From: Dehalococcoidales bacterium
Lineage (GTDB): Bacteria; Chloroflexota; Dehalococcoidia; Dehalococcoidales; UBA5627
NCBI GenBank assembly: GCA_041656115.1
Contig: JBBAED010000001.1
Span: 98,873-162,872 of the forward strand
Reading direction: 5' to 3'
Length of the DNA stretch: 64,000 bases
Positions 1 through 64,000 of the stretch are shown here, piece by piece. The notes beneath the pieces were generated by a model. The model had not been told where the DNA came from. It did not search any database and worked only from the letters and a program-made list of their open reading frames with translations. The position numbers and the translations under genes are program-made. How positions within the stretch are numbered: the stretch's first letter is position 1; each line of letters starts with the position of its first letter.

Positions 1-407
1 CCGATACTGATTTCGTCGGTTGCCAGGTTGGTGTGTACGCGCTCGTCAATCCCTTCGTAATGTCCGCAGATTATAATCAGCCGGTCGTATTCGGCCAGCT
101 CCTTGGCAATTTCCTGCGAAAAAAGCCGCCCTCGGGGGGTGGTTACTATTATTGATAGCTTTTTATTTTTATCTTCCGCCCCGATAATATTTTCAACCGC
201 TTCGAAAATCGGCTCCGGCTTCATTACCATACCGGCGCCTCCCCCGTAAGGGTAGTCGTCCGTAACATGGTGTTTGTCATAGGTGTAATCGCGGATATTC
301 CAAACGTTAAAATCAATTATTTGGTTGCTAACGGCGCGTTTAAATATCCCTGTTGCCGCAAAATCTTCAAACATTTGAGGGAAAAGCGTCATTATGTCGA
401 TTCTCAA
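1..407 (-). CDS. trmD: tRNA (guanine37-N1)-methyltransferase TrmD, C-terminal part cut by the window edge
   Basis: Minus-strand translation reads (M)RIDIMTLFPQMFEDF...DYPYGGGAGMVMKPEPIFEAV...IIICGHYEGIDERV, which are typical TrmD motifs. TTG at 407 is preceded by GGAGA; an alternative ATG lies at 392. Absent from the ORF track because it runs off the window. Confidence 0.85.
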   Translation of the reverse strand, partial: MRIDIMTLFPQMFEDFAATGIFKRAVSNQIIDFNVWNIRDYTYDKHHVTDDYPYGGGAGMVMKPEPIFEAVENIIGAEDKNKKLSIIVTTPRGRLFSQEIAKELAEYDRLIIICGHYEGIDERVHTNLATDEISI

Positions 408-538
408 TCGGTTTCTCCGTATCAATATTGTTAGGTGTAATCCGTCGTTTGCCGCGGGGGCGGACGAGCTTTATTTTACCATAAAAAGATTTATAAGAAA
501 GAATTATTGATTAATTTTCAAAAAAAGGTTCTAAAGTA

Positions 539-601
539 TTGACAAATAGAGGTCTGAATGTAGTAGAATGGTAAAAAGTGGTAGAAAGTGGGGGAAAAAG
601 G
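539..601 (+). promoter_or_regulatory. Putative mraZ promoter plus MraZ operator (three 7-nt direct repeats at 10-nt periodicity)
   Basis: TTGACA at 539-544 and TAGAAT at 564-569 (spacer 19 nt, longer than ideal). Downstream are AAAGTGG (575-581), tag, AAAGTGG (585-591), ggg, AAAAAGG (595-601). This matches the AAAGTG[G/T]-N3 direct-repeat operator described for MraZ, as I recall it. Confidence 0.5.
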
Positions 602-673
602 GAAGGTTTAAACCCTTTGTGGGGCTTGGGTGGGGGAAAATAAAAAAACGTAGTAAACAGAAGGTTAGTTAAC

Positions 674-1117
674 ATGTTTTTTGGCGAGTTCGGATACAGA
701 ATGGATGAGAAAGGCAGGATTCCCCTGCCGCCGCGTTTTAGGGCGCAATTGAAAGACGGGTTGGTTTTAATCCCCGGCGTAGACAGTTGCATCACGGCGT
801 ATACCATGCCCGAATGGGCAAAAATCTCCGAATCGCTTAACAGCAAAAACGGGATAACCCCCAGTAGGCTTAGACAGCTAAACAGGGCCTTGTTCTCCAA
901 TGCTTTTCATCTCAATGTTGACGGACAGGGTAGGATCAGCTTACCGGTGCAGTTAAGAGAGCACGCCGGAATTGAAGAAGAAGTAATTGTGGTCGGTGCC
1001 AACAATTATTTGGAATTATGGAATAAGGTTGCTTGGGAAAACGAAAAGGCCAGCAGCCGTGAAAAAATGTGGGATATTATCGAAAGCATGGAAGAGAACA
1101 GAGAGGCCGATAGGTGA
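674..1117 (+). CDS. mraZ: Division/cell wall cluster transcriptional regulator MraZ
   Basis: 147 aa with two SpoVT/AbrB-like halves carrying the DxxGR motif ([10 protein letters not shown] and [10 protein letters not shown]). Sits directly upstream of rsmH with a 4-nt overlap. Confidence 0.9.
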
Positions 1118-2151
1118 TGAGGTCGTATAAAGTACATGTTCCCGTTATGCTGCAAGAGGTTATCGACGGCTTAGCCGTACAACCCGGCGGGCGTTACATT
1201 GATTGTACCGCGGGAACCGGCGGACACTCCGCCGCAATAATGAAATACAGTTCCCCGGGCGGTCAGCTTTTGGGGATTGATGCCGATCCGATTGCGGTTG
1301 AGGCGGCACGCAAAAGGCTTGTCGGTTACGGTAATTCCGTTGTAATCGAAAACGATAACTTTGTTAATCTGGAAAAGGTTTGCAATAAATATGAATTCAA
1401 GCCGGTTCACGGCATATTATTGGATCTCGGCATTTCTTCGTTGCAACTCGACAGAAGCGGCCGGGGTTTCAGTTTCCAGTATGCCGCACCTTTGGATATG
1501 AGATTTAGCCCCGAGCAAGAGGTTACGGCGGCTGATATCGTTAATACTTATTCCGAAGAGGAACTGGCACGTATAATCAGAAACTACGGTGAAGAACCGA
1601 GAAGCAACCGAATTGCCGGGCGCATTGTCAGCGAGCGTCCGTTTACGACAACCGTAGAGCTGGCCAAAACAATCGAACGCGCGGTCGGGTTTAAAAGGGG
1701 CAAGATTCATCCGGCAACAAAAACGTTTCAGGCGTTAAGGATTGCGGTTAACGATGAACTCGCGCACCTTGAACAAACCTTAAAACAAGCCGTTAACCTG
1801 TTGGGTTACGGCGGCAGGCTGGTTGTAATTACCTATCATTCCCTTGAGGACCGTATCGTAAAGCAGTTTATGCAGCACGAAGCCAAAGATTGCATCTGTC
1901 CGCCGGAAGCGATGGTTTGCAATTGTTTACATTCGGCTGTTTTGAAGTTGATTAATAAAAAAGTAATTACTCCTTCTCTGGAAGAAATAAGCCAAAATCC
2001 GCGCAGCCGCAGTGCCAAGCTGAGAATTGCCGAGCGCACCGAGGCCCGTTTGGAGCAGGGCGGGATAGAGGAAAAGAAATCCAATCCTTGTAAAAACGAT
2101 AACTTTTGGCAAAAACCTTCGATGATGAAGGATGTTTGTGACGTTCTTTAA
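1114..2151 (+). CDS. rsmH: 16S rRNA (cytosine1402-N4)-methyltransferase RsmH (MraW)
   Basis: [16 protein letters not shown]-binding [30 protein letters not shown] and [10 protein letters not shown] motifs. The C-terminal ~40 aa is an atypical extension. Confidence 0.9.
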
Positions 2152-2260
2152 CTTTGTAAATCAGTACTGCCATGATCTCTGATAACGGGGGTCCGGTGTA
2201 TGGGAAAAATAAAAATAAAATAACTAATAAGTAAATAAAAACAAGGAGAGGAGGAACCAG

Positions 2261-3478
2261 ATGAGTAAACGATCTATAATAGCTTCGATTGATGTTGGCA
2301 CTACTAAAATCTGCACCACCATTGCCGAAACAACCGGTAACGGTGATGTTTATGTTGTCGGTGTTGGGATTACCCCTTCAAGCGGTTTGCATAAAGGGTT
2401 AGTTGTCAATATAAACGAAGCCAAAGAGGCGATTCGAAGTTCGGTCAGAAAGGCGGAGCAGTCCTGCAATTATAAGATTGAGTCGGCATACGTCGGCGTT
2501 ACAGGCAGGCATGTGGATTCGGTAAATAATACAGGGGTGGTGGCGATAACCCGCAATGACAGGCTGGTTAGGCCGGATGACTTGAAAAGGGTCCTTTCGA
2601 GCGCTCAGGGGATTAAAGTCCCCAATGACAGAAAACTTTTACATGTGATTCCCCGCGGCTACTCCGTCGACGGACAGGCGGGCGTCAAAAACCCCGTCGG
2701 TATGTACGGCTACAGATTAGATGTCGAAACACATATTATTACTGCTGCCGCAACATCAATTCAGAACTTGGTCAAATGTGTCAGAGGCATCGGCCTTGAT
2801 ATCGATGACCTGGTGCTTGAACCGTTAGCTTCCGGTGAAGCCGTTCTCTCGGAAGATGAAAAGCAGGTCGGTGTCGTCCTTGCCGATATCGGCGGCGGTA
2901 CAACCGATATTTGTATCTTTAAAGACGGCAGTATTTGGCACAGTGCAATCTTACCGGTTGCCGGTTATCAGCTAACGCGCGATATTGCTATCGGTCTCGG
3001 GTTACCGTTCGAGGTTGCCGAAGAAATGAAGCGCCGCTACGGTAGTGTTATGCCGGTCTATGAAAGCAAGATTAATGCCAACAGCCCGATTTCAGAAGAC
3101 GGACACGGCGTTTCCTATAACGACCTGTGCGATATTATCAGAGCCAGAGTTGAAGAAATTTTAAGACTTACCCTCCTTGAGATGCCCGGATCGGATTATG
3201 AGTCGCTCGTACCGGCAGGTTTGGTACTTACCGGCGGCAGCTCTAACCTCTCGGGGATTGAGGTTCTCGGACGCGATATCTTAAAACTCCCCGTTAGAGT
3301 AGGGTTACCCAACCGTGTATCCGGAATTACGGATTCACTTAACGATCCTGCATACGCAACAAGCGTCGGGTTGCTTTTGTGGGGCGCCAAAAACCAGAAT
3401 ACCAAAAAATGGAAGGGCAACTGGTTTAAGGACAGAATGAAACAAGTTACCAGCAAGCTGGTACAAATATTTAAATAA
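2261..3478 (+). CDS. ftsA: Cell division protein FtsA (actin-like ATPase)
   Basis: ASIDVGTTKICT phosphate-1 motif, DIGGGTTDI phosphate-2 motif and LTGGSSNL adenosine motif. AGGAGG lies upstream. Position immediately before ftsZ. Confidence 0.9.
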   Translation: MSKRSIIASIDVGTTKICTTIAETTGNGDVYVVGVGITPSSGLHKGLVVNINEAKEAIRSSVRKAEQSCNYKIESAYVGVTGRHVDSVNNTGVVAITRNDRLVRPDDLKRVLSSAQGIKVPNDRKLLHVIPRGYSVDGQAGVKNPVGMYGYRLDVETHIITAAATSIQNLVKCVRGIGLDIDDLVLEPLASGEAVLSEDEKQVGVVLADIGGGTTDICIFKDGSIWHSAILPVAGYQLTRDIAIGLGLPFEVAEEMKRRYGSVMPVYESKINANSPISEDGHGVSYNDLCDIIRARVEEILRLTLLEMPGSDYESLVPAGLVLTGGSSNLSGIEVLGRDILKLPVRVGLPNRVSGITDSLNDPAYATSVGLLLWGAKNQNTKKWKGNWFKDRMKQVTSKLVQIFK

Positions 3479-3511
3479 AATTAAGAATATAAGAAGGGTA
3501 GGAGGATAAAA

Positions 3512-4645
3512 ATGGCTAAGACAAGTTTTGTACCAAATCCGGCAAAAATTAAAGTTATCGGCCTTGGCGGCGGTGGCTGTAATGCCGTTACCCGCATGGT
3601 CAGGGAAGAAATTCAGGGCGTTGAATTTATAGCAATGAACACCGACGCGCAGGCACTGGCTATAACGGAAGCCCCCATCAGAATTCAGCTCGGAGAAAAA
3701 TTAACTCGCGGGCTTGGTGTTGGCGGAGACCATCTCAAGGGTCAGAAAGCAGCGGAAGAGAATAAGGACGAATTAAAAGACCTTATTACAGGGGCCGATA
3801 TGGTCTTTATCACCGCAGGCATGGGCGGCGGTACCGGAACCGGTTCCGCATCCGTAGTGGCCGAAGTTGCCAAGGAGAGCGGAGCTCTTACGATTGCGGT
3901 GGTTACCAAACCGTTCACTTTTGAAGGCGCACATCGCACCGAGGTTGCTAAAGACGGTATCGCCAAATTGTTACCGAAGGTTGATACCCTTATTATCATC
4001 CCCAACGACAGATTACTTGACCTCTGCGATCAGAAAACCGGCGTTGACAGCGCCTTTAAGATGGCAGATGATGTTTTACGCCACGGCGTACAGGCGATTT
4101 CCGAAGTTATTACCGTCCCCGGCGTAATTAACCTTGACTTTGCCGATGTAAAAGCGGTTATGAAAGATGCGGGTCCGGCTTGGATGTCCATCGGACGCGG
4201 CACCGGCAAGAACCGTGCGGTTGATGCAGCCAAAGAAGCGCTGGCCAGCCCGTTACTGGATGTAACCATTGACGGCTCAAAGGGTGTTCTCTTTAATGTT
4301 GTCGGCGGTACCGATCTTTCACTCTATGAAGTCAATGAGGCGGCGGAAGTAATCAGACAGGCAGTTGATGCCGATGCCAATATTATCTTCGGTGTAGCCA
4401 CCGATCCGAGTATGGGCAGCGATGTCAGGATTACTCTTATTACCACCGGCTTTGTTACCAAGACAGAGTTCTCCGATTCAACCGAGGAAGATGAAATCAC
4501 CAAGCAATTGAAGAACATCAGGACCGAGGACGAATTGGATATCCCGACGTTTATCAGACAGCCGCTCTATAAAAAACAGCAGGTTGTTACTCCGGTTGAC
4601 AGGATTGTCCATAACGAAAGAAAAACCAGGATGTGGTTTCAATAA
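3512..4645 (+). CDS. ftsZ: Cell division GTPase FtsZ
   Basis: GLGGGGCNAV and the tubulin signature GMGGGTGTGSA. NLDFADVKAV T7 loop. C-terminal DIPTFIRQ peptide. GGAGG RBS. Confidence 0.97.
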   Translation: MAKTSFVPNPAKIKVIGLGGGGCNAVTRMVREEIQGVEFIAMNTDAQALAITEAPIRIQLGEKLTRGLGVGGDHLKGQKAAEENKDELKDLITGADMVFITAGMGGGTGTGSASVVAEVAKESGALTIAVVTKPFTFEGAHRTEVAKDGIAKLLPKVDTLIIIPNDRLLDLCDQKTGVDSAFKMADDVLRHGVQAISEVITVPGVINLDFADVKAVMKDAGPAWMSIGRGTGKNRAVDAAKEALASPLLDVTIDGSKGVLFNVVGGTDLSLYEVNEAAEVIRQAVDADANIIFGVATDPSMGSDVRITLITTGFVTKTEFSDSTEEDEITKQLKNIRTEDELDIPTFIRQPLYKKQQVVTPVDRIVHNERKTRMWFQ

Positions 4646-4684
4646 TTCGATTTAAAAGTCAATCGGATAAATAAGACTTAATAA

Positions 4685-4725
4685 AAAGCCGCAGGCTCTA
4701 ACGCCTGCGGCTTTTGCGTTTTTAG
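4685..4725 (+). terminator. Rho-independent terminator after ftsZ
   Basis: Perfect 12-bp stem AAAGCCGCAGGC / GCCTGCGGCTTT with a 6-nt loop, followed by a T-rich tract. Confidence 0.8.
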
Positions 4726-4728
4726 ATT

Positions 4729-5110
4729 GTCTTTGCGAGGAACGAGCCCTTGGGCGAGCGACGTGGCAATCTCGCTTTTATCATACTGCTTTTCCCCTTT
4801 TGTCATCCTGAATGAAATGAAGGATCTAAGAGGACGGGAAATGTAGACTATGAGGCTGCCTCGGAGTCAAATAAGAGGCATCGTCTGGATGTGATTTGGT
4901 AACCGAACACTGCACTATTCGCTAACCCCTAGATTCTTTGCCATGCTCAGAATGACAATAACAGAAACGTCTTTGCGAGGAATGAGCCTTTGGGCGAGTG
5001 ACGTGGCAATCTCCAAGGAATTTAATCTATATGAGATTCTTCGCTTCGCTCTGAAAGACAGTGGAGTTTATTTATTAGAGATTGCTTCGCTGCGCTCGCA
5101 AAGACAAAGA
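4729..5110. repeat. Intergenic modular repeat array 1 (modules A, Y, A-D, D; plus orientation)
   Basis: Contains GTCTTTGCGAGGAAYGAGCC..GGCGAG.GACGTGGCAATCTC (A), TTGTCATCCTGAATGAAATGAAGGATCTAAGAGGACGGGAA...GCTCAGAATGACAA (Y) and GAGATTGCTTCGCTGCGCTCGCAAAGACAA (D). All three recur at seven other loci. Confidence 0.95.
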
Positions 5111-5244
5111 AGAGTTGTTTCCTCCTCTTTATCAAAATAGTCTTGCAAAGACAAAATATTCCCTCTTCTTTTACTCATTAGAAACGGCCTTACAAAGGCA
5201 AATTACTGACTAAAAACAACACTTCAAAAAATCTTTAACAATGC

Positions 5245-5299
5245 TTGACATCCACTACATATTGTGGTACCCTTGCAACGCTAATACTACATAGCGAGG
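5245..5299 (+). promoter_or_regulatory. nrdR-nrdJ promoter region with tandem NrdR boxes
   Basis: TTGACA at 5245-5250. Palindromic CCACTACATATTGTGG at 5252-5267 and a second half-conserved copy ATACTACATAGCGAGG at 5284-5299. The start-to-start offset is 32 bp, the spacing reported for tandem NrdR boxes (consensus roughly acaCwAtATaTwGtgt). Confidence 0.65.
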
Positions 5300-5306
5300 T
5301 GGCCCT

Positions 5307-5840
5307 ATGAAATGCCCCTATTGTAAAAGCGCAGATTTAAAAGTGATTGATTCCCGTGACGTCAACGAAGGCATCAGGCGACGCAGGCAATGCCTTAGTT
5401 GTAATTCAAGGTTTACTACCTACGAAAGAATACAGCCCAGCAGCCTTTTTATTATCAAAAAGGATATGCGGCGGGAAGAATTTAACAAAGAAAAACTGCT
5501 TTCGGGGATTCAGAAAGCCTGCGGAAAGCGACCGCTGCCTATCGGAGCGATTCAAGAGCTTGCCGATAACATCGAAGCCGAGTTATACGGTTTGGGGAAA
5601 AGCGAGATAGACAGTTCTAAAGTTGGTGATATGGTAATGGAAGGGTTACGCAAAATGGATTACATTGCCTATATCAGATTCGCCAGCGTCTATCGTGATT
5701 TTAGTGATATTACCGATTTAAAACACGAAATAGATGCCTTGGTTAATGCCGGAATAATCAAAAAAAATAAGGCCGGCGGGCAATTGACCCTTTTGCCCGA
5801 TGATACAACAGGAAAAAATATCCGGAAGGCGGAGAAATAG
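5307..5840 (+). CDS. nrdR: Transcriptional repressor NrdR (zinc ribbon + ATP-cone)
   Basis: MKCPYC...CLSCNSRFTTYE zinc ribbon, followed by an ATP-cone (IIKKDMRREEFNKEKLLSGIQKA). The C-terminal tail is ~25 aa longer than usual. Confidence 0.93.
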   Translation: MKCPYCKSADLKVIDSRDVNEGIRRRRQCLSCNSRFTTYERIQPSSLFIIKKDMRREEFNKEKLLSGIQKACGKRPLPIGAIQELADNIEAELYGLGKSEIDSSKVGDMVMEGLRKMDYIAYIRFASVYRDFSDITDLKHEIDALVNAGIIKKNKAGGQLTLLPDDTTGKNIRKAEK

Positions 5841-5845
5841 CTATT

Positions 5846-8500
5846 ATGAGCAAAACCAACAATTCAAAAGAAAAAATAATCGACCGTACGCAAGTTGCCC
5901 GAATAATCTTTTCGGCGGCTGATTCGATGGGAATCTCCGACAGGAAGCGGATTGAACTGTTAGCGGGCCAAGTTATCGATAGGCTGGAGCGTCCGCAAAC
6001 GTTGCCTGGCATGGAAGATTTGGTTCCCAAGAATTACCGCGCACCGCTTTCGGCAACCGAATCCGAAATCTTAAGCGTGGTTAAGGAATTTCTGGCAGAC
6101 GAGCAACCGGAAGATGAAACTGCCGGTTCGACGGAAGAAATCATATTGCAAACAGGGGATGATGTTTGCGTAGAGATAATACCGGAGGGCTCACAGGCGC
6201 TCTCCGCCCATCAAAACAAGACTATTACAAAGGAGAAAGAAGCCATGGTTGTTACTTCACAAGCTTCTCAAGGAGTTAGTTTAACCGACAATGCCCTTCA
6301 GGTGTTGGAAAGAAGATATCTAAAAAAAGATAAGCAGGGGAATCTGATTGAAACCCCCGAAGAATTATTCCGCCGTGTGGCACATACCATTGCCGCGGCG
6401 GAGACTGAATACGGCACCAAAACCGCTGCCAAAAAGTGGGAAGAGACCTTTTATAATTTAATGACTAATCTCGAATTCCTGCCCAACTCGCCGACGCTAA
6501 TGAATGCGGGCAGAGAGCTGGGGCAGCTTTCGGCCTGTTTCGTACTGCCGATTGAGGATTCGATGGAATCTATTTTTGAAACCGTTAAAAATACGGCCCT
6601 TATCCACAAAAGCGGCGGCGGTACCGGTTTTTCTTTCTCCAAATTGCGTCAAGAGATGGACAGGGTCGGCACAACCGGCGGCGTCGCCAGTGGGCCGGTT
6701 TCCTTTATGAGGGCTTTTGATGTTGCAACCGATGTAATTAAACAGGGCGGTACGCGCCGCGGTGCCAATATGGCTATTTTAAGCGTCGATCACCCCGATA
6801 TTATCAAGTTTATTACCTCAAAAGAAGATATGGTTTCTTTAACCAATTTCAATATTTCGGTAGCGGTTACCGCCGATTTTATGAAAGCGGCCCAAAACGG
6901 GGCGGATTACAATCTAATTAACCCGCGTACCAAAGAAGTTGTCGGTAAGCTCAATGCCAAGACGGTGTTTGAAAAGATGGTGGAGCTTGCCTGGAAAACG
7001 GGCGATCCGGGGATTATCTTTATCGAACGCATCAATCGCGATAACCCCACCCCGCACCTCGGGCAAATAGAAAGCACCAATCCGTGCGGAGAACAGCCGT
7101 TATTGCCTTATGAATCCTGTAATTTGGGTTCAATTAATCTAACAAAAATGCTGGTTGAAAAGGACAGCATGTTTGAAATTGATTATAACAAGCTGGCGCA
7201 GACCGTAAAAGCGGCGGTGCGTTTCTTGGATAATGTGATTGATGTTAATAAGTACCCGATTCCCGAAATCGGTGAGATGACCCGTAAAACACGTAAAATC
7301 GGCTTGGGAGTGATGGGTTTTGCCGATATGCTTCTGAAACTGGGCGTTCCCTATAACTCGGAAAAGGCGTTAATGCTGGCGGGGGATATAATGGGCTTTG
7401 TCGATAAAGAAGCCCTCGCTTATTCATCTGTTTTAGCAGACGAACGCGGGGTATTTCCGGCATTTGAGGGCAGTGTTTACGATGTTGAGGGTGGTATTAA
7501 AGTTAGAAACGCTTCCAGAACAACAATTGCGCCAACCGGCACGCTAAGCATTATTGCCGGTTGCTCCAGCGGCATTGAACCGCTGTTTGCGCTAAGTTAT
7601 ATCCGCAACATTCTCGACGGTACCAAGATGGTTGAGGTTAACCCCTATTTTGAACAGGTTGCCAGAGAGGGCGGGTTCTACTCCGACGAGTTAATGAAAA
7701 AACTGGCCAGCGGCGAACATTTGGCCGATATCGAAGGCATTCCCGCAAAGATAAAAGAAGTTTTTGTAACGGCGCATGAAATCGATACCTCATGGCATAT
7801 CTGGATGCAATCGGCGTTCCAGAAACACACCAACAACGCCGTTTCCAAAACGGTTAATTTTGCCAGAGAGGCGACCCAAGGTGACATTGCGCGCGTTTAT
7901 ATGATGGCCTATGAAGAAGGGTTAAAAGGGATTACCATTTATCGCGATGGCAGCCGTGACGGACAGGTCCTTTCAACCGGCTCGCAAAAGAAAGAAGAAA
8001 AAGCGGCGGCTGTGGTTGAGCATACCCCTCGCCGCAGAGCCAAGGTAACCACCGGCTTTACGGAAAAGGTCAATACCGGCTGCGGACACCTCTATGTTAC
8101 CGTTAACTCCGACGAGCACGGTATTTGCGAAGTGTTTTCCAGTTTAGGCAAATCGGGCGGGTGTGCTTCGGCGCAGCTGGAAGCTATTTGCCGTTTAATC
8201 TCGCTTGCTTTAAGATCGGGGATTGAGGTTAGCTCACTGGTTAAACAGCTTGAAGGTATTCGCTGCCCGTCTATTGCTTGGGAGGGCGGCAAATCAACCC
8301 TTTCCTGTGCCGATGCCATCGCCGGTGTTTTGGATGGCCATTTTAAAGCAACCAATGGCAGCGAGGAAGCGGCTGAAAAGCCGGTTAAAGATTACGGGCT
8401 TGTAAAAAATATTGCCGGGCAATGCCCCGATTGCGGAAGTATCCTTGTTTTTGAGGAAGGCTGTTTTAAATGCCCCGGCTGCGGTTATACCAAATGTTAA
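5846..8500 (+). CDS. nrdJ: Adenosylcobalamin-dependent (class II) ribonucleotide reductase NrdJ with N-terminal extension and C-terminal zinc ribbon
   Basis: LERRYL, LPNSPTLMNAG, ACFVL, GGGTGFSFS, NPCGEQPL and SCNLGSINL active-site motifs, then TIYRDGSR. C-terminal CPDCG...CFKCPGCG. The first ~140 aa have no motif I recognise, so the true start could be internal. Confidence 0.9.
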   Translation: MSKTNNSKEKIIDRTQVARIIFSAADSMGISDRKRIELLAGQVIDRLERPQTLPGMEDLVPKNYRAPLSATESEILSVVKEFLADEQPEDETAGSTEEIILQTGDDVCVEIIPEGSQALSAHQNKTITKEKEAMVVTSQASQGVSLTDNALQVLERRYLKKDKQGNLIETPEELFRRVAHTIAAAETEYGTKTAAKKWEETFYNLMTNLEFLPNSPTLMNAGRELGQLSACFVLPIEDSMESIFETVKNTALIHKSGGGTGFSFSKLRQEMDRVGTTGGVASGPVSFMRAFDVATDVIKQGGTRRGANMAILSVDHPDIIKFITSKEDMVSLTNFNISVAVTADFMKAAQNGADYNLINPRTKEVVGKLNAKTVFEKMVELAWKTGDPGIIFIERINRDNPTPHLGQIESTNPCGEQPLLPYESCNLGSINLTKMLVEKDSMFEIDYNKLAQTVKAAVRFLDNVIDVNKYPIPEIGEMTRKTRKIGLGVMGFADMLLKLGVPYNSEKALMLAGDIMGFVDKEALAYSSVLADERGVFPAFEGSVYDVEGGIKVRNASRTTIAPTGTLSIIAGCSSGIEPLFALSYIRNILDGTKMVEVNPYFEQVAREGGFYSDELMKKLASGEHLADIEGIPAKIKEVFVTAHEIDTSWHIWMQSAFQKHTNNAVSKTVNFAREATQGDIARVYMMAYEEGLKGITIYRDGSRDGQVLSTGSQKKEEKAAAVVEHTPRRRAKVTTGFTEKVNTGCGHLYVTVNSDEHGICEVFSSLGKSGGCASAQLEAICRLISLALRSGIEVSSLVKQLEGIRCPSIAWEGGKSTLSCADAIAGVLDGHFKATNGSEEAAEKPVKDYGLVKNIAGQCPDCGSILVFEEGCFKCPGCGYTKC

Positions 8501-8531
8501 TTTCGTTTAGAATTATTTAGTGCCGGTTTTT

Positions 8532-8562
8532 ACCCGCTCCTTTTGGGGAGCGGGTATTTTTA
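8532..8562 (+). terminator. Rho-independent terminator after nrdJ
   Basis: Stem ACCCGCTCC / GGAGCGGGT with a short loop, followed by ATTTTTATGTTTT. Confidence 0.75.
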
Positions 8563-8666
8563 TGTTTTCTATCGTTACTTTTTCGTTTGAGACGGGTCTA
8601 AGGTTGAATATTAATTTTCCAGGCGTTATATTCATAGGTGATAATATTTAATTACAGTTAGGAAAA

Positions 8667-10241
8667 ATGAGCAGGGATAAATACAGTAAAGGGGAAGATT
8701 TAGTCCGCAAAGAGCAAGGCACAATCGTTAAAAATTGGGGCGGCAGGCTTCCTGTCGGTTTAATTTATCCCAATTCTTATTATATCGGGATGTCGAATCT
8801 GGGGATGCAATTCCTTTATCGGATGCTAAATGCCTATGGCGATGTTGTTTGTGAACGTATTTTCTATGAAGAAGGGATGCTTTACAGTTTGGAAAATTTA
8901 CGTGAGATAAACGAATTCCCGGTTCTGGCCTTTACGGTTTCCTATGAATTGGATTATTTTAATGTAATCGACCTTATTAAACAAAGCGCAATCTCTTTAT
9001 ATGCCGAAGAACGCAATGCAAACGACCCGATTATAATTGCCGGCGGACCTTGTATTATTTCCAACCCCGTGCCGCTGGCTCCTTTTTTGGATTGTATGTG
9101 TATCGGGGAAGCCGAGGCTCTTATGCCCTCTATGTTACCGGTGCTTGCCGATGTCAATCTTACACGTGACCAAAAACTGGAAGCCCTTTCAAATTTGCCG
9201 GGATTGTATGTTCCGCAGTTTTATACCGGTAAAAAAATTATTCGCCAATATTTATCGGAATTGGAAGATATACCTGTAACCGCGGTATTAACAACCGAAA
9301 CCGAGCTGGGGAATTTGTATCTGATAGAGGCTGAACGAGGCTGCAATTGGGGCTGTCGTTTTTGTATGGTGGGGAAGGCCTTTAGTCCGATACGTTTCCA
9401 TTCCGCCGAAAGCATTATTAAACAGGCCAAGGAGGGGGTGGAATTCCGGGACCGCATCGGATTGGTGGGGGCGGTCGTTTCCGACCATCCGCAAATTGAA
9501 GAGATAATCGCTGCCATCCGCGGTTTGGGGGCGGGGATATCAATTAGTTCAATGCGTATCAAACCTCTCTATGAATCGGTATTAAAAGCGATTGTGGAAA
9601 GCGGGGCGCAAACCCTAACACTGGCGCCGGAAGCCGGTTCACAGCGTTTGCGCGATGTAATTAACAAACGTATCAGCGAAGATGACATAATCCAAGCAGT
9701 TGAGAAGGTTACGGAGTATCCGCTTAAAACGCTTAAGTTTTATTTTATGATCGGACTGCCTTCGGAAACCGACGAAGATGTGCAGGAAATAGTAACGCTG
9801 GTCTTAAAATGTAAGGATATCCTTGTTAAGAAATTAGCCGGTTGCCGTATCGATATCAATGTTGCTCAGTTTATTCCTAAAGCAGGGACACCCTTTCAGT
9901 GGATGCCGATGGCGGATGAGAAAATATTAAATAGACGTTTGACCTTTCTTAAAAAGAAATTGATTCCGCTGGGAGTGCAGGTTAAGAATGAAAGTACGGC
10001 TTGGAGTTTGGTACAAGCGGTGTTATCGCGAGGCGACAGTAAAATAGCGGAATTACTTGCCGCTGTTGAATCGGTTACGCTTTCGGAATGGAAACGTAAG
10101 GCTAAAGAGCTGGAAATAGACCTTGATTATTATACTGTTAGGGAGTGGGATACCGCAGAGAAGCTCCCGTGGGGATTTATCGACTGCGGGACCGATAAAG
10201 ACAAACTGCAGACGGAATTTGAACGGGCGACACTGTTTTAG
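8667..10241 (+). CDS. Radical SAM protein with N-terminal B12-binding-like domain (TIGR03960-like, function unknown)
   Basis: CNWGCRFC CxxxCxxC cluster motif. The N-terminal PNSYYIGMSNLGMQFLY and IIIAGGPC segments are typical of this uncharacterised rSAM family. Confidence 0.8.
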   Translation: MSRDKYSKGEDLVRKEQGTIVKNWGGRLPVGLIYPNSYYIGMSNLGMQFLYRMLNAYGDVVCERIFYEEGMLYSLENLREINEFPVLAFTVSYELDYFNVIDLIKQSAISLYAEERNANDPIIIAGGPCIISNPVPLAPFLDCMCIGEAEALMPSMLPVLADVNLTRDQKLEALSNLPGLYVPQFYTGKKIIRQYLSELEDIPVTAVLTTETELGNLYLIEAERGCNWGCRFCMVGKAFSPIRFHSAESIIKQAKEGVEFRDRIGLVGAVVSDHPQIEEIIAAIRGLGAGISISSMRIKPLYESVLKAIVESGAQTLTLAPEAGSQRLRDVINKRISEDDIIQAVEKVTEYPLKTLKFYFMIGLPSETDEDVQEIVTLVLKCKDILVKKLAGCRIDINVAQFIPKAGTPFQWMPMADEKILNRRLTFLKKKLIPLGVQVKNESTAWSLVQAVLSRGDSKIAELLAAVESVTLSEWKRKAKELEIDLDYYTVREWDTAEKLPWGFIDCGTDKDKLQTEFERATLF

Positions 10242-10263
10242 AAGTGGGACGATGCCTCTTTTT

Positions 10264-10786
10264 TTGCTTCGCTACGCTTGCAAAGACAAAGGTTTAGCCG
10301 TTCGTGGTGAGCCTGTCGAACCATAACGGCGCACGAACAGTAATCCTCATTTCTCCCCGTTCTTTGGACCCTTCGACAGGCTCAGGGCGAACGGTTTTTT
10401 ATTATCCTGCCTTTCACTTTTGTCATCCTGAACGCAGTGAAGGATCTAAGAGGACGGGAAATCTAGGCTATGAGGTCACCTTCAGAAACAAGACAGAGGC
10501 ATCGTCTGGATGTGATTTGCTAACCGAACGCTACACTATTCGTTAACCCCTAGATTCTTCGACAAGCTCAGAATGACAATAGTAGTAACGTCTTTGCGAG
10601 GAGTGAGCCGTTAGACGAGTGACGTGGCAATCTAATATGAATTTATATGAGATTGCTTCGCTGCGCTCGCAAAGACAAGGTAGTTATCCCAGCCGTTCGT
10701 GGTGAGCCTGTCGAACCATAACGGCGGACGAATAGTAATCCTCGTTTCCACCCGTTCGTTTGACCCTTCGACAAGCTCAGGATAAC
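10264..10786. repeat. Intergenic modular repeat array 2 (D, Z, Y, A-D, Z; plus orientation)
   Basis: Two copies of the ~100-nt Z element, which has 23-nt terminal inverted repeats CCGTTCG(TGG/CCC)TGAGCCTGTCGAA. Also one Y and one A-loop-D hairpin element. The array abuts the terL stop codon. Confidence 0.95.
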
Positions 10787-10791
10787 AAATC

Positions 10792-12192
10792 CTACTTACC
10801 CGTCGCTTTCCGCGGCGTATAACTTCTCCCGGCTTCCACAAGCAGCGCCAGGCTCATCAAAAAATCATCGTGCCCTTGAGACGGATCAACAAAAAAGTTC
10901 ATCAATTGGTTGGGTCGATAAAAACTTCGTGCTTTCTCAATCTGTTCCCAAAATTCGGCGTATTCCGCAGACCCATCTCCTTGATACATCTTCAATCGTC
11001 CGGAATTAACGGCAGCCAGCAGATTAAAGCCCAATTGCGATTTGGAGCTTGAACTAAAGACAAAAGGGATAACCTTTGCTCCCAGCGCTTTTCTTAAAAA
11101 AGAGCTCACTGTCAGCCCGATACCGGTAGAATCAATTACAATCTTACGGCAGTTCCAGATATTGCCCAAAATATCGGCCAGCTGCGGATACAAATCGGTA
11201 TGCTTCTTACCGTTCCAACGATAATGTTCGACGATTTTAAGCCTCGGCTCGTTTTGTACACTGTCTAAAGCGGAATAATCAAGTTCACCTACGGTTATCA
11301 CCGTTGAATCCTGCTTCGGATTTAAGGTTTTTAGAAGATAATCTTCCGCCGCTTCACCGGCAATATCGACCCCCGCAACATAAACTTTGCCCCTCTCCGG
11401 CCGGTTTAACCTTTGATGGTTTCCCTGTAACTGTGCTCTTTGCTGTGCGTCCAGAAAACCGCCTCCTCCGCTAATCGGCAGTAGACGGTATTGAGTACGA
11501 AAAAGAGGATGATTTTCTCCGAGCCGCGCCCTTTCCGTTTCTATGTATTGCAGATAGTCAGGGTTATATTTTGCCACTTCCTGCCAATCGTAACGATAAT
11601 GCCGTTTAATTCCGTCTTTCTTTTCCAGTTCCAGATTATGTTGCTTGATTTCTTCAAGGAGTGTCTGCTCGTCCCAAGCGGTGCCGTAATGCACGGTGGT
11701 TACGTTGGTTGTACTGCCCATCGGTTTAAAGTCTTTGTTATATTTATCTTTGCCGATATCTTGCGATTCATCGATTTCCAGCAGTATATGAGCGGTATTC
11801 CCGACGACATTGGCCGATTCCTCTGCCGAAAGGAAAACAGCGCGGCAAAAACCCAGCCTGATAATATGCCCCTGCTCGGTTGTATAAATACCGGTAAAAC
11901 CGGCATCAATGAGCCTATCCTTGAGCCTTGACATTGAAATCAGCGCTTGCGGCTTAAAGGTCGGGGCGCACTTAATCAGATTTTTAGAGTTTGGCATAAA
12001 GATAGTCATCAACAGCAGTTCTATTTGTGCCGAAAGCTCATTCTTACCCCCTTGGCGTGCTATTTCCACCGAAAAGGTATGTCCTTTGCGATTCAAAACA
12101 CTCCCTAATACGGCGACGGCAATTTCTTTTTGATAGGGGCGTAATCTATTTATCAAATATCTTCCCGATGGTGATACCGAGCGGCAAGGCAA
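10792..12192 (-). CDS. terL: Phage terminase large subunit (ATPase + RNase H-like nuclease)
   Basis: Walker A-like ARQGGKNE, Walker B LLEIDESQD, then the C-terminal nuclease segments YVAGVDIAGE and DDFLMSLALL. The longest ORF starts at a TTG at 12192. An alternative TTG at 12156 would overlap the upstream stop by 11 nt. Confidence 0.8.
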   Translation of the reverse strand: MPCRSVSPSGRYLINRLRPYQKEIAVAVLGSVLNRKGHTFSVEIARQGGKNELSAQIELLLMTIFMPNSKNLIKCAPTFKPQALISMSRLKDRLIDAGFTGIYTTEQGHIIRLGFCRAVFLSAEESANVVGNTAHILLEIDESQDIGKDKYNKDFKPMGSTTNVTTVHYGTAWDEQTLLEEIKQHNLELEKKDGIKRHYRYDWQEVAKYNPDYLQYIETERARLGENHPLFRTQYRLLPISGGGGFLDAQQRAQLQGNHQRLNRPERGKVYVAGVDIAGEAAEDYLLKTLNPKQDSTVITVGELDYSALDSVQNEPRLKIVEHYRWNGKKHTDLYPQLADILGNIWNCRKIVIDSTGIGLTVSSFLRKALGAKVIPFVFSSSSKSQLGFNLLAAVNSGRLKMYQGDGSAEYAEFWEQIEKARSFYRPNQLMNFFVDPSQGHDDFLMSLALLVEAGRSYTPRKATGK

Positions 12193-12502
12193 TATCCCTT
12201 AAAACATTTGCAATCGCCTCTTTAAGCCCGCTTTTATCGTTTTTATCGATACTGTATCTGGTTCTGACCAAACCGCCGAGAGTGGTTAGAGCTTTCATAA
12301 TTAAATCCATATTTTCCGGGTCGTGCCTTAATACAGACTTAATTTTGGTTCGCAATAAGGCTATTTCATCGTCAATACCGTAAACGACGGTTGCCATTTC
12401 AAAATCATTTTGTTCATCTTCGTCAAGCACTCGCGAGTAAAAACCGTGCTTGCGAGCATATTGGTTGCCTATCGGTGCGCCTTTTCTTGTTCTTTCAGTC
12501 AA
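12146..12502 (-). CDS. Small terminase-like protein (GNxxAxKHGxYS motif)
   Basis: The N-terminal RKGAPIGNQYARKHGFYS is a motif I associate with phage small terminase/DNA-recognition subunits. Sits immediately upstream of and overlapping terL. AAGGAG lies 7 nt before the TTG start. Confidence 0.55.
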   Translation of the reverse strand: MTERTRKGAPIGNQYARKHGFYSRVLDEDEQNDFEMATVVYGIDDEIALLRTKIKSVLRHDPENMDLIMKALTTLGGLVRTRYSIDKNDKSGLKEAIANVLRDIALPLGITIGKIFDK

Positions 12503-12547
12503 TTCTTTACTCCTTTACACCAAATTGTTCTCCGCTTATTTACGGCG

Positions 12548-12571
12548 ATAATAATAGCACATATGTTCTTA
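12548..12571 (-). promoter_or_regulatory. Shared operator/extended -10 element, copy T (upstream of the terminase operon)
   Basis: Read in gene orientation: TAAGAACATATGTGCTATTATTAT, ending 45 nt before the TTG start. It is 21/24 identical to the copy at 23245-23268. Contains the imperfect palindrome AGAACA-TA-TGTGCT and TGC-TATTAT. Confidence 0.6.
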
Positions 12572-12686
12572 GCATTATATGAAATATTGTCGTTATTTTG
12601 TGACTTTTGTCTGGTACAAGGTATTATTAATGTTGTATAATAACGTCATACACAGGGATGTATAAATTAATTTATGGAGGTTGTAC

Positions 12687-12842
12687 ATGAAAATTATTAC
12701 CCTTTGTGGCGAAAAGAGCTGCTGCCCGGTGGTAAAAATCGACGAAGAAAAGGTCGAAATCGGTGAAGAAGGAAACCTCTGCGTTCTGAAAAGAAGCGAA
12801 TGGGAGACCCTGAAAAAGAAAATTTTGGAGAATGAAGCCTAG
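12687..12842 (+). CDS. Small Cys-containing protein (51 aa), unknown function
   Basis: MKIITLCGEKSCCPVVKIDEEKVEIGEEGNLCVLKRSEWETLKKKILENEA. GGAGG lies 7 nt upstream of the ATG and a strong terminator follows. Below the size cutoff of the ORF track. Divergent from the terminase operon. Confidence 0.6.
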   Translation: MKIITLCGEKSCCPVVKIDEEKVEIGEEGNLCVLKRSEWETLKKKILENEA

Positions 12843-12863
12843 TTTAAAGCGCTTTTACGTGGA

Positions 12864-12897
12864 AGAGGGCGGGGATAAAAACCCTGCCCTCTTTTTA
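12864..12897 (+). terminator. Rho-independent terminator
   Basis: Stem AGAGGGCGGGG / CCCTGCCCTCT (one G.T pair), 7-nt loop, then a T tract. Confidence 0.75.
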
Positions 12898-12910
12898 TTT
12901 ACCCGAAAAT

Positions 12911-13676
12911 TGAACCATAACGGCTGACGGATTGTAATCCTCGTTTTCTCCCCGTTCGTTGAACCCTTCGACAAGCTCAGAATGACAATAATAGAAACGT
13001 CTTTGCGAGGAATGAGCCTTTAGGCGAGTGACGCGGCAATCTCATTTTGTCATCCTGAACGCAGTGAAGGATCTAAGAGGACAGGAAGTATAGGCTATGA
13101 GGTCGCCTCAGAAACAAAAAAGAGGCATCGTCCAGACGTGATTTGCTAATCGAACGGTATACTATTCGCTAACCCCCAGATTCTTCGACAAGCTCAGAAT
13201 GACAAGTTATAATCGTCTTTGCGAGGAGCGAGCCTTTAGGTGAGCGACGTGGCAATCTCCTACGAATTTATTAGAGATTGCTTCGCTACGCTCGCAAAGA
13301 CAAAGGTAATGTCATCCTGCTTTTCCCATTTGTCATCCTGAACATAGTGAAGGATCTAAGAGGACGGGAAGTGCAGGCTATTAGGTTGCCTCGGCATCAA
13401 AGAAGAGGCATCGTCCTACGATTAAATCCGCAACCGAACACTGCACTATCCGCTAACCCCTAGATTCTTCGGCAGGCTCAGAATGACAATAATAGAAATG
13501 TCTTTGCGAGGAATGAGCCTTTAGGCGAGTGACGCGGCAATCTCCAAGGAATTAATCTATATGAGATTGCTTCGCTGTGCTCGCAAAGACAAGGGGAATT
13601 GCTTCGCTACGCTCGCAAAGACATGATAGCAAAGACAAAGGAGAGATGCATCGCTTTCCTATCGAGAATGGTCTTA
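12911..13676. repeat. Intergenic modular repeat array 3 (truncated Z, A, Y, A-D, Y, A-D, D, D-variant; plus orientation)
   Basis: Same modules as arrays 1 and 2. Ends with a D-variant GCATCGCTTTCCTATCGAGAATGG, also seen reverse-complemented at 32628-32655. Confidence 0.95.
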
Positions 13677-13838
13677 CATGAGTAAAATTAATTTCCCTCC
13701 ACATCGAACAAGCTTAATTAAATACGGTGTAGCTTAATTTAAAGCTCTGGTTTATAATATCTAATAAACAAACCTTTTTGTTAAGTTTTAGAACCGGCAT
13801 ACGCCCTGATTGTTGCTTAAAAGGAGTTCAATTAATAT

Positions 13839-15536
13839 ATGCGCTTATCACAGTTATTCGGAAAGACTCAAAGGGAGATTCCGGCAGAAGCCGATACAGT
13901 CAGCCATCAACTGATGCTGCGTACCGGCATGATTCGCCAGCTTACCGCCGGTGTTTATTCGTATTTACCGTTGGCGCTTCGTGCGTTGTATAAAATAGAA
14001 AATATTATCAGAGATGAAATGGACAAAGCCGGCGGGCAGGAAATATGTATGCCGGTCTTACAACCGATTGAACTCTGGGAAAAATCGGGTAGGGTTAGCG
14101 GATTTGGGAAAAATCTGTTCCGCTTATATGACCGCAAAGAACGCGAATTGGCGCTGGGGCCCACTCATGAAGAAGTTGTGACCGATTTGGTTGGGCGCAC
14201 CGTTCAGAGTTACCGTGAACTGCCTTTGCTTTTATACCAAATCCAAACCAAATTCCGTGACGAACTGCGTCCCAGAGGCGGGCTGGTACGCGTACGTGAA
14301 TTTGTGATGAAAGACCTTTACAGTTTTGATACCGATGCCGAAGGGTTAGATATCAGTTACCGTAAAATGGTTACCGCTTACGAAAATATCTTTGCCAGAT
14401 GCGGGCTGCCGGTTATTATGATTGAAGCCGATAGCGGAGCAATCGGAGGCAAAGATTCCAATGAATTTATGGCCGTTTCCGAAATGGGCGAAGATGAAAT
14501 TATCTACTGCAAAAATTGCGGGAATGCCGCTAATGCCGAAAAGGCAAAAAGTATCAAACCCGAAGCCAACAACGGCGAACCGCTGGCGACGGAGGAAGTT
14601 GCCACCCCCGGTTGTAAAACTATCGCAGAAGTGTGTAACTACTTGGGAATCGAACCGATAAATACGTTAAAAGCCGTTTTCTATGTTGCCGACGAAGAAT
14701 TTATTTTTGTTTGTTTGCGCGGCGATATAGATGTAAACGAAGTAAAATTAAAGAACCTTTTACGCTGTGCCGAACTAAGGCTGGCAACCGAAGAAGAAGT
14801 TACCGCCAAAGGGATAGTTGCCGGATTTGCATCGCCAATCGGGCTCAAGAACGTGAAAGTTGTGGTTGATGAATCGGTTGGCGTCGGAACAAACTTTGTT
14901 GCCGGCGGCAATAAAACCGATTTTCATATTAAAAACGTCAACTTCCCCAGGGATTTTGAAGCTGATTTAATTGCCGATATTGCGCTGGCAGCCGTCGGTG
15001 ACGGTTGTGCAAAATGCGGTTTCGAATTATCTGTTGATCGCGGTATAGAGTTAGGGCATGTATTTAAACTGGGGACTTTCTTAAGCGAAAAGCTGGGAGC
15101 CTATTATATTGACGCAAACGGCGAATCAAAACCGATAGTGATGGGCTGTTACGGTATCGGTGTCGGCAGGTTAATGGCAGCCGCCATTGAGGTTAACCAT
15201 GACGATAAAGGCATTATTTGGCCTAAAAATATTGCCCCCTATCAGGTTCATATTTGCCCGCTATTTATGGAAAACTTACAAGTTGCCGAAAAAGCGGAGG
15301 AACTCTACAAAGAATTGGAACTCTGTGGCATAGAGGTACTTTACGATGACCGCAACGAATCTACCGGAATTAAATTTAACGATGCCGACCTTTTAGGAAT
15401 TCCGCTGCGAATTACCGTTAGCCCGCGTTCACTGGAAAAAGGGTGCATCGAAATAAAGCGGCGTTCGGAAAAAACGGCGGAGCTTATTCCCGTTAACGAA
15501 GCGATTGAAAAGGTTAAGGCAATACTGGCGGGCTAG
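13839..15536 (+). CDS. proS: Prolyl-tRNA synthetase, bacterial type with INS editing domain
   Basis: MRLSQLFGKTQRE, class II motifs (REFVMKDLYSFD, GCYGIGVGRL) and a central ~180-aa insertion. GGAG RBS. Confidence 0.95.
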   Translation: MRLSQLFGKTQREIPAEADTVSHQLMLRTGMIRQLTAGVYSYLPLALRALYKIENIIRDEMDKAGGQEICMPVLQPIELWEKSGRVSGFGKNLFRLYDRKERELALGPTHEEVVTDLVGRTVQSYRELPLLLYQIQTKFRDELRPRGGLVRVREFVMKDLYSFDTDAEGLDISYRKMVTAYENIFARCGLPVIMIEADSGAIGGKDSNEFMAVSEMGEDEIIYCKNCGNAANAEKAKSIKPEANNGEPLATEEVATPGCKTIAEVCNYLGIEPINTLKAVFYVADEEFIFVCLRGDIDVNEVKLKNLLRCAELRLATEEEVTAKGIVAGFASPIGLKNVKVVVDESVGVGTNFVAGGNKTDFHIKNVNFPRDFEADLIADIALAAVGDGCAKCGFELSVDRGIELGHVFKLGTFLSEKLGAYYIDANGESKPIVMGCYGIGVGRLMAAAIEVNHDDKGIIWPKNIAPYQVHICPLFMENLQVAEKAEELYKELELCGIEVLYDDRNESTGIKFNDADLLGIPLRITVSPRSLEKGCIEIKRRSEKTAELIPVNEAIEKVKAILAG

Positions 15537-15619
15537 CTCAGCCCGGCTTTTTCCGATTTTTTGTTATTTATTGCTATAATAAAGACCTAAACATTACAAA
15601 AAAGGATGGGGAAATATTT

Positions 15620-16105
15620 ATGTTTGCAATGTTTGCTAAATTAAAGAGATTTTTCTTCTCGGCATTAGTGGGAGCAATCGGAATCGGTGTGGCCGGAGTC
15701 CTTTTTGCATACCTCAACGGAATGGATGACGGGAGCACTTTGCTATGGATTTTGGGGTGGCTTCTGATTGGTTTTATTGTTAACGTTACCATCGGATTTG
15801 TGGTAAGCGGTAATAAACTGTCTAAGTTTGTAATGTGGGGTATTATCGCCGGTGTTGTGGCCGGATTCTTATCGGCTGACCCGAGTTATGACCTTTGGAT
15901 GAAAATGGGAATCATTGGGCTTACTCTCGGTATCGGAATCGGCATTGCCGGTGTTTCTTATACACCGCCGGCAGATAAAAAACCTGCACCGAAACAAAAA
16001 GAAGAGCCAAAAGATCCCAGAAATATCCCCTGTGATGAATGCGGTTCACTTGTAGCGGAAGACGACAACTTCTGCCACGAATGCGGCACCGAATTTGAAG
16101 AATAG
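15620..16105 (+). CDS. Membrane protein with C-terminal zinc ribbon
   Basis: About 4 predicted hydrophobic helices, a Pro/Lys-rich linker, then CDECGSLVAEDDNFCHECG. Confidence 0.6.
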   Translation: MFAMFAKLKRFFFSALVGAIGIGVAGVLFAYLNGMDDGSTLLWILGWLLIGFIVNVTIGFVVSGNKLSKFVMWGIIAGVVAGFLSADPSYDLWMKMGIIGLTLGIGIGIAGVSYTPPADKKPAPKQKEEPKDPRNIPCDECGSLVAEDDNFCHECGTEFEE

Positions 16106-16133
16106 CTTCTAAAAAAATAGAACAAAATGAAAA

Positions 16134-16166
16134 CGCCCTGCCGATAACCGACAGGGCGTAATTTTT
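16134..16166. terminator. Bidirectional terminator between convergent genes
   Basis: Stem CGCCCTG / CAGGGCG with an 11-nt loop. It is flanked by an A-run upstream and a T-run downstream. Confidence 0.65.
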
Positions 16167-16181
16167 ACCGAAACAAACCGA

Positions 16182-18578
16182 TTACGCTCTTAATGTTACC
16201 CCAAGTGCGCCTTGCAGTTTTTTCAGGATTTGCTCAAGGACTTTATCCACCGCGACATCGGTAAGCGTCTGCTCCGCGGATTGGAAAAGCAGTCTGTAAG
16301 CAACTGATTTTTTACCGGCCTCAACCTGCTTACCGGTATAAACATCAAAAAGGATTACTTCGTTTACCAAAGAAAACTTTTTAATGATATCGACAATCTG
16401 TTTATGGGTTACATTGTTATCCAAAACAAGGGCAATATCCCTAATCACGGACGGGAAACGAGCAATCGGTTTATAACCGCCGGAACGTAAAGCAAACGAG
16501 AGAAGCGTTGAAATATTCAGCTCAAACATAAAGATCTTCCCGGTAATATCAAAGGCCGCAGCCACCTTGGGGTGGACCTCTCCGAGAACACCGATTTTAC
16601 TGCCGCTAACAACAATTTCCGCCTGATGTCCGGGGCGTAAGCTGTCGTCGTCACTTGCTTTAAAATCCGCTCTGACATACAAAGAGGAAAGCAGGCTTTC
16701 CGCAACACCCTTTACCGTAAAGAAATCAAACGGCGGGGTATTAGTCGGCCAAACCTTTTCCTGCTCGGGATTATACATCAGCCCACAAAGGATTTCGGGT
16801 TCATTCGGCAGGTTATTATCACGCTTAATATAAATGCGATTCAGTTCAAAAATGCGTACCGGGCCTTCTTCGTGCCTTAAATTGGATTCCAATATCGCTA
16901 AAAGCCCGCTTCGTAAATTGGTGCGCAGATATTCTTGCTCGGCGCTCATTGCGTTGTACAATTTAACCGGTTCTTTTTGCAAAGCGTTTGAAGCATAAGC
17001 CTTCGCCAGCATTTCTACATTGGTTAAAGAATAGTTAATCACCTCATCAAAACCAAAACCGACTAAGGTTTGCCGTACACGGTTTTTGAGGTCCATCAAA
17101 TAGTTCGGCTCCTGATGAGCAATCGAACCGCTCAGAAGTGTAGTGGGAATATTTTCATAACCGATAATGCGTGCCAGCTCTTCGATAACATCAACTTCAA
17201 TATTGATATCGCTGCGCCAGCAAGGGGCTTTAACCGAATATTCACTGTCGGATTCGATATTAACCTCAAATCCCAGCCCTTTAAGCGTGGCAAGCACTTG
17301 TTCGTTACTGAATTCAACACCGAGAATGCGTTTTATTTCACTGCGGCGCAAAATCAAGGGCTTTTGTTCGTATTTTTGCGGATAGACATCTACAATTCCC
17401 TTTGCCGCACAGCCGCCCGCGATTTGCAATATCAGCTGAGTTGCGCGTCGCAGGGCGTAAACGGTTAAGTCGGGGCGAATCCCCCTCTCAAACCGCATAC
17501 TGGCTTCGCTCACAAGCTTTAGGCTATGACTGGTGTAATGAATACTTGCGGAATTGAAGTTAGCAGATTCGATTAGTATTGAAGCGGCATTTTCCGTTAT
17601 ATCGCTGTTTGCCCCGCCCATCACACCGGCAATCGCAACCGATTTTTCGCCGTCGGTAATCATTAATGTATTTTCGGTTAATTTACGCTCAACGTCGTCG
17701 AGTGTTCGGATAACTTCGCCACATTGGGCACGGCGAATAACTATTTTATTGGTTTTTATTTTATCGTAATCGAAACTGTGTAAGGGTTGCCCGTACTCCA
17801 ACATTACGTAGTTTGTAATATCAACGATATTACTGATTGGGCGAATACCGCAAGCCGTTAAACGCTGCTTAAGCCATTCGGGCGATTCCTCTATTTTGAC
17901 CCCGGTTATTAAACTTGCCGAATAGCGCGAGCATAAATCTTGGTCTGCGATTGATATTGAAACTTGCCCTTCTATCGCTTCACCGACTTCATCATAAGTT
18001 AAATCCGGTAGTTTCACTTTTTTATCGGTAATTGCCGCCACTTCCCAAGCAACACCGATTACGGACAGTAAATCGGGGCGGTTGGGGGTAACATCTATAT
18101 CAAGAATAATATCGGAAAGAAACTCGGCTAAACCTTTCCCTAAAGGTGCTTCCGGCGCCAATACCAAAATCCCCTCATGTTCATCGGATAAGCCCAGTTC
18201 TCTTTCGGAACAAACCATACCGCAGGATTCAACACCGCGAATCTTTGCCGGTTTTAGAATCGATTTTTCTCCGGTATATCCGTCAATCAAATTAGCGCCA
18301 ATCGATGCATAGGCAATTTTATCGCCGACGGTGAGGTTGGGGGCACCGCAAACTACTGTTTGCAGCCCGCTTCCGGTATCGACGGTGGCAAGTCTTAACC
18401 TATCGGCGTTGGGGTGGGGGTCAATAGCAGCAATTTGTCCGATAATAACGCCTTCCCAGCTTTCCCCGATATATCTGATTTCGGATTCGGTCCCCGACAT
18501 TGTCAGCGCATGTGCCAACTCTTTGGGGGATAAATCTATATCTACATAATCTTTAAGCCACTTAATAGGTATCTTCAT
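16182..18578 (-). CDS. pheT: Phenylalanyl-tRNA synthetase beta subunit
   Basis: 798 aa. N-terminal MKIPIKWLKDYV and a tRNA-binding OB domain (HPNADRL), then B3/4, B5 and FDX-ACB regions. Follows pheS with a 2-nt gap. Confidence 0.95.
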   Translation of the reverse strand: MKIPIKWLKDYVDIDLSPKELAHALTMSGTESEIRYIGESWEGVIIGQIAAIDPHPNADRLRLATVDTGSGLQTVVCGAPNLTVGDKIAYASIGANLIDGYTGEKSILKPAKIRGVESCGMVCSERELGLSDEHEGILVLAPEAPLGKGLAEFLSDIILDIDVTPNRPDLLSVIGVAWEVAAITDKKVKLPDLTYDEVGEAIEGQVSISIADQDLCSRYSASLITGVKIEESPEWLKQRLTACGIRPISNIVDITNYVMLEYGQPLHSFDYDKIKTNKIVIRRAQCGEVIRTLDDVERKLTENTLMITDGEKSVAIAGVMGGANSDITENAASILIESANFNSASIHYTSHSLKLVSEASMRFERGIRPDLTVYALRRATQLILQIAGGCAAKGIVDVYPQKYEQKPLILRRSEIKRILGVEFSNEQVLATLKGLGFEVNIESDSEYSVKAPCWRSDINIEVDVIEELARIIGYENIPTTLLSGSIAHQEPNYLMDLKNRVRQTLVGFGFDEVINYSLTNVEMLAKAYASNALQKEPVKLYNAMSAEQEYLRTNLRSGLLAILESNLRHEEGPVRIFELNRIYIKRDNNLPNEPEILCGLMYNPEQEKVWPTNTPPFDFFTVKGVAESLLSSLYVRADFKASDDDSLRPGHQAEIVVSGSKIGVLGEVHPKVAAAFDITGKIFMFELNISTLLSFALRSGGYKPIARFPSVIRDIALVLDNNVTHKQIVDIIKKFSLVNEVILFDVYTGKQVEAGKKSVAYRLLFQSAEQTLTDVAVDKVLEQILKKLQGALGVTLRA

Positions 18579-18580
18579 AA

Positions 18581-19624
18581 TTAAAACTGCCTCAAAAATC
18601 TAAGGTCGTTGCCGTAAAAGAGCCGTATGTCGTCTATTCCGTAACGTAACATCGGAATCCTTTCAATACCCATACCAAAAGCAAATCCGCTGTAAACGGT
18701 CGGGTCGATTCCAACCCCTTCCAAAACCCTCGGATGAACCATTCCGGCACCGAGTATCTCCAGCCAGCCGCTGTTACTACATACGCGGCAGCCGACACCT
18801 TTACAAACAATACATTCGATTGACATCTCCACACCGGGTTCAACAAACGGGAAGAAATCGCAGCGGAAACGTGCTTTGCGATCCGAACCGAAATAACGGC
18901 GGACAAATTCGTAAAGTGTGCCCTTTAAGTCTGCTAAAGTAATCCCTTTATCGACTGCCAATCCTTCAATTTGGGTAAACATTGGGATATGGGTGGCATC
19001 AATCGCCTCATATCTGTAAACCTTACCGGGAACAACAATCCGCAGCGGCGGCTCGATTTGCTCCATTACACGGACCTGCATCGGCGAGGTATGAGTCCTA
19101 AGAAGCATCGGCCGTTCGCCCTGTTCGTTCTCATAATCCACCCAAAGTGTCTGCATATTATCGCGCGCCGGATGTTCTTTGGGGATATTAAGCATATCGA
19201 AGTTATAACGGTCCCATTCTACTTCGGGGCCCTCGACAACCTGAAAACCCATCGAAATAAATATGCGGCACATTTCATCGATAACTTGTGAAATGGGGTG
19301 TAGCTGCCCAATCGGCGGCTTGCGCCCCGGCAGTGAGATATCAATGGCTTCTTCGCCTTTGGCGGAAACCATTTTTTCACCAAGCACGGTTTCTTTTTCT
19401 TTTAAGATGGCTTCCAGTTCCTGCTTAAGCTGATTGGCGCGACCGCCAACGGTCTTCTTTTCTTCAATAGATAAGGCTGCCAGCCCACGCAAGACCTCAT
19501 TAAGCCTGCTTTTTTTGCCCATATATTGAACCCGCCATAAATCCAGTTTTTTGTTGTCGTCTATGGCGTCAAGTTCGCAAACGGCTTGCTGTTTCAGTTC
19601 TTCCAGTTGTTCTAAAATACTCAT
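18581..19624 (-). CDS. pheS: Phenylalanyl-tRNA synthetase alpha subunit
   Basis: Class II motifs ([30 protein letters not shown]). The track ORF extends to 19762, but the extra 46 aa are not PheS-like. The start was chosen at [11 protein letters not shown] (ATG 19624). Confidence 0.9.
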
Positions 19625-19744
19625 TTTCTTTAATTCTTGCTTTGTTTTTATTTGAGGATTATATGCCATTGTGACTGGGAGGGTCAAATTCTGAGAGGTT
19701 TTGTTTAGAGTTATGTTGCTTTTTGTTGTCTTGGGCGCTCTTTT

Positions 19745-20502
19745 TATCATTCTGAGTACCATCTCATTTGTCTTTGCGAGCGCAGCGAAGCAATCTCTAA
19801 TAAATCAAGAGGTATTCATTTGTTGGAGATTGCCACGTCACTCGCCTAAAGGCTCGTTCCTCGCAAAGACGTTACTATTATTGTCATTCTGAGCTTGTCG
19901 AATAATCTGGGGGTTAGCGGATAGTGTAGTGTTCGGTAACGTATTTTAGGACAGGACTATGTCTCTTTTTTGATTCTGAGGGTACCTCATAGTCTATATT
20001 TCTCGTCCTCTTAGATCCTTCATTTCATTCAGGATGACAAAGAGGAAAAGCAAGGTGACAAAAAAAGCCCGTTCGCCCTGAGCTTGTCGAAGGGTCCAAC
20101 GAACGGGTGAAAACGAAGATTACCATCCGACCGCCGTTATGGTTCGACAGGCTCACCACGAACGGCTGAGGTATTTCTTTTTGTCTTTGCGAGTGCAGCG
20201 AAGCAATCTCTAATAAATCAAGAGGTATTCATTTGTTGGAGATTGCCACGTCACTCGCCTGACGGCTCATTCCTCGCAAAGACGTTTATAACTTGTCATT
20301 CTGAGCATAGCGAAGAATCTAGGGGTTAGCGAATAGTGCAGCGTTCGGCAATGGATTTTATGGTAGGACGATGCCTCTTTCGTAATTCCGAGGCAACCTA
20401 ATAGCCTACATTTCCCGTCCTCTTAGATCCTTCATTTCATTCAGGATGACAAGGGCGAGATTGCCATGTCACTTGCCTAAAGGCTCACTCCTCGCAAAGA
20501 CA
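19745..20502. repeat. Intergenic modular repeat array 4 (minus orientation)
   Basis: Reverse complements of modules D, A, Y, Z, D, A, Y and A. Examples are AGATTGCCACGTCACTCGCC...CCTCGCAAAGAC, TTCCCGTCCTCTTAGATCCTTCATTTCATTCAGGATGACAA and GGTTCGACAGGCTCACCACGAACGG. Confidence 0.95.
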
Positions 20503-20514
20503 GTATCGTTTCCT

Positions 20515-20549
20515 CATAAAAAATTACCCCCTCGTTTTCAGAGGGGGTA
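20515..20549 (-). terminator. Rho-independent terminator of the S-layer-like gene
   Basis: Perfect 10-bp stem TTACCCCCTC / GAGGGGGTAA with a 7-nt loop. On the minus strand it is followed by TTTTTT. Confidence 0.8.
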
Positions 20550-20582
20550 ATTGATTTCGAATTCTAAATTCAGTTCGGGTTT

Positions 20583-23045
20583 TTAGTAGGAGCTGTAGGC
20601 CATTCTTCTGCCCAACCAGACAGCAAAGATAAATACAACCACAACACCGAGGCCAACCCAAAGCCATGTTAACCAGGCGGGGAATCCACCGCCGACTACA
20701 AACGTGTTCACCGCGGAAGGGGATGAAGCGTTACCGGCAGCATCGGTAGCAATCACTCTCCAGTAATAGTGCCCGTTATCAGCCAGTTTTGCCAGTTTTT
20801 CGGCATCGGTTAGGGTATAAGTTGTGTTTGATAAATTGCGCTCAATTACTTTACTGTTGAAATTGCTATCGGTTGCAATCTGCAAGGTATAAGTTATCGG
20901 CAGGCTCAAATCGCTAACCGCACCCCATTCAAAAGTAACAATCCCTTTCTGTTTGGTGGTGCTTAACGGAGACGTCAATGCCGGTGCGGGGGGCGGGGTT
21001 GTTTCCATATCAAAAGTTAATTCAACTGAAGCGATACTGTCGGTTACCCCAATTGCATTCTCACCGCCGTGGCTGGCCGGAATAATAAAGGCAACATTAA
21101 AATTGCCTGCGGAGCCAACAACAATCGGAGTGGATGATTGTAAGGCAGCACCATTGTAAGTAATGGTAACGCTCTTGTTGGGGGTAAAACCTTCACCCTT
21201 AATAGTAACCTGATTGCCAACGTTGCCGCCGGTCGGACTGATTGTAGCGCTGGCGTTAACCGTAAATTTGACAACTTTAGCGGTAGTCCCATCACTAATA
21301 ATAAGGGTCTGTTCACCGCCGGCAATCGAAGGAATTATGAACCCGGCAGCAAAGCTGCCATCGCCATCAACAAGCGCTTCATTTACTTTATTGTCACCAA
21401 TCATAAGCGTTGCTTTTTTGCCTGCCGCAAAATAAGAACCGGTAACGATAATCATATCGCCGACTTCACCTTGGTTGACATCTAAGGTAACGGAAGGCTC
21501 AACTATATTGAATTCAACGCTTTTTACGGAACCGGCTGTGACGGTTACATCGTATTTACCGGGGCTCTTTGCGGGAACAATGAAGTTTAACGAGAAACTG
21601 CCCTTTGCGCCGGTAGTCACGTCACCGCCGTTTATGTCGATATCGTTGTCTCCGAATTCCAAACCAATATTCGTACTGGCAGCAAAACCGTTACCTTCAA
21701 CAGTAATTTTCATTCCACCGATACCCTCGGTTTTGTTTATATTTAATTTGGGTTCGACGGTAAAGCTCTTTTCGACGTTACCGACTTTAATTGAATGAAC
21801 ATTGCAAGTACTCTCGGGGATAATAATATCTTTGGTAAACTTTCCGGAAGTACTGACAGTGGCGGTACCGACAGATACGCCGTCAAACAGGATGGTAACT
21901 GTGCTTCCGGAAGTGAAAGTATTGCCGTTTACGGTAATTGTATCGCCAACGTTTCCTTTATTTTTACTTAATTCAATTACGGAATTTAAAAGGATTTCAA
22001 AATGCCCGGTATAATTAATCGAGCTTTTATTGCTATCCTCAGCTTTAATTGCATAAGAACCGGGGAGCGTAGTTTCGGGAATAACATAGGTAACGGTAAA
22101 AGAACCAAAATTATTTGTTCTTTTGTAGGTGCTGTCAACGAGCCATGTTATTTCGGTAGGGGATATAATTGTCCCGTTAAGGAAGAAATTTACACCGCTC
22201 CTGTAATCAAATCCTGTACCTTTAATGGTAAGCAATGTACCTGCTTGGCAAACATCGGGCGTTATCGATAAAGATGCCTTTACCGTGTACTTAAACTCAA
22301 AGGTTGCTTGAGAATCTTCACCGGTAACTTTAACTTTTTGTTCACCGTTTACTGCATCAGGAACTAAAAGTTCTAAATTGAATGAACCGTCGATACCCGT
22401 CCAAGGCTCTCCTATTTCACTGGTTATATCTCTGCCGGCAAATGTCACTATCAGGGCTTCGTCTTTGGCAAAGCCGGTACCGGAAATCACAACTTCATCA
22501 CCGACAAACCCGCTGGTAGTATCGATTGATGCCGATGCAATGCCGTGCATATAAAATTCGGTAACATATAATATTTTAGTACCTTTGCTTTCCTCAACAA
22601 CCCCGGATGCAGGCGTGTATTCTGTGACATAGAGATAATAAGTTCCGCCGTGCATAGTGTGCAGTTTGTCTGCACCGTCAGTTAAACTGCTGGGAATTGT
22701 TAAAGTGTTAACAAAGGCACTGTCACCGGGTGAAGTGCTTAGAATACCAACCCATTCTTTATAGGCTTTAACTTCGGTATCAATATCGTCCCCAACCTTG
22801 GCTTTCTGACTGGAGAAAAACAGAGAAAATCTATGTGCTTGGGAACCGGTTAGTGTAACCGAAAAATTGTCGCCTTTTACACCCTCCGATTTGTTGTAAT
22901 AGGTGTTGTTGGTAGCATTCCCTTGAATATTTTTAATAACCAGACTGCTAACAGTCGCCGCCGAAGCAATAGAGGCCGGAAGAGCCGTCAGCATCAACGC
23001 CAACGTAATAAACACCCCCAGCACTCGTAACATTTTCTTTTTCAC
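20583..23045 (-). CDS. Large secreted cell-surface (S-layer-like) protein with about six IPT/TIG-like repeats, an Fn3-like module and a C-terminal TM anchor
   Basis: Signal peptide (M)KKKMLRVLGVFITLALMLTALPASIASA, from a GTG at 23045 that lies 6 nt after GGAGG. GxVGDxhxhxGxGF recurs every ~85-90 aa (GFVGDEVVISGTGF, GNVGDTITVNGNTF, GEVGDMIIVTGSYF, GNVGNQVTIKGEGF and others). C-terminal hydrophobic helix WLWVGLGVVVVFIFAVWLG followed by RR. Confidence 0.75.
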   Translation of the reverse strand: MKKKMLRVLGVFITLALMLTALPASIASAATVSSLVIKNIQGNATNNTYYNKSEGVKGDNFSVTLTGSQAHRFSLFFSSQKAKVGDDIDTEVKAYKEWVGILSTSPGDSAFVNTLTIPSSLTDGADKLHTMHGGTYYLYVTEYTPASGVVEESKGTKILYVTEFYMHGIASASIDTTSGFVGDEVVISGTGFAKDEALIVTFAGRDITSEIGEPWTGIDGSFNLELLVPDAVNGEQKVKVTGEDSQATFEFKYTVKASLSITPDVCQAGTLLTIKGTGFDYRSGVNFFLNGTIISPTEITWLVDSTYKRTNNFGSFTVTYVIPETTLPGSYAIKAEDSNKSSINYTGHFEILLNSVIELSKNKGNVGDTITVNGNTFTSGSTVTILFDGVSVGTATVSTSGKFTKDIIIPESTCNVHSIKVGNVEKSFTVEPKLNINKTEGIGGMKITVEGNGFAASTNIGLEFGDNDIDINGGDVTTGAKGSFSLNFIVPAKSPGKYDVTVTAGSVKSVEFNIVEPSVTLDVNQGEVGDMIIVTGSYFAAGKKATLMIGDNKVNEALVDGDGSFAAGFIIPSIAGGEQTLIISDGTTAKVVKFTVNASATISPTGGNVGNQVTIKGEGFTPNKSVTITYNGAALQSSTPIVVGSAGNFNVAFIIPASHGGENAIGVTDSIASVELTFDMETTPPPAPALTSPLSTTKQKGIVTFEWGAVSDLSLPITYTLQIATDSNFNSKVIERNLSNTTYTLTDAEKLAKLADNGHYYWRVIATDAAGNASSPSAVNTFVVGGGFPAWLTWLWVGLGVVVVFIFAVWLGRRMAYSSY

Positions 23046-23244
23046 TAATTTCCTCCCCAATAAAATTCTCGACAATCAATTCTTGTGTTTTATATCTGTT
23101 TTTGTTGTTATACAGAATAAACGTATGAGCCTTTTTTGTCAAGCTAATCCATACGTAATTAATAACGTCCGCGGCTATAAAAAGTTACCTTTTTGGCAAT
23201 AATATTTTTTGCCGTCCGCTTGTGACAGGACGTTATTGACCTAT

Positions 23245-23268
23245 TTAGAACATTTGTGCTATTTTTAT
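23245..23268 (+). promoter_or_regulatory. Shared operator/extended -10 element, copy H (upstream of the head operon)
   Basis: TTAGAACATTTGTGCTATTTTTAT, ending 50 nt before the ATG at 23319. TTGACC at 23236-23241 lies 18 nt upstream of TATTTT. 21/24 identical to copy T. Confidence 0.6.
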
Positions 23269-23318
23269 ACCACTCGGCAAGATATGAGCTGAAGGAATAG
23301 ATTACGGAGTTGTAAGTT

Positions 23319-23639
23319 ATGGATATAGATTTACCCGCTAACGCTGAGTCGGACCCGCTCCCCGAAAATTACCATTACAGAGATGAAGGCTGCGAGCTCG
23401 CCAATTCCTGCTTAAACTGCCCTTTCCCGCAATGCGTTCTCGAGGAAACGGGCGGAATAAGGAAGTTTCTCAAGGAACAGCGAAACAATGAAATTATAAT
23501 CCTCTATAACAACGAAAAAAGGGATGTTAAGGAACTGGCGGTTATCTTTAAATTAAGCGTACGCACTATCCAAAGGGCGCTCGCAAACCGACGGCAAGCA
23601 CACCTGAGCACAACTCGAAAGGAGACCAATGACAAATAA
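23319..23639 (+). CDS. Cys4 + helix-turn-helix protein (phage-type regulator or DNA-recognition subunit)
   Basis: C-x5-C-x2-C-x4-C cluster (GCELANSCLNCPFPQC), then an HTH (DVKELAVIFKLSVRTIQRAL). Overlaps the portal gene start by 11 nt. Confidence 0.5.
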   Translation: MDIDLPANAESDPLPENYHYRDEGCELANSCLNCPFPQCVLEETGGIRKFLKEQRNNEIIILYNNEKRDVKELAVIFKLSVRTIQRALANRRQAHLSTTRKETNDK

Positions 23640-25011
23640 CAATTTTAACCCGCAGGTTTTGGAGCAAACGGATTTAACACGGGTTCATAACTATCGCCGA
23701 ATGCTGGATTTCTATAACGGCAACCAATGGCAAACGGGGAATGCTTACGGTGAAAAACAGCTTTCTTTTAACTATGCGCGGGCGGTTATTGATAAGACGA
23801 CCGCTTATATGATGGCCGGAGCCTATTGCAAAGCGGATGCTTCGGATGACACCAAAGAGGCAAGGGATAAAGCCGCCGCTGCGGAGAGGGTTTTGGGGCA
23901 AATATATGCCGATAATCGCTTGGAGCAGCTTGATTTCGATACCGAGACCGATTGCGCCATATTGGGAGATGCCTGTTATAAAGTAACTTGGGATACGGCA
24001 AATAAACGTGTAAGAATCACCGCCCCCGATGTATCCGGTATTTACGCTTGGTGGCCGGGCGACGACAGCTCCAAAATATGGCGTGTTGCCTCCCAATATA
24101 GCCTTAGCGCCGATGAAAGCGCCATGCTTTACGGCGTTAAGGTAAAAGAGAAAGCGGTAAAAATAACCGAAGTTTGGACGGAAAATCTCTTTGAATTATG
24201 GGTGGATAATAACCTGATTGAAAAGAAAATTAACCCCTACGGGTTTATACCGTTTGTTATTTTCCCAAACTTGCGCGAGCCCAAAAAGTTTTGGGGGAAA
24301 TCGGATATTACCCAACTGGCGGAACCTCAATGCGAACTGAACCGTGCCATAAGCCAGCTTGCGCGCATACTGGAACTTTCCGGTAATCCGATTGCGGTTT
24401 TGGAGAATGTGGAGGAATCCGAAGATATTGCGGTCAGCCCGGGGGCGGTTTGGAACATTCCCGAAGAAGCCAAGGCTTACCTGTTGGATTTATTACAGGG
24501 GGGTGGAGTCAACTTGCATATTGAGTATATTAACCTGCTTTACCGTACTTTGCATGACCTCGGCGAATCGCCGCGCGCCACATTCGGCACTACGTCCGGC
24601 AATACCTCGGGGGTCGCATTGGAAATTGAAATGCAACCCCTTTTGCAAAAAGTCTGGCGTAAAAGGCTGATTCGCAACACCGTCTACTGCGAACGCAACA
24701 GGCTTGCATTAAAACTCTTTTCCAAATACACGGGAGAGGATTTCGGTAATTTAAACTTGCGTATGGTTTGGAGCCCCGTGCTTCCGCGCGATATGGCAGG
24801 ACTGGCGGCAAACGAACAAATACTGGTTCAAAACGGAATCCATTCCAGGCGTACCGCAATGTCGCAAATCGGTATTAAGCACCCCGATTCCGAATTTAAC
24901 GATTGGCTTACGGAAAGAGCCTCCATTCTAAAAATGAATAACGAAAACAATCCAAGAACCGCCGGCAAAACGCGAGAGAGGGCAATAAGCGCTGCAAATG
25001 AAGGATTTTAA
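23629..25011 (+). CDS. Phage portal protein (SPP1 gp6-like)
   Basis: 460 aa. N-terminal YRRMLDFYNGNQW resembles the YYxGxH/Q signature of SPP1-type portals. Sits in the canonical position before scaffold and capsid, translationally coupled on both sides. Confidence 0.7.
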   Translation: MTNNNFNPQVLEQTDLTRVHNYRRMLDFYNGNQWQTGNAYGEKQLSFNYARAVIDKTTAYMMAGAYCKADASDDTKEARDKAAAAERVLGQIYADNRLEQLDFDTETDCAILGDACYKVTWDTANKRVRITAPDVSGIYAWWPGDDSSKIWRVASQYSLSADESAMLYGVKVKEKAVKITEVWTENLFELWVDNNLIEKKINPYGFIPFVIFPNLREPKKFWGKSDITQLAEPQCELNRAISQLARILELSGNPIAVLENVEESEDIAVSPGAVWNIPEEAKAYLLDLLQGGGVNLHIEYINLLYRTLHDLGESPRATFGTTSGNTSGVALEIEMQPLLQKVWRKRLIRNTVYCERNRLALKLFSKYTGEDFGNLNLRMVWSPVLPRDMAGLAANEQILVQNGIHSRRTAMSQIGIKHPDSEFNDWLTERASILKMNNENNPRTAGKTRERAISAANEGF

Positions 25012-25489
25012 GATTACAGCAGAGGTAAACAAATTGAGTAAATCAGACCAAATACAAACAGAAGATATCTTGCAAGAGGAATCCGAAAAAGATGATTTGA
25101 ACGACCTAAAAGCAAAACTCGGCGAAGCGGAAAAGATATCCGCCGGAAAAGAACTCAAAATAAATGCGCTGGAAAGGGAAATTGCCGACTTGGCAAAAAG
25201 GCACCGGGAGGCTGAAAACAAACTGGCCGATGCGGTATCAAACTATAAAACTTTGGCAATCGGTAATCACGCCGAAATACCGGCGGAGCTGGTGGGCGGG
25301 GCAAGTATTGAGGAAATTAACAACTCCTTAATCAGCGCCAAAATATTGGTCGATAAAATCAGGCGCGGGCTGGAAAACGAGGTAATGGCAACGCAGATTC
25401 CGATTGGCGCGCCGGTAAGAAGGGATTTTGATATATCAGGTCTGTCGCCGATTGAGAAAATTAAATACGCAATGAATAAGAGTAAGTAA
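24998..25489 (+). CDS. Scaffolding-like coiled-coil protein
   Basis: 163 aa, highly charged heptad-rich sequence (EESEKDDLNDLKAKLGEAEK...). Position between portal and capsid. Confidence 0.6.
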   Translation: MKDFKITAEVNKLSKSDQIQTEDILQEESEKDDLNDLKAKLGEAEKISAGKELKINALEREIADLAKRHREAENKLADAVSNYKTLAIGNHAEIPAELVGGASIEEINNSLISAKILVDKIRRGLENEVMATQIPIGAPVRRDFDISGLSPIEKIKYAMNKSK

Positions 25490-25582
25490 ATCCGTTTGCG
25501 GAGCACGTTATGGATAGTCCGAAGAGGCTTAACAAATCTGCAGCGGTCAACAATAAATCAGTTAAAAAGGAGAAATAATTTA

Positions 25583-26503
25583 GTGGCTTTAACATTAACC
25601 GAAGCATCAAAATTATCAAATGATATGTTAATACGCGGAGTGGCGGAAACCGTTATTAAAGATTCGCCGATACTGCAAAAACTGCCTTTTATCGAAGTGA
25701 TGGGTAACAGCTTGACCTATAACCGTGAAAACACTCTGCCCGGTATTGATTTTTACGATGTCGGGGAATCTTGGAAAGAATCCACTCCCACCTTTGAACA
25801 GAAGACTGCCACATTAAAAATAATCGGCGGCGATGCCGATGTGGATAACTTCTTAAAGGCGACACGCAGTAATATTCAAGATTTGGAAGCTGCCGTAATC
25901 GAAATGAAAGCCAAAGCGTTACGGCATAAATTCGAAGAAATTTTTATCTACGGGGATTCGGAGTTGAACGCAAAGCAGTTTGACGGTATCCGTAAGCTGA
26001 TTGATACGGAAACAGAAAGTAATCGGGTAATTTCGGTATCGGCAACGGGCGGTTCCCTGACGCTGGACTGCTTGGATGAACTTATTGATGCCGTAAAGGG
26101 TGATAAGCCGGATATGCTGCTAATGAGCCGTCGTTTAAGGCGCAAAATCAATTCATTGGTGAGAGGCACCGGCAGTATGCTGGCAACCGAATCCGATAAC
26201 TGGGGTAATTTTATTCAACTGTGGGACGGGATTCCGATTGGGGTTAACGACTGGATTTTAGATACGCATATCGTGGAAGACGGGGTGGAAACGGCAGTAA
26301 TCGGCGGAGGGTGTTCTACTATTTATGCACTCCAATTCGGAGAAGGAGCGCTCTGCGGTCTTTCCGGGCCGGGATTTTTACAGGTGGAATCGCTTGGGCA
26401 GCTTGAAAACAAAGATGCCTCGCGCACACGCGTCAAGTGGTATTGTTCCATGGCGCTCTTTTCATCGGTTAAGGCGGCGGCTCTGATTGGGGTTAAGGAT
26501 TAG
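25583..26503 (+). CDS. Putative major capsid protein (HK97-fold inferred)
   Basis: About 306 aa from GTG 25583, which has AAGGAG 8 nt upstream. The track ORF begins at a TTG at 25496. The call rests on size and position after the scaffold; the fold is not verifiable by eye. Confidence 0.6.
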   Translation: MALTLTEASKLSNDMLIRGVAETVIKDSPILQKLPFIEVMGNSLTYNRENTLPGIDFYDVGESWKESTPTFEQKTATLKIIGGDADVDNFLKATRSNIQDLEAAVIEMKAKALRHKFEEIFIYGDSELNAKQFDGIRKLIDTETESNRVISVSATGGSLTLDCLDELIDAVKGDKPDMLLMSRRLRRKINSLVRGTGSMLATESDNWGNFIQLWDGIPIGVNDWILDTHIVEDGVETAVIGGGCSTIYALQFGEGALCGLSGPGFLQVESLGQLENKDASRTRVKWYCSMALFSSVKAAALIGVKD

Positions 26504-26512
26504 GACAGAATT

Positions 26513-27505
26513 GTCTTTGCGAGGAACGAGTGTTTAGCGAATGATGTGGCAATCTAGCTCTTGTCATCCTGAACGAAGTGAAGGATCTAAGAGGACAGAA
26601 ACACAGGCTATGAGGCGTCTTCTGCAACAAAAAAGAGGCATCGCTCTATCGTATAAAGAGTAACCGAACTGTACACTATTCGCCAACCCCTAGATTCTTC
26701 GGCAGGCTCAGAATGACAAAGGAGGAGTCTACAACGACAAAAAGGAAGCCCTAGCCGTTCGTGGTGAGCTTGTCGAACCATAACGGCGGTCGAACAGTAA
26801 TCCTCGTTTCTTCCCGTTCGTGAGACCCTTCGACAGGCTCAGGGCGAACAAGTTTTTTAACGTCTTTGCGAGGAGTGAGCCGTTAGGCGAATGACGTGGC
26901 AATCTCGCTTTTGTCATCCTGAATGAAATGAAGGATATAAGAGGACGGGAAATATAGGCTATGAGGCATCCTCAGAATTATAAAAGAGGAATCGCTCTAC
27001 CGTATAAAGAGCACCCGAACGGTGGACTATTCGTCGACTCCCAGATTCTTCGGCAAGCTCAGAATGACAATACTAGGAATGCCCCAGCCGTTCGTGGTGA
27101 GCTTGTCGAACCATAACGGCGGTCGAACAGTAATTCTTGTTTCTCCCCGTTCGTGGAACCCTTCGACAAGCTCAGGGCGAACGAGTTTTTTAACGTCTTT
27201 GCGAGGAGAGAGCCGTCAGGCGAATGACGTGGCAATCTCACCCTTGTCATCCTGAATGAAATGAAGGATCTAAGAGGACGGGAAGCACAGGCTATTAGGT
27301 GACCTCGGCAATAAAAAAGTGGCATCGCTCTATCGTATAAAGAGTAACCGAACACTGCACTATTCGTTAACCCCTAGATTCTTCGGCAGGCTCAGAATGA
27401 CAATAGTAGAAACGTCTTTGCGAGGAGTGAGCCGTCAGGCGAATGACGCGGCAATCTCCTACGAATTTATTAGAGATTGCTTCGCTGCGCTCGCAAAGAC
27501 AAAGG
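26513..27505. repeat. Intergenic modular repeat array 5, inside the phage-like operon (A, Y, Z, A, Y, Z, A, Y, A-D; plus orientation)
   Basis: The largest array at ~1 kb. It has three near-tandem A-Y(-Z) super-units. Confidence 0.95.
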
Positions 27506-28239
27506 AAATTGCTCGTCTTTCCGGTCAGGAACGGACTCGCAAAGACACAGAAAACAGAGCGTCCGAAGCAGGAGAACTTGCAAAAACAAAGGAGGAAAAC
27601 AAAACGACATTAACCAAACTTAAAGAATACGTCAGAATCGATTTGCACGATAACGACTCAAATAACTACCGCTGGGATGACAGCGAGATAGAAAGGCACA
27701 TCTTACACGCCACAAACGACCTTTCAATCGCCATTCCGCTGCAACGAACAGCAACAATCCCAACAACCGGCGGCTCAAGAGATGTTGATATTTCGCAAAT
27801 TACGGATAGGATTTCAATCTATGCGGCAGGATATCCGCTTCATCTCTTCCCGCGTTATTATCGCCGCTTTATAGTTAATACTAACGTACTCACGCTTACG
27901 GACGGGCCTGTTCCCAACGGTGAGAATATCTGCATCTACTATAAAAAAGCATATTCCGTAACCGAGGCAGAATCCGAAATCCCGTCGCATTTGGAAGAAT
28001 TGGTTATTTGCGGCGCTTGCGGGTACGCCGCCGTGGAGCTGGCAATCTATTCCGTAAACCGGATTAACACCGGCGGCGATTATACCGCCAAAGAATTCCT
28101 GCGCTGGGGTGAAGCGAAAATCAATTATTTTCGAGGCGAGCTAAAGAAACGAGGCCATAACAACCGTTTACGCATAAACCGTTTGTACAGAGCCTATCAG
28201 TTACCTTTCCCGAAAATATCGGCGGTTAAGCAATTTTAA
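27319..28239 (+). CDS. Phage-like structural protein (possible head completion/adaptor), 5' end uncertain
   Basis: The non-repeat part begins about 27590 (TLTKLKEYVRIDLHDND...IERHILHATNDL), which resembles the start of gp6-like head-tail connectors. The N-terminal ~60 codons of the track ORF are repeat-derived. AAGGAGG at 27588-27594 is not followed by an in-frame ATG, GTG or TTG. Confidence 0.45.
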   Translation: MASLYRIKSNRTLHYSLTPRFFGRLRMTIVETSLRGVSRQANDAAISYEFIRDCFAALAKTKEIARLSGQERTRKDTENRASEAGELAKTKEENKTTLTKLKEYVRIDLHDNDSNNYRWDDSEIERHILHATNDLSIAIPLQRTATIPTTGGSRDVDISQITDRISIYAAGYPLHLFPRYYRRFIVNTNVLTLTDGPVPNGENICIYYKKAYSVTEAESEIPSHLEELVICGACGYAAVELAIYSVNRINTGGDYTAKEFLRWGEAKINYFRGELKKRGHNNRLRINRLYRAYQLPFPKISAVKQF

Positions 28240-28253
28240 CCGCCGACCGCTAA

Positions 28254-28490
28254 TTATTTCTTTGTTGTAAATACAACGGCAAAGAGAATCATTACCAATA
28301 TGACACAAAGGGCATTTAATAAACCGGCAATCGCATTGCCGCCGATAAAACTGTCGGCGAACAGCAGTAAACTGCCGGCTCCGTAAAAGATAGGCAGCAG
28401 TAAGTTAACCGATTTATCTTTCCTGGATATCACCTGATAAATCTGAACAATCCAACCGGCAAAGATAAACAAAAATCCAAAATATAACAT
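28254..28490 (-). CDS. Small 3-TM membrane protein (holin-like topology, speculative)
   Basis: 78 aa with three hydrophobic segments and a basic C-terminus (TTKK). GGAGG RBS (the plus strand shows CCTCC at 28503-28507). Confidence 0.45.
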   Translation of the reverse strand: MLYFGFLFIFAGWIVQIYQVISRKDKSVNLLLPIFYGAGSLLLFADSFIGGNAIAGLLNALCVILVMILFAVVFTTKK

Positions 28491-28619
28491 TGTGTTGCCA
28501 ACCTCCTTTTACGTATCCTAAAATCCGGCCGATATTCGGGATGTTCCAAATGTATCGGCCAGAAGCATTATATACAAAAACAATAATAATAAACAATTGC
28601 AACTAAAGGAAACTATTTT

Positions 28620-28886
28620 ATGAATATTTATAAAGCAATTTGGAAGGTTATCGGCGGCAGGCCGTGGACATATATTTTGCGTGATATTTGGCATAAATAC
28701 GAAGGCTTATGCATTATCGGGCTGGTGACAATCGGTATATTTCTGGGGCATTGGCTAAGGCCTCACTTACTTTGGATGTTTTTAACTTTTACATCGGGAT
28801 ATATTGCCGGACACCTCTTTTGGGGCAAGGAGTATATTCCCAATCAGAAAGGAGACGAACAAGCGGATGATAAATCTGACCGATAG
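28620..28886 (+). CDS. Small membrane protein
   Basis: 88 aa with two hydrophobic helices and an acidic C-terminal tail. Overlaps the next gene by 20 nt. Confidence 0.45.
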   Translation: MNIYKAIWKVIGGRPWTYILRDIWHKYEGLCIIGLVTIGIFLGHWLRPHLLWMFLTFTSGYIAGHLFWGKEYIPNQKGDEQADDKSDR

Positions 28887-30864
28887 CCTGTTAAGAGCCC
28901 AAAGAGAGCCAAGCCGCATCCCTTACATAAAGCTGGTCGCTTCCAATAAAATAAGCGGAGGATTAAATCTGAAATGGCAAAGGGTTTATAACGGAAACGA
29001 AACGGAATATTTTCATGCGCTGGCGGTAACCTCAGACGGTTCGTTAATCCGAGCGAGGATTACCCATCCCGCCGACTCCCGCAAACTTTATATTCAACGG
29101 ATTGCCAACCCAAACGAAGAACCTGACTTTAGCTTGTGGCAATATACCGGCCAATACAATGCGGTTATTGTTGCCGCCGCGGCACTGGGGGATACGGTAT
29201 CAGTCTTTTGGATTAAAAGCGACCGTAAAATCCAACAGATTGTAAGCAGCGATTGCGGGATAACCTGGTCGGAAGCCAATATTATCGATTACACCCCGAC
29301 AACGGCTGTTAACGGCATTTGCGCCGCTTATAAACCGAACGGTGATTTGGCGTTATTTTTTGCCGATCAGACAACCCTTTATATCAAACAAAAAATTAAC
29401 GGGGAATGGCAACCCAAAGCCGCATGGGATAAAACAAGCGGAGAACTTTCGGGGGTATCGGCGGTTTACGACAGCGATTGGAACATCTTTATTACCGGTA
29501 AGGATATTATCGGTAATTTTTGCCTCAGAAGCCTGGTTTACGGAGACGGCGGGGTGTTACCTGTTGGGGGGTGGGGAGAACCGCAAACAATTGCCGAAGC
29601 GCCGTCTGAGGGCAGTTTTGGCTACTACTATGCCTTTTTGGATAAGCCCGATCTTTTTAGGTGCTTTTATATTGAAAAATACAGCGGAATTGGATCTTAT
29701 TCCCGGCCTTTCCATATCCAAACCGCGGAGAACTTCGGTGATAACCTATGGCAAGAGCCGCAACCTTTTGATATAACATCTGAATACGGGCTGGCAATAG
29801 CGCACGATAAAAACTATTCTTGGCTGTCTTGCGCTAACGGTGTTTGGAAAGCGCCGCTTAAAACAGAACAAATCGACCTTTCGAGCCGTATTGTTGCCCT
29901 TAAACAAAAGACAATTTGCGCCGAAGGCAAGCTAACCGTAGAACTTCTTGGCGGTAATACCGGTTTGGAATTAGAGCCCCCGCTTGAAATCGGCTGCCGG
30001 CTGGACTTAAGCCTCGGCTATCTAACCGCAAACGGGTTTGAAAGCGGTAAAACGGAATCTTTTACCCTGCAGGCCTGTGAGTTTATAAACTCCAACGGCT
30101 TGGCAAAATTGGTTTTGCATGCAACAAACGGGTGGGGAAAAATAAGCTGCTGGGCTGCCAAACAACAATACCGCTGGAATGCCGAAGGTTCGGAGCAAAA
30201 TATTCTTGATTTGTTGAAATTTATATTGGCAAGGGCGGGAGTCCGCACCGCGGTTATTTCTGCATCAGAGGCAATCAAAAATTTGTACCCCGATTTTAAT
30301 ATCAACCCCGGAATGAAAGGGGATGACATTATAAACAAATTAATGTCGCTTGTTCCTGACCTGCTTTTTACGGAAGGCGATACCGCTTATATTGTTAATC
30401 CTTTAACAAATAGCGAATCATCTTATGTGTATTCCTTTCCTCAAACGGACGGCATTCATCCGATTAACCGTACCGGATACAAAATATCCGCCCCAAGATT
30501 TAATCATATTCGCGTTGAGGGGTTTAGTGGTTACAACAATTTGCCGTTAATTGGCGATTATTACGATTACGAAGATATAAAAAAGAGCGGCGAGGGTTTT
30601 CTTTCGATTCAAGACGGTAATATCGGCACTGTAAATGATGCCGAAAAGCGTGTGGAATACACTTTTAATAAAGATCGCAGTTTTAACGATTTAGGATATA
30701 TCGAAGTGCCGACAAACTGCGGACAGCAAATTTACGATGTTATCGGCATAAACGACAGCGTTGCGGGGCTTATAAATGTCAAAAGGCGGGTTATCGGTCT
30801 TGAAACCGTTTTTGAAACCCGCATCGGAAAGTATAGCCAAACTTTGCTGTTGGGAAAGGTTTAA
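28867..30864 (+). CDS. Large phage-like protein with N-terminal BNR/Asp-box (sialidase-like propeller) region
   Basis: Start chosen at MINLTDSLL (ATG 28867, AAGGAG upstream). Canonical Asp-box SSDCGITW plus degenerate copies (TSDGSLI, YDSDWNIF). The C-terminal 350 aa are unassigned. Confidence 0.55.
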   Translation: MINLTDSLLRAQREPSRIPYIKLVASNKISGGLNLKWQRVYNGNETEYFHALAVTSDGSLIRARITHPADSRKLYIQRIANPNEEPDFSLWQYTGQYNAVIVAAAALGDTVSVFWIKSDRKIQQIVSSDCGITWSEANIIDYTPTTAVNGICAAYKPNGDLALFFADQTTLYIKQKINGEWQPKAAWDKTSGELSGVSAVYDSDWNIFITGKDIIGNFCLRSLVYGDGGVLPVGGWGEPQTIAEAPSEGSFGYYYAFLDKPDLFRCFYIEKYSGIGSYSRPFHIQTAENFGDNLWQEPQPFDITSEYGLAIAHDKNYSWLSCANGVWKAPLKTEQIDLSSRIVALKQKTICAEGKLTVELLGGNTGLELEPPLEIGCRLDLSLGYLTANGFESGKTESFTLQACEFINSNGLAKLVLHATNGWGKISCWAAKQQYRWNAEGSEQNILDLLKFILARAGVRTAVISASEAIKNLYPDFNINPGMKGDDIINKLMSLVPDLLFTEGDTAYIVNPLTNSESSYVYSFPQTDGIHPINRTGYKISAPRFNHIRVEGFSGYNNLPLIGDYYDYEDIKKSGEGFLSIQDGNIGTVNDAEKRVEYTFNKDRSFNDLGYIEVPTNCGQQIYDVIGINDSVAGLINVKRRVIGLETVFETRIGKYSQTLLLGKV

Positions 30865-30882
30865 TTTAGAGGGATATAATTT

Positions 30883-31101
30883 ATGATAATAGGAAAAGCA
30901 TTGTTAAAGAGTTTTAGCGCCGCAAACCATACCGCGGCGGTAATGCTAAGCGGAAATTATAAAACGATTACGGAAGGGATAAACGTAGCGCGTAATATTT
31001 CTGTTGGCGAGATGATTCCCGGAAGATACGTAGCCGTCCTTTTTTATGACAGTTACAGTGCCAAAGATGCACTGATAATCGCTGTTTACGACATACGGTA
31101 G
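30883..31101 (+). CDS. Small hypothetical protein, last gene of the phage-like block
   Basis: 72 aa with GAGGGA RBS. Its last few codons and its stop codon lie inside the first module of repeat array 6. Confidence 0.4.
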   Translation: MIIGKALLKSFSAANHTAAVMLSGNYKTITEGINVARNISVGEMIPGRYVAVLFYDSYSAKDALIIAVYDIR

Positions 31102-31745
31102 AGCGATTCCTCTGTCTTGACTCCGAGGTAACCTAATAGTCTATATTCCCCGTCCTCTTAGATCCTTCATTTCATTCAGGATGACATTTTTCTTCCCGTT
31201 CGCCCTGAGCCTGTCGAAGGGTCTCATGAATGGGGGTGGACAAGGATTGCTATCAGCCCGCCGTTATGGTTCGACAGGCTCACCACGAACGGCTAAACTT
31301 TTGTCTTTGCGAGACCATTCCCGAAGGGAAGGCGAAGCAATCTCATATAGATAAAATTTGTTGGAGATTGCCACGTCACTCGCCGAAGGCTCCCTCCTCG
31401 CAAAGACGTTTCCCTTATTGTCATTCTGAGCCTGTCGAAGAATCTGGGGGTTGGCGGATAGTACACCGTTCGGTTACTCTTTATACGGTAGGGCGATGCC
31501 TCTTTTTCGTTTCTGGGGGTACCTAATAGTCTATATTTCCTATCCTCTTAGATCCTTCACTGCGTTCAGGATGACACTACCTTTGTCTTTGCGAGCGCAG
31601 CGAAGCAATCTCATATAAATCCGTAGGAGATTGCCACGTCACTCGCTGAAGGCTCGCTCCTCGCAAAGACGTTTCCCTTATTGTCATTCTGAGCGTAGCG
31701 AAGAATCTGGGGGTTAAGGGATAGTGCACGTTCGGTAACTCTTTT
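31096..31745. repeat. Intergenic modular repeat array 6 (minus orientation)
   Basis: Reverse complements of Y (5'-truncated), Z, D-variant, A, Y, D, A and the Y end. Confidence 0.95.
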
Positions 31746-31882
31746 AAAAAATTATTGGAGAGATATCTGAATCTCCTTGACACGTTACTCGTTTATAACA
31801 TAAAATTAAATGTTCTTTGCCGGTTCAGCAAAGAGGTGTAGTTGTTTCTACAATAATCAGAACACAAAGGAGGCTGATGCTA

Positions 31883-32083
31883 GTGGCCACAGTTATGAAG
31901 GCCAATGAGGGTGAAAGCTTCGACAGTTTGTTAAAACGGTTCAACAGGAAGGTCCAACAGGACGGAATTCTGTCCGAGGTACGCCGAAGAGGTCGTCACC
32001 AGAAACCGTTGACCAGGCGTGCTCGTAAAGAAGCAGCCAGCAGACGTCAAGCAAACAAAGCTGCCAGAGCAAGTAGAAGATAG
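31883..32083 (+). CDS. rpsU: 30S ribosomal protein S21
   Basis: (M)ATVMKANEGESFDSLLKRFNRKVQQDGILSEVRRRGRHQKP... matches the S21 pattern. GTG 31883 lies 9 nt after AGGAGG. The track ORF is 5'-extended. Confidence 0.9.
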   Translation: MATVMKANEGESFDSLLKRFNRKVQQDGILSEVRRRGRHQKPLTRRARKEAASRRQANKAARASRR

Positions 32084-32097
32084 GAGGCGTTAAGCGG

Positions 32098-32550
32098 ATG
32101 TCAGCAGATTTAAAACAAAAACTTAACGACGATCTTAAACAGGCGCTCAGGAGCGGCGATAGGCTCTCGTGTTCTGTAATTCGTATGCTTCTTTCCGCCA
32201 TTCACAACGCTGAAATTGCAAAGCGCGGTGAGTTGGAAGAAACCGAGTTAATCGGTGTGATTGCCAAAGATGCCAAACAGCATAAAGAAAGTATTTTAGC
32301 TTTCAAACAGGGCAATCGTCCGGATTTGGTGGAAAAAGAAGAGGCTGAACTTGCTGTAATTGAAAAATACCTGCCGGAGCAGATGAGCAGGAAAGATGTC
32401 GTTACTGCCGCCCGTAAGGTAATTGAAGAAGTCGGTGCTCAGACCCCCAGGGATAAAGGTAAAGTGATGGGGAAACTGGTATCGCAACTGAAAGGCAAAG
32501 CAGACGGACAGGTTATCAACGAGGTAGTGAACGAACTCCTCGAACAGTAG
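32098..32550 (+). CDS. yqeY: GatB/YqeY domain protein
   Basis: LKQKLNDDLKQALRSGD...VIRMLLSAIHNAEI...KGKADGQVINEVV is typical of YqeY. It commonly follows rpsU. Confidence 0.85.
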   Translation: MSADLKQKLNDDLKQALRSGDRLSCSVIRMLLSAIHNAEIAKRGELEETELIGVIAKDAKQHKESILAFKQGNRPDLVEKEEAELAVIEKYLPEQMSRKDVVTAARKVIEEVGAQTPRDKGKVMGKLVSQLKGKADGQVINEVVNELLEQ

Positions 32551-32573
32551 GTTTTAAGATTAGTTTAACAAAA

Positions 32574-32600
32574 AAGAGGGTGTAACAGCCCTCTTTTTTT
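32574..32600 (+). terminator. Rho-independent terminator after yqeY
   Basis: Stem AAGAGGG / CCCTCTT with an 8-nt loop, followed by TTTTT. Confidence 0.7.
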
Positions 32601-32613
32601 ATGCCCTTTCATT

Positions 32614-33143
32614 TGTCTTTGCGAGTCCATTCTCGATAGGGAAGGCGATGCAACTCTCCTTCGTCTTTGCGAGCGCAGCGAAGCAATCTCTAACAAATCC
32701 GTATGAGATTGCCACGTCATTCGTCTAACGGCTCATTCCTCGCAAAGACGTTTATAACTTGTCATTCTGAGCTTGTCGAAGAATCTGGGAGTTGGCGAAT
32801 AGTGCACCGTTCGGCTACGGATTCTATAGTAGGACGATGCCCCTTCTTTGATGCAGAGGACACCTCATAGCTTGTATTTCCCGTCCTCTTAGATCCTTCA
32901 CTTTGTTCAGGATGACAAACCACTCGTTCGCCCTGAGCCTGTCGAAGGGTACTCCGAACAAGGAGAAAACGAGGATTACTATTCGATTGCCGTTATGGTT
33001 CGACAGGCTCACCATGAACGGCTAACCTCTTGTCTTTGCGAGCGCAGCGAAGCAATCTCTAATAGATTAAATTCCTTGGAGATTGCCACGTCATTCGCCA
33101 GAGGCTCGCTCCTCGCAAAGACGTTTCTATTATTGTCATTCTA
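32614..33143. repeat. Intergenic modular repeat array 7 (minus orientation)
   Basis: Reverse complements of D-variant, D, A, Y, Z, D and A. Confidence 0.95.
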
Positions 33144-33170
33144 AGAAAAAAGAGAGTTTACTCTGAGATT

Positions 33171-34226
33171 TTACTCTATCTCAAACTCCTCCACCTCTTT
33201 CATTAACACATCCACAAAATCCTTCTCATCCACCGTACAGATTTTTTCGCCTCTTCTAAAAAGCACTGCTTTGCCTTTACCGCAAGCGATTCCGATATCC
33301 GCATCTTTGGCCTCGCCGGGTCCGTTAACAACACAGCCCATAACGGCAACTGTAATCGGTTTGTTTAATTTAGCCAGTCGCTCTTCGACTTGTTTTACAA
33401 TCTCAATTAAATCAACCTCTGTCCTGCCGCAGGTAGGGCAGCTCACAAGTACGGCGCCGCGATGCCTCAAATCCAAGCTTTTTAATATCTCGTAGGCGGT
33501 AATTACTTCTTCAACCGGGTCGGCAGAAAGTGATACACGAATGGTGTCTCCGATGCCCATGTAAAGCAAGGGGCTTATACCGCAAGCGCTGCGAATAATA
33601 CCGCTTCCGGAGGGCCCCGATTCGGTAATCCCGATATGCAAAGGATAAGGGATTATTTCGGCAATTTGTTTATAGGCTTCAATCGTAGTCGGAACATTAA
33701 AGGCCTTAAGCGAAACCTTTACCAAATCAAAATCTAAGTTTTCGAGTAGTTTGATATGCCTCATAGCCGCAACGACCATCTTTTGGGAAAGTGGGAGCTC
33801 AGGGGTTATGTCCTGAGGTAAGCTGCCGGCATTAACCCCAATACGAATCGGGACTTCCCTTTCTTTTGCGGCGTTAACAACGGCTGTCACCTTATCCGCT
33901 TCACCGATATTACCGGGGTTGAGGCGTAATCCGTCCACCCCCGAATTAATCGCTTCAAGCGCTAATCTGTAATCAAAATGAATATCGGCGACAAGCGGAA
34001 TACTAATCTTCTTTTTGATTTCGGCGAGGGCGGTTGCCGCTTCCATATCCGGAACCGCACAGCGGATTATTTCACAACCGTGTTCTTCAAGTTCTTTAAT
34101 TTGTTTGACGGTTGCTTTAACGTCACGCGTGTCGGTTTTGGTCATTGATTGAACTGCGATGGGAGCATCGCCGCCGACAGTTACATCTCCGATTCTGACT
34201 GCTTTTGAAACTCTGCGTTGTACCAT
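33171..34226 (-). CDS. ispG: 4-hydroxy-3-methylbut-2-enyl diphosphate synthase IspG
   Basis: VQSMTKTDT, RCAVP, LRLNPGNIG, RIGVNAGSL and the C-terminal CPTCGR...GCVVNGPGE cluster ligands. Confidence 0.95.
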   Translation of the reverse strand: MVQRRVSKAVRIGDVTVGGDAPIAVQSMTKTDTRDVKATVKQIKELEEHGCEIIRCAVPDMEAATALAEIKKKISIPLVADIHFDYRLALEAINSGVDGLRLNPGNIGEADKVTAVVNAAKEREVPIRIGVNAGSLPQDITPELPLSQKMVVAAMRHIKLLENLDFDLVKVSLKAFNVPTTIEAYKQIAEIIPYPLHIGITESGPSGSGIIRSACGISPLLYMGIGDTIRVSLSADPVEEVITAYEILKSLDLRHRGAVLVSCPTCGRTEVDLIEIVKQVEERLAKLNKPITVAVMGCVVNGPGEAKDADIGIACGKGKAVLFRRGEKICTVDEKDFVDVLMKEVEEFEIE

Positions 34227-34238
34227 TTTCTTATCCCC

Positions 34239-35486
34239 TTATTCGGCTATTATCCGTGCGATATCCTGAAAAGTGATAGCTATCATTAACATAATCAGCA
34301 ATACGAATCCGAAGAAATGAATCTTGCCTTCGGTTTCGGGTGCAACCTTTTTACCGCGGCGAATCCATTCCAACAATACAAATATAATTCTCCCTCCGTC
34401 AAGAGCCGGCAGCGGGAGCAAATTGATAATCGCTAAGTTTAGGCTGAAAAAGGCGGTCCACTCCAAAAGGGGGCTGATACCCGCACGCGCAACCTGCCCG
34501 GTAATTTCCGCAATACCGACCGGCCCTACCAGGTCTGTTGTCGCTCCGGAAACGATAAACATACTAAGAATTCCGTTTTTAAAAAGCACCATTGTTTCAA
34601 ATGCCTCAACGGTTCCCTTTTTAAACGAAACCCACGGGTTAAAACTTTGTTTTTCAATTATTGCGTTTTCGGTTCTGATAGCAAAGCCGACCGCACCTTG
34701 TCCTTCGGGCGGATTCCATCTGGGAACAACGGTTACTGTCTTTTGAGACCCGTCGGTACGTTCCAAAAGAATCTTCATTTCATTCCCAAGGTGCATTTGG
34801 ATATAACGGCTGACATCGGTGTTATTATTAACGGTTTTACCGTTGATTTCGATTATTTGATCGCCCGCTAAAATACCGGCTGATTCCGCCGGTGAGTTAC
34901 CGGCTATCTCAACAACGCTTACATTTCCTGTAACGACATTGTGCGGAACCATAAAAGCGATTGTAAGCAGTAAAAACGGCAATATAAAATTCATAATTGA
35001 ACCGGCGCTTAAAACAAGCAGCCTTGTTCCGATACCTTTGCCGGCGAGGCTGCGTTCCACTTGCGGGTCCTCTTCTCCCGCTATTTTGGTAAAACCACCC
35101 AAAGGGACCAAGTTTAGCGAATATTCGGTTTCCCCGTATTTGAATGCCGCTATCCGCGGCGGAAAACCCAGCCCGAATTCTTCAACCTTAACCCCACAAG
35201 CCTTGGCGGTGGCAAAGTGTCCCAGCTCGTGCGCTAAAACCACAATTATAAGTACAAAGAAGAAGGCGGCGACGGTTGTAATTAGCCCCATCCCCGGAAT
35301 TACTATTTCATAACCGGCAAGTTCGGTGGCGATTATCGCAATAATTGCGATAGCAAAATAAGCTAAGGCAGCAACCAGCACTACCGCCAGCGTTAGTTCT
35401 TTACGGTTAAAAAGGCGATGCTTATAAATTAAAGCTGCAATTGCCGCAATCGGCAGGAGCAATACAAAAGCGATTAGTATATTCAT
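34239..35486 (-). CDS. rseP: Site-2 (M50) zinc metalloprotease RseP with PDZ domain
   Basis: HELGHF zinc motif, PDZ (SPAESAGILAGDQIIEING), and NLLPLPALDGG. Confidence 0.9.
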   Translation of the reverse strand: MNILIAFVLLLPIAAIAALIYKHRLFNRKELTLAVVLVAALAYFAIAIIAIIATELAGYEIVIPGMGLITTVAAFFFVLIIVVLAHELGHFATAKACGVKVEEFGLGFPPRIAAFKYGETEYSLNLVPLGGFTKIAGEEDPQVERSLAGKGIGTRLLVLSAGSIMNFILPFLLLTIAFMVPHNVVTGNVSVVEIAGNSPAESAGILAGDQIIEINGKTVNNNTDVSRYIQMHLGNEMKILLERTDGSQKTVTVVPRWNPPEGQGAVGFAIRTENAIIEKQSFNPWVSFKKGTVEAFETMVLFKNGILSMFIVSGATTDLVGPVGIAEITGQVARAGISPLLEWTAFFSLNLAIINLLPLPALDGGRIIFVLLEWIRRGKKVAPETEGKIHFFGFVLLIMLMIAITFQDIARIIAE

Positions 35487-36628
35487 TATTTACTCAAATT
35501 CTCCGCAAGTTCGATGGCTGTAACCCTTGCCCAATCGTCGGCGGCAAAAATATTTTCAAGTGTCGGGTTGTTAATGTTTGCGTGTTTTTCTAAGGTTTTT
35601 TCAATTAATTCGGCAATATGGTTAAATTTTATGCGAGATTCCAAAAAGAGCGTCACCGCCACCTCATCCGCTGCGCAAAGTACGGCAGGCATGGTCCCGC
35701 CTTCTTTTCCGGCATCGATTGCCAGTTTTAAGCAGGGGAAAACATCGGTGTTGGGCTGTTCAAAATCCAATTTATTAATTTTTCGCCAGTCGATTCTCGG
35801 TATTGCGGGATTATCCGACCGCTTGCCGTAAGTAAGTGCATATTGGATTGGTAACCGCATATCAGGAATGCCAAGTTGCGCTTTAACCGACCCGTCTTTA
35901 AATTCCACCATTGAATGGATAATACTTTGCGGATGAACCAAGACGCTGATATCTTCGTAGGAAATACCGAATAACCAATGCGCTTCGATAACTTCCATCC
36001 CTTTATTAAAGAGGGTTGCCGAATCAATCGTAACCTTTTTACCCATTTTCCAAGAAGGGTGCTTTAAGGCTTGCTCCGGTGTTACCTCGGCCAGTTGCTC
36101 CTTTGAATAGCCTCTGAACGGTCCTCCGGACGCTGTTAAAACTATCTTGGCGTTTTCCCTGTCTTCTCCTTCAAAGCATTGCCAAATTGCGCTGTGCTCG
36201 CTATCTACCGGTAGAATCTCTGCCTTGTGCTTTTCTGCTTCCGACATAATAACGCTTCCCGCCGAAACCAGCGCTTCCTTATTGGAAAGGGCTATTTTTT
36301 TACCGGCTCTGACTGCCGCCAGCGTCGGTTTCAATCCGGCGCCTCCGGGAGTTGCAACCACTACGATATCGGCTTCCGGCAGAGCAGACATTTCCTCCAT
36401 ATTTAGATAACGTGAATCCGAGGAAAGTGTTAGTGCAGGTTTATCGGTACAGTAGTAATATTGGGGGCTAAATTCTTTGATTTGTTCTTTAAGAAGTTGG
36501 ATATTTCCACCGGCGGCCAGCCCGATGACATTAAATCTATCGGGTAGGGCTCGTATTACATCCAGAGTTTGTTGGCCGATGGAGCCGGTAGAACCCAATA
36601 TAACCAGATTTGTAATCGCATTAGTCAT
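35486..36628 (-). CDS. dxr: 1-deoxy-D-xylulose 5-phosphate reductoisomerase
   Basis: Start at MTNAITNLVILGSTGSIGQQTL (ATG 36628). LSNKEALV, DSEHSAI and HPSWKMGKKVTIDSATLFNKG motifs. The 53 extra N-terminal codons of the track ORF are repeat-derived. Confidence 0.93.
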   Translation of the reverse strand: MTNAITNLVILGSTGSIGQQTLDVIRALPDRFNVIGLAAGGNIQLLKEQIKEFSPQYYYCTDKPALTLSSDSRYLNMEEMSALPEADIVVVATPGGAGLKPTLAAVRAGKKIALSNKEALVSAGSVIMSEAEKHKAEILPVDSEHSAIWQCFEGEDRENAKIVLTASGGPFRGYSKEQLAEVTPEQALKHPSWKMGKKVTIDSATLFNKGMEVIEAHWLFGISYEDISVLVHPQSIIHSMVEFKDGSVKAQLGIPDMRLPIQYALTYGKRSDNPAIPRIDWRKINKLDFEQPNTDVFPCLKLAIDAGKEGGTMPAVLCAADEVAVTLFLESRIKFNHIAELIEKTLEKHANINNPTLENIFAADDWARVTAIELAENLSK

Positions 36629-36694
36629 AGTACTAATATCATACAACAATTGCCGCTTTGAGGCTACGCTGGCGTTTGTTGATGCATGGTCTAC

Positions 36695-37370
36695 CCCAGC
36701 CGTTCGTGGTGAGCTTGTCGAACCATAACGGCGGCCGGACAGTAATCCTTGTTTCCCCTCGTTCGTTGGACCCTTCGACAGGCTCATGGCAATCTCGCTC
36801 TTGTCATCCTGAACGGAGTGAAGGATCTAAGAGGACGGGGAATACAAGCTATGAGGCTACCTCAGAGTCAAAAAAGGCGACGCTCTACCCTAAAATCCGC
36901 AACCGAACGTTGCACTATTCGCCAACTCCCAGATTCTTCGACAGGTTCAGACCCTTCGACAGGCTCAGGGTGCTCGGAATTTGGATTGTCTTTGCGAGGA
37001 ATGAGCCTTTGGCGAATGACGTGGCAATCTCTCCCTTGTCATCCTGAACGGAGTGAAGGATCTAAGAGACTGTGAAATATAGGCTATGAGGCTACCTCAG
37101 AGTCAAAAAAAAGGCATCGTCCTACCGTTTAAAGAGTAACCGAACACTGCACTATCCGCCAACCCTCAGATTCTTCGGCAGGCTCAGACCCTTCGACGGG
37201 CTCAGGGTGCTCGGAATTTGGATTGTCTTTGCGAGGAACGAGCCGTTAGGCGAGTGACGTGGCAATCTCCAACGAATTTAATCTATATGAGATTGCTTCG
37301 CTGCGCTCGCAAAGACAAAGGAGGATTGCTTCGCCTTCTCTATCAGGAAAAGTCTCACAAAGACAAAAGG
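36695..37370. repeat. Intergenic modular repeat array 8, between dxr and cdsA (plus orientation)
   Basis: Z, Y, A, Y, A-D and D-variant modules. The array splits the normally contiguous cdsA-dxr pair. Confidence 0.95.
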
Positions 37371-37453
37371 GGGCGCCAGAATGACAAAAGGGAATGGTCT
37401 AACAAGGATAAAAGAGGGATGTCCCGAAAGATAAAGAAAGAAGAAGTAGCCCT

Positions 37454-38260
37454 CTAATTAACAAACAGCACTACAAAATAATAGACAATAACCCCGGCAA
37501 AGAGCAGACTATCAATACGGTCGAGGAAACCGCCGTGTCCGGGCAGGGTTTTTCCGGAATCTTTGATTGCCATATTGCGCTTAAAAAGTGATTCAAACAA
37601 ATCACCGAATTGTCCGAATATGCTAACTAAAACAGCCAATAAAATGGCAACTCCGTAATTTATCGGTAATCCAAATAACCATACCAGCCCCAGCCCAATC
37701 AAGACAGCCCCCAAAACCCCTCCAAGAGCGCCTTCCGTAGTTTTCTTGGGGCTTACACTGGGGGCCAGTTTATGCTTACCCCAAGTTTTACCGATAAAAT
37801 AGGCAAAGGTATCCGAGGCGACGTTAACCAACAGTGCAAAAAAGACCCATTCACGCCCCATTTCCAGATCCCTTAGTAAAACAAAATGGCTTAAAAGCCA
37901 ACCGATATAGAAAATCCCCGCCAGCGTCCAGGCCCAACTCGCAAAGGCATCTCCTTTATTCTTGCGCATTAGCATTCCAAAAATCGGAACCACAACGGCA
38001 ATTGTGATAAGAATCGGAAGCAGGTTATCGGTTTTGAAATGAGGGGAAATTATAAGAAGGACGGTCATAACTATGCCGAATGCGGTAAAAGGAATCGGTC
38101 CGGTAGCGGATTTGGAAACGGTTTTATAGAATTCGGATACGGCTAATGCCCCCCAAACGACAACCAGCACAGTCAGCCAAGGCAGCGGTTGGTCAAACCA
38201 AACGGCCCCAATAACCATAGGCAACAATACAAAAGCAGTTAAAAGTCTGGCTTTCAGCAT
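37454..38260 (-). CDS. cdsA: Phosphatidate cytidylyltransferase
   Basis: CTP-transferase signature SLFKRNMAIKDSGKTLPGHGGFLDRIDS. Polytopic membrane protein. Confidence 0.9.
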   Translation of the reverse strand: MLKARLLTAFVLLPMVIGAVWFDQPLPWLTVLVVVWGALAVSEFYKTVSKSATGPIPFTAFGIVMTVLLIISPHFKTDNLLPILITIAVVVPIFGMLMRKNKGDAFASWAWTLAGIFYIGWLLSHFVLLRDLEMGREWVFFALLVNVASDTFAYFIGKTWGKHKLAPSVSPKKTTEGALGGVLGAVLIGLGLVWLFGLPINYGVAILLAVLVSIFGQFGDLFESLFKRNMAIKDSGKTLPGHGGFLDRIDSLLFAGVIVYYFVVLFVN

Positions 38261-38965
38261 TTAAACCCCGCCGTAGCGCCTTTCCCTTCGGCTAAAAGTT
38301 TCCAAAGCCTTTTTAATTTCCTTTTCGTTAAAATCGGGCCATAATACATCGGTAAAGTAGAATTCACTGTAAGCGGATTGCCACAGCAAAAAGTTTGAGA
38401 TGCGAATATCCCCGCCGGTGCGGATAACCAAATCCACATCCTCTAAATTTTTGGTATAGAGATAACTCTCAAACAGTTCTTCGTTAATATCCTCAACGGG
38501 GATTTTATCCGCAACGATATTCTTTGCCGCATTTACAATCTCGGCACGCCCGCCGTAATCAAAAGCTAATGTTAAAGTCATTAAACTGTTATTTTCGGTA
38601 AGCTTGATTGCGTCTGTTATTGCTTCTGCGGTTTCCGTAGGGAGGTTGGCAAGGTTTCCGATATGGTTTAGTTTAACCCCGTTTTTATGCAGCTCCGGCA
38701 GTTCCTCTTTAATGGATTGCCCTAAAATTTCCAATATCCCCCGGATTTCTTCATTCGGGCGATTCCAATTTTCGGTGGAAAACGAATAGAGCGTAACGTA
38801 TTTGATGCCGTATTTGGCAAGCGTTTTTATTAGGACAAGTATATTTTTAGTACCGGCGGCATGGCCGGCTTTTCTGGGGAGACCGCGTTTCTTGGCCCAC
38901 CTTCCGTTTCCGTCCATAATAAAAGCAATGTGGTGGGGGAGTGGGGTGATATCTTTCGCTGCCAA
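38261..38965 (-). CDS. uppS: Undecaprenyl (isoprenyl) diphosphate synthase
   Basis: HIAFIMDGNGRWA, FSTENWNRP and IRTGG..RISNFLLWQ..YSEFYF. Confidence 0.93.
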   Translation of the reverse strand: MAAKDITPLPHHIAFIMDGNGRWAKKRGLPRKAGHAAGTKNILVLIKTLAKYGIKYVTLYSFSTENWNRPNEEIRGILEILGQSIKEELPELHKNGVKLNHIGNLANLPTETAEAITDAIKLTENNSLMTLTLAFDYGGRAEIVNAAKNIVADKIPVEDINEELFESYLYTKNLEDVDLVIRTGGDIRISNFLLWQSAYSEFYFTDVLWPDFNEKEIKKALETFSRRERRYGGV

Positions 38966-39048
38966 TAAAAATACCTCTATATTCTGAACTTAGCTCGCAA
39001 TACAGAGGTATTATACACTAAAGATGATTATTTCGGAATAGGAATATT

Positions 39049-39606
39049 CTAAACTTCCATCAATTCTTTTTCTTTGTTGTCTCTGGCCTCATCGGCAAGT
39101 GCAACGGAATTATCGGTAATCTTTTGCACCTTATCCAATGCTCGTCTGAGATCATCTTGGGAAATTTCCTTATCTTTCTCTAATTTTTTTAGTTCTTCTG
39201 ACGCATCTCGGCGCAGGTTGCGAATAATTATCTTTCCTTCTTCAACCCTTGCCTTAACGATTTTAATCAGCTCGAGTCGCCTTTCGTTTGAAAGCGGAGG
39301 GACTGCCAGCCTGATTGAAATACCGTCATTGTTGGGGGTAAGCCCAAGGTTGGATTTAAGAATCGCTTTTTCAATTGCCTTCAGAGTGCCGGGGTCCCAA
39401 GGTTGGATGATTAACAAATTAGAACCGGAAACGGAAATACCGGCGATATGACTGATAGGCATAGTGGTTTCGGCATATTCAACCCTGACATTTTCGACCA
39501 TCGCCGGTGTGGCTCTGCCGGTGCGGATACCGCTTAGGTCTTTCTTGAGCACATCCAAGGTGGTCTGCATTTTTTGGTCCATTGTTAACAAAACTTCTTC
39601 TATCAT
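39049..39606 (-). CDS. frr: Ribosome recycling factor
   Basis: 185 aa with LSGIRTGRATPAMVENVRV, PPLSNERR and IRNLRRD motifs. Confidence 0.95.
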   Translation of the reverse strand: MIEEVLLTMDQKMQTTLDVLKKDLSGIRTGRATPAMVENVRVEYAETTMPISHIAGISVSGSNLLIIQPWDPGTLKAIEKAILKSNLGLTPNNDGISIRLAVPPLSNERRLELIKIVKARVEEGKIIIRNLRRDASEELKKLEKDKEISQDDLRRALDKVQKITDNSVALADEARDNKEKELMEV

Positions 39607-39610
39607 ATCA

Positions 39611-40333
<723 letters not shown>

Positions 40334-40344
40334 TTAATACCTAC

Positions 40345-40866
40345 TTATTCCGATAAATCAAATCGTGCTATACGACTAACCTTTATGTTTTCTCCCATTT
40401 TGGCGATATTGTTGACGATAATGTCATTGATTGTCAGGGAAGGGTCTTTGATATAGGCCTGTTTTAAAAGACAGACACTGTTTACATCCAATTCGGCTCG
40501 GTCCTCTTCGCACATATCGGCAGGGATATCTTCTTCGGAGATATATGCGGGATTCATAGCGGCAACTTGCATTGCGATATTGTGAGCAAGTTCTTTAAAT
40601 TCGTCGGTGCGGGCAACGAAATCGGTTTCACAGTTAACTTCAACCATCGCTCCGATGCGTCCTCCGCAATGAATATAGGCCTCGACCAATCCCTGTTCGG
40701 TGGTTCTGTCGGCCTTTTTGGCGGCTTTGGCAAAACCCTGTTCCCTTAACAGTTCCAGTGCTTTTTCCATATCGCCTTCGGTTTTAACTAAAGCGGCACG
40801 GCAATCCATAATACCGGCACCGCATTGTTCTCTTAATTCTTTAATGCAAGCAGCAGAGACTTCCAA
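40345..40866 (-). CDS. tsf: Elongation factor Ts (short form)
   Basis: UBA-like N-terminus IKELREQCGAGIMDCRAAL, then VEVNCETDFVART. Only 173 aa. Confidence 0.9.
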   Translation of the reverse strand: MEVSAACIKELREQCGAGIMDCRAALVKTEGDMEKALELLREQGFAKAAKKADRTTEQGLVEAYIHCGGRIGAMVEVNCETDFVARTDEFKELAHNIAMQVAAMNPAYISEEDIPADMCEEDRAELDVNSVCLLKQAYIKDPSLTINDIIVNNIAKMGENIKVSRIARFDLSE

Positions 40867-40901
40867 TGTTTATCCCCCTAATTTTATTAGTTTTAAATTA
40901 T

Positions 40902-41669
40902 TTAAGCTTCTTCTTGAGTTTCGGTTGCGACATCCGCGGCATCATCGGCAACAGCTTCTTCGGCTTCGGATGAGACGGGCATGTCACCGCTCCTGCCGGC
41001 GATAACGGCATTTGCAATCTTGCCGGTAATCAGCTTGATTGCTCTGATGGCGTCGTCGTTAGCGGGAATCGGATAATCGATTATGTCCGGCAGACAATTG
41101 GTGTCGACAACGGCAATAATGGGAATACCCAGTTTTTGCGCTTCGACAATGGCAATTTTTTCTTTAACCGGATCTATAATAAAGAGGGCATCGGGCAGGT
41201 TGGTCATTTCTTTGAAACCGCCCATGTTTTTGTTTAATTTTTCGATTTCTTCGCCAAGCTTAGAGGCTTCTTTCTTCGGAAGGCGCGCAAAATCACCTTT
41301 TGCTTGCTGATCTTCCAGCTTTACAAGATAATCGATTCTGGATTGAATTGCCGAGAAGTTGGTTAATACACCGCCAACCCAGCGTTGGTTGATGTAGTAC
41401 ATCTCACAGCGTTTTGCCTCTTCCTCAATGATGTCCTGAGCCTGTTTCTTTGTTCCGACAAAGAGGATTTTACCCCCGTCGGCAACCAGTTCTTTAACAA
41501 ACTTGCAGGCCTCTTCCAGCATTGTCGCTGTCTGTTCAAGGTCGATAATGTGAATCCCGTTGCGTTTAGTGAAGATATATTTCTTCATACGCGGATTCCA
41601 ATGACTTGTCTGGTGCCCAAAATGCGCACCTGATTCCAGTAATTCTTTAATTGTAGCAGTGTCCGCCAA
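40902..41669 (-). CDS. rpsB: 30S ribosomal protein S2
   Basis: [32 protein letters not shown] and AVVDTN, with an acidic C-terminal tail. Confidence 0.95.
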
Positions 41670-41870
41670 TTTTATCCCTCTTTCTAGTTATGCTTTATTA
41701 ATATGTTAGTATAACATAATTAACTTTATGTAGTAAATATTCAAAACCGTTTGCCGTTCCAAGTTTACGGTATCCGTCTTTAGGCGCAAACGATTTTACA
41801 AGCCCGCTTATGATATACCACAAGAAAGAAATAACCGCAAGCGGTAGCTTTTGGAATGCCCTAGTTTTGC

Positions 41871-41900
41871 TTTACAAATATGCATTCAATAACCTAAAAT
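41871..41900 (+). promoter_or_regulatory. Putative promoter of the tRNA-Val/tRNA-Lys unit
   Basis: TTTACA (41871-41876), an 18-nt spacer, then TAAAAT (41895-41900). This places the transcription start a few nt before the tRNA 5' end. Confidence 0.4.
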
Positions 41901-41908
41901 ATGGTGTC

Positions 41909-41985
41909 GGGCGATTAGCTCAGCTGGTTAGAGCGCTTGCTTCACACGCAAGAGGTCATTGGTTCAAGTCCAATATCGCCCACCA
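41909..41985 (+). tRNA. tRNA-Val (anticodon CAC), CCA encoded
   Basis: Manual cloverleaf: acceptor GGGCGAT/ATCGCCC, D arm GCTC-AGCTGGTTA-GAGC, anticodon arm CTTGC-TTCACAC-GCAAG, T arm ATTGG-TTCAAGT-CCAAT, then discriminator A + CCA. Confidence 0.9.
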
Positions 41986-42089
41986 TGTAGTTACAGTAGG
42001 GAGAACCTTTTTCCCCGCACTCACTTGAGCCGTTTTTGGCTTGGTTTGCGCATTACATAGCTTTTTTGCTAAACTATTACCTAACTTAT

Positions 42090-42162
42090 GGGCCGTTAGC
42101 TCAGTTGGTAGAGCACCTGACTTTTAATCAGGGTGTCACAGGTTCGAGACCTGTACGGCCTA
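42090..42162 (+). tRNA. tRNA-Lys (anticodon TTT), no encoded CCA
   Basis: Acceptor GGGCCGT/ACGGCCT (G.U first pair), D arm GCTC-AGTTGGTA-GAGC, anticodon arm CCTGA-CTTTTAA-TCAGG, T arm ACAGG-TTCGAGA-CCTGT. Confidence 0.9.
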
Positions 42163-42344
42163 CATTCAGATTCCCCTCTTTATTTTCCGTGTTGAAAATT
42201 GTGTCAAATTTTTCACGATATCTTTTCGGCTCTGCTTTGGTTATAATTCGTTTACCGGCTGTTTTAGGCTTTTTTACAAGATATTCTCTGTTTAGCAAAA
42301 AGATATTGCATCTTTGTGATAATAAGTGTAAATTATAGGCATCA

Positions 42345-44000
42345 ATGAGCACAGAAGATTGGAAGAATAAATTATACTTAGGTGACAATCTGGACATACT
42401 CAGAAGATATGTCGCAGATGAGTCCGTTGATTTAATTTATCTCGACCCCCCTTTCAATTCCAACGCTACCTACAACATTCTTTTCCAAGAAAAGAGCGGC
42501 GAAAAATCCGCGGCACAAATTACGGCCTTTGATGATACGTGGCATTGGGGACAGGAATCTGAATTTGCTTATCAGGAAATAGTTCGTGATGGCCCAGAAA
42601 AACTAGCGAATTTGATTCAGGCTTTCCGTATGTTTTTAGGTCAGAACGATATGATGGCTTATCTGGTAATGATGGCTGAGCGATTAGTGGAATTGCACAG
42701 AGTATTGAAACCGACAGGGAGTATTTATCTTCATTGCGATCAAACTGCCAGTCATTACTTAAAATTACTATTGGATGCTATTTTTGGAGCAAATTGTTTC
42801 TTGAATAATATTGTATGGCCTAGAACCTACTCCTCTAAAGCACAGTCTAAAAGTCTAGGGCGTTGCCATGATATAATATTTTTATACAGTAAAACTAACA
42901 CTTTTACTTGGTACCATCAATATGTTCCATATGATGAGGAATATATTAAAAAATATTTTAAATATCAAGACGAGACTGGTCGTAAATATCTTTCTCTAAG
43001 TCTTACCCAAAGAGGTGATGGACCTCCAAGAATATTTGGAGACAAACTTATAAAACCACCGTCAGGCATGCATTGGATATGGGGGCAAGAAAGAATTAAT
43101 GAAGCTTTTAAAGCAGGGTATATTTTCTTTACTAAAAATGGTTTCCCAAGATACAAGAGATTCTATGATGAAATAGAAAATCCAGGAAAGCCAGTTTCTG
43201 ACGTTTGGGATGATATAAAACCCCTAAATTCATGGCATACTGAACTGTTGGGCTATCCAACACAAAAACCTGAATCTCTGCTTGAGCGTATCATAAAAGC
43301 GTCCAGTAATGAAGGAGATTTGGTACTTGACCCATTTTGTGGCTGCGGAACAAGCATATCTGTTGCCGAAAGGTTACATAGACGGTGGATAGGTATAGAT
43401 ATAACTCATCTTGCTATTACCCTAATGCGTAATCGCTTACACGATACCTTTGGTAACGAATTAGCGCCATATGAAATAATCGGTCAGCCTGTCGACCTGG
43501 CTAGCGCCAAAAATTTAGCGCAGAAAAGCGAGCACTCGGGGAGATATCAATTCGAGTGGTGGGCACTCGGTTTAGTTGATGCTCGTCCTGCACAGGATAA
43601 AAAGAAGGGTGCAGATAAAGGCATCGATGGCTATATCAACTTCTTTGATGATAATTCAGGCAAAGCCAAAACAATTATAGTTCAGGTAAAAAGTGGGCAC
43701 GTTAGTTCTAGCCATATAAGAGACCTTAAAGGTGTTGTAGAACGTGAAAAGGCACAAATCGGCGTTTACGTAACGCTTGAGGAGCCCACCAAGCCAATGA
43801 AAGATGAGGCGGTTGCAGCAGGTTTTTATGAACCCGAGTTCTTCCCGGGTCATTATTATCCAAAAATGCAGATATTAACAATTCAAGAATTATTAGATGG
43901 CAAAAAAATAGAATACCCGAGATATGCTCCGGAAGCCACATTTAAAAGAGCGCAAAGATTAAAAAAGGATAACGGCGAAGAGCAAGGCAAGATGTTTTAG
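42345..44000 (+). CDS. Beta-class N6-adenine/N4-cytosine DNA methyltransferase fused to a C-terminal Mrr-like PD-(D/E)xK domain
   Basis: Motif IV DLIYLDPPFNS comes before motif I LVLDPFCGCGTS, which is the beta permutation. The C-terminal ~170 aa carry GADKGIDGYINF...TIIVQVKSGHV...GVYVTLEEPT, resembling the Mrr/restriction-endonuclease core. The gene looks more AT-rich than its flanks. Confidence 0.8.
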   Translation: MSTEDWKNKLYLGDNLDILRRYVADESVDLIYLDPPFNSNATYNILFQEKSGEKSAAQITAFDDTWHWGQESEFAYQEIVRDGPEKLANLIQAFRMFLGQNDMMAYLVMMAERLVELHRVLKPTGSIYLHCDQTASHYLKLLLDAIFGANCFLNNIVWPRTYSSKAQSKSLGRCHDIIFLYSKTNTFTWYHQYVPYDEEYIKKYFKYQDETGRKYLSLSLTQRGDGPPRIFGDKLIKPPSGMHWIWGQERINEAFKAGYIFFTKNGFPRYKRFYDEIENPGKPVSDVWDDIKPLNSWHTELLGYPTQKPESLLERIIKASSNEGDLVLDPFCGCGTSISVAERLHRRWIGIDITHLAITLMRNRLHDTFGNELAPYEIIGQPVDLASAKNLAQKSEHSGRYQFEWWALGLVDARPAQDKKKGADKGIDGYINFFDDNSGKAKTIIVQVKSGHVSSSHIRDLKGVVEREKAQIGVYVTLEEPTKPMKDEAVAAGFYEPEFFPGHYYPKMQILTIQELLDGKKIEYPRYAPEATFKRAQRLKKDNGEEQGKMF

Positions 44001-44057
44001 TCGCTTTTTTGATAACATTTTGATAACGGATTTATCAAGACCATAAACACCCCGACA

Positions 44058-44537
44058 TCACTCCACCCCCATCATCCGCAACACCTCCGGCAGTTGCCGT
44101 TCTTCTAATTCCTTCTCAAAGCGGCAAAAATCAGGCAAAGCGGAAAAGTGGAGTAAGTGCGATAAACATCGGCAATCGGAACTGCCAAATCCGGGAACAG
44201 GCATTTGTACGTCCGTTAATCCTTGCAAAATTGAGGTCCATTTACATTCCAGCTTGTCGGGGCTTAAAGAGTACCAAACTTGAATTACTTTATTTTGGCG
44301 GAGAAGGTAATCGATATGCCAATGCAGCTTCTTTTCCGCCTTTAAGTGGCGTCCCAGCCTGCTGTTTAGCCCGTTTAGCGCGCTGCCGACATAAATATAA
44401 TAACCGGCGGGGAATTCATAGGTGCCTAACTTACCGATTGTAAGCAGAGAAGGCCTTTCGGCAAAAATCACCAGAGCGTACGTTCCCGCTTCATCCGTTG
44501 TCTTTTTGGGCAAAAGGTCTGATGCTTTACCGTCCAT
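44058..44537 (-). CDS. DUF123 / GIY-YIG (Uri) superfamily protein
   Basis: GTYALVIF...GYYIYVGSALNGLNSRLGRHL...KLHWHIDYL matches the DUF123 pattern. Start set at MDGKASD to avoid overlapping ridA; the track ORF extends to 44582. Confidence 0.7.
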   Translation of the reverse strand: MDGKASDLLPKKTTDEAGTYALVIFAERPSLLTIGKLGTYEFPAGYYIYVGSALNGLNSRLGRHLKAEKKLHWHIDYLLRQNKVIQVWYSLSPDKLECKWTSILQGLTDVQMPVPGFGSSDCRCLSHLLHFSALPDFCRFEKELEERQLPEVLRMMGVE

Positions 44538-44547
44538 CCGCAAAAGA

Positions 44548-44940
44548 TTATTCCTGCCCGGTACGTCCGATAATAGCATCAATTTCTATTTTAGCCCCCA
44601 GCGGCAGCTTGCCAACCTGAATTGCAGTTCTGGCCGGCGGTGCGTCGTTAAAATAGAGGGCGTAGATTTCGTTAAACCGTTTAAAGTCGTTCATATCCGT
44701 TAGATAGCAAGTAATTTTAAGCGCCCCTTTAAGAGAAAATCCGGCTTCCTCCGCAATAATCTTCAGGCGGTTTAAAGAGGCCGGGGCTTGTTCTTCAATC
44801 CCTCCCTGAACCAAGTCGCCCGTAATCGGGTCAAGCGGTAACTGCCCTGAGATATAAAGCGTTTCGTTATAGATTACTGCCTGCGAATATGGGCCGTTCG
44901 GCTGGGGGATTTTATCGGTGCAAAATACCTTTTTGTTCAT
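44548..44940 (-). CDS. ridA: RidA/YjgF family reactive-intermediate deaminase
   Basis: 130 aa with PNGPYSQAV, LYISGQLPLDP, ARTAIQVGKLPLGAKIEIDAI. Confidence 0.9.
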   Translation of the reverse strand: MNKKVFCTDKIPQPNGPYSQAVIYNETLYISGQLPLDPITGDLVQGGIEEQAPASLNRLKIIAEEAGFSLKGALKITCYLTDMNDFKRFNEIYALYFNDAPPARTAIQVGKLPLGAKIEIDAIIGRTGQE

Positions 44941-44968
44941 TTCTATCTCCTAATTTACGGTATTATAA

Positions 44969-46045
44969 CTAATATTTTGATACGTTAACCGTTGATATTT
45001 CTCCGCTGACGCTAAAGACAACCCGTTCGCAAATGTTGGTTACCCTGTCCGCAAAGCGCTCCATGTTGTGAGCGGCCCAAACGAGCCAAGTTACTTTGGT
45101 TATATCTTTGGGGTGCCCGATCATAAACAGAACAAGTTTGCGGAAGGTTTGGTCGTAGAGCTTATCGACTTGCTCATCACGGTTAGAAATAAGCTTGGCC
45201 TTTTCGGCATTGTTTTCTCCGAACGCTTCCAAACTGCCTTCCAGCATCTCAATAGCTCTGGTTGCCATATTATGCAGCTCGGCAGGTGATTTTAAATCGG
45301 GTTCTTTGCCAATCATTAACGTTATTTTGGCAATACCTTCGGCGTAATCACCCATTCGTTCCAGTTCGGTAACAATACTGAGCATTGCCACAATTTTACG
45401 CAAATCCTTTTCTTCCGGATGCCCCGTGCGGATAAGTTGCATACAGTTATTTTCTAAAACGTATCTTTGGTGGTCTATTTTATTGTCGTTTTTGATAACT
45501 TTAGTGGCAAGCGCAACATCTTTTTCTTCCAAACTCAGGGTTGCCTGTGCCATTGCCGTTTTAACCGTATTTCCAAAAGCTAAAACCGCTTGTTCTAAGA
45601 GTCTTAATTTATTATCGAAGCTTTCAATATCGCTTAGTGTATCGGCTACCTGAAGCTCATCTCCCGAAAGCCCATCCTCGACGGCTTCGTTGACGCGTGT
45701 GCCGGATTCGTCAATCTCTTTGCTGACCGCTTTTAATCTGAACTTTAAGGTTACGCGGTCGATAATCTCAAAAAAGATCCATTTGATTACGATGCTCCCC
45801 GCCACAAGGTAGAAAAGGACGAAAATTATGTAAGGGGGCTGGGGCCATATTAAATACATTATCCAGCTCCAGACCAAAGAAAAAACAACCCCCAAAACGA
45901 CTTTCATAAAATTGATATCGAGCTTGATTTTAAGTGCTTTCATAACTTTTACTCCCTTGTTTGAACTTGAAGTTTTACCGTAATTTTGCACCGGTATCGG
46001 TATATTTTGAAAAAGAGGCGTTAGCCTGTCTCTTTTATTATTCAA
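44969..46045 (-). CDS. PhoU-domain protein with N-terminal 2-TM membrane anchor
   Basis: Two PhoU repeats (ELERMGDYAEGIAK and NMERFADRVTNICE). They are preceded by ~140 aa containing two hydrophobic helices (VVLGVVFSLVWSWIMYLIW, IIFVLFYLVAGSIVIKWIFF). The start is uncertain; MKALKIK is an alternative. Confidence 0.75.
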   Translation of the reverse strand: MNNKRDRLTPLFQNIPIPVQNYGKTSSSNKGVKVMKALKIKLDINFMKVVLGVVFSLVWSWIMYLIWPQPPYIIFVLFYLVAGSIVIKWIFFEIIDRVTLKFRLKAVSKEIDESGTRVNEAVEDGLSGDELQVADTLSDIESFDNKLRLLEQAVLAFGNTVKTAMAQATLSLEEKDVALATKVIKNDNKIDHQRYVLENNCMQLIRTGHPEEKDLRKIVAMLSIVTELERMGDYAEGIAKITLMIGKEPDLKSPAELHNMATRAIEMLEGSLEAFGENNAEKAKLISNRDEQVDKLYDQTFRKLVLFMIGHPKDITKVTWLVWAAHNMERFADRVTNICERVVFSVSGEISTVNVSKY

Positions 46046-47744
46046 CTAATTTAAAGCGGGTTACATCTACCAGCCCCATATCCGTTAGCCTGAGTTCCGG
46101 AATTACGGGCAGCGCCATAAAAGAGAGCGTTGCGAACGGGTCAGCAAGTGTCGAACCCAGTTCGGCGGCAATCTTTTTTAAATTCTGCAGCTTTTCCGCT
46201 ACCGTTTCTAACTGTTCCACCGACATTAATCCCCCGATAGATAGTTGCAGGCTCCCCAATACTTTACCGTTTTGAGCTACCGCTATCCCGCCCTGTAACT
46301 TCTCTATTTCTTTAACTGCCGCATAAATATCTTCGTCGTTTGTTCCGGCGGCAATGATATTATGCGAATCGTGGGCGACGGAGGTAGCGAGTGCACCTTT
46401 TTTAAGCCCCAACCCTTTAATAAGCCCTTTACCGATATTGCCGCTGGCTCGGTGCCTTTCGATTACCACCAGTTTTAAAAGGTCTCTTTTGGTATCGGTG
46501 CAGATATAGCCATCTTTGGTTTGAACCGTTTCCGTTTTCATTTTGGTAACGATTTGATCGGGGACAATTTCAATTACAAGGCTATCTTCGCCTTTGCTTT
46601 TGAGCTTAAGATCAGATACGTCAAACGGTTTTATTCTAATCGTATCCGTTAAAGATTTTGCCGCGGGCTGTTTGATATCAAATAAGGCCTTTCCTTTTTT
46701 TGCAACGTTTCTCCCTTGATAGAAAACCATATCTATATCAAAATCGGATAGGTTATTAACGGTAATCAGATTAGCAATATATCCGGGGGCGATGGCTCCG
46801 ATTCTTTTAAGCCCAAAGTATTCGGCGGGGTTAATGGTTGCAAGCTGAATTGCCCTTATCGGGTCGAGCCCTAATCTAATTGCTTTACGTACTACGGCAT
46901 CGATATCACCGTCGTTTAACAAATCAAAACAACTGCGGTCATCAACAACAAACATACATCTTTTATAAGTTTTATCGGTTACTAATGGTAACAGTTCTTG
47001 CAGATTCTTTTCGGAAGAACCTTCCCGAATCATTATATGCATTCCCCGCATCAGCTTTTCTTTGGCCTCGGCCAAGGTTACCGATTCATGGTCGGAATAG
47101 ATTCCGGCGGAAATATAGGCGTTTAAATCGTTACCTGTTAAATTGGGGGCATGTCCGTCTATCAATTTATCCCGATACAAACCGATTTTATCCAAAACAT
47201 TGGCGTCTTTGAAGATGACACCCGGAAAGTTCATCATTTCGCCCAGCCCGATTGCATTTTTGCGGCGCATAACTTGCTGTAATTCTTTAGCGGTAATATT
47301 TGCTCCGGAGGTTTCCATGTTGGTTGCCGGGATACAGGAAGGGGCCATAAGAAATAAATCCAGAGGCAGCTTTTTGGCCGCACTAAGAACATAATCGACA
47401 GCGTCCAATCCGCAAACGTTGGTTAGTTCGTGTAAATCGGTAATAACGGTTAGTGTCCCCCTCGGAACTACCGCACGGGCATATTGCCCGATATCCAACA
47501 TAGAGCTTTCAATATGGGTATGTCCGTTGATTAAAGCGGGTAACAGGTACTTGCCGTTAAGGTCGATTATTTTTCGGGATTCGGAATAGTTTCCGATACC
47601 GGCGATTTTGCCTTTATAAACAGCTACGCTACCGAGTTCAATCTCCCCCGAAAAAACATTTACTGTTTGGGTGTTGGAAAAAATCAAATCGGCCGGTGTT
47701 TCGCCTCTGGCTACCGCTATTAATTCGGATAAATTAGCAGTCAT
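46038..47744 (-). CDS. ade: Adenine deaminase
   Basis: 568 aa amidohydrolase with LINGHTHIESS, DGHAP, SDHE and AHDSHNIIA motifs. Confidence 0.9.
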   Translation of the reverse strand: MTANLSELIAVARGETPADLIFSNTQTVNVFSGEIELGSVAVYKGKIAGIGNYSESRKIIDLNGKYLLPALINGHTHIESSMLDIGQYARAVVPRGTLTVITDLHELTNVCGLDAVDYVLSAAKKLPLDLFLMAPSCIPATNMETSGANITAKELQQVMRRKNAIGLGEMMNFPGVIFKDANVLDKIGLYRDKLIDGHAPNLTGNDLNAYISAGIYSDHESVTLAEAKEKLMRGMHIMIREGSSEKNLQELLPLVTDKTYKRCMFVVDDRSCFDLLNDGDIDAVVRKAIRLGLDPIRAIQLATINPAEYFGLKRIGAIAPGYIANLITVNNLSDFDIDMVFYQGRNVAKKGKALFDIKQPAAKSLTDTIRIKPFDVSDLKLKSKGEDSLVIEIVPDQIVTKMKTETVQTKDGYICTDTKRDLLKLVVIERHRASGNIGKGLIKGLGLKKGALATSVAHDSHNIIAAGTNDEDIYAAVKEIEKLQGGIAVAQNGKVLGSLQLSIGGLMSVEQLETVAEKLQNLKKIAAELGSTLADPFATLSFMALPVIPELRLTDMGLVDVTRFKLVE

Positions 47745-48292
47745 CTCATCTCACTTTGCTGTTTTGGTTCGTCTAAAACACAAATGTCGGGCAGGTTGCG
47801 AAACTTCTGATTAAGATCAAGCCCGTATCCGACAATAAATTTGTCAGGGACACTAAATCCAAGATAATCTATATCTACGGCGCATGTGCGCCGTGACGGT
47901 TTATTTGTTAAAGCGCACACTCTTACCGAGGCAGCCTGTTGTTCTTCCAGCATATCTTTTAGGAATTTAACGGTTAACCCGCTGTCCACAATATCTTCCA
48001 CTATTAGCACATGCCTGTTTTTAACTTCAAAAGAAATATCTTGTACGATGTTAATTTTCCCGGAACTCTTTGTGTCCTCGTTGTAACTGGAAAGCCTGAC
48101 AAACTCTATTTCCAGCGGAAAGTCCAATTGCCGGGCTAAATCTGCCATAAAGATAAAAGACCCTTTGAGAACCGACACAAAGAGCGGGTTTTTGTCTTCA
48201 TAATCCTGCTTTATAACTTGCGCTAACTGCCTGACTTTGAAGTCTATTTCGTTTCTGCCGTACAGAACGGTTAGGTTTTCTTTGAAGCTCAT
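47741..48292 (-). CDS. hpt: Hypoxanthine(-guanine) phosphoribosyltransferase
   Basis: PRPP motif VLIVEDIVDSGLT and DFIVGYGLD-type C-terminus (KFIVGYGLD). Start set at MSFKENL (48292). ATGA overlap with ade. Confidence 0.9.
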   Translation of the reverse strand: MSFKENLTVLYGRNEIDFKVRQLAQVIKQDYEDKNPLFVSVLKGSFIFMADLARQLDFPLEIEFVRLSSYNEDTKSSGKINIVQDISFEVKNRHVLIVEDIVDSGLTVKFLKDMLEEQQAASVRVCALTNKPSRRTCAVDIDYLGFSVPDKFIVGYGLDLNQKFRNLPDICVLDEPKQQSEMR

Positions 48293-48450
48293 ATTAACTG
48301 AGATTATAAACCCTGTTTTTGGTATTGTCCACACGCCGAATCCGGATTTTAAAAATTAAGGCGCAAGTTCTTTTGTTTTTAGAAAAACTTCATAATTCGG
48401 GGTATAATAAGCCGCCGGGTTTATAAAACAAGCGGAAAGGAAATCTTAAA

Positions 48451-49212
48451 ATGGATAAGCCTATGTTGGGAATTATTACACCGATGGAGGATGAATTCCG
48501 TTTGCTTTTTGACGGGATAACAAACCCCGTGCAGTATCAATATTCGGAAATCCTGCTTGTTTCCGGGGTGCTTGGCGGTATGCCGGTTGTAATTGCCAAA
48601 AGCGGCATGGGTAAGGTTAACGCGGCACTTGCCGCCCAGATTATGATTGACCGCTTTAATATTGAGAGGCTTGTAATGCTTGGTGTGGGTGGTGTGCTTA
48701 ACAGTGAACTTAACATTGGTGATGTTGTCGTTTCCCAAGATGTTCTCTATCATGACTTTGATGCCGTCGGGATGGGTTTTAAACCGGCGGAAATTCCTTA
48801 TTTTGGCAAGAGCATCTTTAATGCGGATAAGGCACTGATAGAGTCGGCACTTTATGCTTCGACAGAGGCATTATCCAAACTGCAGGGTAAGTACCCGGCA
48901 ATGCTAAAACTGAATGAATGTCAGCCCAAAGCGGTTCTCGGCAGGATTCTTACCGGTGATCAGTTTATTGCCGGAGTTGAGAAAAAAGAACAACTTATTG
49001 CATCATTCGGCGGGGATTGCGTTGAAATGGAAGGGGCGGCGGTTGCTCATACGGCCTATGTTAACGGGAAACAGTTTGTTATTGTCAGGGCCCTTTCGGA
49101 TGAGTGCGGAAGTGATGCGGAAATAGATTTCTACGAATATTTAAAAACAATCGCCCCGCATCTGCTGTTTGAAATTGCGGTGTGCATGATTGACCGTTTG
49201 CGTAACGAATAA
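48451..49212 (+). CDS. mtnN: 5'-methylthioadenosine/S-adenosylhomocysteine nucleosidase
   Basis: GIITPMEDE, AKSGMGKVNAA, VEMEGAAVAH and VRALSD motifs. Confidence 0.88.
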   Translation: MDKPMLGIITPMEDEFRLLFDGITNPVQYQYSEILLVSGVLGGMPVVIAKSGMGKVNAALAAQIMIDRFNIERLVMLGVGGVLNSELNIGDVVVSQDVLYHDFDAVGMGFKPAEIPYFGKSIFNADKALIESALYASTEALSKLQGKYPAMLKLNECQPKAVLGRILTGDQFIAGVEKKEQLIASFGGDCVEMEGAAVAHTAYVNGKQFVIVRALSDECGSDAEIDFYEYLKTIAPHLLFEIAVCMIDRLRNE

Positions 49213-49260
49213 AAATAACGGCGCCAATCTTATTTGCGTACTTACATTTTTACTTCTAAG

Positions 49261-49914
49261 CTATTCGTCTGCTTGCTGGCTTTTCCTGTCCAGCATTGCT
49301 TTAAACAGTTTCAGGCGTGTTTTTTCTTCTCTGTTGCGTTCTTCAAACTTCATTGAAAGGAACTTAATAGTTTCTTCAAGGTTGGGGATTATAATATTAT
49401 CAAGGGCGTTAACGACGCGCTTAATCTGGTTTATCTCATGCCCCAGCGTATCCATGGTGCTTTGTAATTCGGCGAGTGCCACCAGCGTTTCCAGGCATTT
49501 TTTGAATTGGTCGGTGGTTTTATCCAAAACAGCGGAGGTATCTGTCATGCTGTAACTGTAACTGCCGTAATCAATCCCGTTTAGTTCAAGTGAGGGTACT
49601 CTGGTTCCGGCGATGTAACGGCAGCCTGTTGTTAGCGAAAGGTTACTGTTTGCGGTTGAGGCAATAAATTCTTTTTCAAGGGCGGTATAGCCGTTAAAAC
49701 CGGCCGAAACCGAAAGCATTTTATATGCCAGCGGAAATTCATCAATCATTCTTTTCCGAACTTCAACGGTTTCGCGAACGGTTTGCAGAAATTCAAGCAT
49801 TAAAATAGATAAACGGTCCTTAATAATCCGCTTAATCCTTTTTGCCAGTACATATCTTCTTTTTAGGCGGATAAGTTCAATTTTTGTCGGTCTTACCGTA
49901 AGAATTTGCGCCAT
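49261..49914 (-). CDS. ntpD: V/A-type ATPase subunit D
   Basis: VRPTKIELIRLKRRYVLAKR N-terminus, long coiled-coil. Last gene of the operon. Confidence 0.88.
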   Translation of the reverse strand: MAQILTVRPTKIELIRLKRRYVLAKRIKRIIKDRLSILMLEFLQTVRETVEVRKRMIDEFPLAYKMLSVSAGFNGYTALEKEFIASTANSNLSLTTGCRYIAGTRVPSLELNGIDYGSYSYSMTDTSAVLDKTTDQFKKCLETLVALAELQSTMDTLGHEINQIKRVVNALDNIIIPNLEETIKFLSMKFEERNREEKTRLKLFKAMLDRKSQQADE

Positions 49915-49929
49915 AATACTGTTTTATCC

Positions 49930-51327
49930 TTACTGTGCGTACTTGGGCAGGTATTTCTTAATCAATCTTTCATTAATCAGTTTTAAGTCTTCCTCGGGTA
50001 ATATCGAGAAAAGGTTCCATCCGGTGTTAAGTGTATCAATTACGCTTCTTTTTTCCTGTTTGCCTTGGGTAATAAATTCTTTTTCAAACCTCTCGGCAAA
50101 TGATAAGTAAACCTTATCGCGTTCGCTAAGGGCTTCCGTGCCGATAATCGTTGAAATTTCCCTGAGGTTATTGCCCTCGGCATAGGCGGCGTAAAGCTGC
50201 ATAAATACGTTGTTGTGGTCTTCGCGTGTTTTACCGGCGCCGATTCCTTCTTTCATCATGCGCGAAAGAGATAAGAACACATCAATCGGCGGATAAACGC
50301 CCTTTCTTTCTAAGGCTCTTGATATTACGATTTGCCCTTCGGTGATATAACCCGTAAGGTCGGGGATGGGGTGCGTGATATCGTCATCGGGCATGGTTAA
50401 AATCGGCAGCATGGTAACCGAACCCTTTCGGCCGATAATTCGGCCGGCTCGTTCGTAAATGCTGGATAAATCCGTGTACATATAGCCGGGGTAACCGCGG
50501 CGCGATGGAATTTCTTCACGCATCGCCGAAAGCTCGCGCAGCGCTTCGCAATAGTTGGTCATATCGGTTAAGATTACCAAAATATGCATATCATGTTCCC
50601 AAGCCAAATATTCAGCAGCGGTAAGCGCCATTCTCGGGGTTGAGATACGTTCCACGACCGGGTCCGAAGCGGTGTTAATAAAGGCAACCGTTCTTTCCCT
50701 TGCGCCGGTGGCATCAAGGTTTTTAATAAAATAGGCTGCATCATCGTAGCTGATACCGATTGCGCCAAAGACGATGCCGAATTTTTCGTCGGTACCGCTT
50801 ACGGTAGCCTGGCGCATAATTTGGGTAACAATCTGATTATGAGGCAAGCCCGAGCCGCTAAAAACAGGCAGTTTCTGACCCCTTACCAGAGCGTTGAGCC
50901 CGTCAATGGCGGATATGCCGGTTTCAATAAATTCTGACGGAGGCTGTCGGCTGGCAGGGTTAATCGGCATTCCGTTAATATCGAGATAACCTTGCGGCAC
51001 AACCGCCGGGATATCGTCAATCGGTTCGCCCATACCGTTAAATATGCGCCCGAGAATATCCGGCGAAACTCGAAGGCGCAGCGTTTCGCCGCTGCTGCGT
51101 AGGGTGCATCTGGCAAGGTCAACCTCGCTGACACCCCCGAAAACCTGGATAACGGTGGCATCTTTACTGACATCAATCGCTTGCCCCGTTCGTATTTCTC
51201 CGTTAGCGAGTTTTACGCTAACGATTTCCCCGTATTTGATATTGGGAATGCTTGCCGCAACGATTAAAGAACCCTTAGCGCGGGTTATATCTTTTGTTTC
51301 TCTGATATATGTTGAATCTTGTGACAT
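49930..51327 (-). CDS. ntpB: V/A-type ATPase subunit B
   Basis: 465 aa non-catalytic subunit ([39 protein letters not shown]). Confidence 0.95.
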
Positions 51328-51328
51328 T

Positions 51329-53077
51329 TTATACTCCCTTTACCAACGCCAGGTCGGATTCCATTTCACTCCACAAAACGCCGAGCCTTTCCTCAAACTC
51401 CTCGTTGGGGATATCTTTCATACGGGCGATTTTGTAGATTAAAGGCGAATTACGCAGTTCTGCAACCTTAATTTCCTCATTGGAAATCTTATTTCTGGCA
51501 AGTTCGTTAAACTTAATAATCGTTTTAAGCATCATATGGGCCCGTTTGGGCAAGCAGTAAGTATCAATTTCATTATAGGCACTCTGCTGAAGGAAATCTT
51601 CGCGAATCATTTTGGTTGTCAGGAGTGTCATTTTATCGCTTTCGGGCAGTGATTCGGGGCCTACAAGCTTAACAATTTCTTCAAGGTCGGCTTCTTGCTG
51701 CAGTAATTGCAGCGCTTCACTGCGAATTTCCGCCCAGTTCGGATCGATATCCGCCCACCACTCCCGCACCGAATCGGCATACAGGCTATAACTGGAGAGC
51801 CAGTTGATAGCCGGGAAATGGCGCTTGTTCGCCAGTGATACATCAAGGGAGTAGAGCGCCTGAACGATACGCAATGTATTTTGGGTTACCGGTTCGCTAA
51901 AATCGGCTCCGGGGGGGCTTACGGCGCCAACCACGGTTACCGAGCCCTGTCTTTCGGGACCGCCGACACACTGTATGAGACCGGCTCGCTCATAGAAGGA
52001 AGAGAGCCTTGAGCCGAGATAGGCCGGAAAGCCTTCTTCACCCGGCATTTCCTCTAAACGTCCGCCGATTTCACGCATGGCTTCCGCCCAGCGTGATGTG
52101 GAATCCGCTACAAGCAGTACGTCGTAGCCCATATCGCGGTAGTATTCCGCCATAGTAATACCGACATAAATACTTGCCTCACGCGCCACCACCGGCATGT
52201 TGGATGTATTGGCGATAAAAACCTCTTTTTCCTGTAACATCCTGCCGCTGTTGGGTTCTTTTAATTCCTTAAAACTGTAAAGGACATCGGCCATTTCATT
52301 ACCGCGTTCACCGCAGCCGACATAAATATTAAGTTGGGTTTGAGACCAGCGCGCCAGCTGTTGCAGGGTTACTGTTTTGCCGGTACCGAACCCGCCGGGA
52401 ACACAGGCCTTGCCGCCGAGCGCCAGAGGGAACATATAATCCATAATGCGCATACCGGTAACCAAGAGCTTGGTCGGGTCATATCTGGTAATGTAGGGGC
52501 GCGGTTTTCTTACCGGCCAGCGATGAATCATGGGAATTTCCAGGATTTTACCGTCTTGTTCGATTTTTACTACCGGTTCTTCGATTGTAAATTCGCCTTT
52601 GCCAATACTTTTAACGGTCCCGCGGATACCGTGCGGAATCATAACTTTATGGTCAATCAAATGGGTTTCGGGAACAATACCGATGATATCGCCCGGTTTT
52701 ACTTCGGCGCCGATACTAACGGTCGGCGTAAAATCCCACTTTTTCTCACGGGATAATGCGGCCGCTTTAACGCCCCTGCGTAAAAAGGAGCCCTCTTCCA
52801 TCATAACGGACAGGGAGTTTTGCAGCCCGTCGTAAATTGAGCCGACAATACCGGGCCCCAGTTCGACCGTTAAAATGGCACCTGTCGGCCTTACTATTTC
52901 TCCGACACCGATGCCCTCGGTTCCCTCATGAGCCTGAATTACGGCTTTATCGCCGACAAGCCCGATTACTTCGCCGACAATTCCTTCTTCACCTATTTCA
53001 ACAATTTCATATACCTGTGCCCCGGTCATTCCTTCGGCAATGACTACGGGCCCCGATACTCTCCACGTTTTTCCCAT
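51329..53077 (-). CDS. ntpA: V/A-type ATPase catalytic subunit A
   Basis: Walker [11 protein letters not shown], Walker [14 protein letters not shown], and the non-homologous insertion typical of A subunits. Confidence 0.95.
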
Positions 53078-53106
53078 TTTATACAGACTACCTCCCCAAA
53101 AGATAC

Positions 53107-53460
53107 CTATATTTCGATATCAAATCCGGTAAACTTTCTGACATAATCCTTATAATATTTGTTTACGTCTTCGGTGTGTTCGCCGCGCTTCGACGGCACT
53201 TCAATAATTACCGGCGTCAGAATTTTGTTATCCCGTTGTTTTTCAATCAGATCCCGAACAAATTCGGTATAAGTTTCCTGAATCGCAATTACACCGACCT
53301 TCGGGTCTTCCAAAAAATTCAAAAAAGATGTGCGAACCTCTTCTTTAGGCGGGGAATCGTTTTCCGGTACTACATAATAACGCCTAACCCCGGCAAGGCG
53401 CAGTCCGCTCACCAAATCCTTGTCTCCGATTACCGCTATTTCCAAACCTATATCGGACAT
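53107..53460 (-). CDS. ntpF: V/A-type ATPase subunit F
   Basis: 117 aa with IAVIGDKDLVSGLRLAGV. Position between C and A. Confidence 0.85.
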   Translation of the reverse strand: MSDIGLEIAVIGDKDLVSGLRLAGVRRYYVVPENDSPPKEEVRTSFLNFLEDPKVGVIAIQETYTEFVRDLIEKQRDNKILTPVIIEVPSKRGEHTEDVNKYYKDYVRKFTGFDIEI

Positions 53461-54500
53461 TATCCCACCGTTACCAAGTAATCTTTAATATTTTCCAAAG
53501 GAATGCCGTCAAATACCGCTTTATAAATAATGCGGACATTACGCATTTCCGTTTCCTTAACATAGAGATACCAAACGACATCAGACGCTGTCATAACACC
53601 GGATGATAAAATATCTTTTAAAAACGCAAAGCTCTTTTTTTCAAAAAAGACATCAATTGCGGCAACGTCTTCGTCTTTATTAAATTCGGTAATTATTTCC
53701 TCAATCAGCGGCTTATATTGCGTGCCTTCCAGTTTAGCCGGTAACTCGTTCAGTTTAAGCGACAACATTTCGTTTGCCGCCGATTTGGATATCAGATACC
53801 CGCCCCCGATTGTTTTATCGGCTGTGTCGCTAACAGTGCGGGCAACGATTTTTCTTATAACCGTCTTGAGTACCTTTAAATCGGCCATTGCGCCGAATAC
53901 CCCGGCTAATTTATAACCGCCGTCAATACTTCCCGAAATGGCTAACAGTTCGCTGTAATAAGCCTCGCTAAAGGCGATTTCTATTTCGTTTAAAGCCTCT
54001 TTTTTGTCGAGTGTTTCGTAGTTTTTCAAAATACCGGCATAGCTTAAAAGGTTAGCGTCAACCAAAATATCAACAACCTGCGATAAATCTTTGGCGCTTT
54101 CAAGTTCGGGCAGAAATCCGCCCCAATTCATAACCCCCGCAGGAATCAGCGGAATCTTTTGCCCTGTTTTTAAGGCGCGCAAAACACCGTTGATATTCAT
54201 AAGGTCATACTTCGTAACATAAGCCTGCAAAAGCATTTTGATTTCATTGGGGACGGAGTTAAACCAGTAAATGCGCTCGACGGATTTATTAAAATACGCC
54301 CATAATTGTCGGTCCGCCTCGTCAAAATCGGCCGGCGAAACCCCTGCCAGATATTCCCCGATTTCGGTATCGCTAAGGGCGTCCGCAATATCCTGAACAC
54401 GCGCAAGCCTCGCTGTTTCCGGTATCGGTCGATAGACGGCTGTTCCGGACTCCGCGCTTTTAAGAAAAGCAGCTATAAATGCGTATTCACCACTTACCAT
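53460..54500 (-). CDS. ntpC: V/A-type ATPase subunit C (d)
   Basis: 346 aa all-helical protein. The call rests on operon position and the C-terminal EMRNVRIIYK motif. Confidence 0.8.
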   Translation of the reverse strand: MVSGEYAFIAAFLKSAESGTAVYRPIPETARLARVQDIADALSDTEIGEYLAGVSPADFDEADRQLWAYFNKSVERIYWFNSVPNEIKMLLQAYVTKYDLMNINGVLRALKTGQKIPLIPAGVMNWGGFLPELESAKDLSQVVDILVDANLLSYAGILKNYETLDKKEALNEIEIAFSEAYYSELLAISGSIDGGYKLAGVFGAMADLKVLKTVIRKIVARTVSDTADKTIGGGYLISKSAANEMLSLKLNELPAKLEGTQYKPLIEEIITEFNKDEDVAAIDVFFEKKSFAFLKDILSSGVMTASDVVWYLYVKETEMRNVRIIYKAVFDGIPLENIKDYLVTVG

Positions 54501-54513
54501 TTTTTAGCTCCGA

Positions 54514-55095
54514 TTATTCCAATAAATCCTTGCTTATTTGAGGGAGAATTGTCGGCATTAGCATTCCAAGCCGAGCATCATAGGTATTATCAATCAGGTT
54601 TCTCCCGTCCAAGCTTTCAATTTTTATCCCGCCCAAGCAGTCGCAGGTTCTAATCTCTTTGACTTTGCCCTCAAGTTCTTTATCTTCGGCGACAAGCTGT
54701 TTGGCAATAGGGGCGTCACTTTCTTTAACATAAAGAATTACGCTATCCGTTCCCATCTCTTTGGCGGCGTTTTTTGCAAGCAGACGGAAGTTTGCCGAAT
54801 CCGGCTTTAAACCGGATAGGTTCTCTTTAATTTTGCTTATTATCAAATCAATGGCTTTGGCTTTGGCAATCGATAATTCTTTGCGCACTTCAATTGCCGC
54901 ATTAGCCTTAATCAAAGCCGCTTCCGTTTCAGCTTCGGCGATAATCGCATTTCTTGCTTCTTCAAACGCCAATTGTCGTTTTTTGGCGGCAATTGCCCGT
55001 TTTTCGGCCGCTTTTAATTCGGCGCCGCTTACTATCTCTTTAGCCTCAAGCCGAGCCTTTTCCAGAATTGTTTTGCTGATATTGTCGATTGACAT
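54514..55095 (-). CDS. ntpE: V/A-type ATPase subunit E
   Basis: 193 aa with an Ala/Glu/Lys-rich N-terminal helix and a globular C-terminus. Operon position supports the call. Confidence 0.8.
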   Translation of the reverse strand: MSIDNISKTILEKARLEAKEIVSGAELKAAEKRAIAAKKRQLAFEEARNAIIAEAETEAALIKANAAIEVRKELSIAKAKAIDLIISKIKENLSGLKPDSANFRLLAKNAAKEMGTDSVILYVKESDAPIAKQLVAEDKELEGKVKEIRTCDCLGGIKIESLDGRNLIDNTYDARLGMLMPTILPQISKDLLE

Positions 55096-55105
55096 AATCT
55101 TCTTC

Positions 55106-55573
55106 CTATATTAAGCCTAACATGCTCAGTGTCATTATCGAAAAAACCAAACCGAGTACGCCTAAAAGTTCCACAAACACAGCCAGCATCATCGCGTTAA
55201 CCAAAATTTTGCCGCGGGTTTTAATCAGTAACGATATACCCGATGCGCAGATTTTGCCCTGATAAATGCCGGAGAAGCATTCGGCGCCTGCCGTAATAAT
55301 TCCGGCACCCAAGACAATAAGCCCGCTGCTGACGCCGGAAATAGTGGGGACAACCGAAGTAATGATAATAATCAAGACAATCAAGCCGTAGAAGGTTTGT
55401 GTCATCGGCAGCGATGCCAAAAGAATCACGTTTCTTAATTGCCCCGAATCTTCGGATAGTGTCGCCGCGCCCGATGAACCGGCAACCCCGATTCCGATAG
55501 CCGATCCTATCAAACCGCCTACCAATGCCAGTGCCCCGCCTAATGTTGCAAGAGATGCAGCATCGAATTCCAT
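55106..55573 (-). CDS. ntpK: V/A-type ATPase proteolipid subunit K (duplicated, 4 TM)
   Basis: 155 aa with four hydrophobic helices. LPMTQTFYG, SGIYQGK and FVELLG align, as I recall it, with the Enterococcus hirae NtpK Na+-site residues. Confidence 0.9.
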   Translation of the reverse strand: MEFDAASLATLGGALALVGGLIGSAIGIGVAGSSGAATLSEDSGQLRNVILLASLPMTQTFYGLIVLIIIITSVVPTISGVSSGLIVLGAGIITAGAECFSGIYQGKICASGISLLIKTRGKILVNAMMLAVFVELLGVLGLVFSIMTLSMLGLI

Positions 55574-55618
55574 TGTTTCCTCCTTAACTTGTCTGCCAAA
55601 TTATTTAGCAGAGATGTT

Positions 55619-57589
55619 TTATACGGTAACTCTTTTCTTTATTTTGAAGGGTTTGTACTGATAGCCGCCACCCTCATAAAATTTAAACAGAAACTCCACA
55701 AAGCACAGGCGCAGGGAGTGGATAAATCCGGTAATTCCGCCAAGTAAAAGGTTGATGGCATGTCCGAAGACAAAGAACAACAACCCGATTATAGCTCCGA
55801 TAACCGTGCCGACAGGCCCGCCGAATAAATCCCCGAACGTGCCGGTAAGCATATTAAATGTGGAGGCCAAGTAGAAAGTTGCCATTCCCACACCGGCTAA
55901 ACGGGCGTAGGACATCACATCTCCCAACAGCCCCGTCAGGTCAAAAATCCACATAAAAGAGCCGAGCCCGCGGTTAATGGCCAGGTTGCTGGCAATAATC
56001 AGTGCGATTCCGGCTAGCATTACATAGCTTAATATCGAATAAAGCGCGGCACTCATACCGGGGATACTGACCTTTAAGATCGAGTTAATAATTACCGGAA
56101 GGCCAAACTGGAGTAAAAATATGCCGACTTTATTAACTGCCGTCCAACGGTCTTTATTTTTTACGGCTTTTACAAGCGCGAGTGCATATCCGATATTAAC
56201 GTGTACCAAACCGATTCCCAGTGAAATAACAATAAAGGTTACCGGGTCTCCCAGCAAGTTTTTAATTGTTGTGCTTAAAGCAAAATTTTCCAAACCGAAT
56301 AAAAGGTAGACGTCTCCGAGGTATTGTCCGACCAGCAGCCCTGCGATTAAGCCCGCTCCGCAGCAGGTGTAAATAAGCCGCTGGAACGTTTTAAACTCAT
56401 CTGTTTGAGGGTCGTCAACAAATTTCGGCAGTAAAAACTTGGCAAGCAGCGCAATACCGATAGCGTAAATAACATCGCAAATCATTAACCCAAAAAAGAG
56501 CGCAAAGGAATAGCTTATAATCGGGGTTGGGTCCCACTCTTGGTATTTGGGTCTTCCAAAAAGGTTGACAATGATTTCAAAAGGACGGAATCCGCCCTTA
56601 TTTTTTAGTTTTGTCGGAGGTTCTTCCCCATCTGCGGGGTATCTGACATCCAGATAAATATTTTGGATCTTATCTTTTAGCTCGTGAACGACTGTTTCGC
56701 GGCTGTCATCCGGTACCCAGCCGGAAATCATAACCGCATATTTGGATTCAACGGCCTTTTCCAAAACCGCAAGCCGCTCTTTTTCCGAAACGAGCGCCAC
56801 ATATAACATCGAGAGCTTGGAAAAGTTGTTTTCAATTTTTTTCTTTAACTTGGCATTTAAGGAATCAACCTCATCGGTTAAGTCGGTGATATTTTTAACG
56901 GAGTTATCAATAAAGTCCTTAATCGAAATATTTTCGTTTACGGCGGGAACGTTTATTCCGCTTGCCTCGGTAATCAGTGCTTCAAAAGCGGATAAGTCTG
57001 CGGCGCTGCCGACACCGTAAATAACGGTATTATCTTCGGATATTGCAATAACGGGTTCAATAAGGTACTGCTGTATTTTTTCGCTGTACTTGCGATAAGC
57101 TTCGTTATTTAGAGAAAAAGTTCTTGCAAACAGGTATTTACCGGTATAGTGCAAATCAGACATTAAGATGTTTTGGTTTGTGCTTAAAGGGGTAACGTAA
57201 CGCACCGTTTCTTCGGTGTTTTTTAATTTTTCGGTTGCCGCAACACCGGTTTCATATAATTCTTCAAAGTCTTGATAAAGTGCGTTAACTTCTTCGGCAA
57301 ACTCGGCGTTGGTGCGGGTGTAGATGATTTCGGTGTCTTTGTCGGTGGTTATTGAGTTTGCCTTATCGGCGTAACTTAGCATTTTGGAGACGTTTGCAAG
57401 GAGGGAGTTTATATTTTCTTTTTCGTTTTCAATCAGGTTTTTGTCAACGGGGGTCAATTCATCACTGCTTTCGACATGCAGAACGCCGATTTTTTGCAGC
57501 AACCGCAACACCGTATCGCGCTCATCCTTAACGGCTAAAACCTTTAACTTTAGCATCGATTCCGGCTTGTTGACGATGATGGGTATCAC
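55619..57589 (-). CDS. ntpI: V/A-type ATPase subunit I (a)
   Basis: 656 aa with a soluble coiled N-terminal half and a polytopic C-terminal half containing YARLAGVGMA (essential Arg region). Confidence 0.9.
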   Translation of the reverse strand: MIPIIVNKPESMLKLKVLAVKDERDTVLRLLQKIGVLHVESSDELTPVDKNLIENEKENINSLLANVSKMLSYADKANSITTDKDTEIIYTRTNAEFAEEVNALYQDFEELYETGVAATEKLKNTEETVRYVTPLSTNQNILMSDLHYTGKYLFARTFSLNNEAYRKYSEKIQQYLIEPVIAISEDNTVIYGVGSAADLSAFEALITEASGINVPAVNENISIKDFIDNSVKNITDLTDEVDSLNAKLKKKIENNFSKLSMLYVALVSEKERLAVLEKAVESKYAVMISGWVPDDSRETVVHELKDKIQNIYLDVRYPADGEEPPTKLKNKGGFRPFEIIVNLFGRPKYQEWDPTPIISYSFALFFGLMICDVIYAIGIALLAKFLLPKFVDDPQTDEFKTFQRLIYTCCGAGLIAGLLVGQYLGDVYLLFGLENFALSTTIKNLLGDPVTFIVISLGIGLVHVNIGYALALVKAVKNKDRWTAVNKVGIFLLQFGLPVIINSILKVSIPGMSAALYSILSYVMLAGIALIIASNLAINRGLGSFMWIFDLTGLLGDVMSYARLAGVGMATFYLASTFNMLTGTFGDLFGGPVGTVIGAIIGLLFFVFGHAINLLLGGITGFIHSLRLCFVEFLFKFYEGGGYQYKPFKIKKRVTV

Positions 57590-57900
57590 TTAATTTGATC
57601 CCCCAGGATAATGCCGACAACCCTTTGAGCGATGTCGTTAATCTTTTGGGGCGGCAAATCGGATATGCTTTGGGCTTTTAAATTTGACTCTGCGATTTGG
57701 CGGTTCGCAAAGCTGCGCGCTTCATCAACTATCTTTTTGGCTTCCGCCCGAGCTTCGTCGAGGTTGAAATTATCTGTTTTTGTAACAGCGCTGTCTGAGT
57801 CCGCTTCGGAAATTATACGTTTAGCCTCGTATCCGGCGGATTCAAGGATTTTTTCCGCTTCATCTTCAATTGACTTCAGCTTCCCGATCATGCCTTCCAT
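57586..57900 (-). CDS. V/A-type ATPase peripheral-stalk subunit (G/H-like)
   Basis: 104 aa, single long charged helix. First gene of the operon, with a 4-nt overlap with subunit I. Confidence 0.65.
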   Translation of the reverse strand: MEGMIGKLKSIEDEAEKILESAGYEAKRIISEADSDSAVTKTDNFNLDEARAEAKKIVDEARSFANRQIAESNLKAQSISDLPPQKINDIAQRVVGIILGDQIK

Positions 57901-58166
57901 ATGTAATCCTCAATTATTCTTTAGACGTTATAAAAAACAAAAGCACCCAAACCTTTTCGGTCGGTATGCAAATTATTAACAATTTAAAGAAGGCTCTGAG
58001 TTTTAACTATTAAAGACACTAAAAAACGGTAGCGCAGCCACCGCCCTTTAGCGCCGTTATTTCTTTTCGAGAAACATAACCGGCTTGCAGCCCATTTAAG
58101 ACACCTCTTTCAGGCTAACGCCTCATAGTATAGCGAATAATTAAGTAGTTAGCAAATTAAGGATTT

Positions 58167-58191
58167 ATTGGCCGAGATTGCGAAGATTTAA
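58167..58191 (+). repeat. Direct repeat DR-L bounding the low-GC DGQHR segment
   Basis: ATTGGCCGAGATTGCGAAGATTTAA, 23/25 identical to 59931-59955. Confidence 0.8.
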
Positions 58192-58397
58192 TAGAGGATG
58201 CTTTCGATTTTGAAATATTTAAAAGAAACGGAAAGTTGATGATAAATAAGACATTTATGCTGGGAAAAGCAGTTCTGTGTTATGCGAACGATAAGAAAAG
58301 ACCTGGGTGTAATATTTATTAAATGCAATAGATTGTGCGATATTATAATCTGAGGTTGAACAAGTAAAATGGTGTTTTCTTGTAAACGAAAATCTAA

Positions 58398-58652
58398 TTA
58401 TTCAACAGTTTCTATGTTATAACCCAATGTTTCCCCTAGTATTATACATCCCTCCAGTAAATCATTATATTTATTTTCTGACAATGTTATGCCTTTTTTT
58501 GAAGGAAAGTATTCTTCTCTGTCTTTTCCCATAAAGAAGATTCGAATATCAATATATTTTGTACCTTTGTATTCATTTAGCATTATTCGAATCTGTTCCT
58601 TGGAATTCTTTTGGAATGAATGGATTAAAATCCCAAACTCTTCGCTTTCCAT
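58398..58652 (-). CDS. PC4/YdbC-like ssDNA-binding protein
   Basis: 84 aa. IRIMLNEYKGTKYIDIRIFF...PSKKGITLSENKYNDL matches the bacterial PC4 (transcriptional coactivator p15-like) pattern. Confidence 0.6.
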   Translation of the reverse strand: MESEEFGILIHSFQKNSKEQIRIMLNEYKGTKYIDIRIFFMGKDREEYFPSKKGITLSENKYNDLLEGCIILGETLGYNIETVE

Positions 58653-58723
58653 TTCACATCCTCCACATAAAACAATAGTGGGGAAACATCCCCCACTATT
58701 GTACCACTGGCTATACTGAAACT

Positions 58724-59794
58724 CTAGTTGGTGATACTGCCAGAATCCCTTAATTTTTCGGACATATCATCTGCTATTAAATTAAATCCTTTCATTGATC
58801 CTGCCATAGCCGCTCCGTCAGCATTATCATTTCTCCAATAATCCGGCGATATAAACTCTTCAAGATTCGTGAGAATATTTTTGATATCACTTATGGAAGG
58901 ATCGCTTATTCCATTTACCCTTAATTCTTCTAAAATATCAAAAGCCAGTATATGAAAACTAAAAACACCCGGTGTTTTTTGTATAACATATTCATTTGGT
59001 GTCTCAAATGCTTCTGGTATTAATTCCTGTAATGCTATCCAAAGATATTTTATTTTTTCGGCCAATCTAGTTGGTGTCCATGTACTATACGGGCGCTGAT
59101 TTAAAATGGGTTTTAAGGATGTGCTAAAAGATAATTCCCTCACGATGTGGCCACTTTCCTTTCTGCTGTTTGGTGGCTGTATTTTGCCCTTCCACGGTGA
59201 ATCATGGTCCATTCCGAGTATTTTGATTATTTCGGCCGACGTTGCTTCCCAAACCCTGCCAGATAGCCTTATTGCTCTTCTTCCTTCTGGCGAGCCATCT
59301 GAATATTTTAAGGCCAGTAATCTTCGAGCTAAATCTGTACGCACCTTCTTCATGGTTTCATTGATAATTCTAAATTGATTGGCCTCATCTTCTGATTCCA
59401 TATTTTCTATTATCACTATTGGCAATTCGTAGTCCAACAGCCTGTCTAATCCAAACTCTTCAATTGCTCTTTTAATACCATACACCCTGTGTTGCCCATC
59501 CACTATATAAATCTCTGAATTAGCGGGGATGTCAATAAACTCTCCCTCTTTTTCCAACTGCCCCCTGTAACTCAACAATATACTTGTGGGTAATAAAGGG
59601 CGGGATTCATTTTTTAAATAACTCGCCACTTTTTTTGTTCGAGCAGGTTCTGGCATTCTTTGATACCCTTTATATTCCCCGCCTTCCTCTCTATAAACAT
59701 CCACTTCGCAAGCATCTACCAAATCCCCCGCTTTTACTACTCCGGAATACAATTGAACGCCCTCTTGTCTAAACGGAATAACCTTAATTCTCAT
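58724..59794 (-). CDS. DGQHR-domain protein (DndB/DpdB-like, ParB-fold)
   Basis: Literal DGQHR motif (IYIVDGQHRVYG), downstream QFRIINETMKKV, and N-terminal KGYQRMPEPARTKKVASYL. AT-rich. Confidence 0.8.
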   Translation of the reverse strand: MRIKVIPFRQEGVQLYSGVVKAGDLVDACEVDVYREEGGEYKGYQRMPEPARTKKVASYLKNESRPLLPTSILLSYRGQLEKEGEFIDIPANSEIYIVDGQHRVYGIKRAIEEFGLDRLLDYELPIVIIENMESEDEANQFRIINETMKKVRTDLARRLLALKYSDGSPEGRRAIRLSGRVWEATSAEIIKILGMDHDSPWKGKIQPPNSRKESGHIVRELSFSTSLKPILNQRPYSTWTPTRLAEKIKYLWIALQELIPEAFETPNEYVIQKTPGVFSFHILAFDILEELRVNGISDPSISDIKNILTNLEEFISPDYWRNDNADGAAMAGSMKGFNLIADDMSEKLRDSGSITN

Positions 59795-59886
59795 TTTATC
59801 CTCCTGATCAACATATTATTTTTTTAGATCAAGATTATTATATAACTGATCATTAGGTTTGTCAAGTATTAAAGATCATTTTTTGA

Positions 59887-59915
59887 ACAAATTTTCAACA
59901 TTGAAAAGAATTTGT
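59887..59915. promoter_or_regulatory. Palindromic operator-like site upstream of the DGQHR gene
   Basis: Perfect palindrome TTTTCAA-CA-TTGAAAA (59892-59907) embedded in ACAAATT...AATTTGT. It lies 93-121 nt upstream of the start codon at 59794. Confidence 0.45.
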
Positions 59916-59930
59916 CACTCTAATTAGTTA

Positions 59931-59955
59931 ATTGGCCGGAATTGCGAAGATTTAA
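59931..59955 (+). repeat. Direct repeat DR-R bounding the low-GC DGQHR segment
   Basis: ATTGGCCGGAATTGCGAAGATTTAA. See DR-L. Confidence 0.8.
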
Positions 59956-60136
59956 AGGTATAACTTAAACCATTACAGTTTTGAAAATAATCTGACGGCT
60001 TCCAAAATCCGCCCGCCTCTTTTCTCTTATAAAACCCGATTTTTGATTCAAAAACCCTAGAACTCGCCCCAATCTGTTGTTATAATGTAGGGGGATTAGA
60101 GGCTCTAAACGGCAATAATTCCGATAGGAGGATACA

Positions 60137-61102
60137 GTGAACGAGATAGAACGTACGGACAGTAAAGAGATAATCCACCCCGGCGAATTTAATCTGGAAG
60201 AAAAGCAAATGCTGGAACAAATCTATGCCGGAGCGGGGCTTGAGCCTGTGGTTGAGGCCGGAATTAAGGATTACGATGAAAAGATGCAAAAGGAGAGCAA
60301 ACTCCTTAACAAGGTTTTGGGAACCCGCGGGAGCGATATTAAGGGTTACGGGGAAGCGGTAGCCAAGAGGGTTGCCTTTGCCGTTTACCAGACGTTAAAC
60401 CGTCAGTACGGCGGTAAAATGGGCGATTTGCGAATCCATATCAACGCCCTTCAGGACGAGCGCGATCGCGCCCGAGATAAATATGATGACCTAATGGGGC
60501 GTGTGGTAGGCATTCTCGGTGAAGAATACAAAAACCTGCGCACGGATTCCAAAGAATATATGGTAAAACTAACCACTATTCTGGATTCGGACCTCAAGGA
60601 ATCGCGCATAGATCAAAAAGCGTTAGCGGAAACGCTTGCCGATATCGACGGCCTAAGAGACCAAATCAAACGGTTGGAAAACGAAAAAGAAGCCTTAATT
60701 AAAGAACACGCCGATAAAGAGACGGCACTGATAAAAGAAAGCGACAGGGTCGCTGCCGAGTTGAAAAATGAAATCGCCGGTAAGCAAGAAGAAATTGTAA
60801 AGCTTGAACAACAATCGGAAACCCTAACCGGAGAGCTTGCGGTTTCTCGCGGCCAATACGAAAAGCTGGCAACCAGCGCCAACCAAGTGGCAGTAGCTAT
60901 TAACTATGAAGAAATCGGTGCGGCGCATGCTGAAAGCCTTTATAAATATCTGGTTGAGGATTCCAAAGTCCCGAAGTTTGTTCTTGAGGGCGTTGGCAAG
61001 TTTATCGATTTTAATAAGTACCTTAGAACGGCGGTTGCTAAGGGAGCGGAAGAAGCCACCGTACAAGCCGATGCGATACTTAAGGACGGTATGGAGGGGT
61101 AG
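60137..61102 (+). CDS. Coiled-coil protein, unknown function
   Basis: 321 aa from a GTG start 5 nt after AGGAGG. Long heptad-rich central region (DGLRDQIKRLENEKEALIKEHADKETALIKE...). Base composition resembles the core genome. Confidence 0.6.
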   Translation: MNEIERTDSKEIIHPGEFNLEEKQMLEQIYAGAGLEPVVEAGIKDYDEKMQKESKLLNKVLGTRGSDIKGYGEAVAKRVAFAVYQTLNRQYGGKMGDLRIHINALQDERDRARDKYDDLMGRVVGILGEEYKNLRTDSKEYMVKLTTILDSDLKESRIDQKALAETLADIDGLRDQIKRLENEKEALIKEHADKETALIKESDRVAAELKNEIAGKQEEIVKLEQQSETLTGELAVSRGQYEKLATSANQVAVAINYEEIGAAHAESLYKYLVEDSKVPKFVLEGVGKFIDFNKYLRTAVAKGAEEATVQADAILKDGMEG

Positions 61103-61137
61103 GGAATAGATCTGTTTTTGATTGTAAAAGCTTTTTG

Positions 61138-61839
61138 TTAAATTTTTTCGATGTAATTTTGTAATGTTTCTACATCGTAAAGAGATACATTTCCATTGTT
61201 GCAGACCAGATAGAACTTAATGTCCAGTTTATGCCAACCAAAACCGCACAGATTTTTTCTAAGGACTTTTATGTAGTCTTCGGTTAGCGGGATTGCCAAT
61301 GCGTGGCTTGCATTTGTGTCTGTCATTCGACTGATAATTTGTCCAACACCTATTAAAAAGTTCATTTCCGCAGATACGTATCCACCCCTGTCTTCTCCTT
61401 TTATTTCGACTATTGTTTTTTCTCCGTTTTTTTCTATAATCAGGTCAATTTTACCGCTTTTACATGGAACTTCCGTACTTATTTTGTAATTCTGAGTTTT
61501 AAAGTAATTGGTCAGCATATATTGGATTGCGCTCTCTGTAAAAGGATTCTCTTTGTCTTCATTGGGGATATTGGAATCTTTGCGAGAAACACATTTGCAA
61601 CATATCCAACCTTCCCCCTCTTTTCCGCGTTTTGCACTTAACCATGACAAAGCCTCATTATGGTCGTCAAAAAATATTTTATTAACGTTTACGTTTGTTT
61701 TTTTAATCCAAGAACATGAGGCTGCGTGTAATTTATTATTTGTTGTAGGTTTAATACCGCCCGCAAAGTCGTTGTAAATAAACCCTATTCCTCTACCATG
61801 TAAATAGTTCAATCTTTCATTTGTTTTTATTATTTCCAT
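61138..61839 (-). CDS. PD-(D/E)xK nuclease-like protein with N-terminal Cys/His domain
   Basis: The C-terminal half has E (FTESAIQ), D (SGKIDLII), ExK (VEIKGE) and Q (GVGQIISR) in the order of restriction-endonuclease-like cores. The N-terminus has H-x3-C...CC-x-C (LHAASCSWI...GWICCKCV). Very AT-rich. GGAGAA RBS. Confidence 0.5.
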   Translation of the reverse strand: MEIIKTNERLNYLHGRGIGFIYNDFAGGIKPTTNNKLHAASCSWIKKTNVNVNKIFFDDHNEALSWLSAKRGKEGEGWICCKCVSRKDSNIPNEDKENPFTESAIQYMLTNYFKTQNYKISTEVPCKSGKIDLIIEKNGEKTIVEIKGEDRGGYVSAEMNFLIGVGQIISRMTDTNASHALAIPLTEDYIKVLRKNLCGFGWHKLDIKFYLVCNNGNVSLYDVETLQNYIEKI

Positions 61840-61855
61840 TTATGTAGTTCTCCAA

Positions 61856-63370
61856 TCATTTATTTTTGTTAACATTTTCGTTTTCAAATTCTTGAAGAAT
61901 TTTGTCTATTTCATTTCTGGTAAAATTATCACCGTGGTCTTCTTCAATCGTATTGGTTTTAGGAGTAAATTCCCAATTACCAACGTGTTCTACTTCAGGA
62001 TTAAAAAATGTTGCCATTGTTAAGCTTTCTTTGGTTATTAGCTTCCTATATTTTCCAATCTCGGCTTCAATAACTATGAACTTTACGGGTTTGTTAGTAA
62101 TTGAATATTGTTTTTTCACTATATTTGCGATTGTTTTCATCAAGGTTTCCTTTGGGCGCTCGTACCCCCATTCTTCAAGAGCATAAGTCCCCTTTATCCC
62201 AACCCAAACTATACCTTTTCCTTCACGTCCTAGGGTAGCATGGATATTTTTTTCGGAATAGCATGCATCGGGGAATAAATCTAGTAACTTATTGCTTATT
62301 TTTGAAAAATGTGAAGGCTCGCCCAATTGTTTTAATGTTAAAAATATTTTTTGCCATAGATTTAATTTTTTTATTATATTAGTTACGCTTTCCTTTATAA
62401 TTGTTTGACGATCACCTTCAATTAAGGGGCAGTCTTCTCTAAAAATAATATCCTCCAGGCAATTGTTTTGGCAAAAAATGTGTTTCCATGCTTCAAGGGA
62501 AGAATCATTCGATGTAAATTTTCCAATCATTTTGATATTGGTTTTAGGGAATTTATTAATCGGTATATCAAGGAGCTTAAATAAAAACATTATTTCATTT
62601 TTTATTTTTGAATCTAATATCAAACTACACTTTTTGTTCAGAATATAAATAAGTAGGAGGGACAATAACAATTTTTTATTTGGTACAAGGCTGATTTTCT
62701 TCCATGCTTTTACTTGTATTTGTCTTATTCGTTCTCTTGTTCTGTTATATAGGAGCCCTATTTCTTCAAGGGTTAATTTTTTTTCTCCAAATAAACCTTC
62801 TCTATAAGAAATGACCGCCCTTTGAGTGCAAGTTAGCCCATCTATCATGTCTTTTAAAGTATTAAATATTATATCTTCTGTAAAGGGTGAATAATTTTTT
62901 AAATAATACCTATTTAATATGTCTATCTGTACAGATTCTAGTCGATTTTTATCTATAAACGACAAGATGTATGCTAATGGAAACGTGTAGTTATCATTCG
63001 AGTAGGTTCGCAGGTTGATTAAGCCGTAGGCATTACCAAATTCAATAAATTCAGTGGGTATTGTAGTCCATTGGCTCTGTAATCGAAGATTGTTAATTTC
63101 GAATAGCAATTGCTCGGAGGATAAAGAGTGTAATCTGAGTGATGCTAATCGAAAGTTGATTCGAATAAACCTTTTAAAAAGAGTATCCTTTGATATGAAG
63201 ACTGATGGGAAATCGGTTGTATGCCAAATGAATAAGTTACTGTTTTCAATTTTTACCAAAATTTCCTCAATATCATCTTCATAAAAGTGTACAGTTATAT
63301 CTTCGGCTTGGAATGCATGAGGTAATTCTGCAAGTGTCCTTATAATGTAATTTTGTTGGTCATTATTCAT
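61856..63370 (-). CDS. Sigma-70 region-4-like HTH + HARE-HTH-like protein
   Basis: LTCTQRAVISYREGLFGEKKLTLEEIGLLYNRTRERIRQIQVKAWKKI closely fits the sigma70_r4 pattern. LKQLGEPSHFSKISNKLLDLF...GIVWVGIKGTYALEEWGY fits the HARE-HTH pattern. ATGA overlap with the upstream gene. Very AT-rich. Confidence 0.55.
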   Translation of the reverse strand: MNNDQQNYIIRTLAELPHAFQAEDITVHFYEDDIEEILVKIENSNLFIWHTTDFPSVFISKDTLFKRFIRINFRLASLRLHSLSSEQLLFEINNLRLQSQWTTIPTEFIEFGNAYGLINLRTYSNDNYTFPLAYILSFIDKNRLESVQIDILNRYYLKNYSPFTEDIIFNTLKDMIDGLTCTQRAVISYREGLFGEKKLTLEEIGLLYNRTRERIRQIQVKAWKKISLVPNKKLLLSLLLIYILNKKCSLILDSKIKNEIMFLFKLLDIPINKFPKTNIKMIGKFTSNDSSLEAWKHIFCQNNCLEDIIFREDCPLIEGDRQTIIKESVTNIIKKLNLWQKIFLTLKQLGEPSHFSKISNKLLDLFPDACYSEKNIHATLGREGKGIVWVGIKGTYALEEWGYERPKETLMKTIANIVKKQYSITNKPVKFIVIEAEIGKYRKLITKESLTMATFFNPEVEHVGNWEFTPKTNTIEEDHGDNFTRNEIDKILQEFENENVNKNK

Positions 63371-63840
63371 GCCCTGTGTGGTATAGTCCCCCCACTTATT
63401 TGCTCTGCGATTCGGCGAGTCCCCTTTTCACAGCTGCCCCAATTTAAATCTACTGGAATCATTTCAATTTTTGGTATATATCTGCGTAAAATAATTACTT
63501 TTTCCAACCATTTTCTTTTAACCCCCAAATCTCTTTCTAAATGATTGTATATCCCATCTATTTCTACTTCCAGTTTTTTTAGATCATCAATAAATTTAAA
63601 AATAATGTCTCCCAGTTCCCATATTTTTCTTGCGGGTAATTTTATTCGGTTATGTCTAAAATATTCGATTTCGGTTAACTTGGTCTTCATATTAAGTATT
63701 GAGTCTTCATATGCCGAAGACGCTTTTTTAAGTAGTGAATCGAAATCATCGTTTTTTAAAAGAAAATCTTTCAAGTTAATTGATGCAATATACCCTTCGG
63801 CAGTTTTGTCAAAAGAAACGAATACAATTTCTTCCTTCAT
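63367..63840 (-). CDS. Hypothetical protein (157 aa), first recognisable gene of the low-GC operon
   Basis: Intact ORF, translationally coupled downstream (ATGA). A possible 33-aa ORF upstream (63840-63941) joins it through a TAATG junction. No motif recognised. Confidence 0.45.
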   Translation of the reverse strand: MKEEIVFVSFDKTAEGYIASINLKDFLLKNDDFDSLLKKASSAYEDSILNMKTKLTEIEYFRHNRIKLPARKIWELGDIIFKFIDDLKKLEVEIDGIYNHLERDLGVKRKWLEKVIILRRYIPKIEMIPVDLNWGSCEKGTRRIAEQISGGTIPHRA

Positions 63841-64000
63841 TATTTTCTTCCCCAGACTGATATTAATTTGTCCACAAAAGATAAATCATTTGTGTCGCCG
63901 ACAAAAAGAAACTTTTGCATAGCGTTAGCTATTGCGTACATACAATGTGTCCTTTTTACTTGTGAATTTGTGGATGCTCTTTTGTAAGCAGGGTTCCCTG

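Follow-up and report, generated by a model that had tools for sequence, protein, structure and literature searches.

A conserved phage-derived packaging and head gene cluster in Dehalococcoidales, read as a candidate domesticated particle system

Packaging, head and tail-like genes at the locus

The stretch of DNA that we analysed (hereafter, the window) covers 64,000 nt, positions 98,873 to 162,872 of the forward strand of contig JBBAED010000001.1 (GCA_041656115.1), from a Dehalococcoidales bacterium; our view of this genome is that of these 64 kb, and all genomes concerned, this one included, are MAGs. The window carries two blocks of phage-type genes: an HMM-confirmed packaging block, terS/terL, at 10792-12502 on the minus strand, and a plus-strand block with genes for a Cys-rich HTH protein, a portal, a putative scaffold and a capsid protein of the epsilon15 gp7 type. 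They are separated by proS, a Zn-ribbon membrane gene, pheT, pheS and the gene of an 820-aa surface protein, and domain searches agree with the initial annotation on the identity of the first four. The terL gene (10792-12192, minus strand; 466 aa) matches Pfam Terminase_6C above cutoff (4.3e-6) as well as four PHROG terL families, and its Walker A (ARQGGKNE), Walker B (ILLEIDE) and nuclease aspartates are invariant among 16 orthologues; its product also matches TerL nuclease structures weakly. The overlapping terS gene (12146-12502, minus strand; 118 aa), kept in 18 loci, matches PHROG terS families (best 1.4e-5) and is N-terminally short: its alignment to longer TerS models starts only at about position 85, with residues 7-31 aligning to positions 86-114 of NCBIfam TerS_not_xtmA. 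Both TerS and TerL are strongly constrained, with the ATPase and nuclease motifs retained, which shows that DNA packaging itself is under selection.

The gene of the surface protein (20583-23045, minus strand), a 2.5-kb gene previously described as S-layer-like, encodes a signal peptide, Ig/TIG repeats and a C-terminal transmembrane (TM) anchor. It always sits between terL and the portal operon, a position kept in 36 loci, has a promoter and a terminator of its own, and evolves faster than any other gene of the cluster (dN/dS ~0.24).

The structural operon opens with a small regulator (23319-23639, plus strand, as are all genes of this operon; 106 aa) that combines a Cys-rich metal-binding N-terminus with an HTH of the Mor/Hin/sigma-r4 type. 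Its Cys25, Cys31, Cys34 and Cys39 and the HTH are invariant, in keeping with its first description as a Cys4-HTH protein; Pfam Mor is matched by 22 of the 30 orthologues (best 1.5e-6), and there is a weak match to the late activator family phrog_836. The portal protein (23629-25011; 460 aa) is matched by SPP1_portal (4.4e-26) and phrog_64 (3.9e-37), and the major capsid protein (25583-26503; 306 aa), of HK97 fold and epsilon15 gp7 type, by phrog_212 (2.6e-69) and, at equivalog level, by NCBIfam MCP_gp7_epsi_15 (1.1e-61); the start of its gene is 25583 rather than a TTG at 25496. The terL, portal and capsid assignments made at the outset were thus all confirmed by HMM searches. Between portal and capsid lies the gene of a putative scaffolding protein (25034-25489; 151 aa), which had been called as such before: position and conservation in 76 loci favor the call, although neither Pfam nor PHROG gave an HMM match.

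Farther downstream, a head-tail adaptor of the SU10 type (27604-28239; ~210 aa) is recognised by PF24175 in 30/30 orthologues (best 2.3e-12). Start-codon alignment shows that its ancestral ATG reads ACG in this genome, and that the ORF continues without a stop up to an upstream ATG, at 27397 within a MITE-like repeat; the earlier statement that all ORFs are intact is to be qualified accordingly. After a 78-aa membrane protein encoded on the opposite strand (28254-28490, minus strand), present only in some close relatives, follows an 88-aa protein with two TM segments and a charged C-terminus (28620-28886), kept in 32 loci, which we infer to be holin-like; the previous claim that no lysis gene is present is accordingly uncertain. 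The 665-aa protein that comes next (28867-30864), first noted for its Asp-boxes, does have an N-terminal beta-propeller, and in addition its AF2 model (modest pLDDT of 64, C-terminal third unmodelled), with Foldseek matches in PDB and BFVD, suggests a central tail-hub-like domain of the gpD/gp27/Mu-gp44 kind; no sequence relative of it was found among 50,697 phage records. The last conserved gene of the cluster encodes a 72-aa all-beta protein (30883-31101; AF2 pLDDT 51), kept in 55 loci.

Across the 64-kb window, Pfam searches with the large ORFs detected neither an integrase nor replication genes, and no tail tube, tape measure or endolysin either, in line with the initial annotation, and immunity genes were likewise not seen in the cluster. 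The accompanying claim that tail and baseplate genes are lacking altogether was too broad: tail tube and tape measure are indeed not found, but the adaptor and the hub-like protein are present. No fibre or receptor-binding protein was recognised in this genome, and a variable module, located in other lineages between the genes for capsid and adaptor, is missing from it. The tail is thus incomplete by known standards.

Rearrangement and a shared promoter/operator element

The splitting of the cluster around aminoacyl-tRNA synthetase genes, at first read as a possible GTA-style multi-locus design, is a rearrangement private to this genome. In its closest relatives and in more distant lineages the genes form one contiguous cluster of 11-13 kb adjoining rpsU-yqeY, and close relatives have the order pheS, terS-terL, surface protein and portal block as one unit. 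All four junctions in this genome carry a MITE-like repeat of ~265 nt, and an array of such repeats, ~1 kb long (26509-27509), interrupts the operon between the capsid and adaptor genes. Recombination among these repeats moved terS-terL ~11 kb away in this genome, with the promoter kept at both units.

Both blocks are preceded by the same element, reported before as 24 nt and here as the 22-nt AGAACAT[AT]TGTGCTATT[AT]TTAT, which occurs exactly twice in the 64 kb, at 12548-12569 (minus strand) and 23247-23268 (plus strand), against an expected count of 0 in shuffles. In the window and in relatives it lies upstream of the two blocks only, at the same two positions. The terS promoter region (12551-12591, minus strand) contains a GACAAT box at 12585-12591, the palindrome AAGAACATATGTGCTA at 12555-12570 and an extended -10 (TGcTATTAT), and lacks a -35; the portal-operon promoter (23224-23265, plus strand) contains a GACAGGA box, a -35 (TTGACC, 23236-23241), the palindrome TAGAACATTTGTGCTA at 23246-23261 and an extended -10 (TGcTATTTT). 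The latter architecture is the same in all 71 orthologous promoters. While the -35 TTGAC is present in 71/71 portal-operon promoters and in 0/15 terS promoters, the GACAA box is common to both (69/71 and 14/15, respectively). This shared arrangement, maintained across relatives, supports the co-regulation of the two blocks that had been proposed.

Both promoters are overlapped by the 16-bp palindrome, which is of the LexA-box class (TAGAAC-N4-GTgCTA); the LexA box of B. subtilis is GAAC-N4-GTTC (PMC4234289). On metagenome contigs, the perfect palindrome lies directly upstream of genes for Peptidase_S24/LexA-like, RecA, DinB, ImuB-like, ImuA-like and DnaE2-like proteins, and also upstream of one terS orthologue. 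The control of the cluster is thus possibly an SOS response. In 75 of 86 promoters, the 3' half-site of the operator is GTGC rather than the canonical GTTC, so that binding by LexA is presumptive and a dedicated repressor may act instead.

Conservation and descent across the order

The capsid protein has relatives in 187 stretches of GTDB species representatives, and the best 80 of these loci are all from Dehalococcoidales or Dehalococcoidia MAGs, with proteins of 306 aa that are 71-88% identical. Among 5558 capsid-protein matches, the best 120 are ~306 aa long, 75-88% identical, and from Dehalococcoidales. Clustering at 50% collapses the whole capsid family to one full-length representative, with the next full-length relatives at ≤51%, and the best capsid protein of a cultured phage is 39.5% identical. 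The conserved core comprises terS, terL, the divergent surface protein gene, the Cys-rich HTH regulator, portal, scaffold and epsilon15-gp7-type capsid genes, followed by those for the SU10-type adaptor, the two-TM protein, the 665-aa propeller and hub protein and a ~70-aa beta protein. The genes come in the same order in ~80 loci and on long contigs (121 kb to 1.5 Mb), where the right flank rpsU-yqeY-rSAM-nrd recurs. The gene tables of six long contigs contain no integrase, the same contigs show no primase/replicase or att repeats, and no tRNA or att site was found at the cluster borders.

Every gene of the cluster evolves under purifying selection (dN/dS 0.05-0.24, compared to 0.04-0.11 for pheS, rpsU, yqeY and rSAM). 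Pairwise identities of the portal protein and YqeY are strongly correlated (r=0.92, Mantel p<=0.0002), and the capsid protein (72-96% identity) is more conserved than YqeY (54-91%). Interrupted ORFs are rare, with none among 81 capsid genes; the terL of a single relative (L167) is split into two ORFs in the gene calls. Constraint on the local copy may be somewhat relaxed, as its cluster proteins have diverged from outgroups 1.01-1.24 times as far as those of sister genomes, compared to 0.96-1.08 times for neighboring housekeeping proteins.

A probable domesticated particle system and its relation to known systems

We consider it probable (roughly 0.6) that the cluster, once part of a tailed phage, is an ancient remnant passed on by vertical descent and retained by the order Dehalococcoidales as its own, GTA-like module for making particles. 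An intact gene set that is handed down with the chromosome in hundreds of wall-less relatives within the order, under purifying selection, points to a particle maker of the host rather than a dying prophage. The best reading of the sequences is a domesticated, possibly SOS-controlled, short-tailed particle system, either GTA-like or PBSX-like; we found no paper that describes it. Of the original proposal of a domesticated capsid or GTA-like system, domestication has gained support from retention, few frameshifts, selection, co-divergence with yqeY and the lack of an integrase, whereas the split design and the tail-lessness have not stood.

Such a system could work as follows. Given a LexA-box-class palindrome over both promoters, a repressor, most likely LexA, would hold the cluster off until DNA damage fires it. 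The portal-operon promoter, with its good -35, would fire, and its first product, the Mor-like activator, would then switch on the -35-less terS-terL promoter via the shared GACAAAA box. Proheads would be built from portal, scaffold and capsid protein, and the N-terminally short TerS with TerL would carry out headful packaging of little sequence specificity, probably of host DNA. Adaptor, hub protein and 70-aa protein would form a stubby tail, podovirus-like, that closes the portal. As Dehalococcoidales lack peptidoglycan, the small holin-like protein in the membrane could be enough for release.

The same domesticated particle might serve a use other than gene transfer, as a PBSX- or tailocin-like killer or as an SOS-triggered device for lysis and DNA release, with packaged host DNA as a by-product. 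The LexA-box-like control resembles that of SOS-induced defective prophages, and the fast-evolving, membrane-anchored Ig-repeat protein and the hypervariable module beside the adaptor in other lineages would fit strain-specific recognition or immunity. We nevertheless regard this use as the less likely one, since HMM searches recognised no contractile or flexible tail, toxin or lytic enzyme and the constraint on the terminase motifs indicates that packaging is selected. Continued decay of a rearranged prophage without present function, the main alternative at the outset, would account for the split, the MITE-like insertions, the ACG start and the mildly faster evolution in this genome, and for the divided terL of L167. 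It is an improbable account of ORFs that are intact and of constant length in ~80 species-level genomes, of family-wide purifying selection, of a capsid protein more conserved than YqeY, and of a promoter/operator kept at both units even here.

In having genes for head, packaging and connector but none for a tail tube, the cluster resembles the phage satellites known as capsid-forming PICIs (cf-PICIs), which make their own heads and packaging machinery and take tails from a helper phage, and a small HTH_17 gene of the AlpA/Xis kind adjoins the operon in 32 loci from other lineages. We think such an origin unlikely, given the lack of integrase, primase/replicase and att repeats in the long contigs, the fixed chromosomal position, the co-divergence with yqeY and the cluster's own hub-like distal protein. 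An active family of temperate phages with one invariable integration site is more improbable still: IMG/VR does list 240 contigs with the capsid gene as viral, but these are short fragments of the same gene order, one of them including rpsU-yqeY, and a cluster of only 11-13 kb whose divergence tracks yqeY has neither integrase, replication and immunity genes nor a tRNA or att site at its borders.

The domesticated module that we favor shares features with several known systems. Like it, cf-PICIs have their own capsid, portal, connector and terminase genes, and they have no tail; they are, however, mobile and carry an integrase, replication genes and an AlpA regulator, whereas the cluster lacks these in the clade of the window and is fixed in place. 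With short-tailed phages that have SU10-type adaptors and epsilon15-gp7-type capsids it has the capsid and adaptor (PF24175) families in common, as well as a scaffold without a prohead protease. It differs from them in lacking a recognised nozzle, needle, fibre, tailspike or ejection protein, in a distal protein whose gpD/gp27-type hub fold is more usual in long-tailed phages and contractile injection systems, and in that its nearest cultured-phage capsid proteins (≤39.5%) belong to siphoviruses. PBSX-type defective prophages of Bacillus, fixed in their hosts and SOS-inducible, do not replicate and make particles into which host DNA is packaged, and the LexA-box-class operator of the cluster recalls them; PBSX comes with a complete contractile tail, lysis genes and Xre/sigma regulators, compared to an adaptor and a hub only in a cluster about one-third the size. 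GTAs (RcGTA of Rhodobacter capsulatus and its relatives, BaGTA, VSH-1, Dd1 and VTA) are likewise chromosomal, phage-derived head and packaging clusters that have neither an integrase nor replication genes, descend vertically within a clade under purifying selection and follow a shared promoter logic, and the short TerS is a further likeness to RcGTA. Compared to these, the Dehalococcoidales cluster, known from its genes, is of independent origin, with an epsilon15-gp7-type capsid and without tail tube, tape measure or head-completion set; it resides in a peptidoglycan-less order of the Chloroflexota, and its control looks SOS-like rather than based on CtrA or quorum sensing.

Packaging, head, and tail genes

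The initial annotation had recognized a terminase pair (10792-12502, minus strand) together with portal and capsid genes (in the block 23319-31101, plus strand), and these calls were confirmed by HMM searches: TerL matched Terminase_6C and four PHROG terL families, TerS matched PHROG terS families, the portal matched SPP1_portal (4e-26), and the capsid matched both phrog_212 (3e-69) and the NCBIfam equivalog MCP_gp7_epsi_15 (1e-61). The Walker A, Walker B, and nuclease aspartates of TerL were kept in 16/16 aligned orthologues. Profile searches against PDB sequences yielded only weak nuclease-domain matches for TerL and nothing meaningful for TerS. The TerS protein starts at approximately position 85 of longer TerS models (PHROG, NCBIfam), whose N-terminal region it is missing, and a sequence-specific DNA-binding domain is probably absent from it. 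The TerS of RcGTA likewise lacks such a domain.

The data revised the claim that tail genes are lacking: A SU10-type head-tail adaptor gene follows the capsid gene, and the 665-aa protein contains a hub-like domain. PF24175 (SU10_adaptor) was found in 30/30 adaptor orthologues (best 2.3e-12), with the window copy scoring 23.7 bits, under the 27-bit cutoff; the adaptor ring on the portal that marks a podovirus-type tail is thus represented by PF24175. The description of the 665-aa product as an Asp-box protein held in that a beta-propeller is present, and it was incomplete in that a hub-like domain is fused to it. In Foldseek searches of PDB and BFVD, using a model with a mean pLDDT of 64 on which all these fold matches rest, this domain resembled Mu gp44, P2 gpD, gp27/VgrG-type hubs, and eCIS/PVC baseplate hubs, and the top structure matches included no known podovirus nozzle. 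The 665-aa protein gave zero matches, both in a profile search of PDB sequences and in a tblastn search of 50,697 phage records. Neither a fibre in the window nor a receptor-binding protein in the genome stretch examined was recognized. For the 72-aa protein, the PDB profile search returned nothing meaningful, and a homologue search returned 2 sequences only, from which an AF2 model of pLDDT 51 was obtained. By homology, the cluster is predicted to encode a headful-type motor (TerS and TerL), a portal, an HK97-fold capsid with a scaffold and without a protease, an adaptor, and a hub-like distal protein.

The 88-aa two-TM protein, which has a charged tail, could serve as a holin, and an endolysin would not be needed because the host appears to have no peptidoglycan. 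The division cluster at 674-4645 passes directly from mraZ-mraW to ftsA-ftsZ without intervening mur or fts wall-synthesis genes, an arrangement that fits a peptidoglycan-less Dehalococcoidia host. A 78-aa hydrophobic, apparently multi-TM ORF (28254-28490, minus strand) lies between the adaptor and two-TM genes and is shared with only some of the closest relatives (loci L006, L007, L011, and L085).

The genes between the two blocks were as originally described. The product of the 2.5-kb gene among them (20583-23045, minus strand) has a signal peptide, Ig/TIG repeats, and a C-terminal membrane anchor, and it is encoded by the fastest-evolving gene of the cluster (dN/dS ~0.24). Since it is secreted by a Sec signal peptide and anchored by a TM segment, we rejected the idea that this Ig-repeat protein is a virion fibre or another part of the virion; its role may be that of a receptor, of an exclusion factor, or of a component of the S-layer. 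Between their capsid and adaptor genes, many other lineages have a variable module (L004 10983-12366; L159 7897-10046; L097 5961-8089; L088 5050-6248), which is absent from the clade of the window. Its constituents are a ~71-aa protein, a conserved protein of 154 or 168 aa, and a highly variable one of 230-620 aa that has either a LamG domain or Gly/Ser/Ala (SGSGAE-type) repeats. Pfam and PHROG scans in the relatives found only a Laminin_G_3 domain and unnamed PHROGs in this module, which may supply recognition functions.

Distribution, descent, and the window copy

Thousands of proteins are related to the 306-aa capsid protein; of the best 120, virtually all shared its length, and identities were 75-88%. 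A scan across one genome per GTDB species yielded 187 stretches with capsid relatives, and the 80 that were kept came from Dehalococcoidales or Dehalococcoidia MAGs, with a few labelled Chloroflexi/Chloroflexota (one Chloroflexia) and two deltaproteobacterial. The two cluster-bearing MAGs labelled Deltaproteobacteria (L020 and L042) are probably mislabelled or contaminated bins. In MAG STB_164, the cluster was present on two separate contigs (L077 and L080), which suggests strain mixture or duplication. The closest named relatives of the capsid protein belonged to Dehalococcoidales, an affinity that fits the “wall-less” lineage suggested earlier. A set of 240 IMG/VR “viral” contigs with the capsid gene turned out to be short fragments (2-16 kb) of the chromosomal cluster, one of which reaches rpsU-yqeY; these are probably not free viruses.

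Using tblastn with all window proteins, we observed that one gene order was kept: terS and terL (plus strand), the surface-protein gene (minus strand, in some cases with an HTH_17 gene), and then, on the plus strand, the regulator, portal, scaffold, capsid, variable module where present, adaptor, two-TM, 665-aa, and 70-aa genes. In contigs of 50 kb-1.5 Mb, the neighbors of the cluster were rpsU-yqeY-rSAM-(NYN)-nrd at one end and, at the other, pheST or a CT398-like/RNase H pair; neither an integrase nor a tRNA was found at its borders. In the window, the neighbors are core chromosome genes (nrdR, nrd, a radical-SAM gene, proS, pheST, rpsU-yqeY, ispG, rseP, dxr, cdsA, uppS, frr, pyrH, tsf, and rpsB), and a V/A-type ATPase operon and two tRNAs, the sole hits of an Rfam scan, are also present. 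Scans of the window's large ORFs with Pfam, PHROG, and NCBIfam detected neither integrase nor replication genes, and no tail tube, tape measure, or endolysin either, as the initial annotation had stated. The genomic pattern by which gene transfer agents (GTAs) are recognized, chromosomal phage structural and packaging genes without integration, replication, and lysogeny modules, was hence observed. Elsewhere in the window, tRNA-Val and tRNA-Lys adjoin a gene for an N6/N4 DNA methylase that carries an Mrr-like nuclease domain as a fusion (42345-44000). The stretch at 58000-64000 is low in GC (33-41% versus ~45%) and resembles a defence or foreign island; its genes include a DndB-like one, one for a PD-(D/E)XK nuclease, and one for a 504-aa protein that contains sigma-70 region 4.

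Every cluster gene was found to be under purifying selection, with dN/dS values, taken among close relatives where dS is unsaturated, of 0.05-0.24 versus 0.04-0.11 for pheS, rpsU, yqeY, and rSAM. ORF lengths were constant and interruptions rare (0/81 capsid genes), so that the homologues are not riddled with frameshifts. The terL of L167 (2964-4448) was called as 109 + 314 aa, and the adaptor genes of L034, L037, and L052 each had a single in-frame stop; these may be pseudogenes or MAG assembly errors. Pairwise identities of the portal correlated with those of the host protein YqeY (r = 0.92, Mantel p <= 0.0002), and the capsid protein (72-96%) was more conserved than YqeY (54-91%). When the library was clustered at 50% identity, the whole capsid family collapsed to one full-length representative, with the next full-length relatives at <=51%, and the best capsid proteins of cultured phages were <=39.5% identical and belonged to siphoviruses with full tails. 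Two features expected of a GTA, vertical descent and purifying selection over the whole host clade, were thus found, and we consider the cluster very probably domesticated.

The separation of the two blocks by aaRS genes had been regarded as a trait of the system. In the five closest relatives (capsid 85-88% identical), however, pheS, terS-terL, the surface-protein gene, and the portal block form one unit, and the split in the window is therefore derived. A ~265-nt MITE-like repeat occurs in at least 17 copies in the window, all intergenic and with 71-97% identity (4726-5060, 10264-10682, 12966-13599, 19767-20501, 26509-27509, 31104-31734, 32658-33145, and 36801-37321). All four junctions hold such copies (10264-10682, 12966-13599, 19767-20501, and 32658-33145), whose opposite orientations would allow inversion, and one inversion plus one block move reproduced the order of the relatives. 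Frames within the repeat also yield spurious ORFs, e.g., “RFFGRLRMTI...SLRG.SRQANDAAIS” and “MVRQAHHERL”. A 51-aa Cys-rich ORF (MKIITLCGEKSCCPVV...; 12687-12842, plus strand), divergent from terS, has a strong terminator behind it and is shared, at 84-96% identity, with the five closest relatives alone; it always adjoins terS and moved together with terS-terL.

All ORFs had been reported as intact, and this applies to the genes as such, except that the ancestral ATG of the adaptor is now ACG (27604-27606). The AAGGAGG RBS is intact and the frame is open upstream into the repeat, where the gene caller started a 280-aa product from an ATG at 27397 inside a MITE copy; ~1 kb of these repeats parts the capsid and adaptor genes. 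Both promoters are preserved. Relative to sister genomes, the divergence of the window from outgroups was 1.01-1.24x for cluster proteins and 0.96-1.08 for neighboring housekeeping proteins, a mild hint of relaxed constraint in this copy and not evidence of decay.

Promoters and putative control

The shared promoter-proximal element upstream of terS and of the regulator/portal operon proved to be real, with two matches in 64 kb versus none expected, and to constitute a promoter. Upstream of the regulator/portal operon, 71/71 loci displayed TTGAC followed by the palindrome TAGAAC-N4-GT(G/A/T)CTA, the last bases of which form an extended -10 (TGcTAnnnT), and 69/71 had a GACAAAA box just upstream of the -35. 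The terS promoter kept the palindrome, the -10, and the GACAA box, with the -35 absent in 15/15 loci. Across ~1.3 Mb of related loci, the 16-mer palindrome occurred only at these two promoter positions. Most lineages have, divergent from the regulator/portal operon, a 67-aa HTH_17 gene (MerR/excisionase/AlpA type; L004 7314-7517, minus strand, and 31 other loci); the window and its five closest relatives lack this gene and keep the operator.

The Dehalococcoides LexA box reads GAAC-N4-GTTC. The same sequence forms the Bacillus LexA box (PMC4234289). In 75/86 sites, the palindrome was one base off this motif (TAGAAC-N4-GTGCTA), and the G that departs from it is what gives the extended -10 its TG. 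In a metagenome scan, the perfect palindrome was found directly upstream of Peptidase_S24/LexA-like, recA, dinB, imuB-like, imuA-like, and dnaE2-like genes, and also upstream of a terS orthologue of the cluster. The operon begins with a gene whose product joins a Cys-rich domain to an HTH of the Mor/Hin/sigma-r4 type. From the palindrome, its sites at SOS genes, the missing -35 of terS, and this HTH-bearing first gene, we infer that both promoters would be subject to SOS-type repression, after which the terS-terL promoter would fire in an activator-dependent manner.

Alternative origins and known systems

A recent or decaying prophage was ruled out for the family by its distribution, gene order, selection, and descent taken together, and the same results argue against a mobile satellite. 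A functional or recently integrated prophage was rejected because the scans found neither an integrase with att sites nor an immunity repressor, no modules for replication or lysis, and no border tRNA, and because the locus is fixed and clade-wide. An encapsulin, i.e., an HK97-fold shell with cargo and without portal or terminase, disagrees with the presence of a portal, TerS, and TerL under constraint. The cf-PICI satellites carry an integrase, a replication initiator, and an AlpA-type regulator and are mobile between sites, whereas the cluster has neither integrase nor replication genes, has an HTH_17 gene only in other lineages, and retains its position in long contigs; we therefore rejected this class as well.

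With the genomic hallmarks of a GTA, the cluster would work in the manner of a GTA or of a defective prophage of the PBSX type. It is more likely than not that particles are made and that DNA is packaged into them; such a particle could serve in transfer or in killing/lysis. The full reading, in which Dehalococcoidales carry an order-wide, independently evolved GTA that is minimal (~ten genes), short-tailed, SOS-triggered, packages host DNA, and is released without an endolysin, is tentative, and we give it roughly one chance in three. Dehalococcoidales are an abundant subsurface order of peptidoglycan-less bacteria with small genomes that includes organohalide respirers. Such a GTA could offer these hard-to-culture bacteria, relevant to bioremediation and subsurface carbon cycling, a route of gene exchange, e.g., for reductive dehalogenase islands. 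To our knowledge, only a handful of independent phage domestications into particle makers exist, and an order-wide example occupying ~1% of a streamlined genome would imply that a head, a packaging motor, and a tail stub are enough to keep in a wall-less lineage. The 240 IMG/VR fragments can moreover inflate “virus” counts and virus-host links for Dehalococcoidia.

Full-text literature searches turned up no account of a GTA or of a conserved capsid cluster from Dehalococcoidia/Chloroflexi. A 2026 preprint on Dehalococcoides IME1 concerns a different element without tailed-phage genes, with micrographs that mention “possible tail-less capsids”. Members of the RcGTA family have a tail tube, a tape measure, and hub/megatron orthologues, whereas no HMM library detected a tail tube or tape measure in the cluster, whose capsid is of the epsilon15 gp7 family; membership in the RcGTA family was rejected on this HMM-library content and capsid family. 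Every GTA known to us resembles a long-tailed phage. If the tentative reading is true, the cluster would be the first GTA in Chloroflexota and the first that is not built on a long-tailed phage.

Follow-up and report, generated by a model that had tools for sequence, protein, structure and literature searches.

A predicted LexA-type operator fused to extended -10 promoters is shared by the two structural operons, packaging and head, of a GTA-like element in Dehalococcoidales

Two operons of phage-derived genes in the analyzed stretch of DNA (64 kb, referred to as the window), one encoding terminase and the other encoding head proteins, are each preceded by nearly the same 24-nt sequence. This arrangement raises the question of which function the shared sequence fulfils and whether one regulator could control packaging and head genes together. 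In a sequence-only reading of the window, both copies were regarded as an operator with an extended -10-like element, located at an identical position upstream of two operons that were treated as prophage genes, and LexA, the adjacent Cys-rich HTH protein (Cys4-HTH) or a 51-aa Cys protein were named as possible repressors.

Genomic context and distribution of the two operons

The genes considered here are as follows (coordinates in the window, strand, description).

10792..12192, minus strand: large terminase gene terL, 466 aa, matching Terminase_6C and terL PHROGs
12146..12502, minus strand: terS-like small protein, 118 aa, TTG start, weak match to phrog_1889, terminase small subunit (E 1.4e-5)
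13839..19762, mixed strands: essential host genes between both phage-like loci, outside the element
13839-15536, plus strand: proS
15620-16105, plus strand: zinc-ribbon protein
16182-18578, minus strand: pheT
18581-19762, minus strand: pheS
23319..23639, plus strand: Cys4-HTH protein, 106 aa, ATG at 23319, weakly similar to phrog_836, late transcriptional activator (E 0.002)
23629..30864, plus strand: whole span of the head/particle genes, of which the following five are named
23629-25011, plus strand: portal, matching SPP1_portal (E 4e-26)
24998-25489, plus strand: 163-aa scaffold-position protein
25496-26503, plus strand: major capsid (major head) protein, matching phrog_212 (E 3e-69)
27319-28239, plus strand: SU10-adaptor-like protein
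28804-30864, plus strand: 686-aa protein of unknown function

The earlier gene calls proved to be correct, as the profiles for TerL, portal and major head protein were matched, the terS-like match being weak. The terS-like gene, which carries an AAGGAG Shine-Dalgarno sequence 7 nt 5' of its TTG start at 12502, opens the packaging operon in the window clade and is located directly 5' of terL in nearly all loci. The terS-terL pair and the operon reaching from the Cys4-HTH gene through the adaptor gene represent two phage-derived loci separated by proS and pheST; since these host genes (proS, pheT and pheS) intervene between its two loci, the element is split and chromosomal. Moreover, the GC content of the 64-kb window is uniform (about 45%), and the terS, terL, portal, capsid and adaptor genes are set among mraZ-ftsZ, nrdR, proS, pheST, ispG-dxr-frr-pyrH and V-ATPase genes. 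Integrase, replication and lysis genes were not recognized within the window, and long-tail genes were not recognized beside the podovirus/SU10-like capsid and adaptor. The window is Dehalococcoidales chromosome, and its treatment as prophage was not borne out.

Relatives of terL were found in the genomes of at least 445 species; the 80 best ones are 65–80% identical, and all of these are labelled Dehalococcoidales, Dehalococcoidia or Chloroflexota. The gene order of the head operon is identical in the related loci L001, L003 and L005, the neighbours of the operon being dnaJ/gpsA in two of them (L001 and L005) and pheST/TIG in the third (L003) as well as in the window. As in gene transfer agents (GTAs), head and packaging genes reside in the chromosome without integration, replication or lysogeny modules, and the genes are intact throughout the clade in varying host contexts, indicating vertical inheritance. 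Screening of IMG/VR for true phages possessing the Cys4-HTH family mostly returned short contigs of the same chromosomal cluster. Judged by gene content and distribution, the head-and-packaging set appears to be a domesticated, split, phage-derived and GTA-like element that is located in the chromosome amid essential genes throughout the order, and its products may assemble into a particle.

Two copies of the 24-nt element in the window

The features of the two promoter regions are as follows.

12548..12571, minus strand: terS-operon copy of the 24-nt element, TAAGAACATATGTGCTATTATTAT; core present in front of terS in 124/134 orthologous loci
12570-12555, minus strand: candidate operator core AAGAACATATGTGCTA, terS copy
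12561-12558, minus strand: TGTG of the extended -10 (-17 to -14), terS copy
12556-12551, minus strand: -10 hexamer TATTAT, terS copy
12585..12591, minus strand: upstream shared box GACAATA (consensus YGACAAAA), about 14 nt 5' of the -35 position of the terS promoter
23224..23230, plus strand: upstream shared box GACAGGA (consensus YGACAAAA), head promoter
23236..23268, plus strand: head-operon promoter; core present in 110/119 orthologous loci
23236-23241, plus strand: -35 TTGACC of the head promoter, followed by an 18-nt spacer holding the core
23245-23268, plus strand: head-operon copy of the 24-nt element, TTAGAACATTTGTGCTATTTTTAT
23246-23261, plus strand: candidate operator core TAGAACATTTGTGCTA, head copy
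23255-23258, plus strand: TGTG, head copy
23260-23265, plus strand: -10 TATTTT, head copy

Direct inspection of the sequence confirmed that both 24-mers are present and identical at 21/24 positions, with 45 nt between 12548 and the TTG at 12502 and 50 nt between 23268 and the ATG at 23319. Transcription is predicted to start near 12544 and near 23272, respectively. Both copies conform to GAAC-N4-GTGC. When both strands of the 64 kb were searched with the degenerate 24-mer, allowing up to three mismatches, only these two sites were found, versus a chance expectation of 0.00 (100 shuffles); the earlier claim of uniqueness therefore stands. Likewise, no further exact copy of the 14-nt core AGAACANNTGTGCT occurs in the window.

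A functionless pair, produced by chance likeness or recent local duplication, is conceivable a priori, and its probability is negligible: the chance expectation is zero, the two copies show no relationship in their flanks beyond the promoter, and the notion is refuted by retention of the core at 226 unique sites, taken from genomes with protein identities of only 45–80%.

Conservation across orthologous promoters

The core TAGAACA-NN-TGTGCTA, fused to the -10 hexamer, is kept in about 92% of the orthologous loci of both operon types (presence was scored at 11/14 or more matches, giving 226 unique sites), which bears out the proposal of a promoter/operator shared by packaging and head operons. 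Positions of TAGAACA and TGTGCTA reach nearly 2 bits each. The left half is canonical GAAC in about 98% of the sites. In the right half, GTGC prevails (204/226), followed by GTAC (10) and GTTC (4). In the 10 A-variant and 5 flipped sites, one half stays imperfect although no TG arises, and the demands of the extended -10 therefore do not account for all sites. The imperfect half could also reflect selection for weak binding or a protein that binds asymmetrically.

The identical position ascribed to the two copies holds in the window clade, whereas spacings differ across relatives, where a median of 141 nt separates the core from the first base of terS and a median of 70 nt separates it from the HTH gene. 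Between core and terS, the relatives possess a small ORF of about 35–40 aa that is absent from the window clade. The notion that terS is preceded by a riboswitch or a long 5' UTR in other species was ruled out because these 140 nt encode the small conserved ORF.

The shared conserved region exceeds 24 nt. A YGACAAAA box, overlooked in the sequence-only reading, is located about 24 nt 5' of the core, which it equals in conservation in the two promoter classes; the box is degenerate in the window clade. The terS class also bears a conserved TAGCC box. In 1.24 Mb of chromosomal neighbourhoods, GAAC-N4-GTNC occurs 109 times in element promoter zones and 45 times elsewhere, the latter being scattered and lacking the flanks. 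The sequence TAGAACANNTGTGCTA was counted 199 times across the 2.28 Mb of DNA analyzed.

The same architecture was also observed on metagenome contigs at a few genes outside the element, namely a SocA/Panacea antitoxin operon, an sRNA-like gene and unknown leaders. Some of these extra promoters carry a boxA-like CTTTAACAA, and the idea that they precede rRNA leaders was dismissed as Rfam detected no rRNA; near the boxA-like extra promoters, Rfam gave only a fluoride riboswitch, SRP RNA and tRNA.

Promoter architecture

The description of TGC-TATTWT as an extended -10 is substantiated by the consensus TGTGCTAWTMT and by the head copy, which reads TTGACC-18-TATTTT with TG. In the two window copies, TGTGC-TATTAT and TGTGC-TATTTT, the TG is placed one base 5' of the hexamer, with A at -11 and T at -7. 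Head promoters carry TTGAC at an 18-nt spacer and the terS class is without a -35, a distinction that had been missed earlier. The elements TGTG-n-TAWTNT, A at -11 and T at -7 are shared with the extended -10/TRTG (-16 region) sigma-A promoters of Gram-positive bacteria, which can work without a recognizable -35, as in the terS class. Unlike in those promoters, the spacer 5' of the TG is highly conserved here because the putative operator is located within it, and an extra conserved box is present near -50.

The quasi-palindrome TAGAACA-NN-TGTGCTA extends across the spacer and the extended -10, from about -30 to -13. In this position, which shows the same geometry in 102 head and 124 terS promoters, a bound repressor would occlude RNA polymerase. 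Furthermore, no promoter function falls to the left half TAGAACA, which is nevertheless conserved like the -10; this points to a bound protein.

Alternatively, the conserved 50 bp could constitute a strong promoter for high expression, in which an UP-like A-tract bearing GACAAAA is combined with -35, spacer element and extended -10 and on which no repressor acts. TGTGCTAWTAT makes a good extended -10, the -35 found at lexA in this lineage (TTGACAAAA) is resembled by GACAAAA, the A-rich upstream tract is similar to an UP element, and the layout is common to a few unrelated genes. However, conservation to about 2 bits per position is unusual for a spacer, TAGAACA represents a LexA half-site in the lineage, the element occurs at only two of the many promoters of the window, and constitutive strong expression of capsid and terminase would be costly. 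A promoter free of any repressor is accordingly regarded as improbable.

CIRCE, the NrdR box, sigma-54 -24/-12 elements, the ECF -35 GAAC and sporulation-sigma -10s were compared by eye and were rejected due to unfit spacing or conserved bases. RNA runs containing the window were sought and not found, and in the peat metatranscriptomes from the source study of locus L043, no L043 sequence was found.

Similarity to lexA operators

In six related Chloroflexota (L258–L261, L264 and L265), the lexA promoter carries TAGAACA-NN-TGTTCG just 3' of its -10, and this sequence was found nowhere else in 2.28 Mb. The element consensus agrees with these lexA operators at 11 of the 14 positions specified, the TA flank included, the sample of lexA operators being small (six canonical ones and one variant clade). 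The six LexA proteins are about 70% identical to LexA of L170. The loci L170, L262 and L263, in which lexA is divergent from the head operon, are the only ones showing lexA and the element on one contig, and their LexA proteins have kept the Ala-Gly cleavage site as well as the catalytic Ser and Lys. At the same position, the lexA operator of the L170/L262 clade reads TAGCACA-GA-TGTTCG and thus bears the same G/C variant as the element (GCAC/GTGC); it coincides with a changed LexA recognition helix (SSTSVASYNL vs. SSTSVVDYNL). No lexA gene was found in the 64-kb window, and when lexA, recA and other SOS genes were sought near the element, only lexA was found, and only in the L170 clade.

The LexA of Dehalococcoides ethenogenes is reportedly directed to a Cheo-type box, GAAC-N4-GTTC. 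Compared with the Cheo box of B. subtilis LexA/DinR, the element shows a 14–16-bp quasi-palindrome with the perfect left half (T)AGAACA, the inner CA..TG and the overlap with the core promoter. It differs in its right half, which is GTGC in about 90% of the sites, the mismatch coinciding with the TG of the extended -10. The G carried there by 204 of 226 sites, where the lexA operators of the lineage carry T, counts against LexA, and the matching right-half position matters for LexA binding in B. subtilis. The YGACAAAA box and the TAGCC box of the terS class are likewise not accounted for by LexA. Operators combining one good and one degenerate half-site are bound by a Gram-positive LexA, and weaker LexA operators are derepressed earlier (PMC4234289).

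The earlier proposal of LexA as repressor gains from the TAGAACA half with TA flank in the lexA promoters of related Chloroflexota and from the G/C variant shared by one clade, although the identity of the repressor itself remains a prediction. Weighing these results, we consider it, by a modest measure, probable that the two operons of the GTA-like element are co-induced through a LexA operator that overlaps an extended -10 promoter.

The Cys4-HTH protein and other candidate regulators

In all loci, the head operon begins with the Cys4-HTH gene, the product of which features the motif C-x5-C-x2-C-x4-C followed by a three-helix HTH, and only the HTH was confident in the structure model. The Pfam families HTH_28, Sigma70_r4_2 and Mor were matched by 13/14, 10/14 and 9/14 family members, respectively; for Mor, the window protein (E 0.095) falls below the cut-off, and the best value among the 14 members is 3e-4. 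Foldseek returned generic HTH and sigma region 4 matches at a non-significant E of about 1, and a PDB sequence search with the protein gave no informative match. The Cys4-HTH protein is a candidate second-tier regulator or alternative binder of the operator.

According to the latter possibility, which we deem unlikely, the core would be the operator of the Cys4-HTH protein, which would autoregulate its own operon and control terS-terL as a repressor or a Mor/C-like activator, the LexA likeness being convergent or coincidental. The invariable first place of the gene in every head operon, the weak similarity to late activators (phrog_836, E 0.002; Pfam Mor, 9/14), a fold akin to sigma region 4 (not significant) and the persistent asymmetry of the sites, only 4/226 being perfect palindromes, would suit such a binder other than LexA. 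However, TAGAACA and the inner TGT..C equal the lexA operator at 11/14 positions, which is unlikely by chance, and a site between -35 and -10 is typical of repressors and unusual for activators. Moreover, occurrence of the same architecture at a few non-element genes favours a host factor, and in the L170/L262 clade the HTH helix SQRTIQRVL stays near the family consensus SxRTIQRAL, whereas the LexA helix is changed. The motif is absent at the HTH gene of the distant IMG/VR relatives L131 and L134–L137, which does not discriminate between LexA and the HTH protein.

Action of another host regulator on the core, either a paralogue of LexA or LexA assisted by a small co-factor as known from phage GIL01, is quite doubtful; the inducing signal would then not need to be classical SOS. 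The conserved non-canonical half-site, the additional conserved boxes YGACAAAA and TAGCC and the architecture at the SocA/Panacea antitoxin operon, the sRNA-like gene and the unknown leaders are consistent with this possibility, but no candidate protein was identified for it, and the simplest match is provided by the lexA operators themselves. The 51-aa Cys protein lost its standing as a regulator, being without DNA-binding signature or domain match and adjoining terS only in the window clade.

Proposed mechanism and comparison with known systems

Following the preferred explanation by LexA, the 24-mer would be the core of a composite promoter-operator. Its right part TGTGC-TAWTNT would serve as the extended -10 (TRTG/TGn) of a sigma-70-type promoter, and TAGAACA-NN-TGTGCTA most likely represents a Gram-positive/Chloroflexi-type LexA (SOS) operator, in which the left half-site is canonical and the right half-site shows one T to G exchange, this G doubling as the -14 G of the extended -10. 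LexA bound to this site would block RNA polymerase at both promoters. Upon DNA damage, RecA activation and LexA self-cleavage would release both operons together, that is, terS-terL and the genes from Cys4-HTH through portal, scaffold, capsid and adaptor. Possibly, the Cys4-HTH protein acts in addition as second-tier activator of the -35-less terS promoter or as binder of the YGACAAAA box. Dehalococcoidales thus probably switch on a GTA-like particle through the SOS response. A more detailed version can be put forward only tentatively: an order-wide, split and vertically inherited GTA-like particle would have both structural operons under a LexA-operator/extended -10, with one half deliberately imperfect for a low induction threshold and a Cys-cluster (Fe-S or Zn) HTH protein as second tier on the terminase promoter.

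Known GTAs include RcGTA of Rhodobacter capsulatus, the Caulobacter GTA and BaGTA of Bartonella. The element resembles them in having head and packaging genes of phage origin but neither replication nor integration modules, in its vertical conservation clade-wide and its distribution over more than one locus scattered among host genes, as well as in its apparent host regulation, possibly including an element-linked HTH regulator that would be GafA-like in role. It differs from known GTAs by its occurrence in Chloroflexota and its podovirus/SU10-like capsid and adaptor. Furthermore, LexA acts indirectly on RcGTA, whereas a predicted LexA-type operator lies directly in both structural-operon promoters here.

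In the Bacillus thuringiensis phage GIL01, host LexA serves as repressor together with the small co-factor gp7. By analogy, the phage-derived genes studied here would be switched by host LexA at non-canonical boxes, and a small element protein could modulate LexA; GIL01 is, however, a replicating plasmid prophage, whereas the Dehalococcoidales genes are chromosomal and split. Mor/C of phage Mu are small activators of -35-less promoters with a C-terminal HTH, to which the Cys4-HTH family is related by the weak Pfam Mor matches of 9/14 members; the family is distinguished by its N-terminal Cys cluster, and the similarity is weak (best E 3e-4).

Implications for Dehalococcoidales

Among the papers searched for GTAs, terminase or portal genes in Dehalococcoidia or Chloroflexota, no relevant earlier description was found. 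If the proposed explanation is true, Chloroflexota would gain their first GTA-type system, which would also be the first GTA whose structural promoters directly contain a LexA operator. Moreover, one sequence would function as both repressor half-site and extended -10, and the 226 evolutionary replicates reveal which of its positions vary freely.

Dehalococcoidales are slow-growing and genetically intractable anaerobes that are abundant in sediments and aquifers and are important for organohalide bioremediation. Gene exchange among them, e.g., of reductive dehalogenase genes, is poorly understood, and a conserved chromosomal packaging machine is a candidate mechanism of horizontal transfer for this order. 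Furthermore, the two promoters would provide a natural DNA-damage-inducible pair, and the particle may be a possible delivery vehicle for genetics in these bacteria.

Two copies of one promoter element in a chromosomal setting

Phage-like DNA in the window is limited to two short stretches, encoding a terminase operon and a head operon, and a related 24-nt element (24-mer) lies in front of each. The relevant features are listed below; L numbers in the following text denote related loci retrieved for comparison.

10792-12192, minus strand: terL, beside the terS-like ORF
12146-12502, minus strand: terS-like ORF, beside terL
12548-12571, minus strand: 24-mer, terS copy, TAAGAACATATGTGCTATTATTAT
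23245-23268, plus strand: 24-mer, head copy, TTAGAACATTTGTGCTATTTTTAT
23319-23639, plus strand: 106-aa Cys-rich HTH protein (Cys4-HTH protein), first head-operon gene
start 23629, plus strand: portal, head operon
plus strand: 163-aa protein occupying the scaffold position, head operon
start 25496, plus strand: major capsid protein (phrog_212, E 3e-69)
start 27319, plus strand: SU10-adaptor-like protein, head operon
start 28804, plus strand: 686-aa protein with no assigned function, head operon (stretch ends at 30864)

Direct reading of the sequence confirmed the positions of both copies, their identity at 21 of 24 positions and their distances to the start codons as reported in the sequence-only reading: the terS copy ends 45 nt 5' of the TTG start of the terS-like ORF (12502), and the head copy ends 50 nt 5' of the ATG of the 106-aa ORF (23319). 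The claim that the element does not recur in the window also held, as a degenerate search allowing up to three mismatches on both strands of the 64 kb returned these two matches only, at a chance expectation of 0.00 in dinucleotide-preserving shuffles. No further exact copy of its 14-nt core was detected within the 64-kb window. The pair is not due to chance.

The window represents bacterial chromosome rather than prophage. Based on Pfam assignments, mraZ, mraW, ftsA, ftsZ, nrdR and genes for a radical-SAM protein and a class II ribonucleotide reductase are located upstream. On the downstream side, yqeY, ispG, rseP, dxr, cdsA, uppS, frr and pyrH are followed by genes of purine salvage, by phoU and by an operon for a V-type ATPase. 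The terminase and head operons are distinct loci on opposite strands with 10.7 kb between them, and essential aminoacyl-tRNA synthetase genes separate them: proS, a zinc-ribbon protein gene, pheT, pheS and the gene for an 830-aa TIG/Ig-domain protein lie between both sites. GC content is approximately 45% and uniform over the phage-like genes, and no gene for an integrase, for replication, for lysis or for a long tail could be recognised in the window.

The TIG/Ig-domain protein (20583-23075, minus strand) is encoded directly upstream of the head operon and divergently from it, and the same neighbour, with 821 aa, recurs in L003 and L004; it could be an unrelated surface protein or a particle accessory. 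Moreover, the window contains two low-GC islands (33-39% GC), which are probably defence islands. In the first (42345-44000), a DNA methylase is encoded as a fusion with an Mrr/inactive restriction-endonuclease domain; the second (58000-64000) carries genes for DndB-like and PD-(D/E)XK proteins and for a 504-aa protein containing a sigma-70 region 4 domain.

Promoter architecture and conservation

The 300 nt before terS and HTH genes, anchored on tblastn matches in all related loci, were searched for the core TAGAACA-NN-TGTGCTA, which was counted when at least 11 of 14 positions matched. It was present before terS genes in 124 of 134 loci and before HTH genes in 110 of 119, corresponding to 124 (terS) and 102 (head) unique sequence contexts. 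The consensus is aaaa.g.GACAAAAcc...TaGccata.TAGAACAtaTGTGCTAtTAT for the terS class of promoters and aAAaaa.GACAAAAtactgTTGAC.gtA.TAGAACATATGTGCTA.TcT for the head class. Both classes contain TGTGC-TAWTNT, which is an extended -10, known as TGn or, in Gram-positive bacteria, as the 'TRTG' -16 motif, in line with the earlier proposal; a simple promoter scan of the window head promoter likewise called TTGACC-18-TATTTT with TG. As a promoter, the element belongs to the extended -10 type.

In head promoters, a consensus -35 (TTGAC) is followed by an 18-nt spacer. This -35 is absent from terS-class promoters, which feature a conserved TAGCC, TAGTC or TGGTC at the -35 position and a better -10 (L011-L086, L138-L257). 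The TAGCC-type box may be an activator site; within the window's clade (window, L003, L007, L009, L010) it is replaced by CATATAAT. A YGACAAAA box with an A-tract before it, near -50, is common to both classes and lies about 24 nt upstream of the core. It had been overlooked in the sequence-only reading because it is degenerate in the window:

12585-12591, minus strand: YGACAAAA box, terS copy, degenerate (GACAATA)
23224-23230, plus strand: YGACAAAA box, head copy, degenerate (GACAGGA)

LexA binding, considered below, would not account for this box or for the TAGCC box of terS promoters; candidate roles are those of an UP-like element, of a vestigial -35 or of a site for the Cys4-HTH protein. 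The YGACAAAA box resembles an UP element or the -35 at lexA in this lineage, TTGACAAAA.

The 'identical position' ascribed to the element applies to the window's clade alone, since elsewhere the median distance of the core is 141 nt to terS and 70 nt to the HTH gene. Interpretation of the 141 nt before terS as an untranslated region was rejected, as this stretch encodes a small conserved ORF of ~35-40 aa (MRLLRLAVExQRWDLAAHTIVLATA...), present in 115 loci (including L013, L028 and L066) and lost in the window's clade. Another small ORF, encoding 51 aa and rich in Cys (MKIITLCGEKSCCPVV...; 12687-12842, plus strand), is transcribed divergently from terS; beside terS in L003, L007 and L010 its conservation is 92-96%, and it is located ~4 kb from terS in L027, L030 and L065. 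It gave no domain match.

A motif common at unrelated positions would have counted against the operator interpretation; in the neighbourhoods compared, this was not the case. In 1.24 Mb of chromosomal neighbourhoods from ~80 genomes, GAAC-N4-GTNC occurred 109 times within the two promoter zones (variable base G in 92, A in 11 and T in 6) and 45 times outside them, there spread over the four bases and without the flanks. Whichever protein binds it, the element is very probably a functional promoter-operator shared by both operons.

Furthermore, a metagenome scan with GACAAA-N13-19-AGAACANNTGTGCTA matched at least 120 loci. Among the matches listed, the downstream gene was terS in 57 cases, the HTH gene in 43 and another gene in 15, and eight sequences were too short. 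The third class partly consists of divergent terS genes (L242) and the small pre-terS ORF (L190, L230); L246 has the same -35-region sequence as the latter two, with an unrelated ORF as the first one downstream. A few matches are real conserved promoters of non-element genes. Such promoters, including the upstream box, were found at a SocA/Panacea antitoxin gene with a 152-aa partner (L208, ~7000-7606, minus strand; L237), at an sRNA-like gene of ~85 nt with terminator (L171, L243) and at unassigned leaders with boxA-like CTTTAACAA (L162, L200, L173); these may all belong to the same regulon. The architecture is thus almost, though not completely, confined to the phage-like element, which points to a host-encoded factor.

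Candidate binding proteins

The left half, TAGAACA, lies inside the promoter spacer and is conserved at near 2 bits per position. Spacer sequence is normally free, and therefore some protein must read it. The sequence-only reading had placed one repressor, possibly LexA, over both promoters. Occurrence of the core before most terS and HTH genes strongly supports co-regulation of both operons; LexA is the favoured candidate binder, based on resemblance to the operator of lexA itself.

Applying E. coli and B. subtilis LexA as tblastn probes to all DNA of related loci then retrieved, one lexA was found, in L170. It is divergent from a head operon, and the 150-bp intergenic region carries the head promoter CATTGACGCTGGCAGAACATTTGTGCTACTTTT and a second core 20-40 nt before the lexA start, the lexA strand reading TTGACA, 17 nt, TAAAGT, then AGCACAGATGTTCG. 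This divergent arrangement with one core per promoter occurs in L170 (877-1933), L262 (4556-5636) and L263 (3317-4397). The L170 LexA as query yielded six more Chloroflexota lexA loci (LexA ~70% identical), each with TTGACAAA(A), 17 nt, TAAAGT, then TAGAACA-NN-TGTTCG. In the 2.28 Mb compared, the latter sequence was detected at lexA only, and the element-type core 199 times. Both share the whole left half including the TA flank and the inner TGT..C, i.e., 11 of 14 specified positions. One clade's lexA operator itself has a G/C variant half, and the recognition helix of its LexA differs slightly. The Ala-Gly cleavage site is retained in these Chloroflexota LexA proteins, as are the catalytic residues Ser and Lys.

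As a putative operator, the core would work like a Gram-positive-type SOS box, from whose strict form, GAAC-N4-GTTC, it departs at one base. LexA proteins of Gram-positive bacteria bind operators in which one half-site is canonical and the other degenerate, and release comes earlier at weaker operators (PMC4234289). The conserved G serves as position -14 of the extended -10, which accounts for the absence of T in most cores. Perfect palindromes account for 4 of 226 cores; ten cores have A for G, and hence no TG, five are flipped (GTAC-N4-GTTC), and the L262 head core is variant in both halves. One imperfect half is therefore kept even without the -10 constraint, which could mean that a weak operator is selected for or that the binder is asymmetric. 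On these comparisons, the balance tips slightly towards a putative LexA operator overlapping the extended -10 promoter.

The main rival binder is the Cys4-HTH protein; alternatively, this protein may act at a second tier, activating the terS promoter, which lacks a -35. In front of its three-helix HTH lies a Cys cluster (CHYRDEGC-x5-C-x2-C-x4-C) that is strictly conserved, a pattern reminiscent of Fe-S or Zn sensor regulators. The cluster was not modelled confidently by AlphaFold (pLDDT <50), and the protein showed generic HTH and sigma region 4 likeness only, resemblance to Mor and 'late activator' proteins being weak.

With LexA as the favoured binder, the repressor would occupy the core, which spans about -30 to -13 in both promoters, and block RNA polymerase, and its cleavage upon DNA damage would let both operons fire together. 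The head operon, having a good -35, would fire unaided, and its first product, the Cys4-HTH protein, might then help the terminase promoter. Judging by gene content, the outcome would be a small podovirus-like DNA-packaging particle.

A split phage-derived gene set in Dehalococcoidales

All 72 database relatives of the 106-aa HTH protein originate from metagenomes or MAGs, and those named are Dehalococcoidales or Chloroflexota. In the related loci compared, the head cluster (~8 kb) has a constant order: HTH gene, portal, 162-aa protein, capsid, several small genes, adaptor, ~668-aa protein and 70-aa protein. Its housekeeping surroundings differ, comprising dnaJ, gpsA, plsY and der for L001 and L005, and TIG, terS-terL and pheST for L003. 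A terL-alignment scan with one genome per species showed that at least 445 species genomes from Dehalococcoidales/Dehalococcoidia contain a relative; the best 80 of these (65-80% identity) are all labelled Dehalococcoidales, Dehalococcoidia, Dehalococcoidaceae or Chloroflexota and include the complete 2.3-Mb chromosome CP070842.1. Orientation of terS-terL to the head operon varies across relatives, and the distance ranges from <1 kb to >10 kb. In the high-GC variant L133 (1-5154), terL, HTH gene and portal are contiguous without an intergenic promoter, and a core-like site, TTGACGAGGATAGAACGTATGTCCTATTAT, is located between portal and capsid gene; this layout may be nearer to the ancestral phage arrangement.

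A published description of such a split set in Dehalococcoidales was not found in the literature searched. The system resembles gene transfer agents (GTAs) and is similar to LexA-controlled phage elements such as GIL01. It differs from both in phylum, in its two operons split among essential genes and in a putative operator lying directly within the structural-gene promoters. An intact, conserved gene set, split, in varied context and without mobility genes, is what marks a GTA-type particle domesticated from a phage, and the set is proposed as a candidate gene-transfer-agent-like system of Dehalococcoidales.

Follow-up and report, generated by a model that had tools for sequence, protein, structure and literature searches.

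To our knowledge, a part for GHL ATPases (MORC, paraMORC, Hsp90-like and Tiamat) in immunity is only now coming to light, and the described prokaryotic immune versions that we know of are all tied to nucleases, helicases or methylases. MZA systems also include a MutL-like ATPase, and an architecture joining sigma-70 region 4 (sigma4) to HARE-HTH was reportedly noted by Aravind & Iyer in 2012. The prokaryotic MORC/paraMORC systems are defined by the SF2 helicases, nucleases and DNA methylases to which they are conservedly linked (Iyer, Abhiman & Aravind 2008, PMC2292703), and Tiamat (TmtA) joins a GHL ATPase to a PD-(D/E)xK (NOV_C) nuclease in one polypeptide longer than 1500 aa (bioRxiv 10.64898/2026.09.30.754977). 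The acquired AT-rich operon described here lies at the edge of the window, the whole stretch of 64,000 nucleotides that was analysed; with confidence evenly balanced, it is read as an unnamed GHL-ATPase conflict cassette with a DNA reader, plus a separate nuclease gene.

GC content falls from 0.46–0.49 at 60200–61000 to 0.29–0.33 at 61600–63000, bearing out the abrupt drop after 61110 described in an earlier note on this DNA. The resulting low-GC tract (61110..64000, unstranded; GC about 0.29–0.38 against a genome mean of 0.444) extends past the window edge to about window-equivalent 65400 and spans all four genes of a minus-strand operon, in the order GHKL ATPase, 157-aa protein, 504-aa protein and 233-aa protein. 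The coordinates agree with the account of three coupled minus-strand ORFs given in that note, the 157-aa and 504-aa genes sharing a 4-nt ATGA overlap at 63367–63370, and the 504-aa and 233-aa genes being separated by a 16-nt gap with GGAGAA before 61839. The operon had also been described as truncated by the window edge, and sequence past 64000 indeed adds a fourth gene, encoding a 506-aa GHKL ATPase, the stop of which overlaps the start of the 157-aa gene (TAATG). What had been taken for a 33-aa ORF (63840–63941) and for another ORF with its stop at 63956–63958 is one frame, open to the window edge: these are the last 53 codons of the ATPase gene (63840..64000, minus strand), complete in the genome at window-equivalent 63840–65360 (5840–7360 in L002) and reaching 1.36 kb past the edge. 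This partner had been missed because the window cuts its gene.

By its sequence matches, the 506-aa protein is a MutL/Hsp90/MORC-type GHKL ATPase of the GHL branch. Pfam HATPase_c_3 is matched at 45.8 bits, with no second Pfam domain; motifs I (ExxxN), II (DxGxG) and III (GxxGxG) are present and invariant in seven orthologues, the residues concerned being E32, N36, D60-N-G-x-G-M and G88-F-A-G-V-G; and the nearest solved relatives, from PDB sequence matches, are the N-terminal domains of HtpG, MutL and MORC2. All of these sequence-search matches are confined to the N-terminal ~170 residues, and no nuclease, helicase or methylase is recognisable in the cassette core. The PADLOC TmtA model gives a weak match (20 bits) over residues 30–102, within the ATPase domain only; Tiamat membership, which entails a GHL ATPase with DUF3684 and NOV_C in more than 1000 aa, was rejected for a 506-aa protein with no further Pfam domain.

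The second gene (63367..63840, minus strand) encodes a 157-aa cassette-specific protein with 129 homologues of about 155 aa, none of which has a Pfam domain or a name. In its predicted architecture, a beta-hairpin and a long helix are accompanied by a C-terminal half that is helical and basic (pI 9.6) and carries the HTH-like motif RDLGVKRKWLEKVIILRRY. The AF2 model (pLDDT 92.4, pTM 0.87) provides a confidently predicted fold with no structural counterpart: no significant match was found in the PDB (best E 2.1), nothing significant was returned from BFVD or by PDB sequence profile, and neither STAS nor another known family or fold was found. Foldseek also lists faint, non-significant matches of this protein to ParB/Spo0J.

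The third gene (61856..63370, minus strand) encodes a 504-aa multi-winged-helix protein, putatively DNA-binding on the combined testimony of Pfam, AF2 (pLDDT 86.5) and Foldseek. A variable N-terminal extension (residues 1–165) precedes sigma-70 region 4 (166–230) and a variable middle region, followed by HARE-HTH (336–405) and a C-terminal winged helix; there are ~80 full-length homologues, all unnamed, and long variants (620–840 aa) carry no additional recognisable Pfam domain. Foldseek on the model recovers only sigma4 and SelB-like tandem winged helices, the remainder of the model being winged helices. The earlier assignment of sigma-70 region 4 (62681..62875, minus strand) is upheld both by Pfam Sigma70_r4 (PF04545), matched at residues 176–226 with 39.2 bits against a cutoff of 24.1, and by a Foldseek match to 1rio_H (TMt 0.90, rmsd 1.4 Å); the matches of NCBIfam RpoD_Cterm and MzaA are restricted to this segment. 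The recognition helix TRERIRQI is the string found in the consensus of sigma4+HARE-HTH relatives, with R212, E213, R214, R216 and Q217 invariant across 35 homologues. Sigma region 2, which serves core binding, −10 recognition and promoter melting, is absent: of the sigma regions, Pfam and NCBIfam match region 4 alone, both in the protein encoded here and in each of the 35 homologues; assignment to the sigma-70 family of sigma factors was rejected, the region 4 HTH being present and region 2 not. The HARE-HTH resemblance, also proposed from the letters, gains support from profile–profile comparison: with a probability of 99.9% (E 6e-33), hhalign aligns the HARE-HTH-like winged helix (62156..62365, minus strand) with the HARE-HTH of the Sigma70_r4+PF05066 family, PF05066 itself giving no direct match (E <= 0.1-1) in the window protein or the 35 homologues. 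This segment is the most conserved part of the protein (per-domain conservation 0.66). Median identity across the whole 504-aa protein is 34%, against 53% for the GHKL ATPase and 51% for the small protein; the sigma4/HARE gene evolves fastest, the pattern expected of a specificity or sensor subunit.

The conserved unit consists of the GHKL ATPase, then the ~155-aa protein, then the ~505-aa sigma4/HARE-HTH protein. Among loci where the contig extends far enough, the GHKL gene lies upstream of the small gene in 63/63 and the sigma4/HARE gene downstream in 65/65, and further loci that were inspected show the same arrangement; the cassette genes are separated by median gaps of 6 and 22 nt (tblastn) and in the window they overlap or are barely separated, and in P0037 the GHKL N-terminal domain is fused to the sigma4/HARE protein. 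Judged by this gene order, the 504-aa protein has the GHKL ATPase and the 157-aa protein as its true partners. Pfam, NCBIfam and PADLOC hold no name for the cassette, and literature searches for the gene combination found no description; the earlier view that it cannot be assigned to a named system is retained. Its known habitat is limited to uncultured sediment and groundwater lineages, with homologues from MAGs that carry the labels Dehalococcoidia, SAR202, Caldiserica or Asgard archaea (the Asgard assignments depending on short MAG contigs); it has been missed by defence catalogues because these were built from cultured genomes.

ORFs flanking the cassette match N6_Mtase, GmrSD_N, Type ISP/IIG, AbiEi/Eii, TIR, SIR2, viperin-like and CBASS cyclase families, and the flanks match 319 PADLOC families where a matched control centred on rpoD gives 48, a semi-quantitative comparison that counts families, not proteins. 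The control loci were rpoD region 4 matches (TRERIRQIE) from a contig scan with the 504-aa alignment, which was swamped by rpoD region 4 and yielded no family loci. Metabolic or housekeeping neighbours at loci L003, L093, L182 and L174 count against a conflict system; flanking genes vary among loci, and the mobile unit is the three genes only. The defence island previously proposed here, taking in a DGQHR cassette 1.3 kb away, stands in so far as the region is island-like and horizontally acquired; DGQHR is a co-location that does not recur, and DndB/DGQHR was rejected as a recurrent partner, being found only in the window and L095. Also rejected were a variable effector slot after the cassette, the close followers being an amidase, an alpha/beta hydrolase, a radical-SAM enzyme and unknowns, and a transposase identity for the 599-aa gene that flanks the L132 cassette in duplicate; this gene encodes a DUF262/GmrSD protein. 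From its strict synteny, domain content, low GC, patchy distribution, absence from the phage and plasmid collections searched and defence-gene-rich flanks, the cassette would be an anti-invader conflict system, a defence role favoured at slightly better than even confidence.

The alternative that survives best, itself unlikely, is a transcription-regulatory module in which the sigma4/HARE protein would dock on RNA polymerase or −35-like sites, and the GHKL and small proteins would control it loosely in the style of an anti-sigma kinase and antagonist, switching neighbouring or unlinked genes. In its favour, the recognition helix of sigma4 has invariant residues, the delta subunit of Gram-positive RNA polymerase likewise uses HARE-HTH as its DNA-binding domain, and related sigma4+HARE-HTH proteins occur in fusion with the C-terminal domain of RNA polymerase alpha (PF03118); however, sigma region 2 is missing, neighbours are not conserved, leaving no obvious regulon, and a distribution this patchy and island-like typifies conflict systems. 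The order of GHKL, small and sigma-like genes resembles spoIIAB/spoIIAA/sigF-type modules, although the GHKL protein is MutL/Hsp90-like, not an RsbW-type kinase, and the small protein has neither STAS nor a known fold. An anti-sigma partner-switching module proper (RsbW/SpoIIAB, RsbV/SpoIIAA and sigma) was rejected on the length of the GHKL protein, 506 aa against ~140 aa for the HATPase_c kinase, and it also fails for want of a STAS antagonist and of region 2 in the sigma-like protein.

The last gene of the operon (61138..61839, minus strand) encodes a predicted PD-(D/E)xK nuclease of 233 aa with a putative zinc module, recognised from invariant motif residues. The E...D...ExK...Q arrangement and Cys/His module pointed out earlier recur throughout the family, with E102, D132, E145-x-K147, Q167, H38 and C42 invariant and C81 and C84 nearly so in 22 homologues; poor conservation of the nuclease motif, named in the earlier note as a reason for doubt, was not what these homologues displayed. 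The N-terminal His/Cys3 module, putatively zinc-binding, covers about 95 aa. Pfam matches to PDDEXK_9 (21.4 bits, cutoff 25.5) and SfsA (19 bits, cutoff 22.8) accompany weak NCBIfam matches and PDB profile E-values of 0.015–0.27, the region aligning with the YraN and AF1548 cores. The family is small and unnamed, its 26 homologues including several from MAGs labelled archaeal; they are solitary genes in archaeal defence islands, and no conserved partner gene was found for the nuclease.

Lying 16 nt downstream, the 233-aa gene is probably co-transcribed with the cassette here, and a single system of four genes, in which the sigma4/HARE protein and ATPase recognise DNA and the 233-aa nuclease is the dedicated effector, was weighed. 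This arrangement, close to the DNA-recognition protein coupled to a nuclease effector first proposed for the locus, is considered decidedly unlikely: for all the short gap, the GGAGAA Shine–Dalgarno, the lack of any terminator found between the 504-aa and 233-aa genes, the low GC common to the four genes and the invariance of the nuclease motif residues, the 233-aa gene accompanies the cassette in 0/80 metagenome loci and at none of the other cassette loci examined, the cassette is found at 0/3 nuclease-homologue loci, and unrelated genes (amidase, alpha/beta hydrolase) fill the post-cassette position. MORC/paraMORC systems do pair GHKL ATPases with nucleases (PMC2292703), yet a local, recent co-option is the most that these counts would allow. 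On its occurrence across loci, the 233-aa gene is outside the conserved cassette, a separate, solitary defence-island nuclease and a passenger here; the first reading is corrected in that the neighbouring nuclease is not the effector, because it is missing from the other cassette loci and its homologues are solitary elsewhere.

A third possibility, very unlikely, is that the cassette is a maintenance or partition-like module (ATPase, small DNA-binding adaptor and large DNA-binding protein) of an unrecognised integrated mobile element. Low GC and insertion in varied chromosomal contexts would fit such an element, as would the faint ParB/Spo0J matches, themselves non-significant; against it, no integrase, transposase or flanking repeats were found at the window locus, the mobile unit is limited to three genes, and no cassette relatives occur in IMG/VR (2.9 million viral contigs), INPHARED (50,697 phage records) or PLSDB (72,556 plasmid records). 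These collections likewise speak against the prophage or transposon context that had been weighed for these genes, and PHROGs matches to the cassette proteins are at domain level only. Repeats bounding the island were not found at the window locus, and in an empty-site search both island-flanking genes (a GYF/PKD 856-aa gene and a coiled-coil 321-aa gene) were missing from the same-genus genome G365. A housekeeping nucleoid or repair function, as a MutL/MORC-like DNA-organising complex of few lineages, is highly improbable: mismatch repair and chromatin compaction are among the roles of GHL ATPases (PMC2292703) and some loci have housekeeping neighbours, but the cassette is present in only 6/401 genomes of the class (and 1/401 in a phylum sample), is missing from sampled same-genus and same-order genomes, and has atypical composition and defence-gene-rich flanks.

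For the anti-invader conflict system, a joint mechanism can be sketched tentatively, as a possibility well short of probable. The fast-evolving sigma4/HARE protein would read DNA at promoter-like sites of the TTGACA type, at bases in modified or unmodified form, or at both, and would then recruit or gate a GHKL clamp that is dimeric and driven by ATP, the small protein serving as adaptor or regulator. The target DNA, or its transcription, would in turn be blocked, compacted or silenced by the clamp. The mechanism is conjectural because no effector enzyme is recognisable besides the ATPase. A more specific and doubtful version is nuclease-free immunity, in which a sigma4 mimic fused to a modified-DNA reader (HARE-HTH) would aim a MORC-like clamp at invading DNA, or at RNA polymerase on invader promoters, so that the invader is silenced uncut, the small protein representing a new adaptor fold; if true, prokaryotes would have their own counterpart to the MORC-mediated silencing of eukaryotes. 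Should the cassette protect against phages or plasmids, it would show a GHKL clamp working without a dedicated nuclease, and the sigma4 and HARE-HTH domains would gain a defined immune role. What stands out is a rigidly conserved three-gene unit in which a GHL ATPase is paired only with DNA-reading-type proteins.

Among described proteins, the 233-aa product compares with YraN/UPF0102-, AF1548- and Mrr-like nucleases: its E...D...ExK core can be aligned to YraN (3fov), AF1548 (1y88) and the Pfam families PDDEXK_9, SfsA and UPF0102, all at scores under the curated cutoffs, and it differs from these nucleases in having its own N-terminal His/Cys3 module. With MZA (Gao_Mza), the cassette shares a large protein bearing sigma-70 region 4, represented there by the defence protein MzaA, which is the best NCBIfam match of the 504-aa protein (47 bits against a cutoff of 800; PADLOC MzaA 23 bits). 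Mza models do not match the GHKL, 157-aa or 233-aa proteins, and MZA membership was rejected, the MzaA match covering the sigma4 segment only and the other components being missing. The closest relatives of the 504-aa protein are the Sigma70_r4+HARE-HTH ‘sigma factor-like HTH DNA-binding proteins’ found in Patescibacteria among others. Homology extends over 295 columns, starting at sigma4 and reaching the C-terminus (hhalign probability 99.9%), and the TRERIRQIE recognition helix and GxYALxEWGY HARE-HTH motif are shared; these relatives differ in being 350–410 aa long, solitary and without the ~165-aa N-terminal extension, and the one such locus examined has housekeeping neighbours and no GHKL gene nearby.

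The ATPase resembles Tiamat and the Hsp90-like antiphage GHL ATPases in its N-terminal GHL domain, which those proteins use in defence; unlike Tiamat, it is a 506-aa ATPase with no recognisable nuclease domain and two DNA-binding-type partners. With MORC/paraMORC, the cassette has in common an ATPase of GHL type (HATPase_c_3) in which the ATP-binding motifs are intact and the C-terminal extension is specific to the family, and a sporadic, laterally mobile distribution in bacteria and archaea among restriction–modification-type genes. Membership in those systems was rejected on the neighbourhood, no conserved SF2 helicase, nuclease or DNA methylase gene accompanying the cassette: its core is without a recognisable helicase, nuclease or methylase, and the invariant neighbours of its ATPase are the small and sigma4/HARE proteins.

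The low-GC tract at the end of the window holds part of a conserved, unnamed cassette that joins a GHL-type ATPase to DNA-reader partners, with no obvious effector. Three minus-strand ORFs described in the earlier note are confirmed (233 aa, 61138-61839; 504 aa, 61856-63370; 157 aa, 63367-63840), together with their junctions, a 4-nt ATGA overlap between the 504-aa and 157-aa ORFs and a 16-nt gap containing GGAGAA between the 504-aa and 233-aa ORFs, and the fall in GC from about 0.46-0.49 to 0.29-0.33 (genome mean 0.444). The ‘33-aa ORF’ proposed alongside them is not a separate gene: its frame is open to the window edge and, in the contig beyond, proves to be the end of one 506-aa GHKL ATPase gene, so the operon has four genes instead of the three previously read. 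This gene is complete in the contig past the window edge (minus strand, window-equivalent 63840-65360; window position = position in the extended contig record L002 + 58000, the window being contig positions 98873-162872), and is preceded by a 90-nt AT-rich promoter-like spacer and a GGGAGG Shine-Dalgarno sequence, the low-GC tract ending near window-equivalent 65400.

Exact-protein look-ups of homologues of the 504-aa protein, which carries sigma-70 region 4 (sigma4) and a HARE-HTH-like domain, gave the order GHKL ATPase, small protein, sigma4/HARE protein in 7/7 loci, none with the 233-aa nuclease gene, and cassette loci in other genomes of the class show the same linkage. Scanning metagenomes with the small protein, which is specific to the cassette, yielded 80 loci, with the GHKL gene immediately upstream in all 63 that had >600 nt of upstream DNA, and the sigma4/HARE gene immediately downstream in all 65 that had >700 nt of downstream DNA. 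The three cassette genes form a rigid unit whose junctions are translationally coupled, and among their products the sigma4/HARE partner, bearing the DNA-reading domains, evolves fastest (median identity to the window proteins 34%, against 53% for GHKL and 51% for the small protein). At one locus (L009 1086-3251) a single 721-aa ORF, P0037, fuses the first ~220 GHKL residues to a full sigma4/HARE protein and the small-protein gene is missing; this hints at physical partnership in the Rosetta-stone sense, or at a deletion derivative. The gene following the third cassette gene varies in size and strand, usually after a gap of >100 nt. A dedicated effector slot at this position was considered and rejected, the close followers being an amidase, an alpha/beta hydrolase, a radical-SAM enzyme or unknown.

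The 506-aa protein is a GHL-type GHKL ATPase, apparently active, matching HATPase_c_3 (Pfam, 45.8 bits) and, in NCBIfam, sacsin, HtpG and MutL over their N-terminal domains; GHKL motifs I-III are invariant among cassette orthologues. Its closest solved relatives by sequence, HtpG/Hsp90, MutL and MORC2, correspond to the N-terminal ~170 residues only. An exhaustive profile search over 1.84 billion representatives returned only 844 matches at E <= 1e-3, of which 148 reached E <= 1e-30; because matches are few and the strong ones mostly 500-540 aa and aligned end-to-end, the full-length architecture, C-terminal half included, forms a compact, distinct family. A close relative of the window cassette (L090, 50% identity in the sigma4/HARE protein) has its GHKL gene broken into 151-aa and 363-aa ORFs at 4345-5863, the result of frameshift (decay) or else of an assembly error. 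A minority of the loci have, ~50 nt ahead of the GHKL gene, a conserved same-strand ORF of 84-106 aa (L005 5682-5996; L110 8112-8429; L128 176-496; L116 355-609; L164 8197-8454), which has no PDB match by sequence, is missing at the window locus and may be an optional fourth component or regulator.

The 157-aa protein belongs to none of the Pfam, NCBIfam, PADLOC or PHROGs families, and its 129 homologues of ~155 aa are all unnamed. Its AF2 model is very confident (pLDDT 92.4, pTM 0.87), with no significant Foldseek match in the PDB (best E 2.1) or BFVD and no match in a PDB profile search. The basic C-terminal half (pI 9.6) includes the most conserved stretch, the HTH-like RDLGVKRKWLEKVIILRRY, suggesting a putative DNA-binding role.

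The assignment of sigma-70 region 4 to the 504-aa protein was correct: the domain is a true region 4 (PF04545, 39.2 bits; Foldseek TMt 0.90, rmsd 1.4 A to 1rio_H), and recognition-helix residues R212, E213, R214, R216 and Q217 are invariant in 35 homologues, the counterparts of the residues with which group-1 sigma factors contact the -35 element. Sigma region 2 was not found in family-model searches, so the protein is not a sigma factor. Outside sigma4 the confident predicted model (pLDDT 86.5) consists of successive winged helices by Foldseek. The Pfam HARE-HTH model (PF05066) does not match the protein directly; the proposed HARE-HTH segment finds its support at profile level, through alignment of the 504-aa family, from its sigma4 as far as the C-terminal end, with a Sigma70_r4 + PF05066 family of 350-410-aa proteins (295 columns, probability 99.9%, E 6e-33). 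Conservation in the family is highest in the HARE-HTH segment and the C-terminal winged helix, and variation greatest in the first ~60 residues and the middle region. A transcription-regulatory module is an unlikely rival reading of the cassette: the invariant recognition-helix residues speak for it, the lack of region 2 against it.

The cassette is laterally mobile and resident in defence islands. Of 401 sampled genomes of the class, 6 have it; no sampled genome of the same genus or order does, and in a phylum-wide sample it is confined to the window's own genome. The sources that carry a name are MAGs labelled Dehalococcoidia, SAR202, Caldiserica, Thorarchaeota and Freyarchaeota, with archaeal assignments that depend on short contigs. 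Among 149 ORFs within 2.6 kb of the cassette at 42 distinct loci, the families met most often are N6_Mtase, GmrSD_N, Type ISP/IIG R-M, AbiEi/AbiEii, TIR, SIR2 and viperin-like radical SAM, with some housekeeping genes mixed in, bearing out the defence-island-like setting suggested from the window. PADLOC families matched at E <= 1e-8 numbered 319 in these flanks versus 48 around rpoD (149 ORFs, 42 loci, picked likewise), where matches were mostly obvious housekeeping cross-matches such as DnaG and dGTPase, a large contrast on a crude measure that counts families, not proteins. In the window, another low-GC patch 1.3 kb away from the operon (58398-59794) holds a DpdB/DndB-like DGQHR-domain gene (TIGR03187, 110 bits) and, after it, the gene for an 84-aa PC4-like ssDNA-binding protein (PF02229, 54 bits), and a DndB-family gene with a 767-aa partner lies ~2 kb from the cassette in L095; the pairing does not recur across loci, and the DGQHR gene is not a recurrent cassette partner. 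The flanking genes for a 321-aa coiled-coil protein (60137-61102, plus) and an 856-aa GYF_2 + PKD protein (L002 7450-10020, minus) have normal GC and are missing from a same-genus genome, G365, so the variable region is larger than the low-GC tract.

In L132 the cassette is bracketed by two 599-aa DUF262/GmrSD-type genes (5085-6884 and 14406-16202; 89% identical; PDB 7p9k match, E 9e-11), with related copies in L151 and L175. L007 (793-15035) is a dense defence island, with OLD-type ATPase-TOPRIM, DUF5677 and DUF4238 genes upstream of the cassette and, 51 nt downstream, a radical-SAM gene, which may account for the PADLOC viperin-model match, then DUF6375 and a 1372-aa protein.

A mobile-element maintenance module is a very unlikely rival reading: the prophage or transposon context named in the earlier note as a competing explanation was not found, there being no cassette relatives among IMG/VR viral contigs, INPHARED phages or PLSDB plasmids, and no repeats, integrase or transposase bounding the window locus. 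A housekeeping complex is also very unlikely, given the patchy distribution. The short sigma4+HARE-HTH proteins outside the cassette (P0082-P0118) form a separate, widespread 350-410-aa family, several from Patescibacteria-labelled MAGs and some adding an RNA polymerase alpha C-terminal domain (PF03118), and share the sigma4-to-C-terminus core with the 504-aa protein. They are solitary, and the one locus looked at is a housekeeping context (L185 6001-7233, with mreB, mreC and murB preceding, and DUF8128 and then a TraG/TrwB-like gene following); no GHKL gene was seen at two others. Linkage to the ATPase thus tracks the presence of the ~165-aa N-terminal extension seen in the cassette family.

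The 233-aa protein is a predicted PD-(D/E)xK nuclease carrying a putative zinc module at its N-terminus, well supported by motif: the motif residues are conserved in its family, a small and unnamed one that numbers 26 homologues, several of them from archaeal-labelled MAGs (H38, C42, E102, D132, E145-x-K147 and Q167 invariant; C81 and C84 nearly so), and the D...ExK region gives sub-threshold matches to the cores of PDDEXK_9, SfsA, YraN and AF1548. Its homologues are solitary: one locus has a UvrD-like helicase and McrBC next door, another has HNH and type I R-M genes nearby, with no shared partner and no cassette. A four-gene nuclease system, with this protein as the effector previously supposed, is unlikely, given its presence in 0/80 metagenome loci; the gene is an unrelated solitary nuclease, a passenger. 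The cassette differs from what was first proposed and is more interesting than an orphan nuclease operon.

On balance, a conflict or defence system is the somewhat favoured reading of the cassette. One conceivable joint mechanism, doubtful as a whole, is that the sigma4/HARE protein would select target DNA through a -35-like sequence, base-modification state, or both, and load or gate a dimeric ATP-driven GHKL clamp, with the small protein bridging or regulating, and that the outcome would be blocking, compaction or transcriptional silencing, not cleavage. Alternatively, a nuclease, unlinked or locally co-opted (such as the 233-aa protein here), might complete the job.

A literature search found no paper describing this combination of genes, and the cassette is neither a MORC/paraMORC, an MZA nor a Tiamat/Hsp90-like system, nor a solitary sigma4+HARE-HTH protein. 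Sigma-type HTH domains have precedents in defence proteins, in BrxL and a DndH variant. Prokaryotic MORC and paraMORC R-M-type systems (PMC2292703) are among the nearest kinds, but the cassette has no conserved helicase, nuclease or methylase. MzaA of MZA also carries sigma4, but the cassette is without Mza components; Tiamat and Hsp90-like antiphage ATPases are likewise near, but the cassette lacks a fused nuclease. Solitary sigma4+HARE-HTH proteins, also near, lack the cassette's additional partners and additional N-terminal module.
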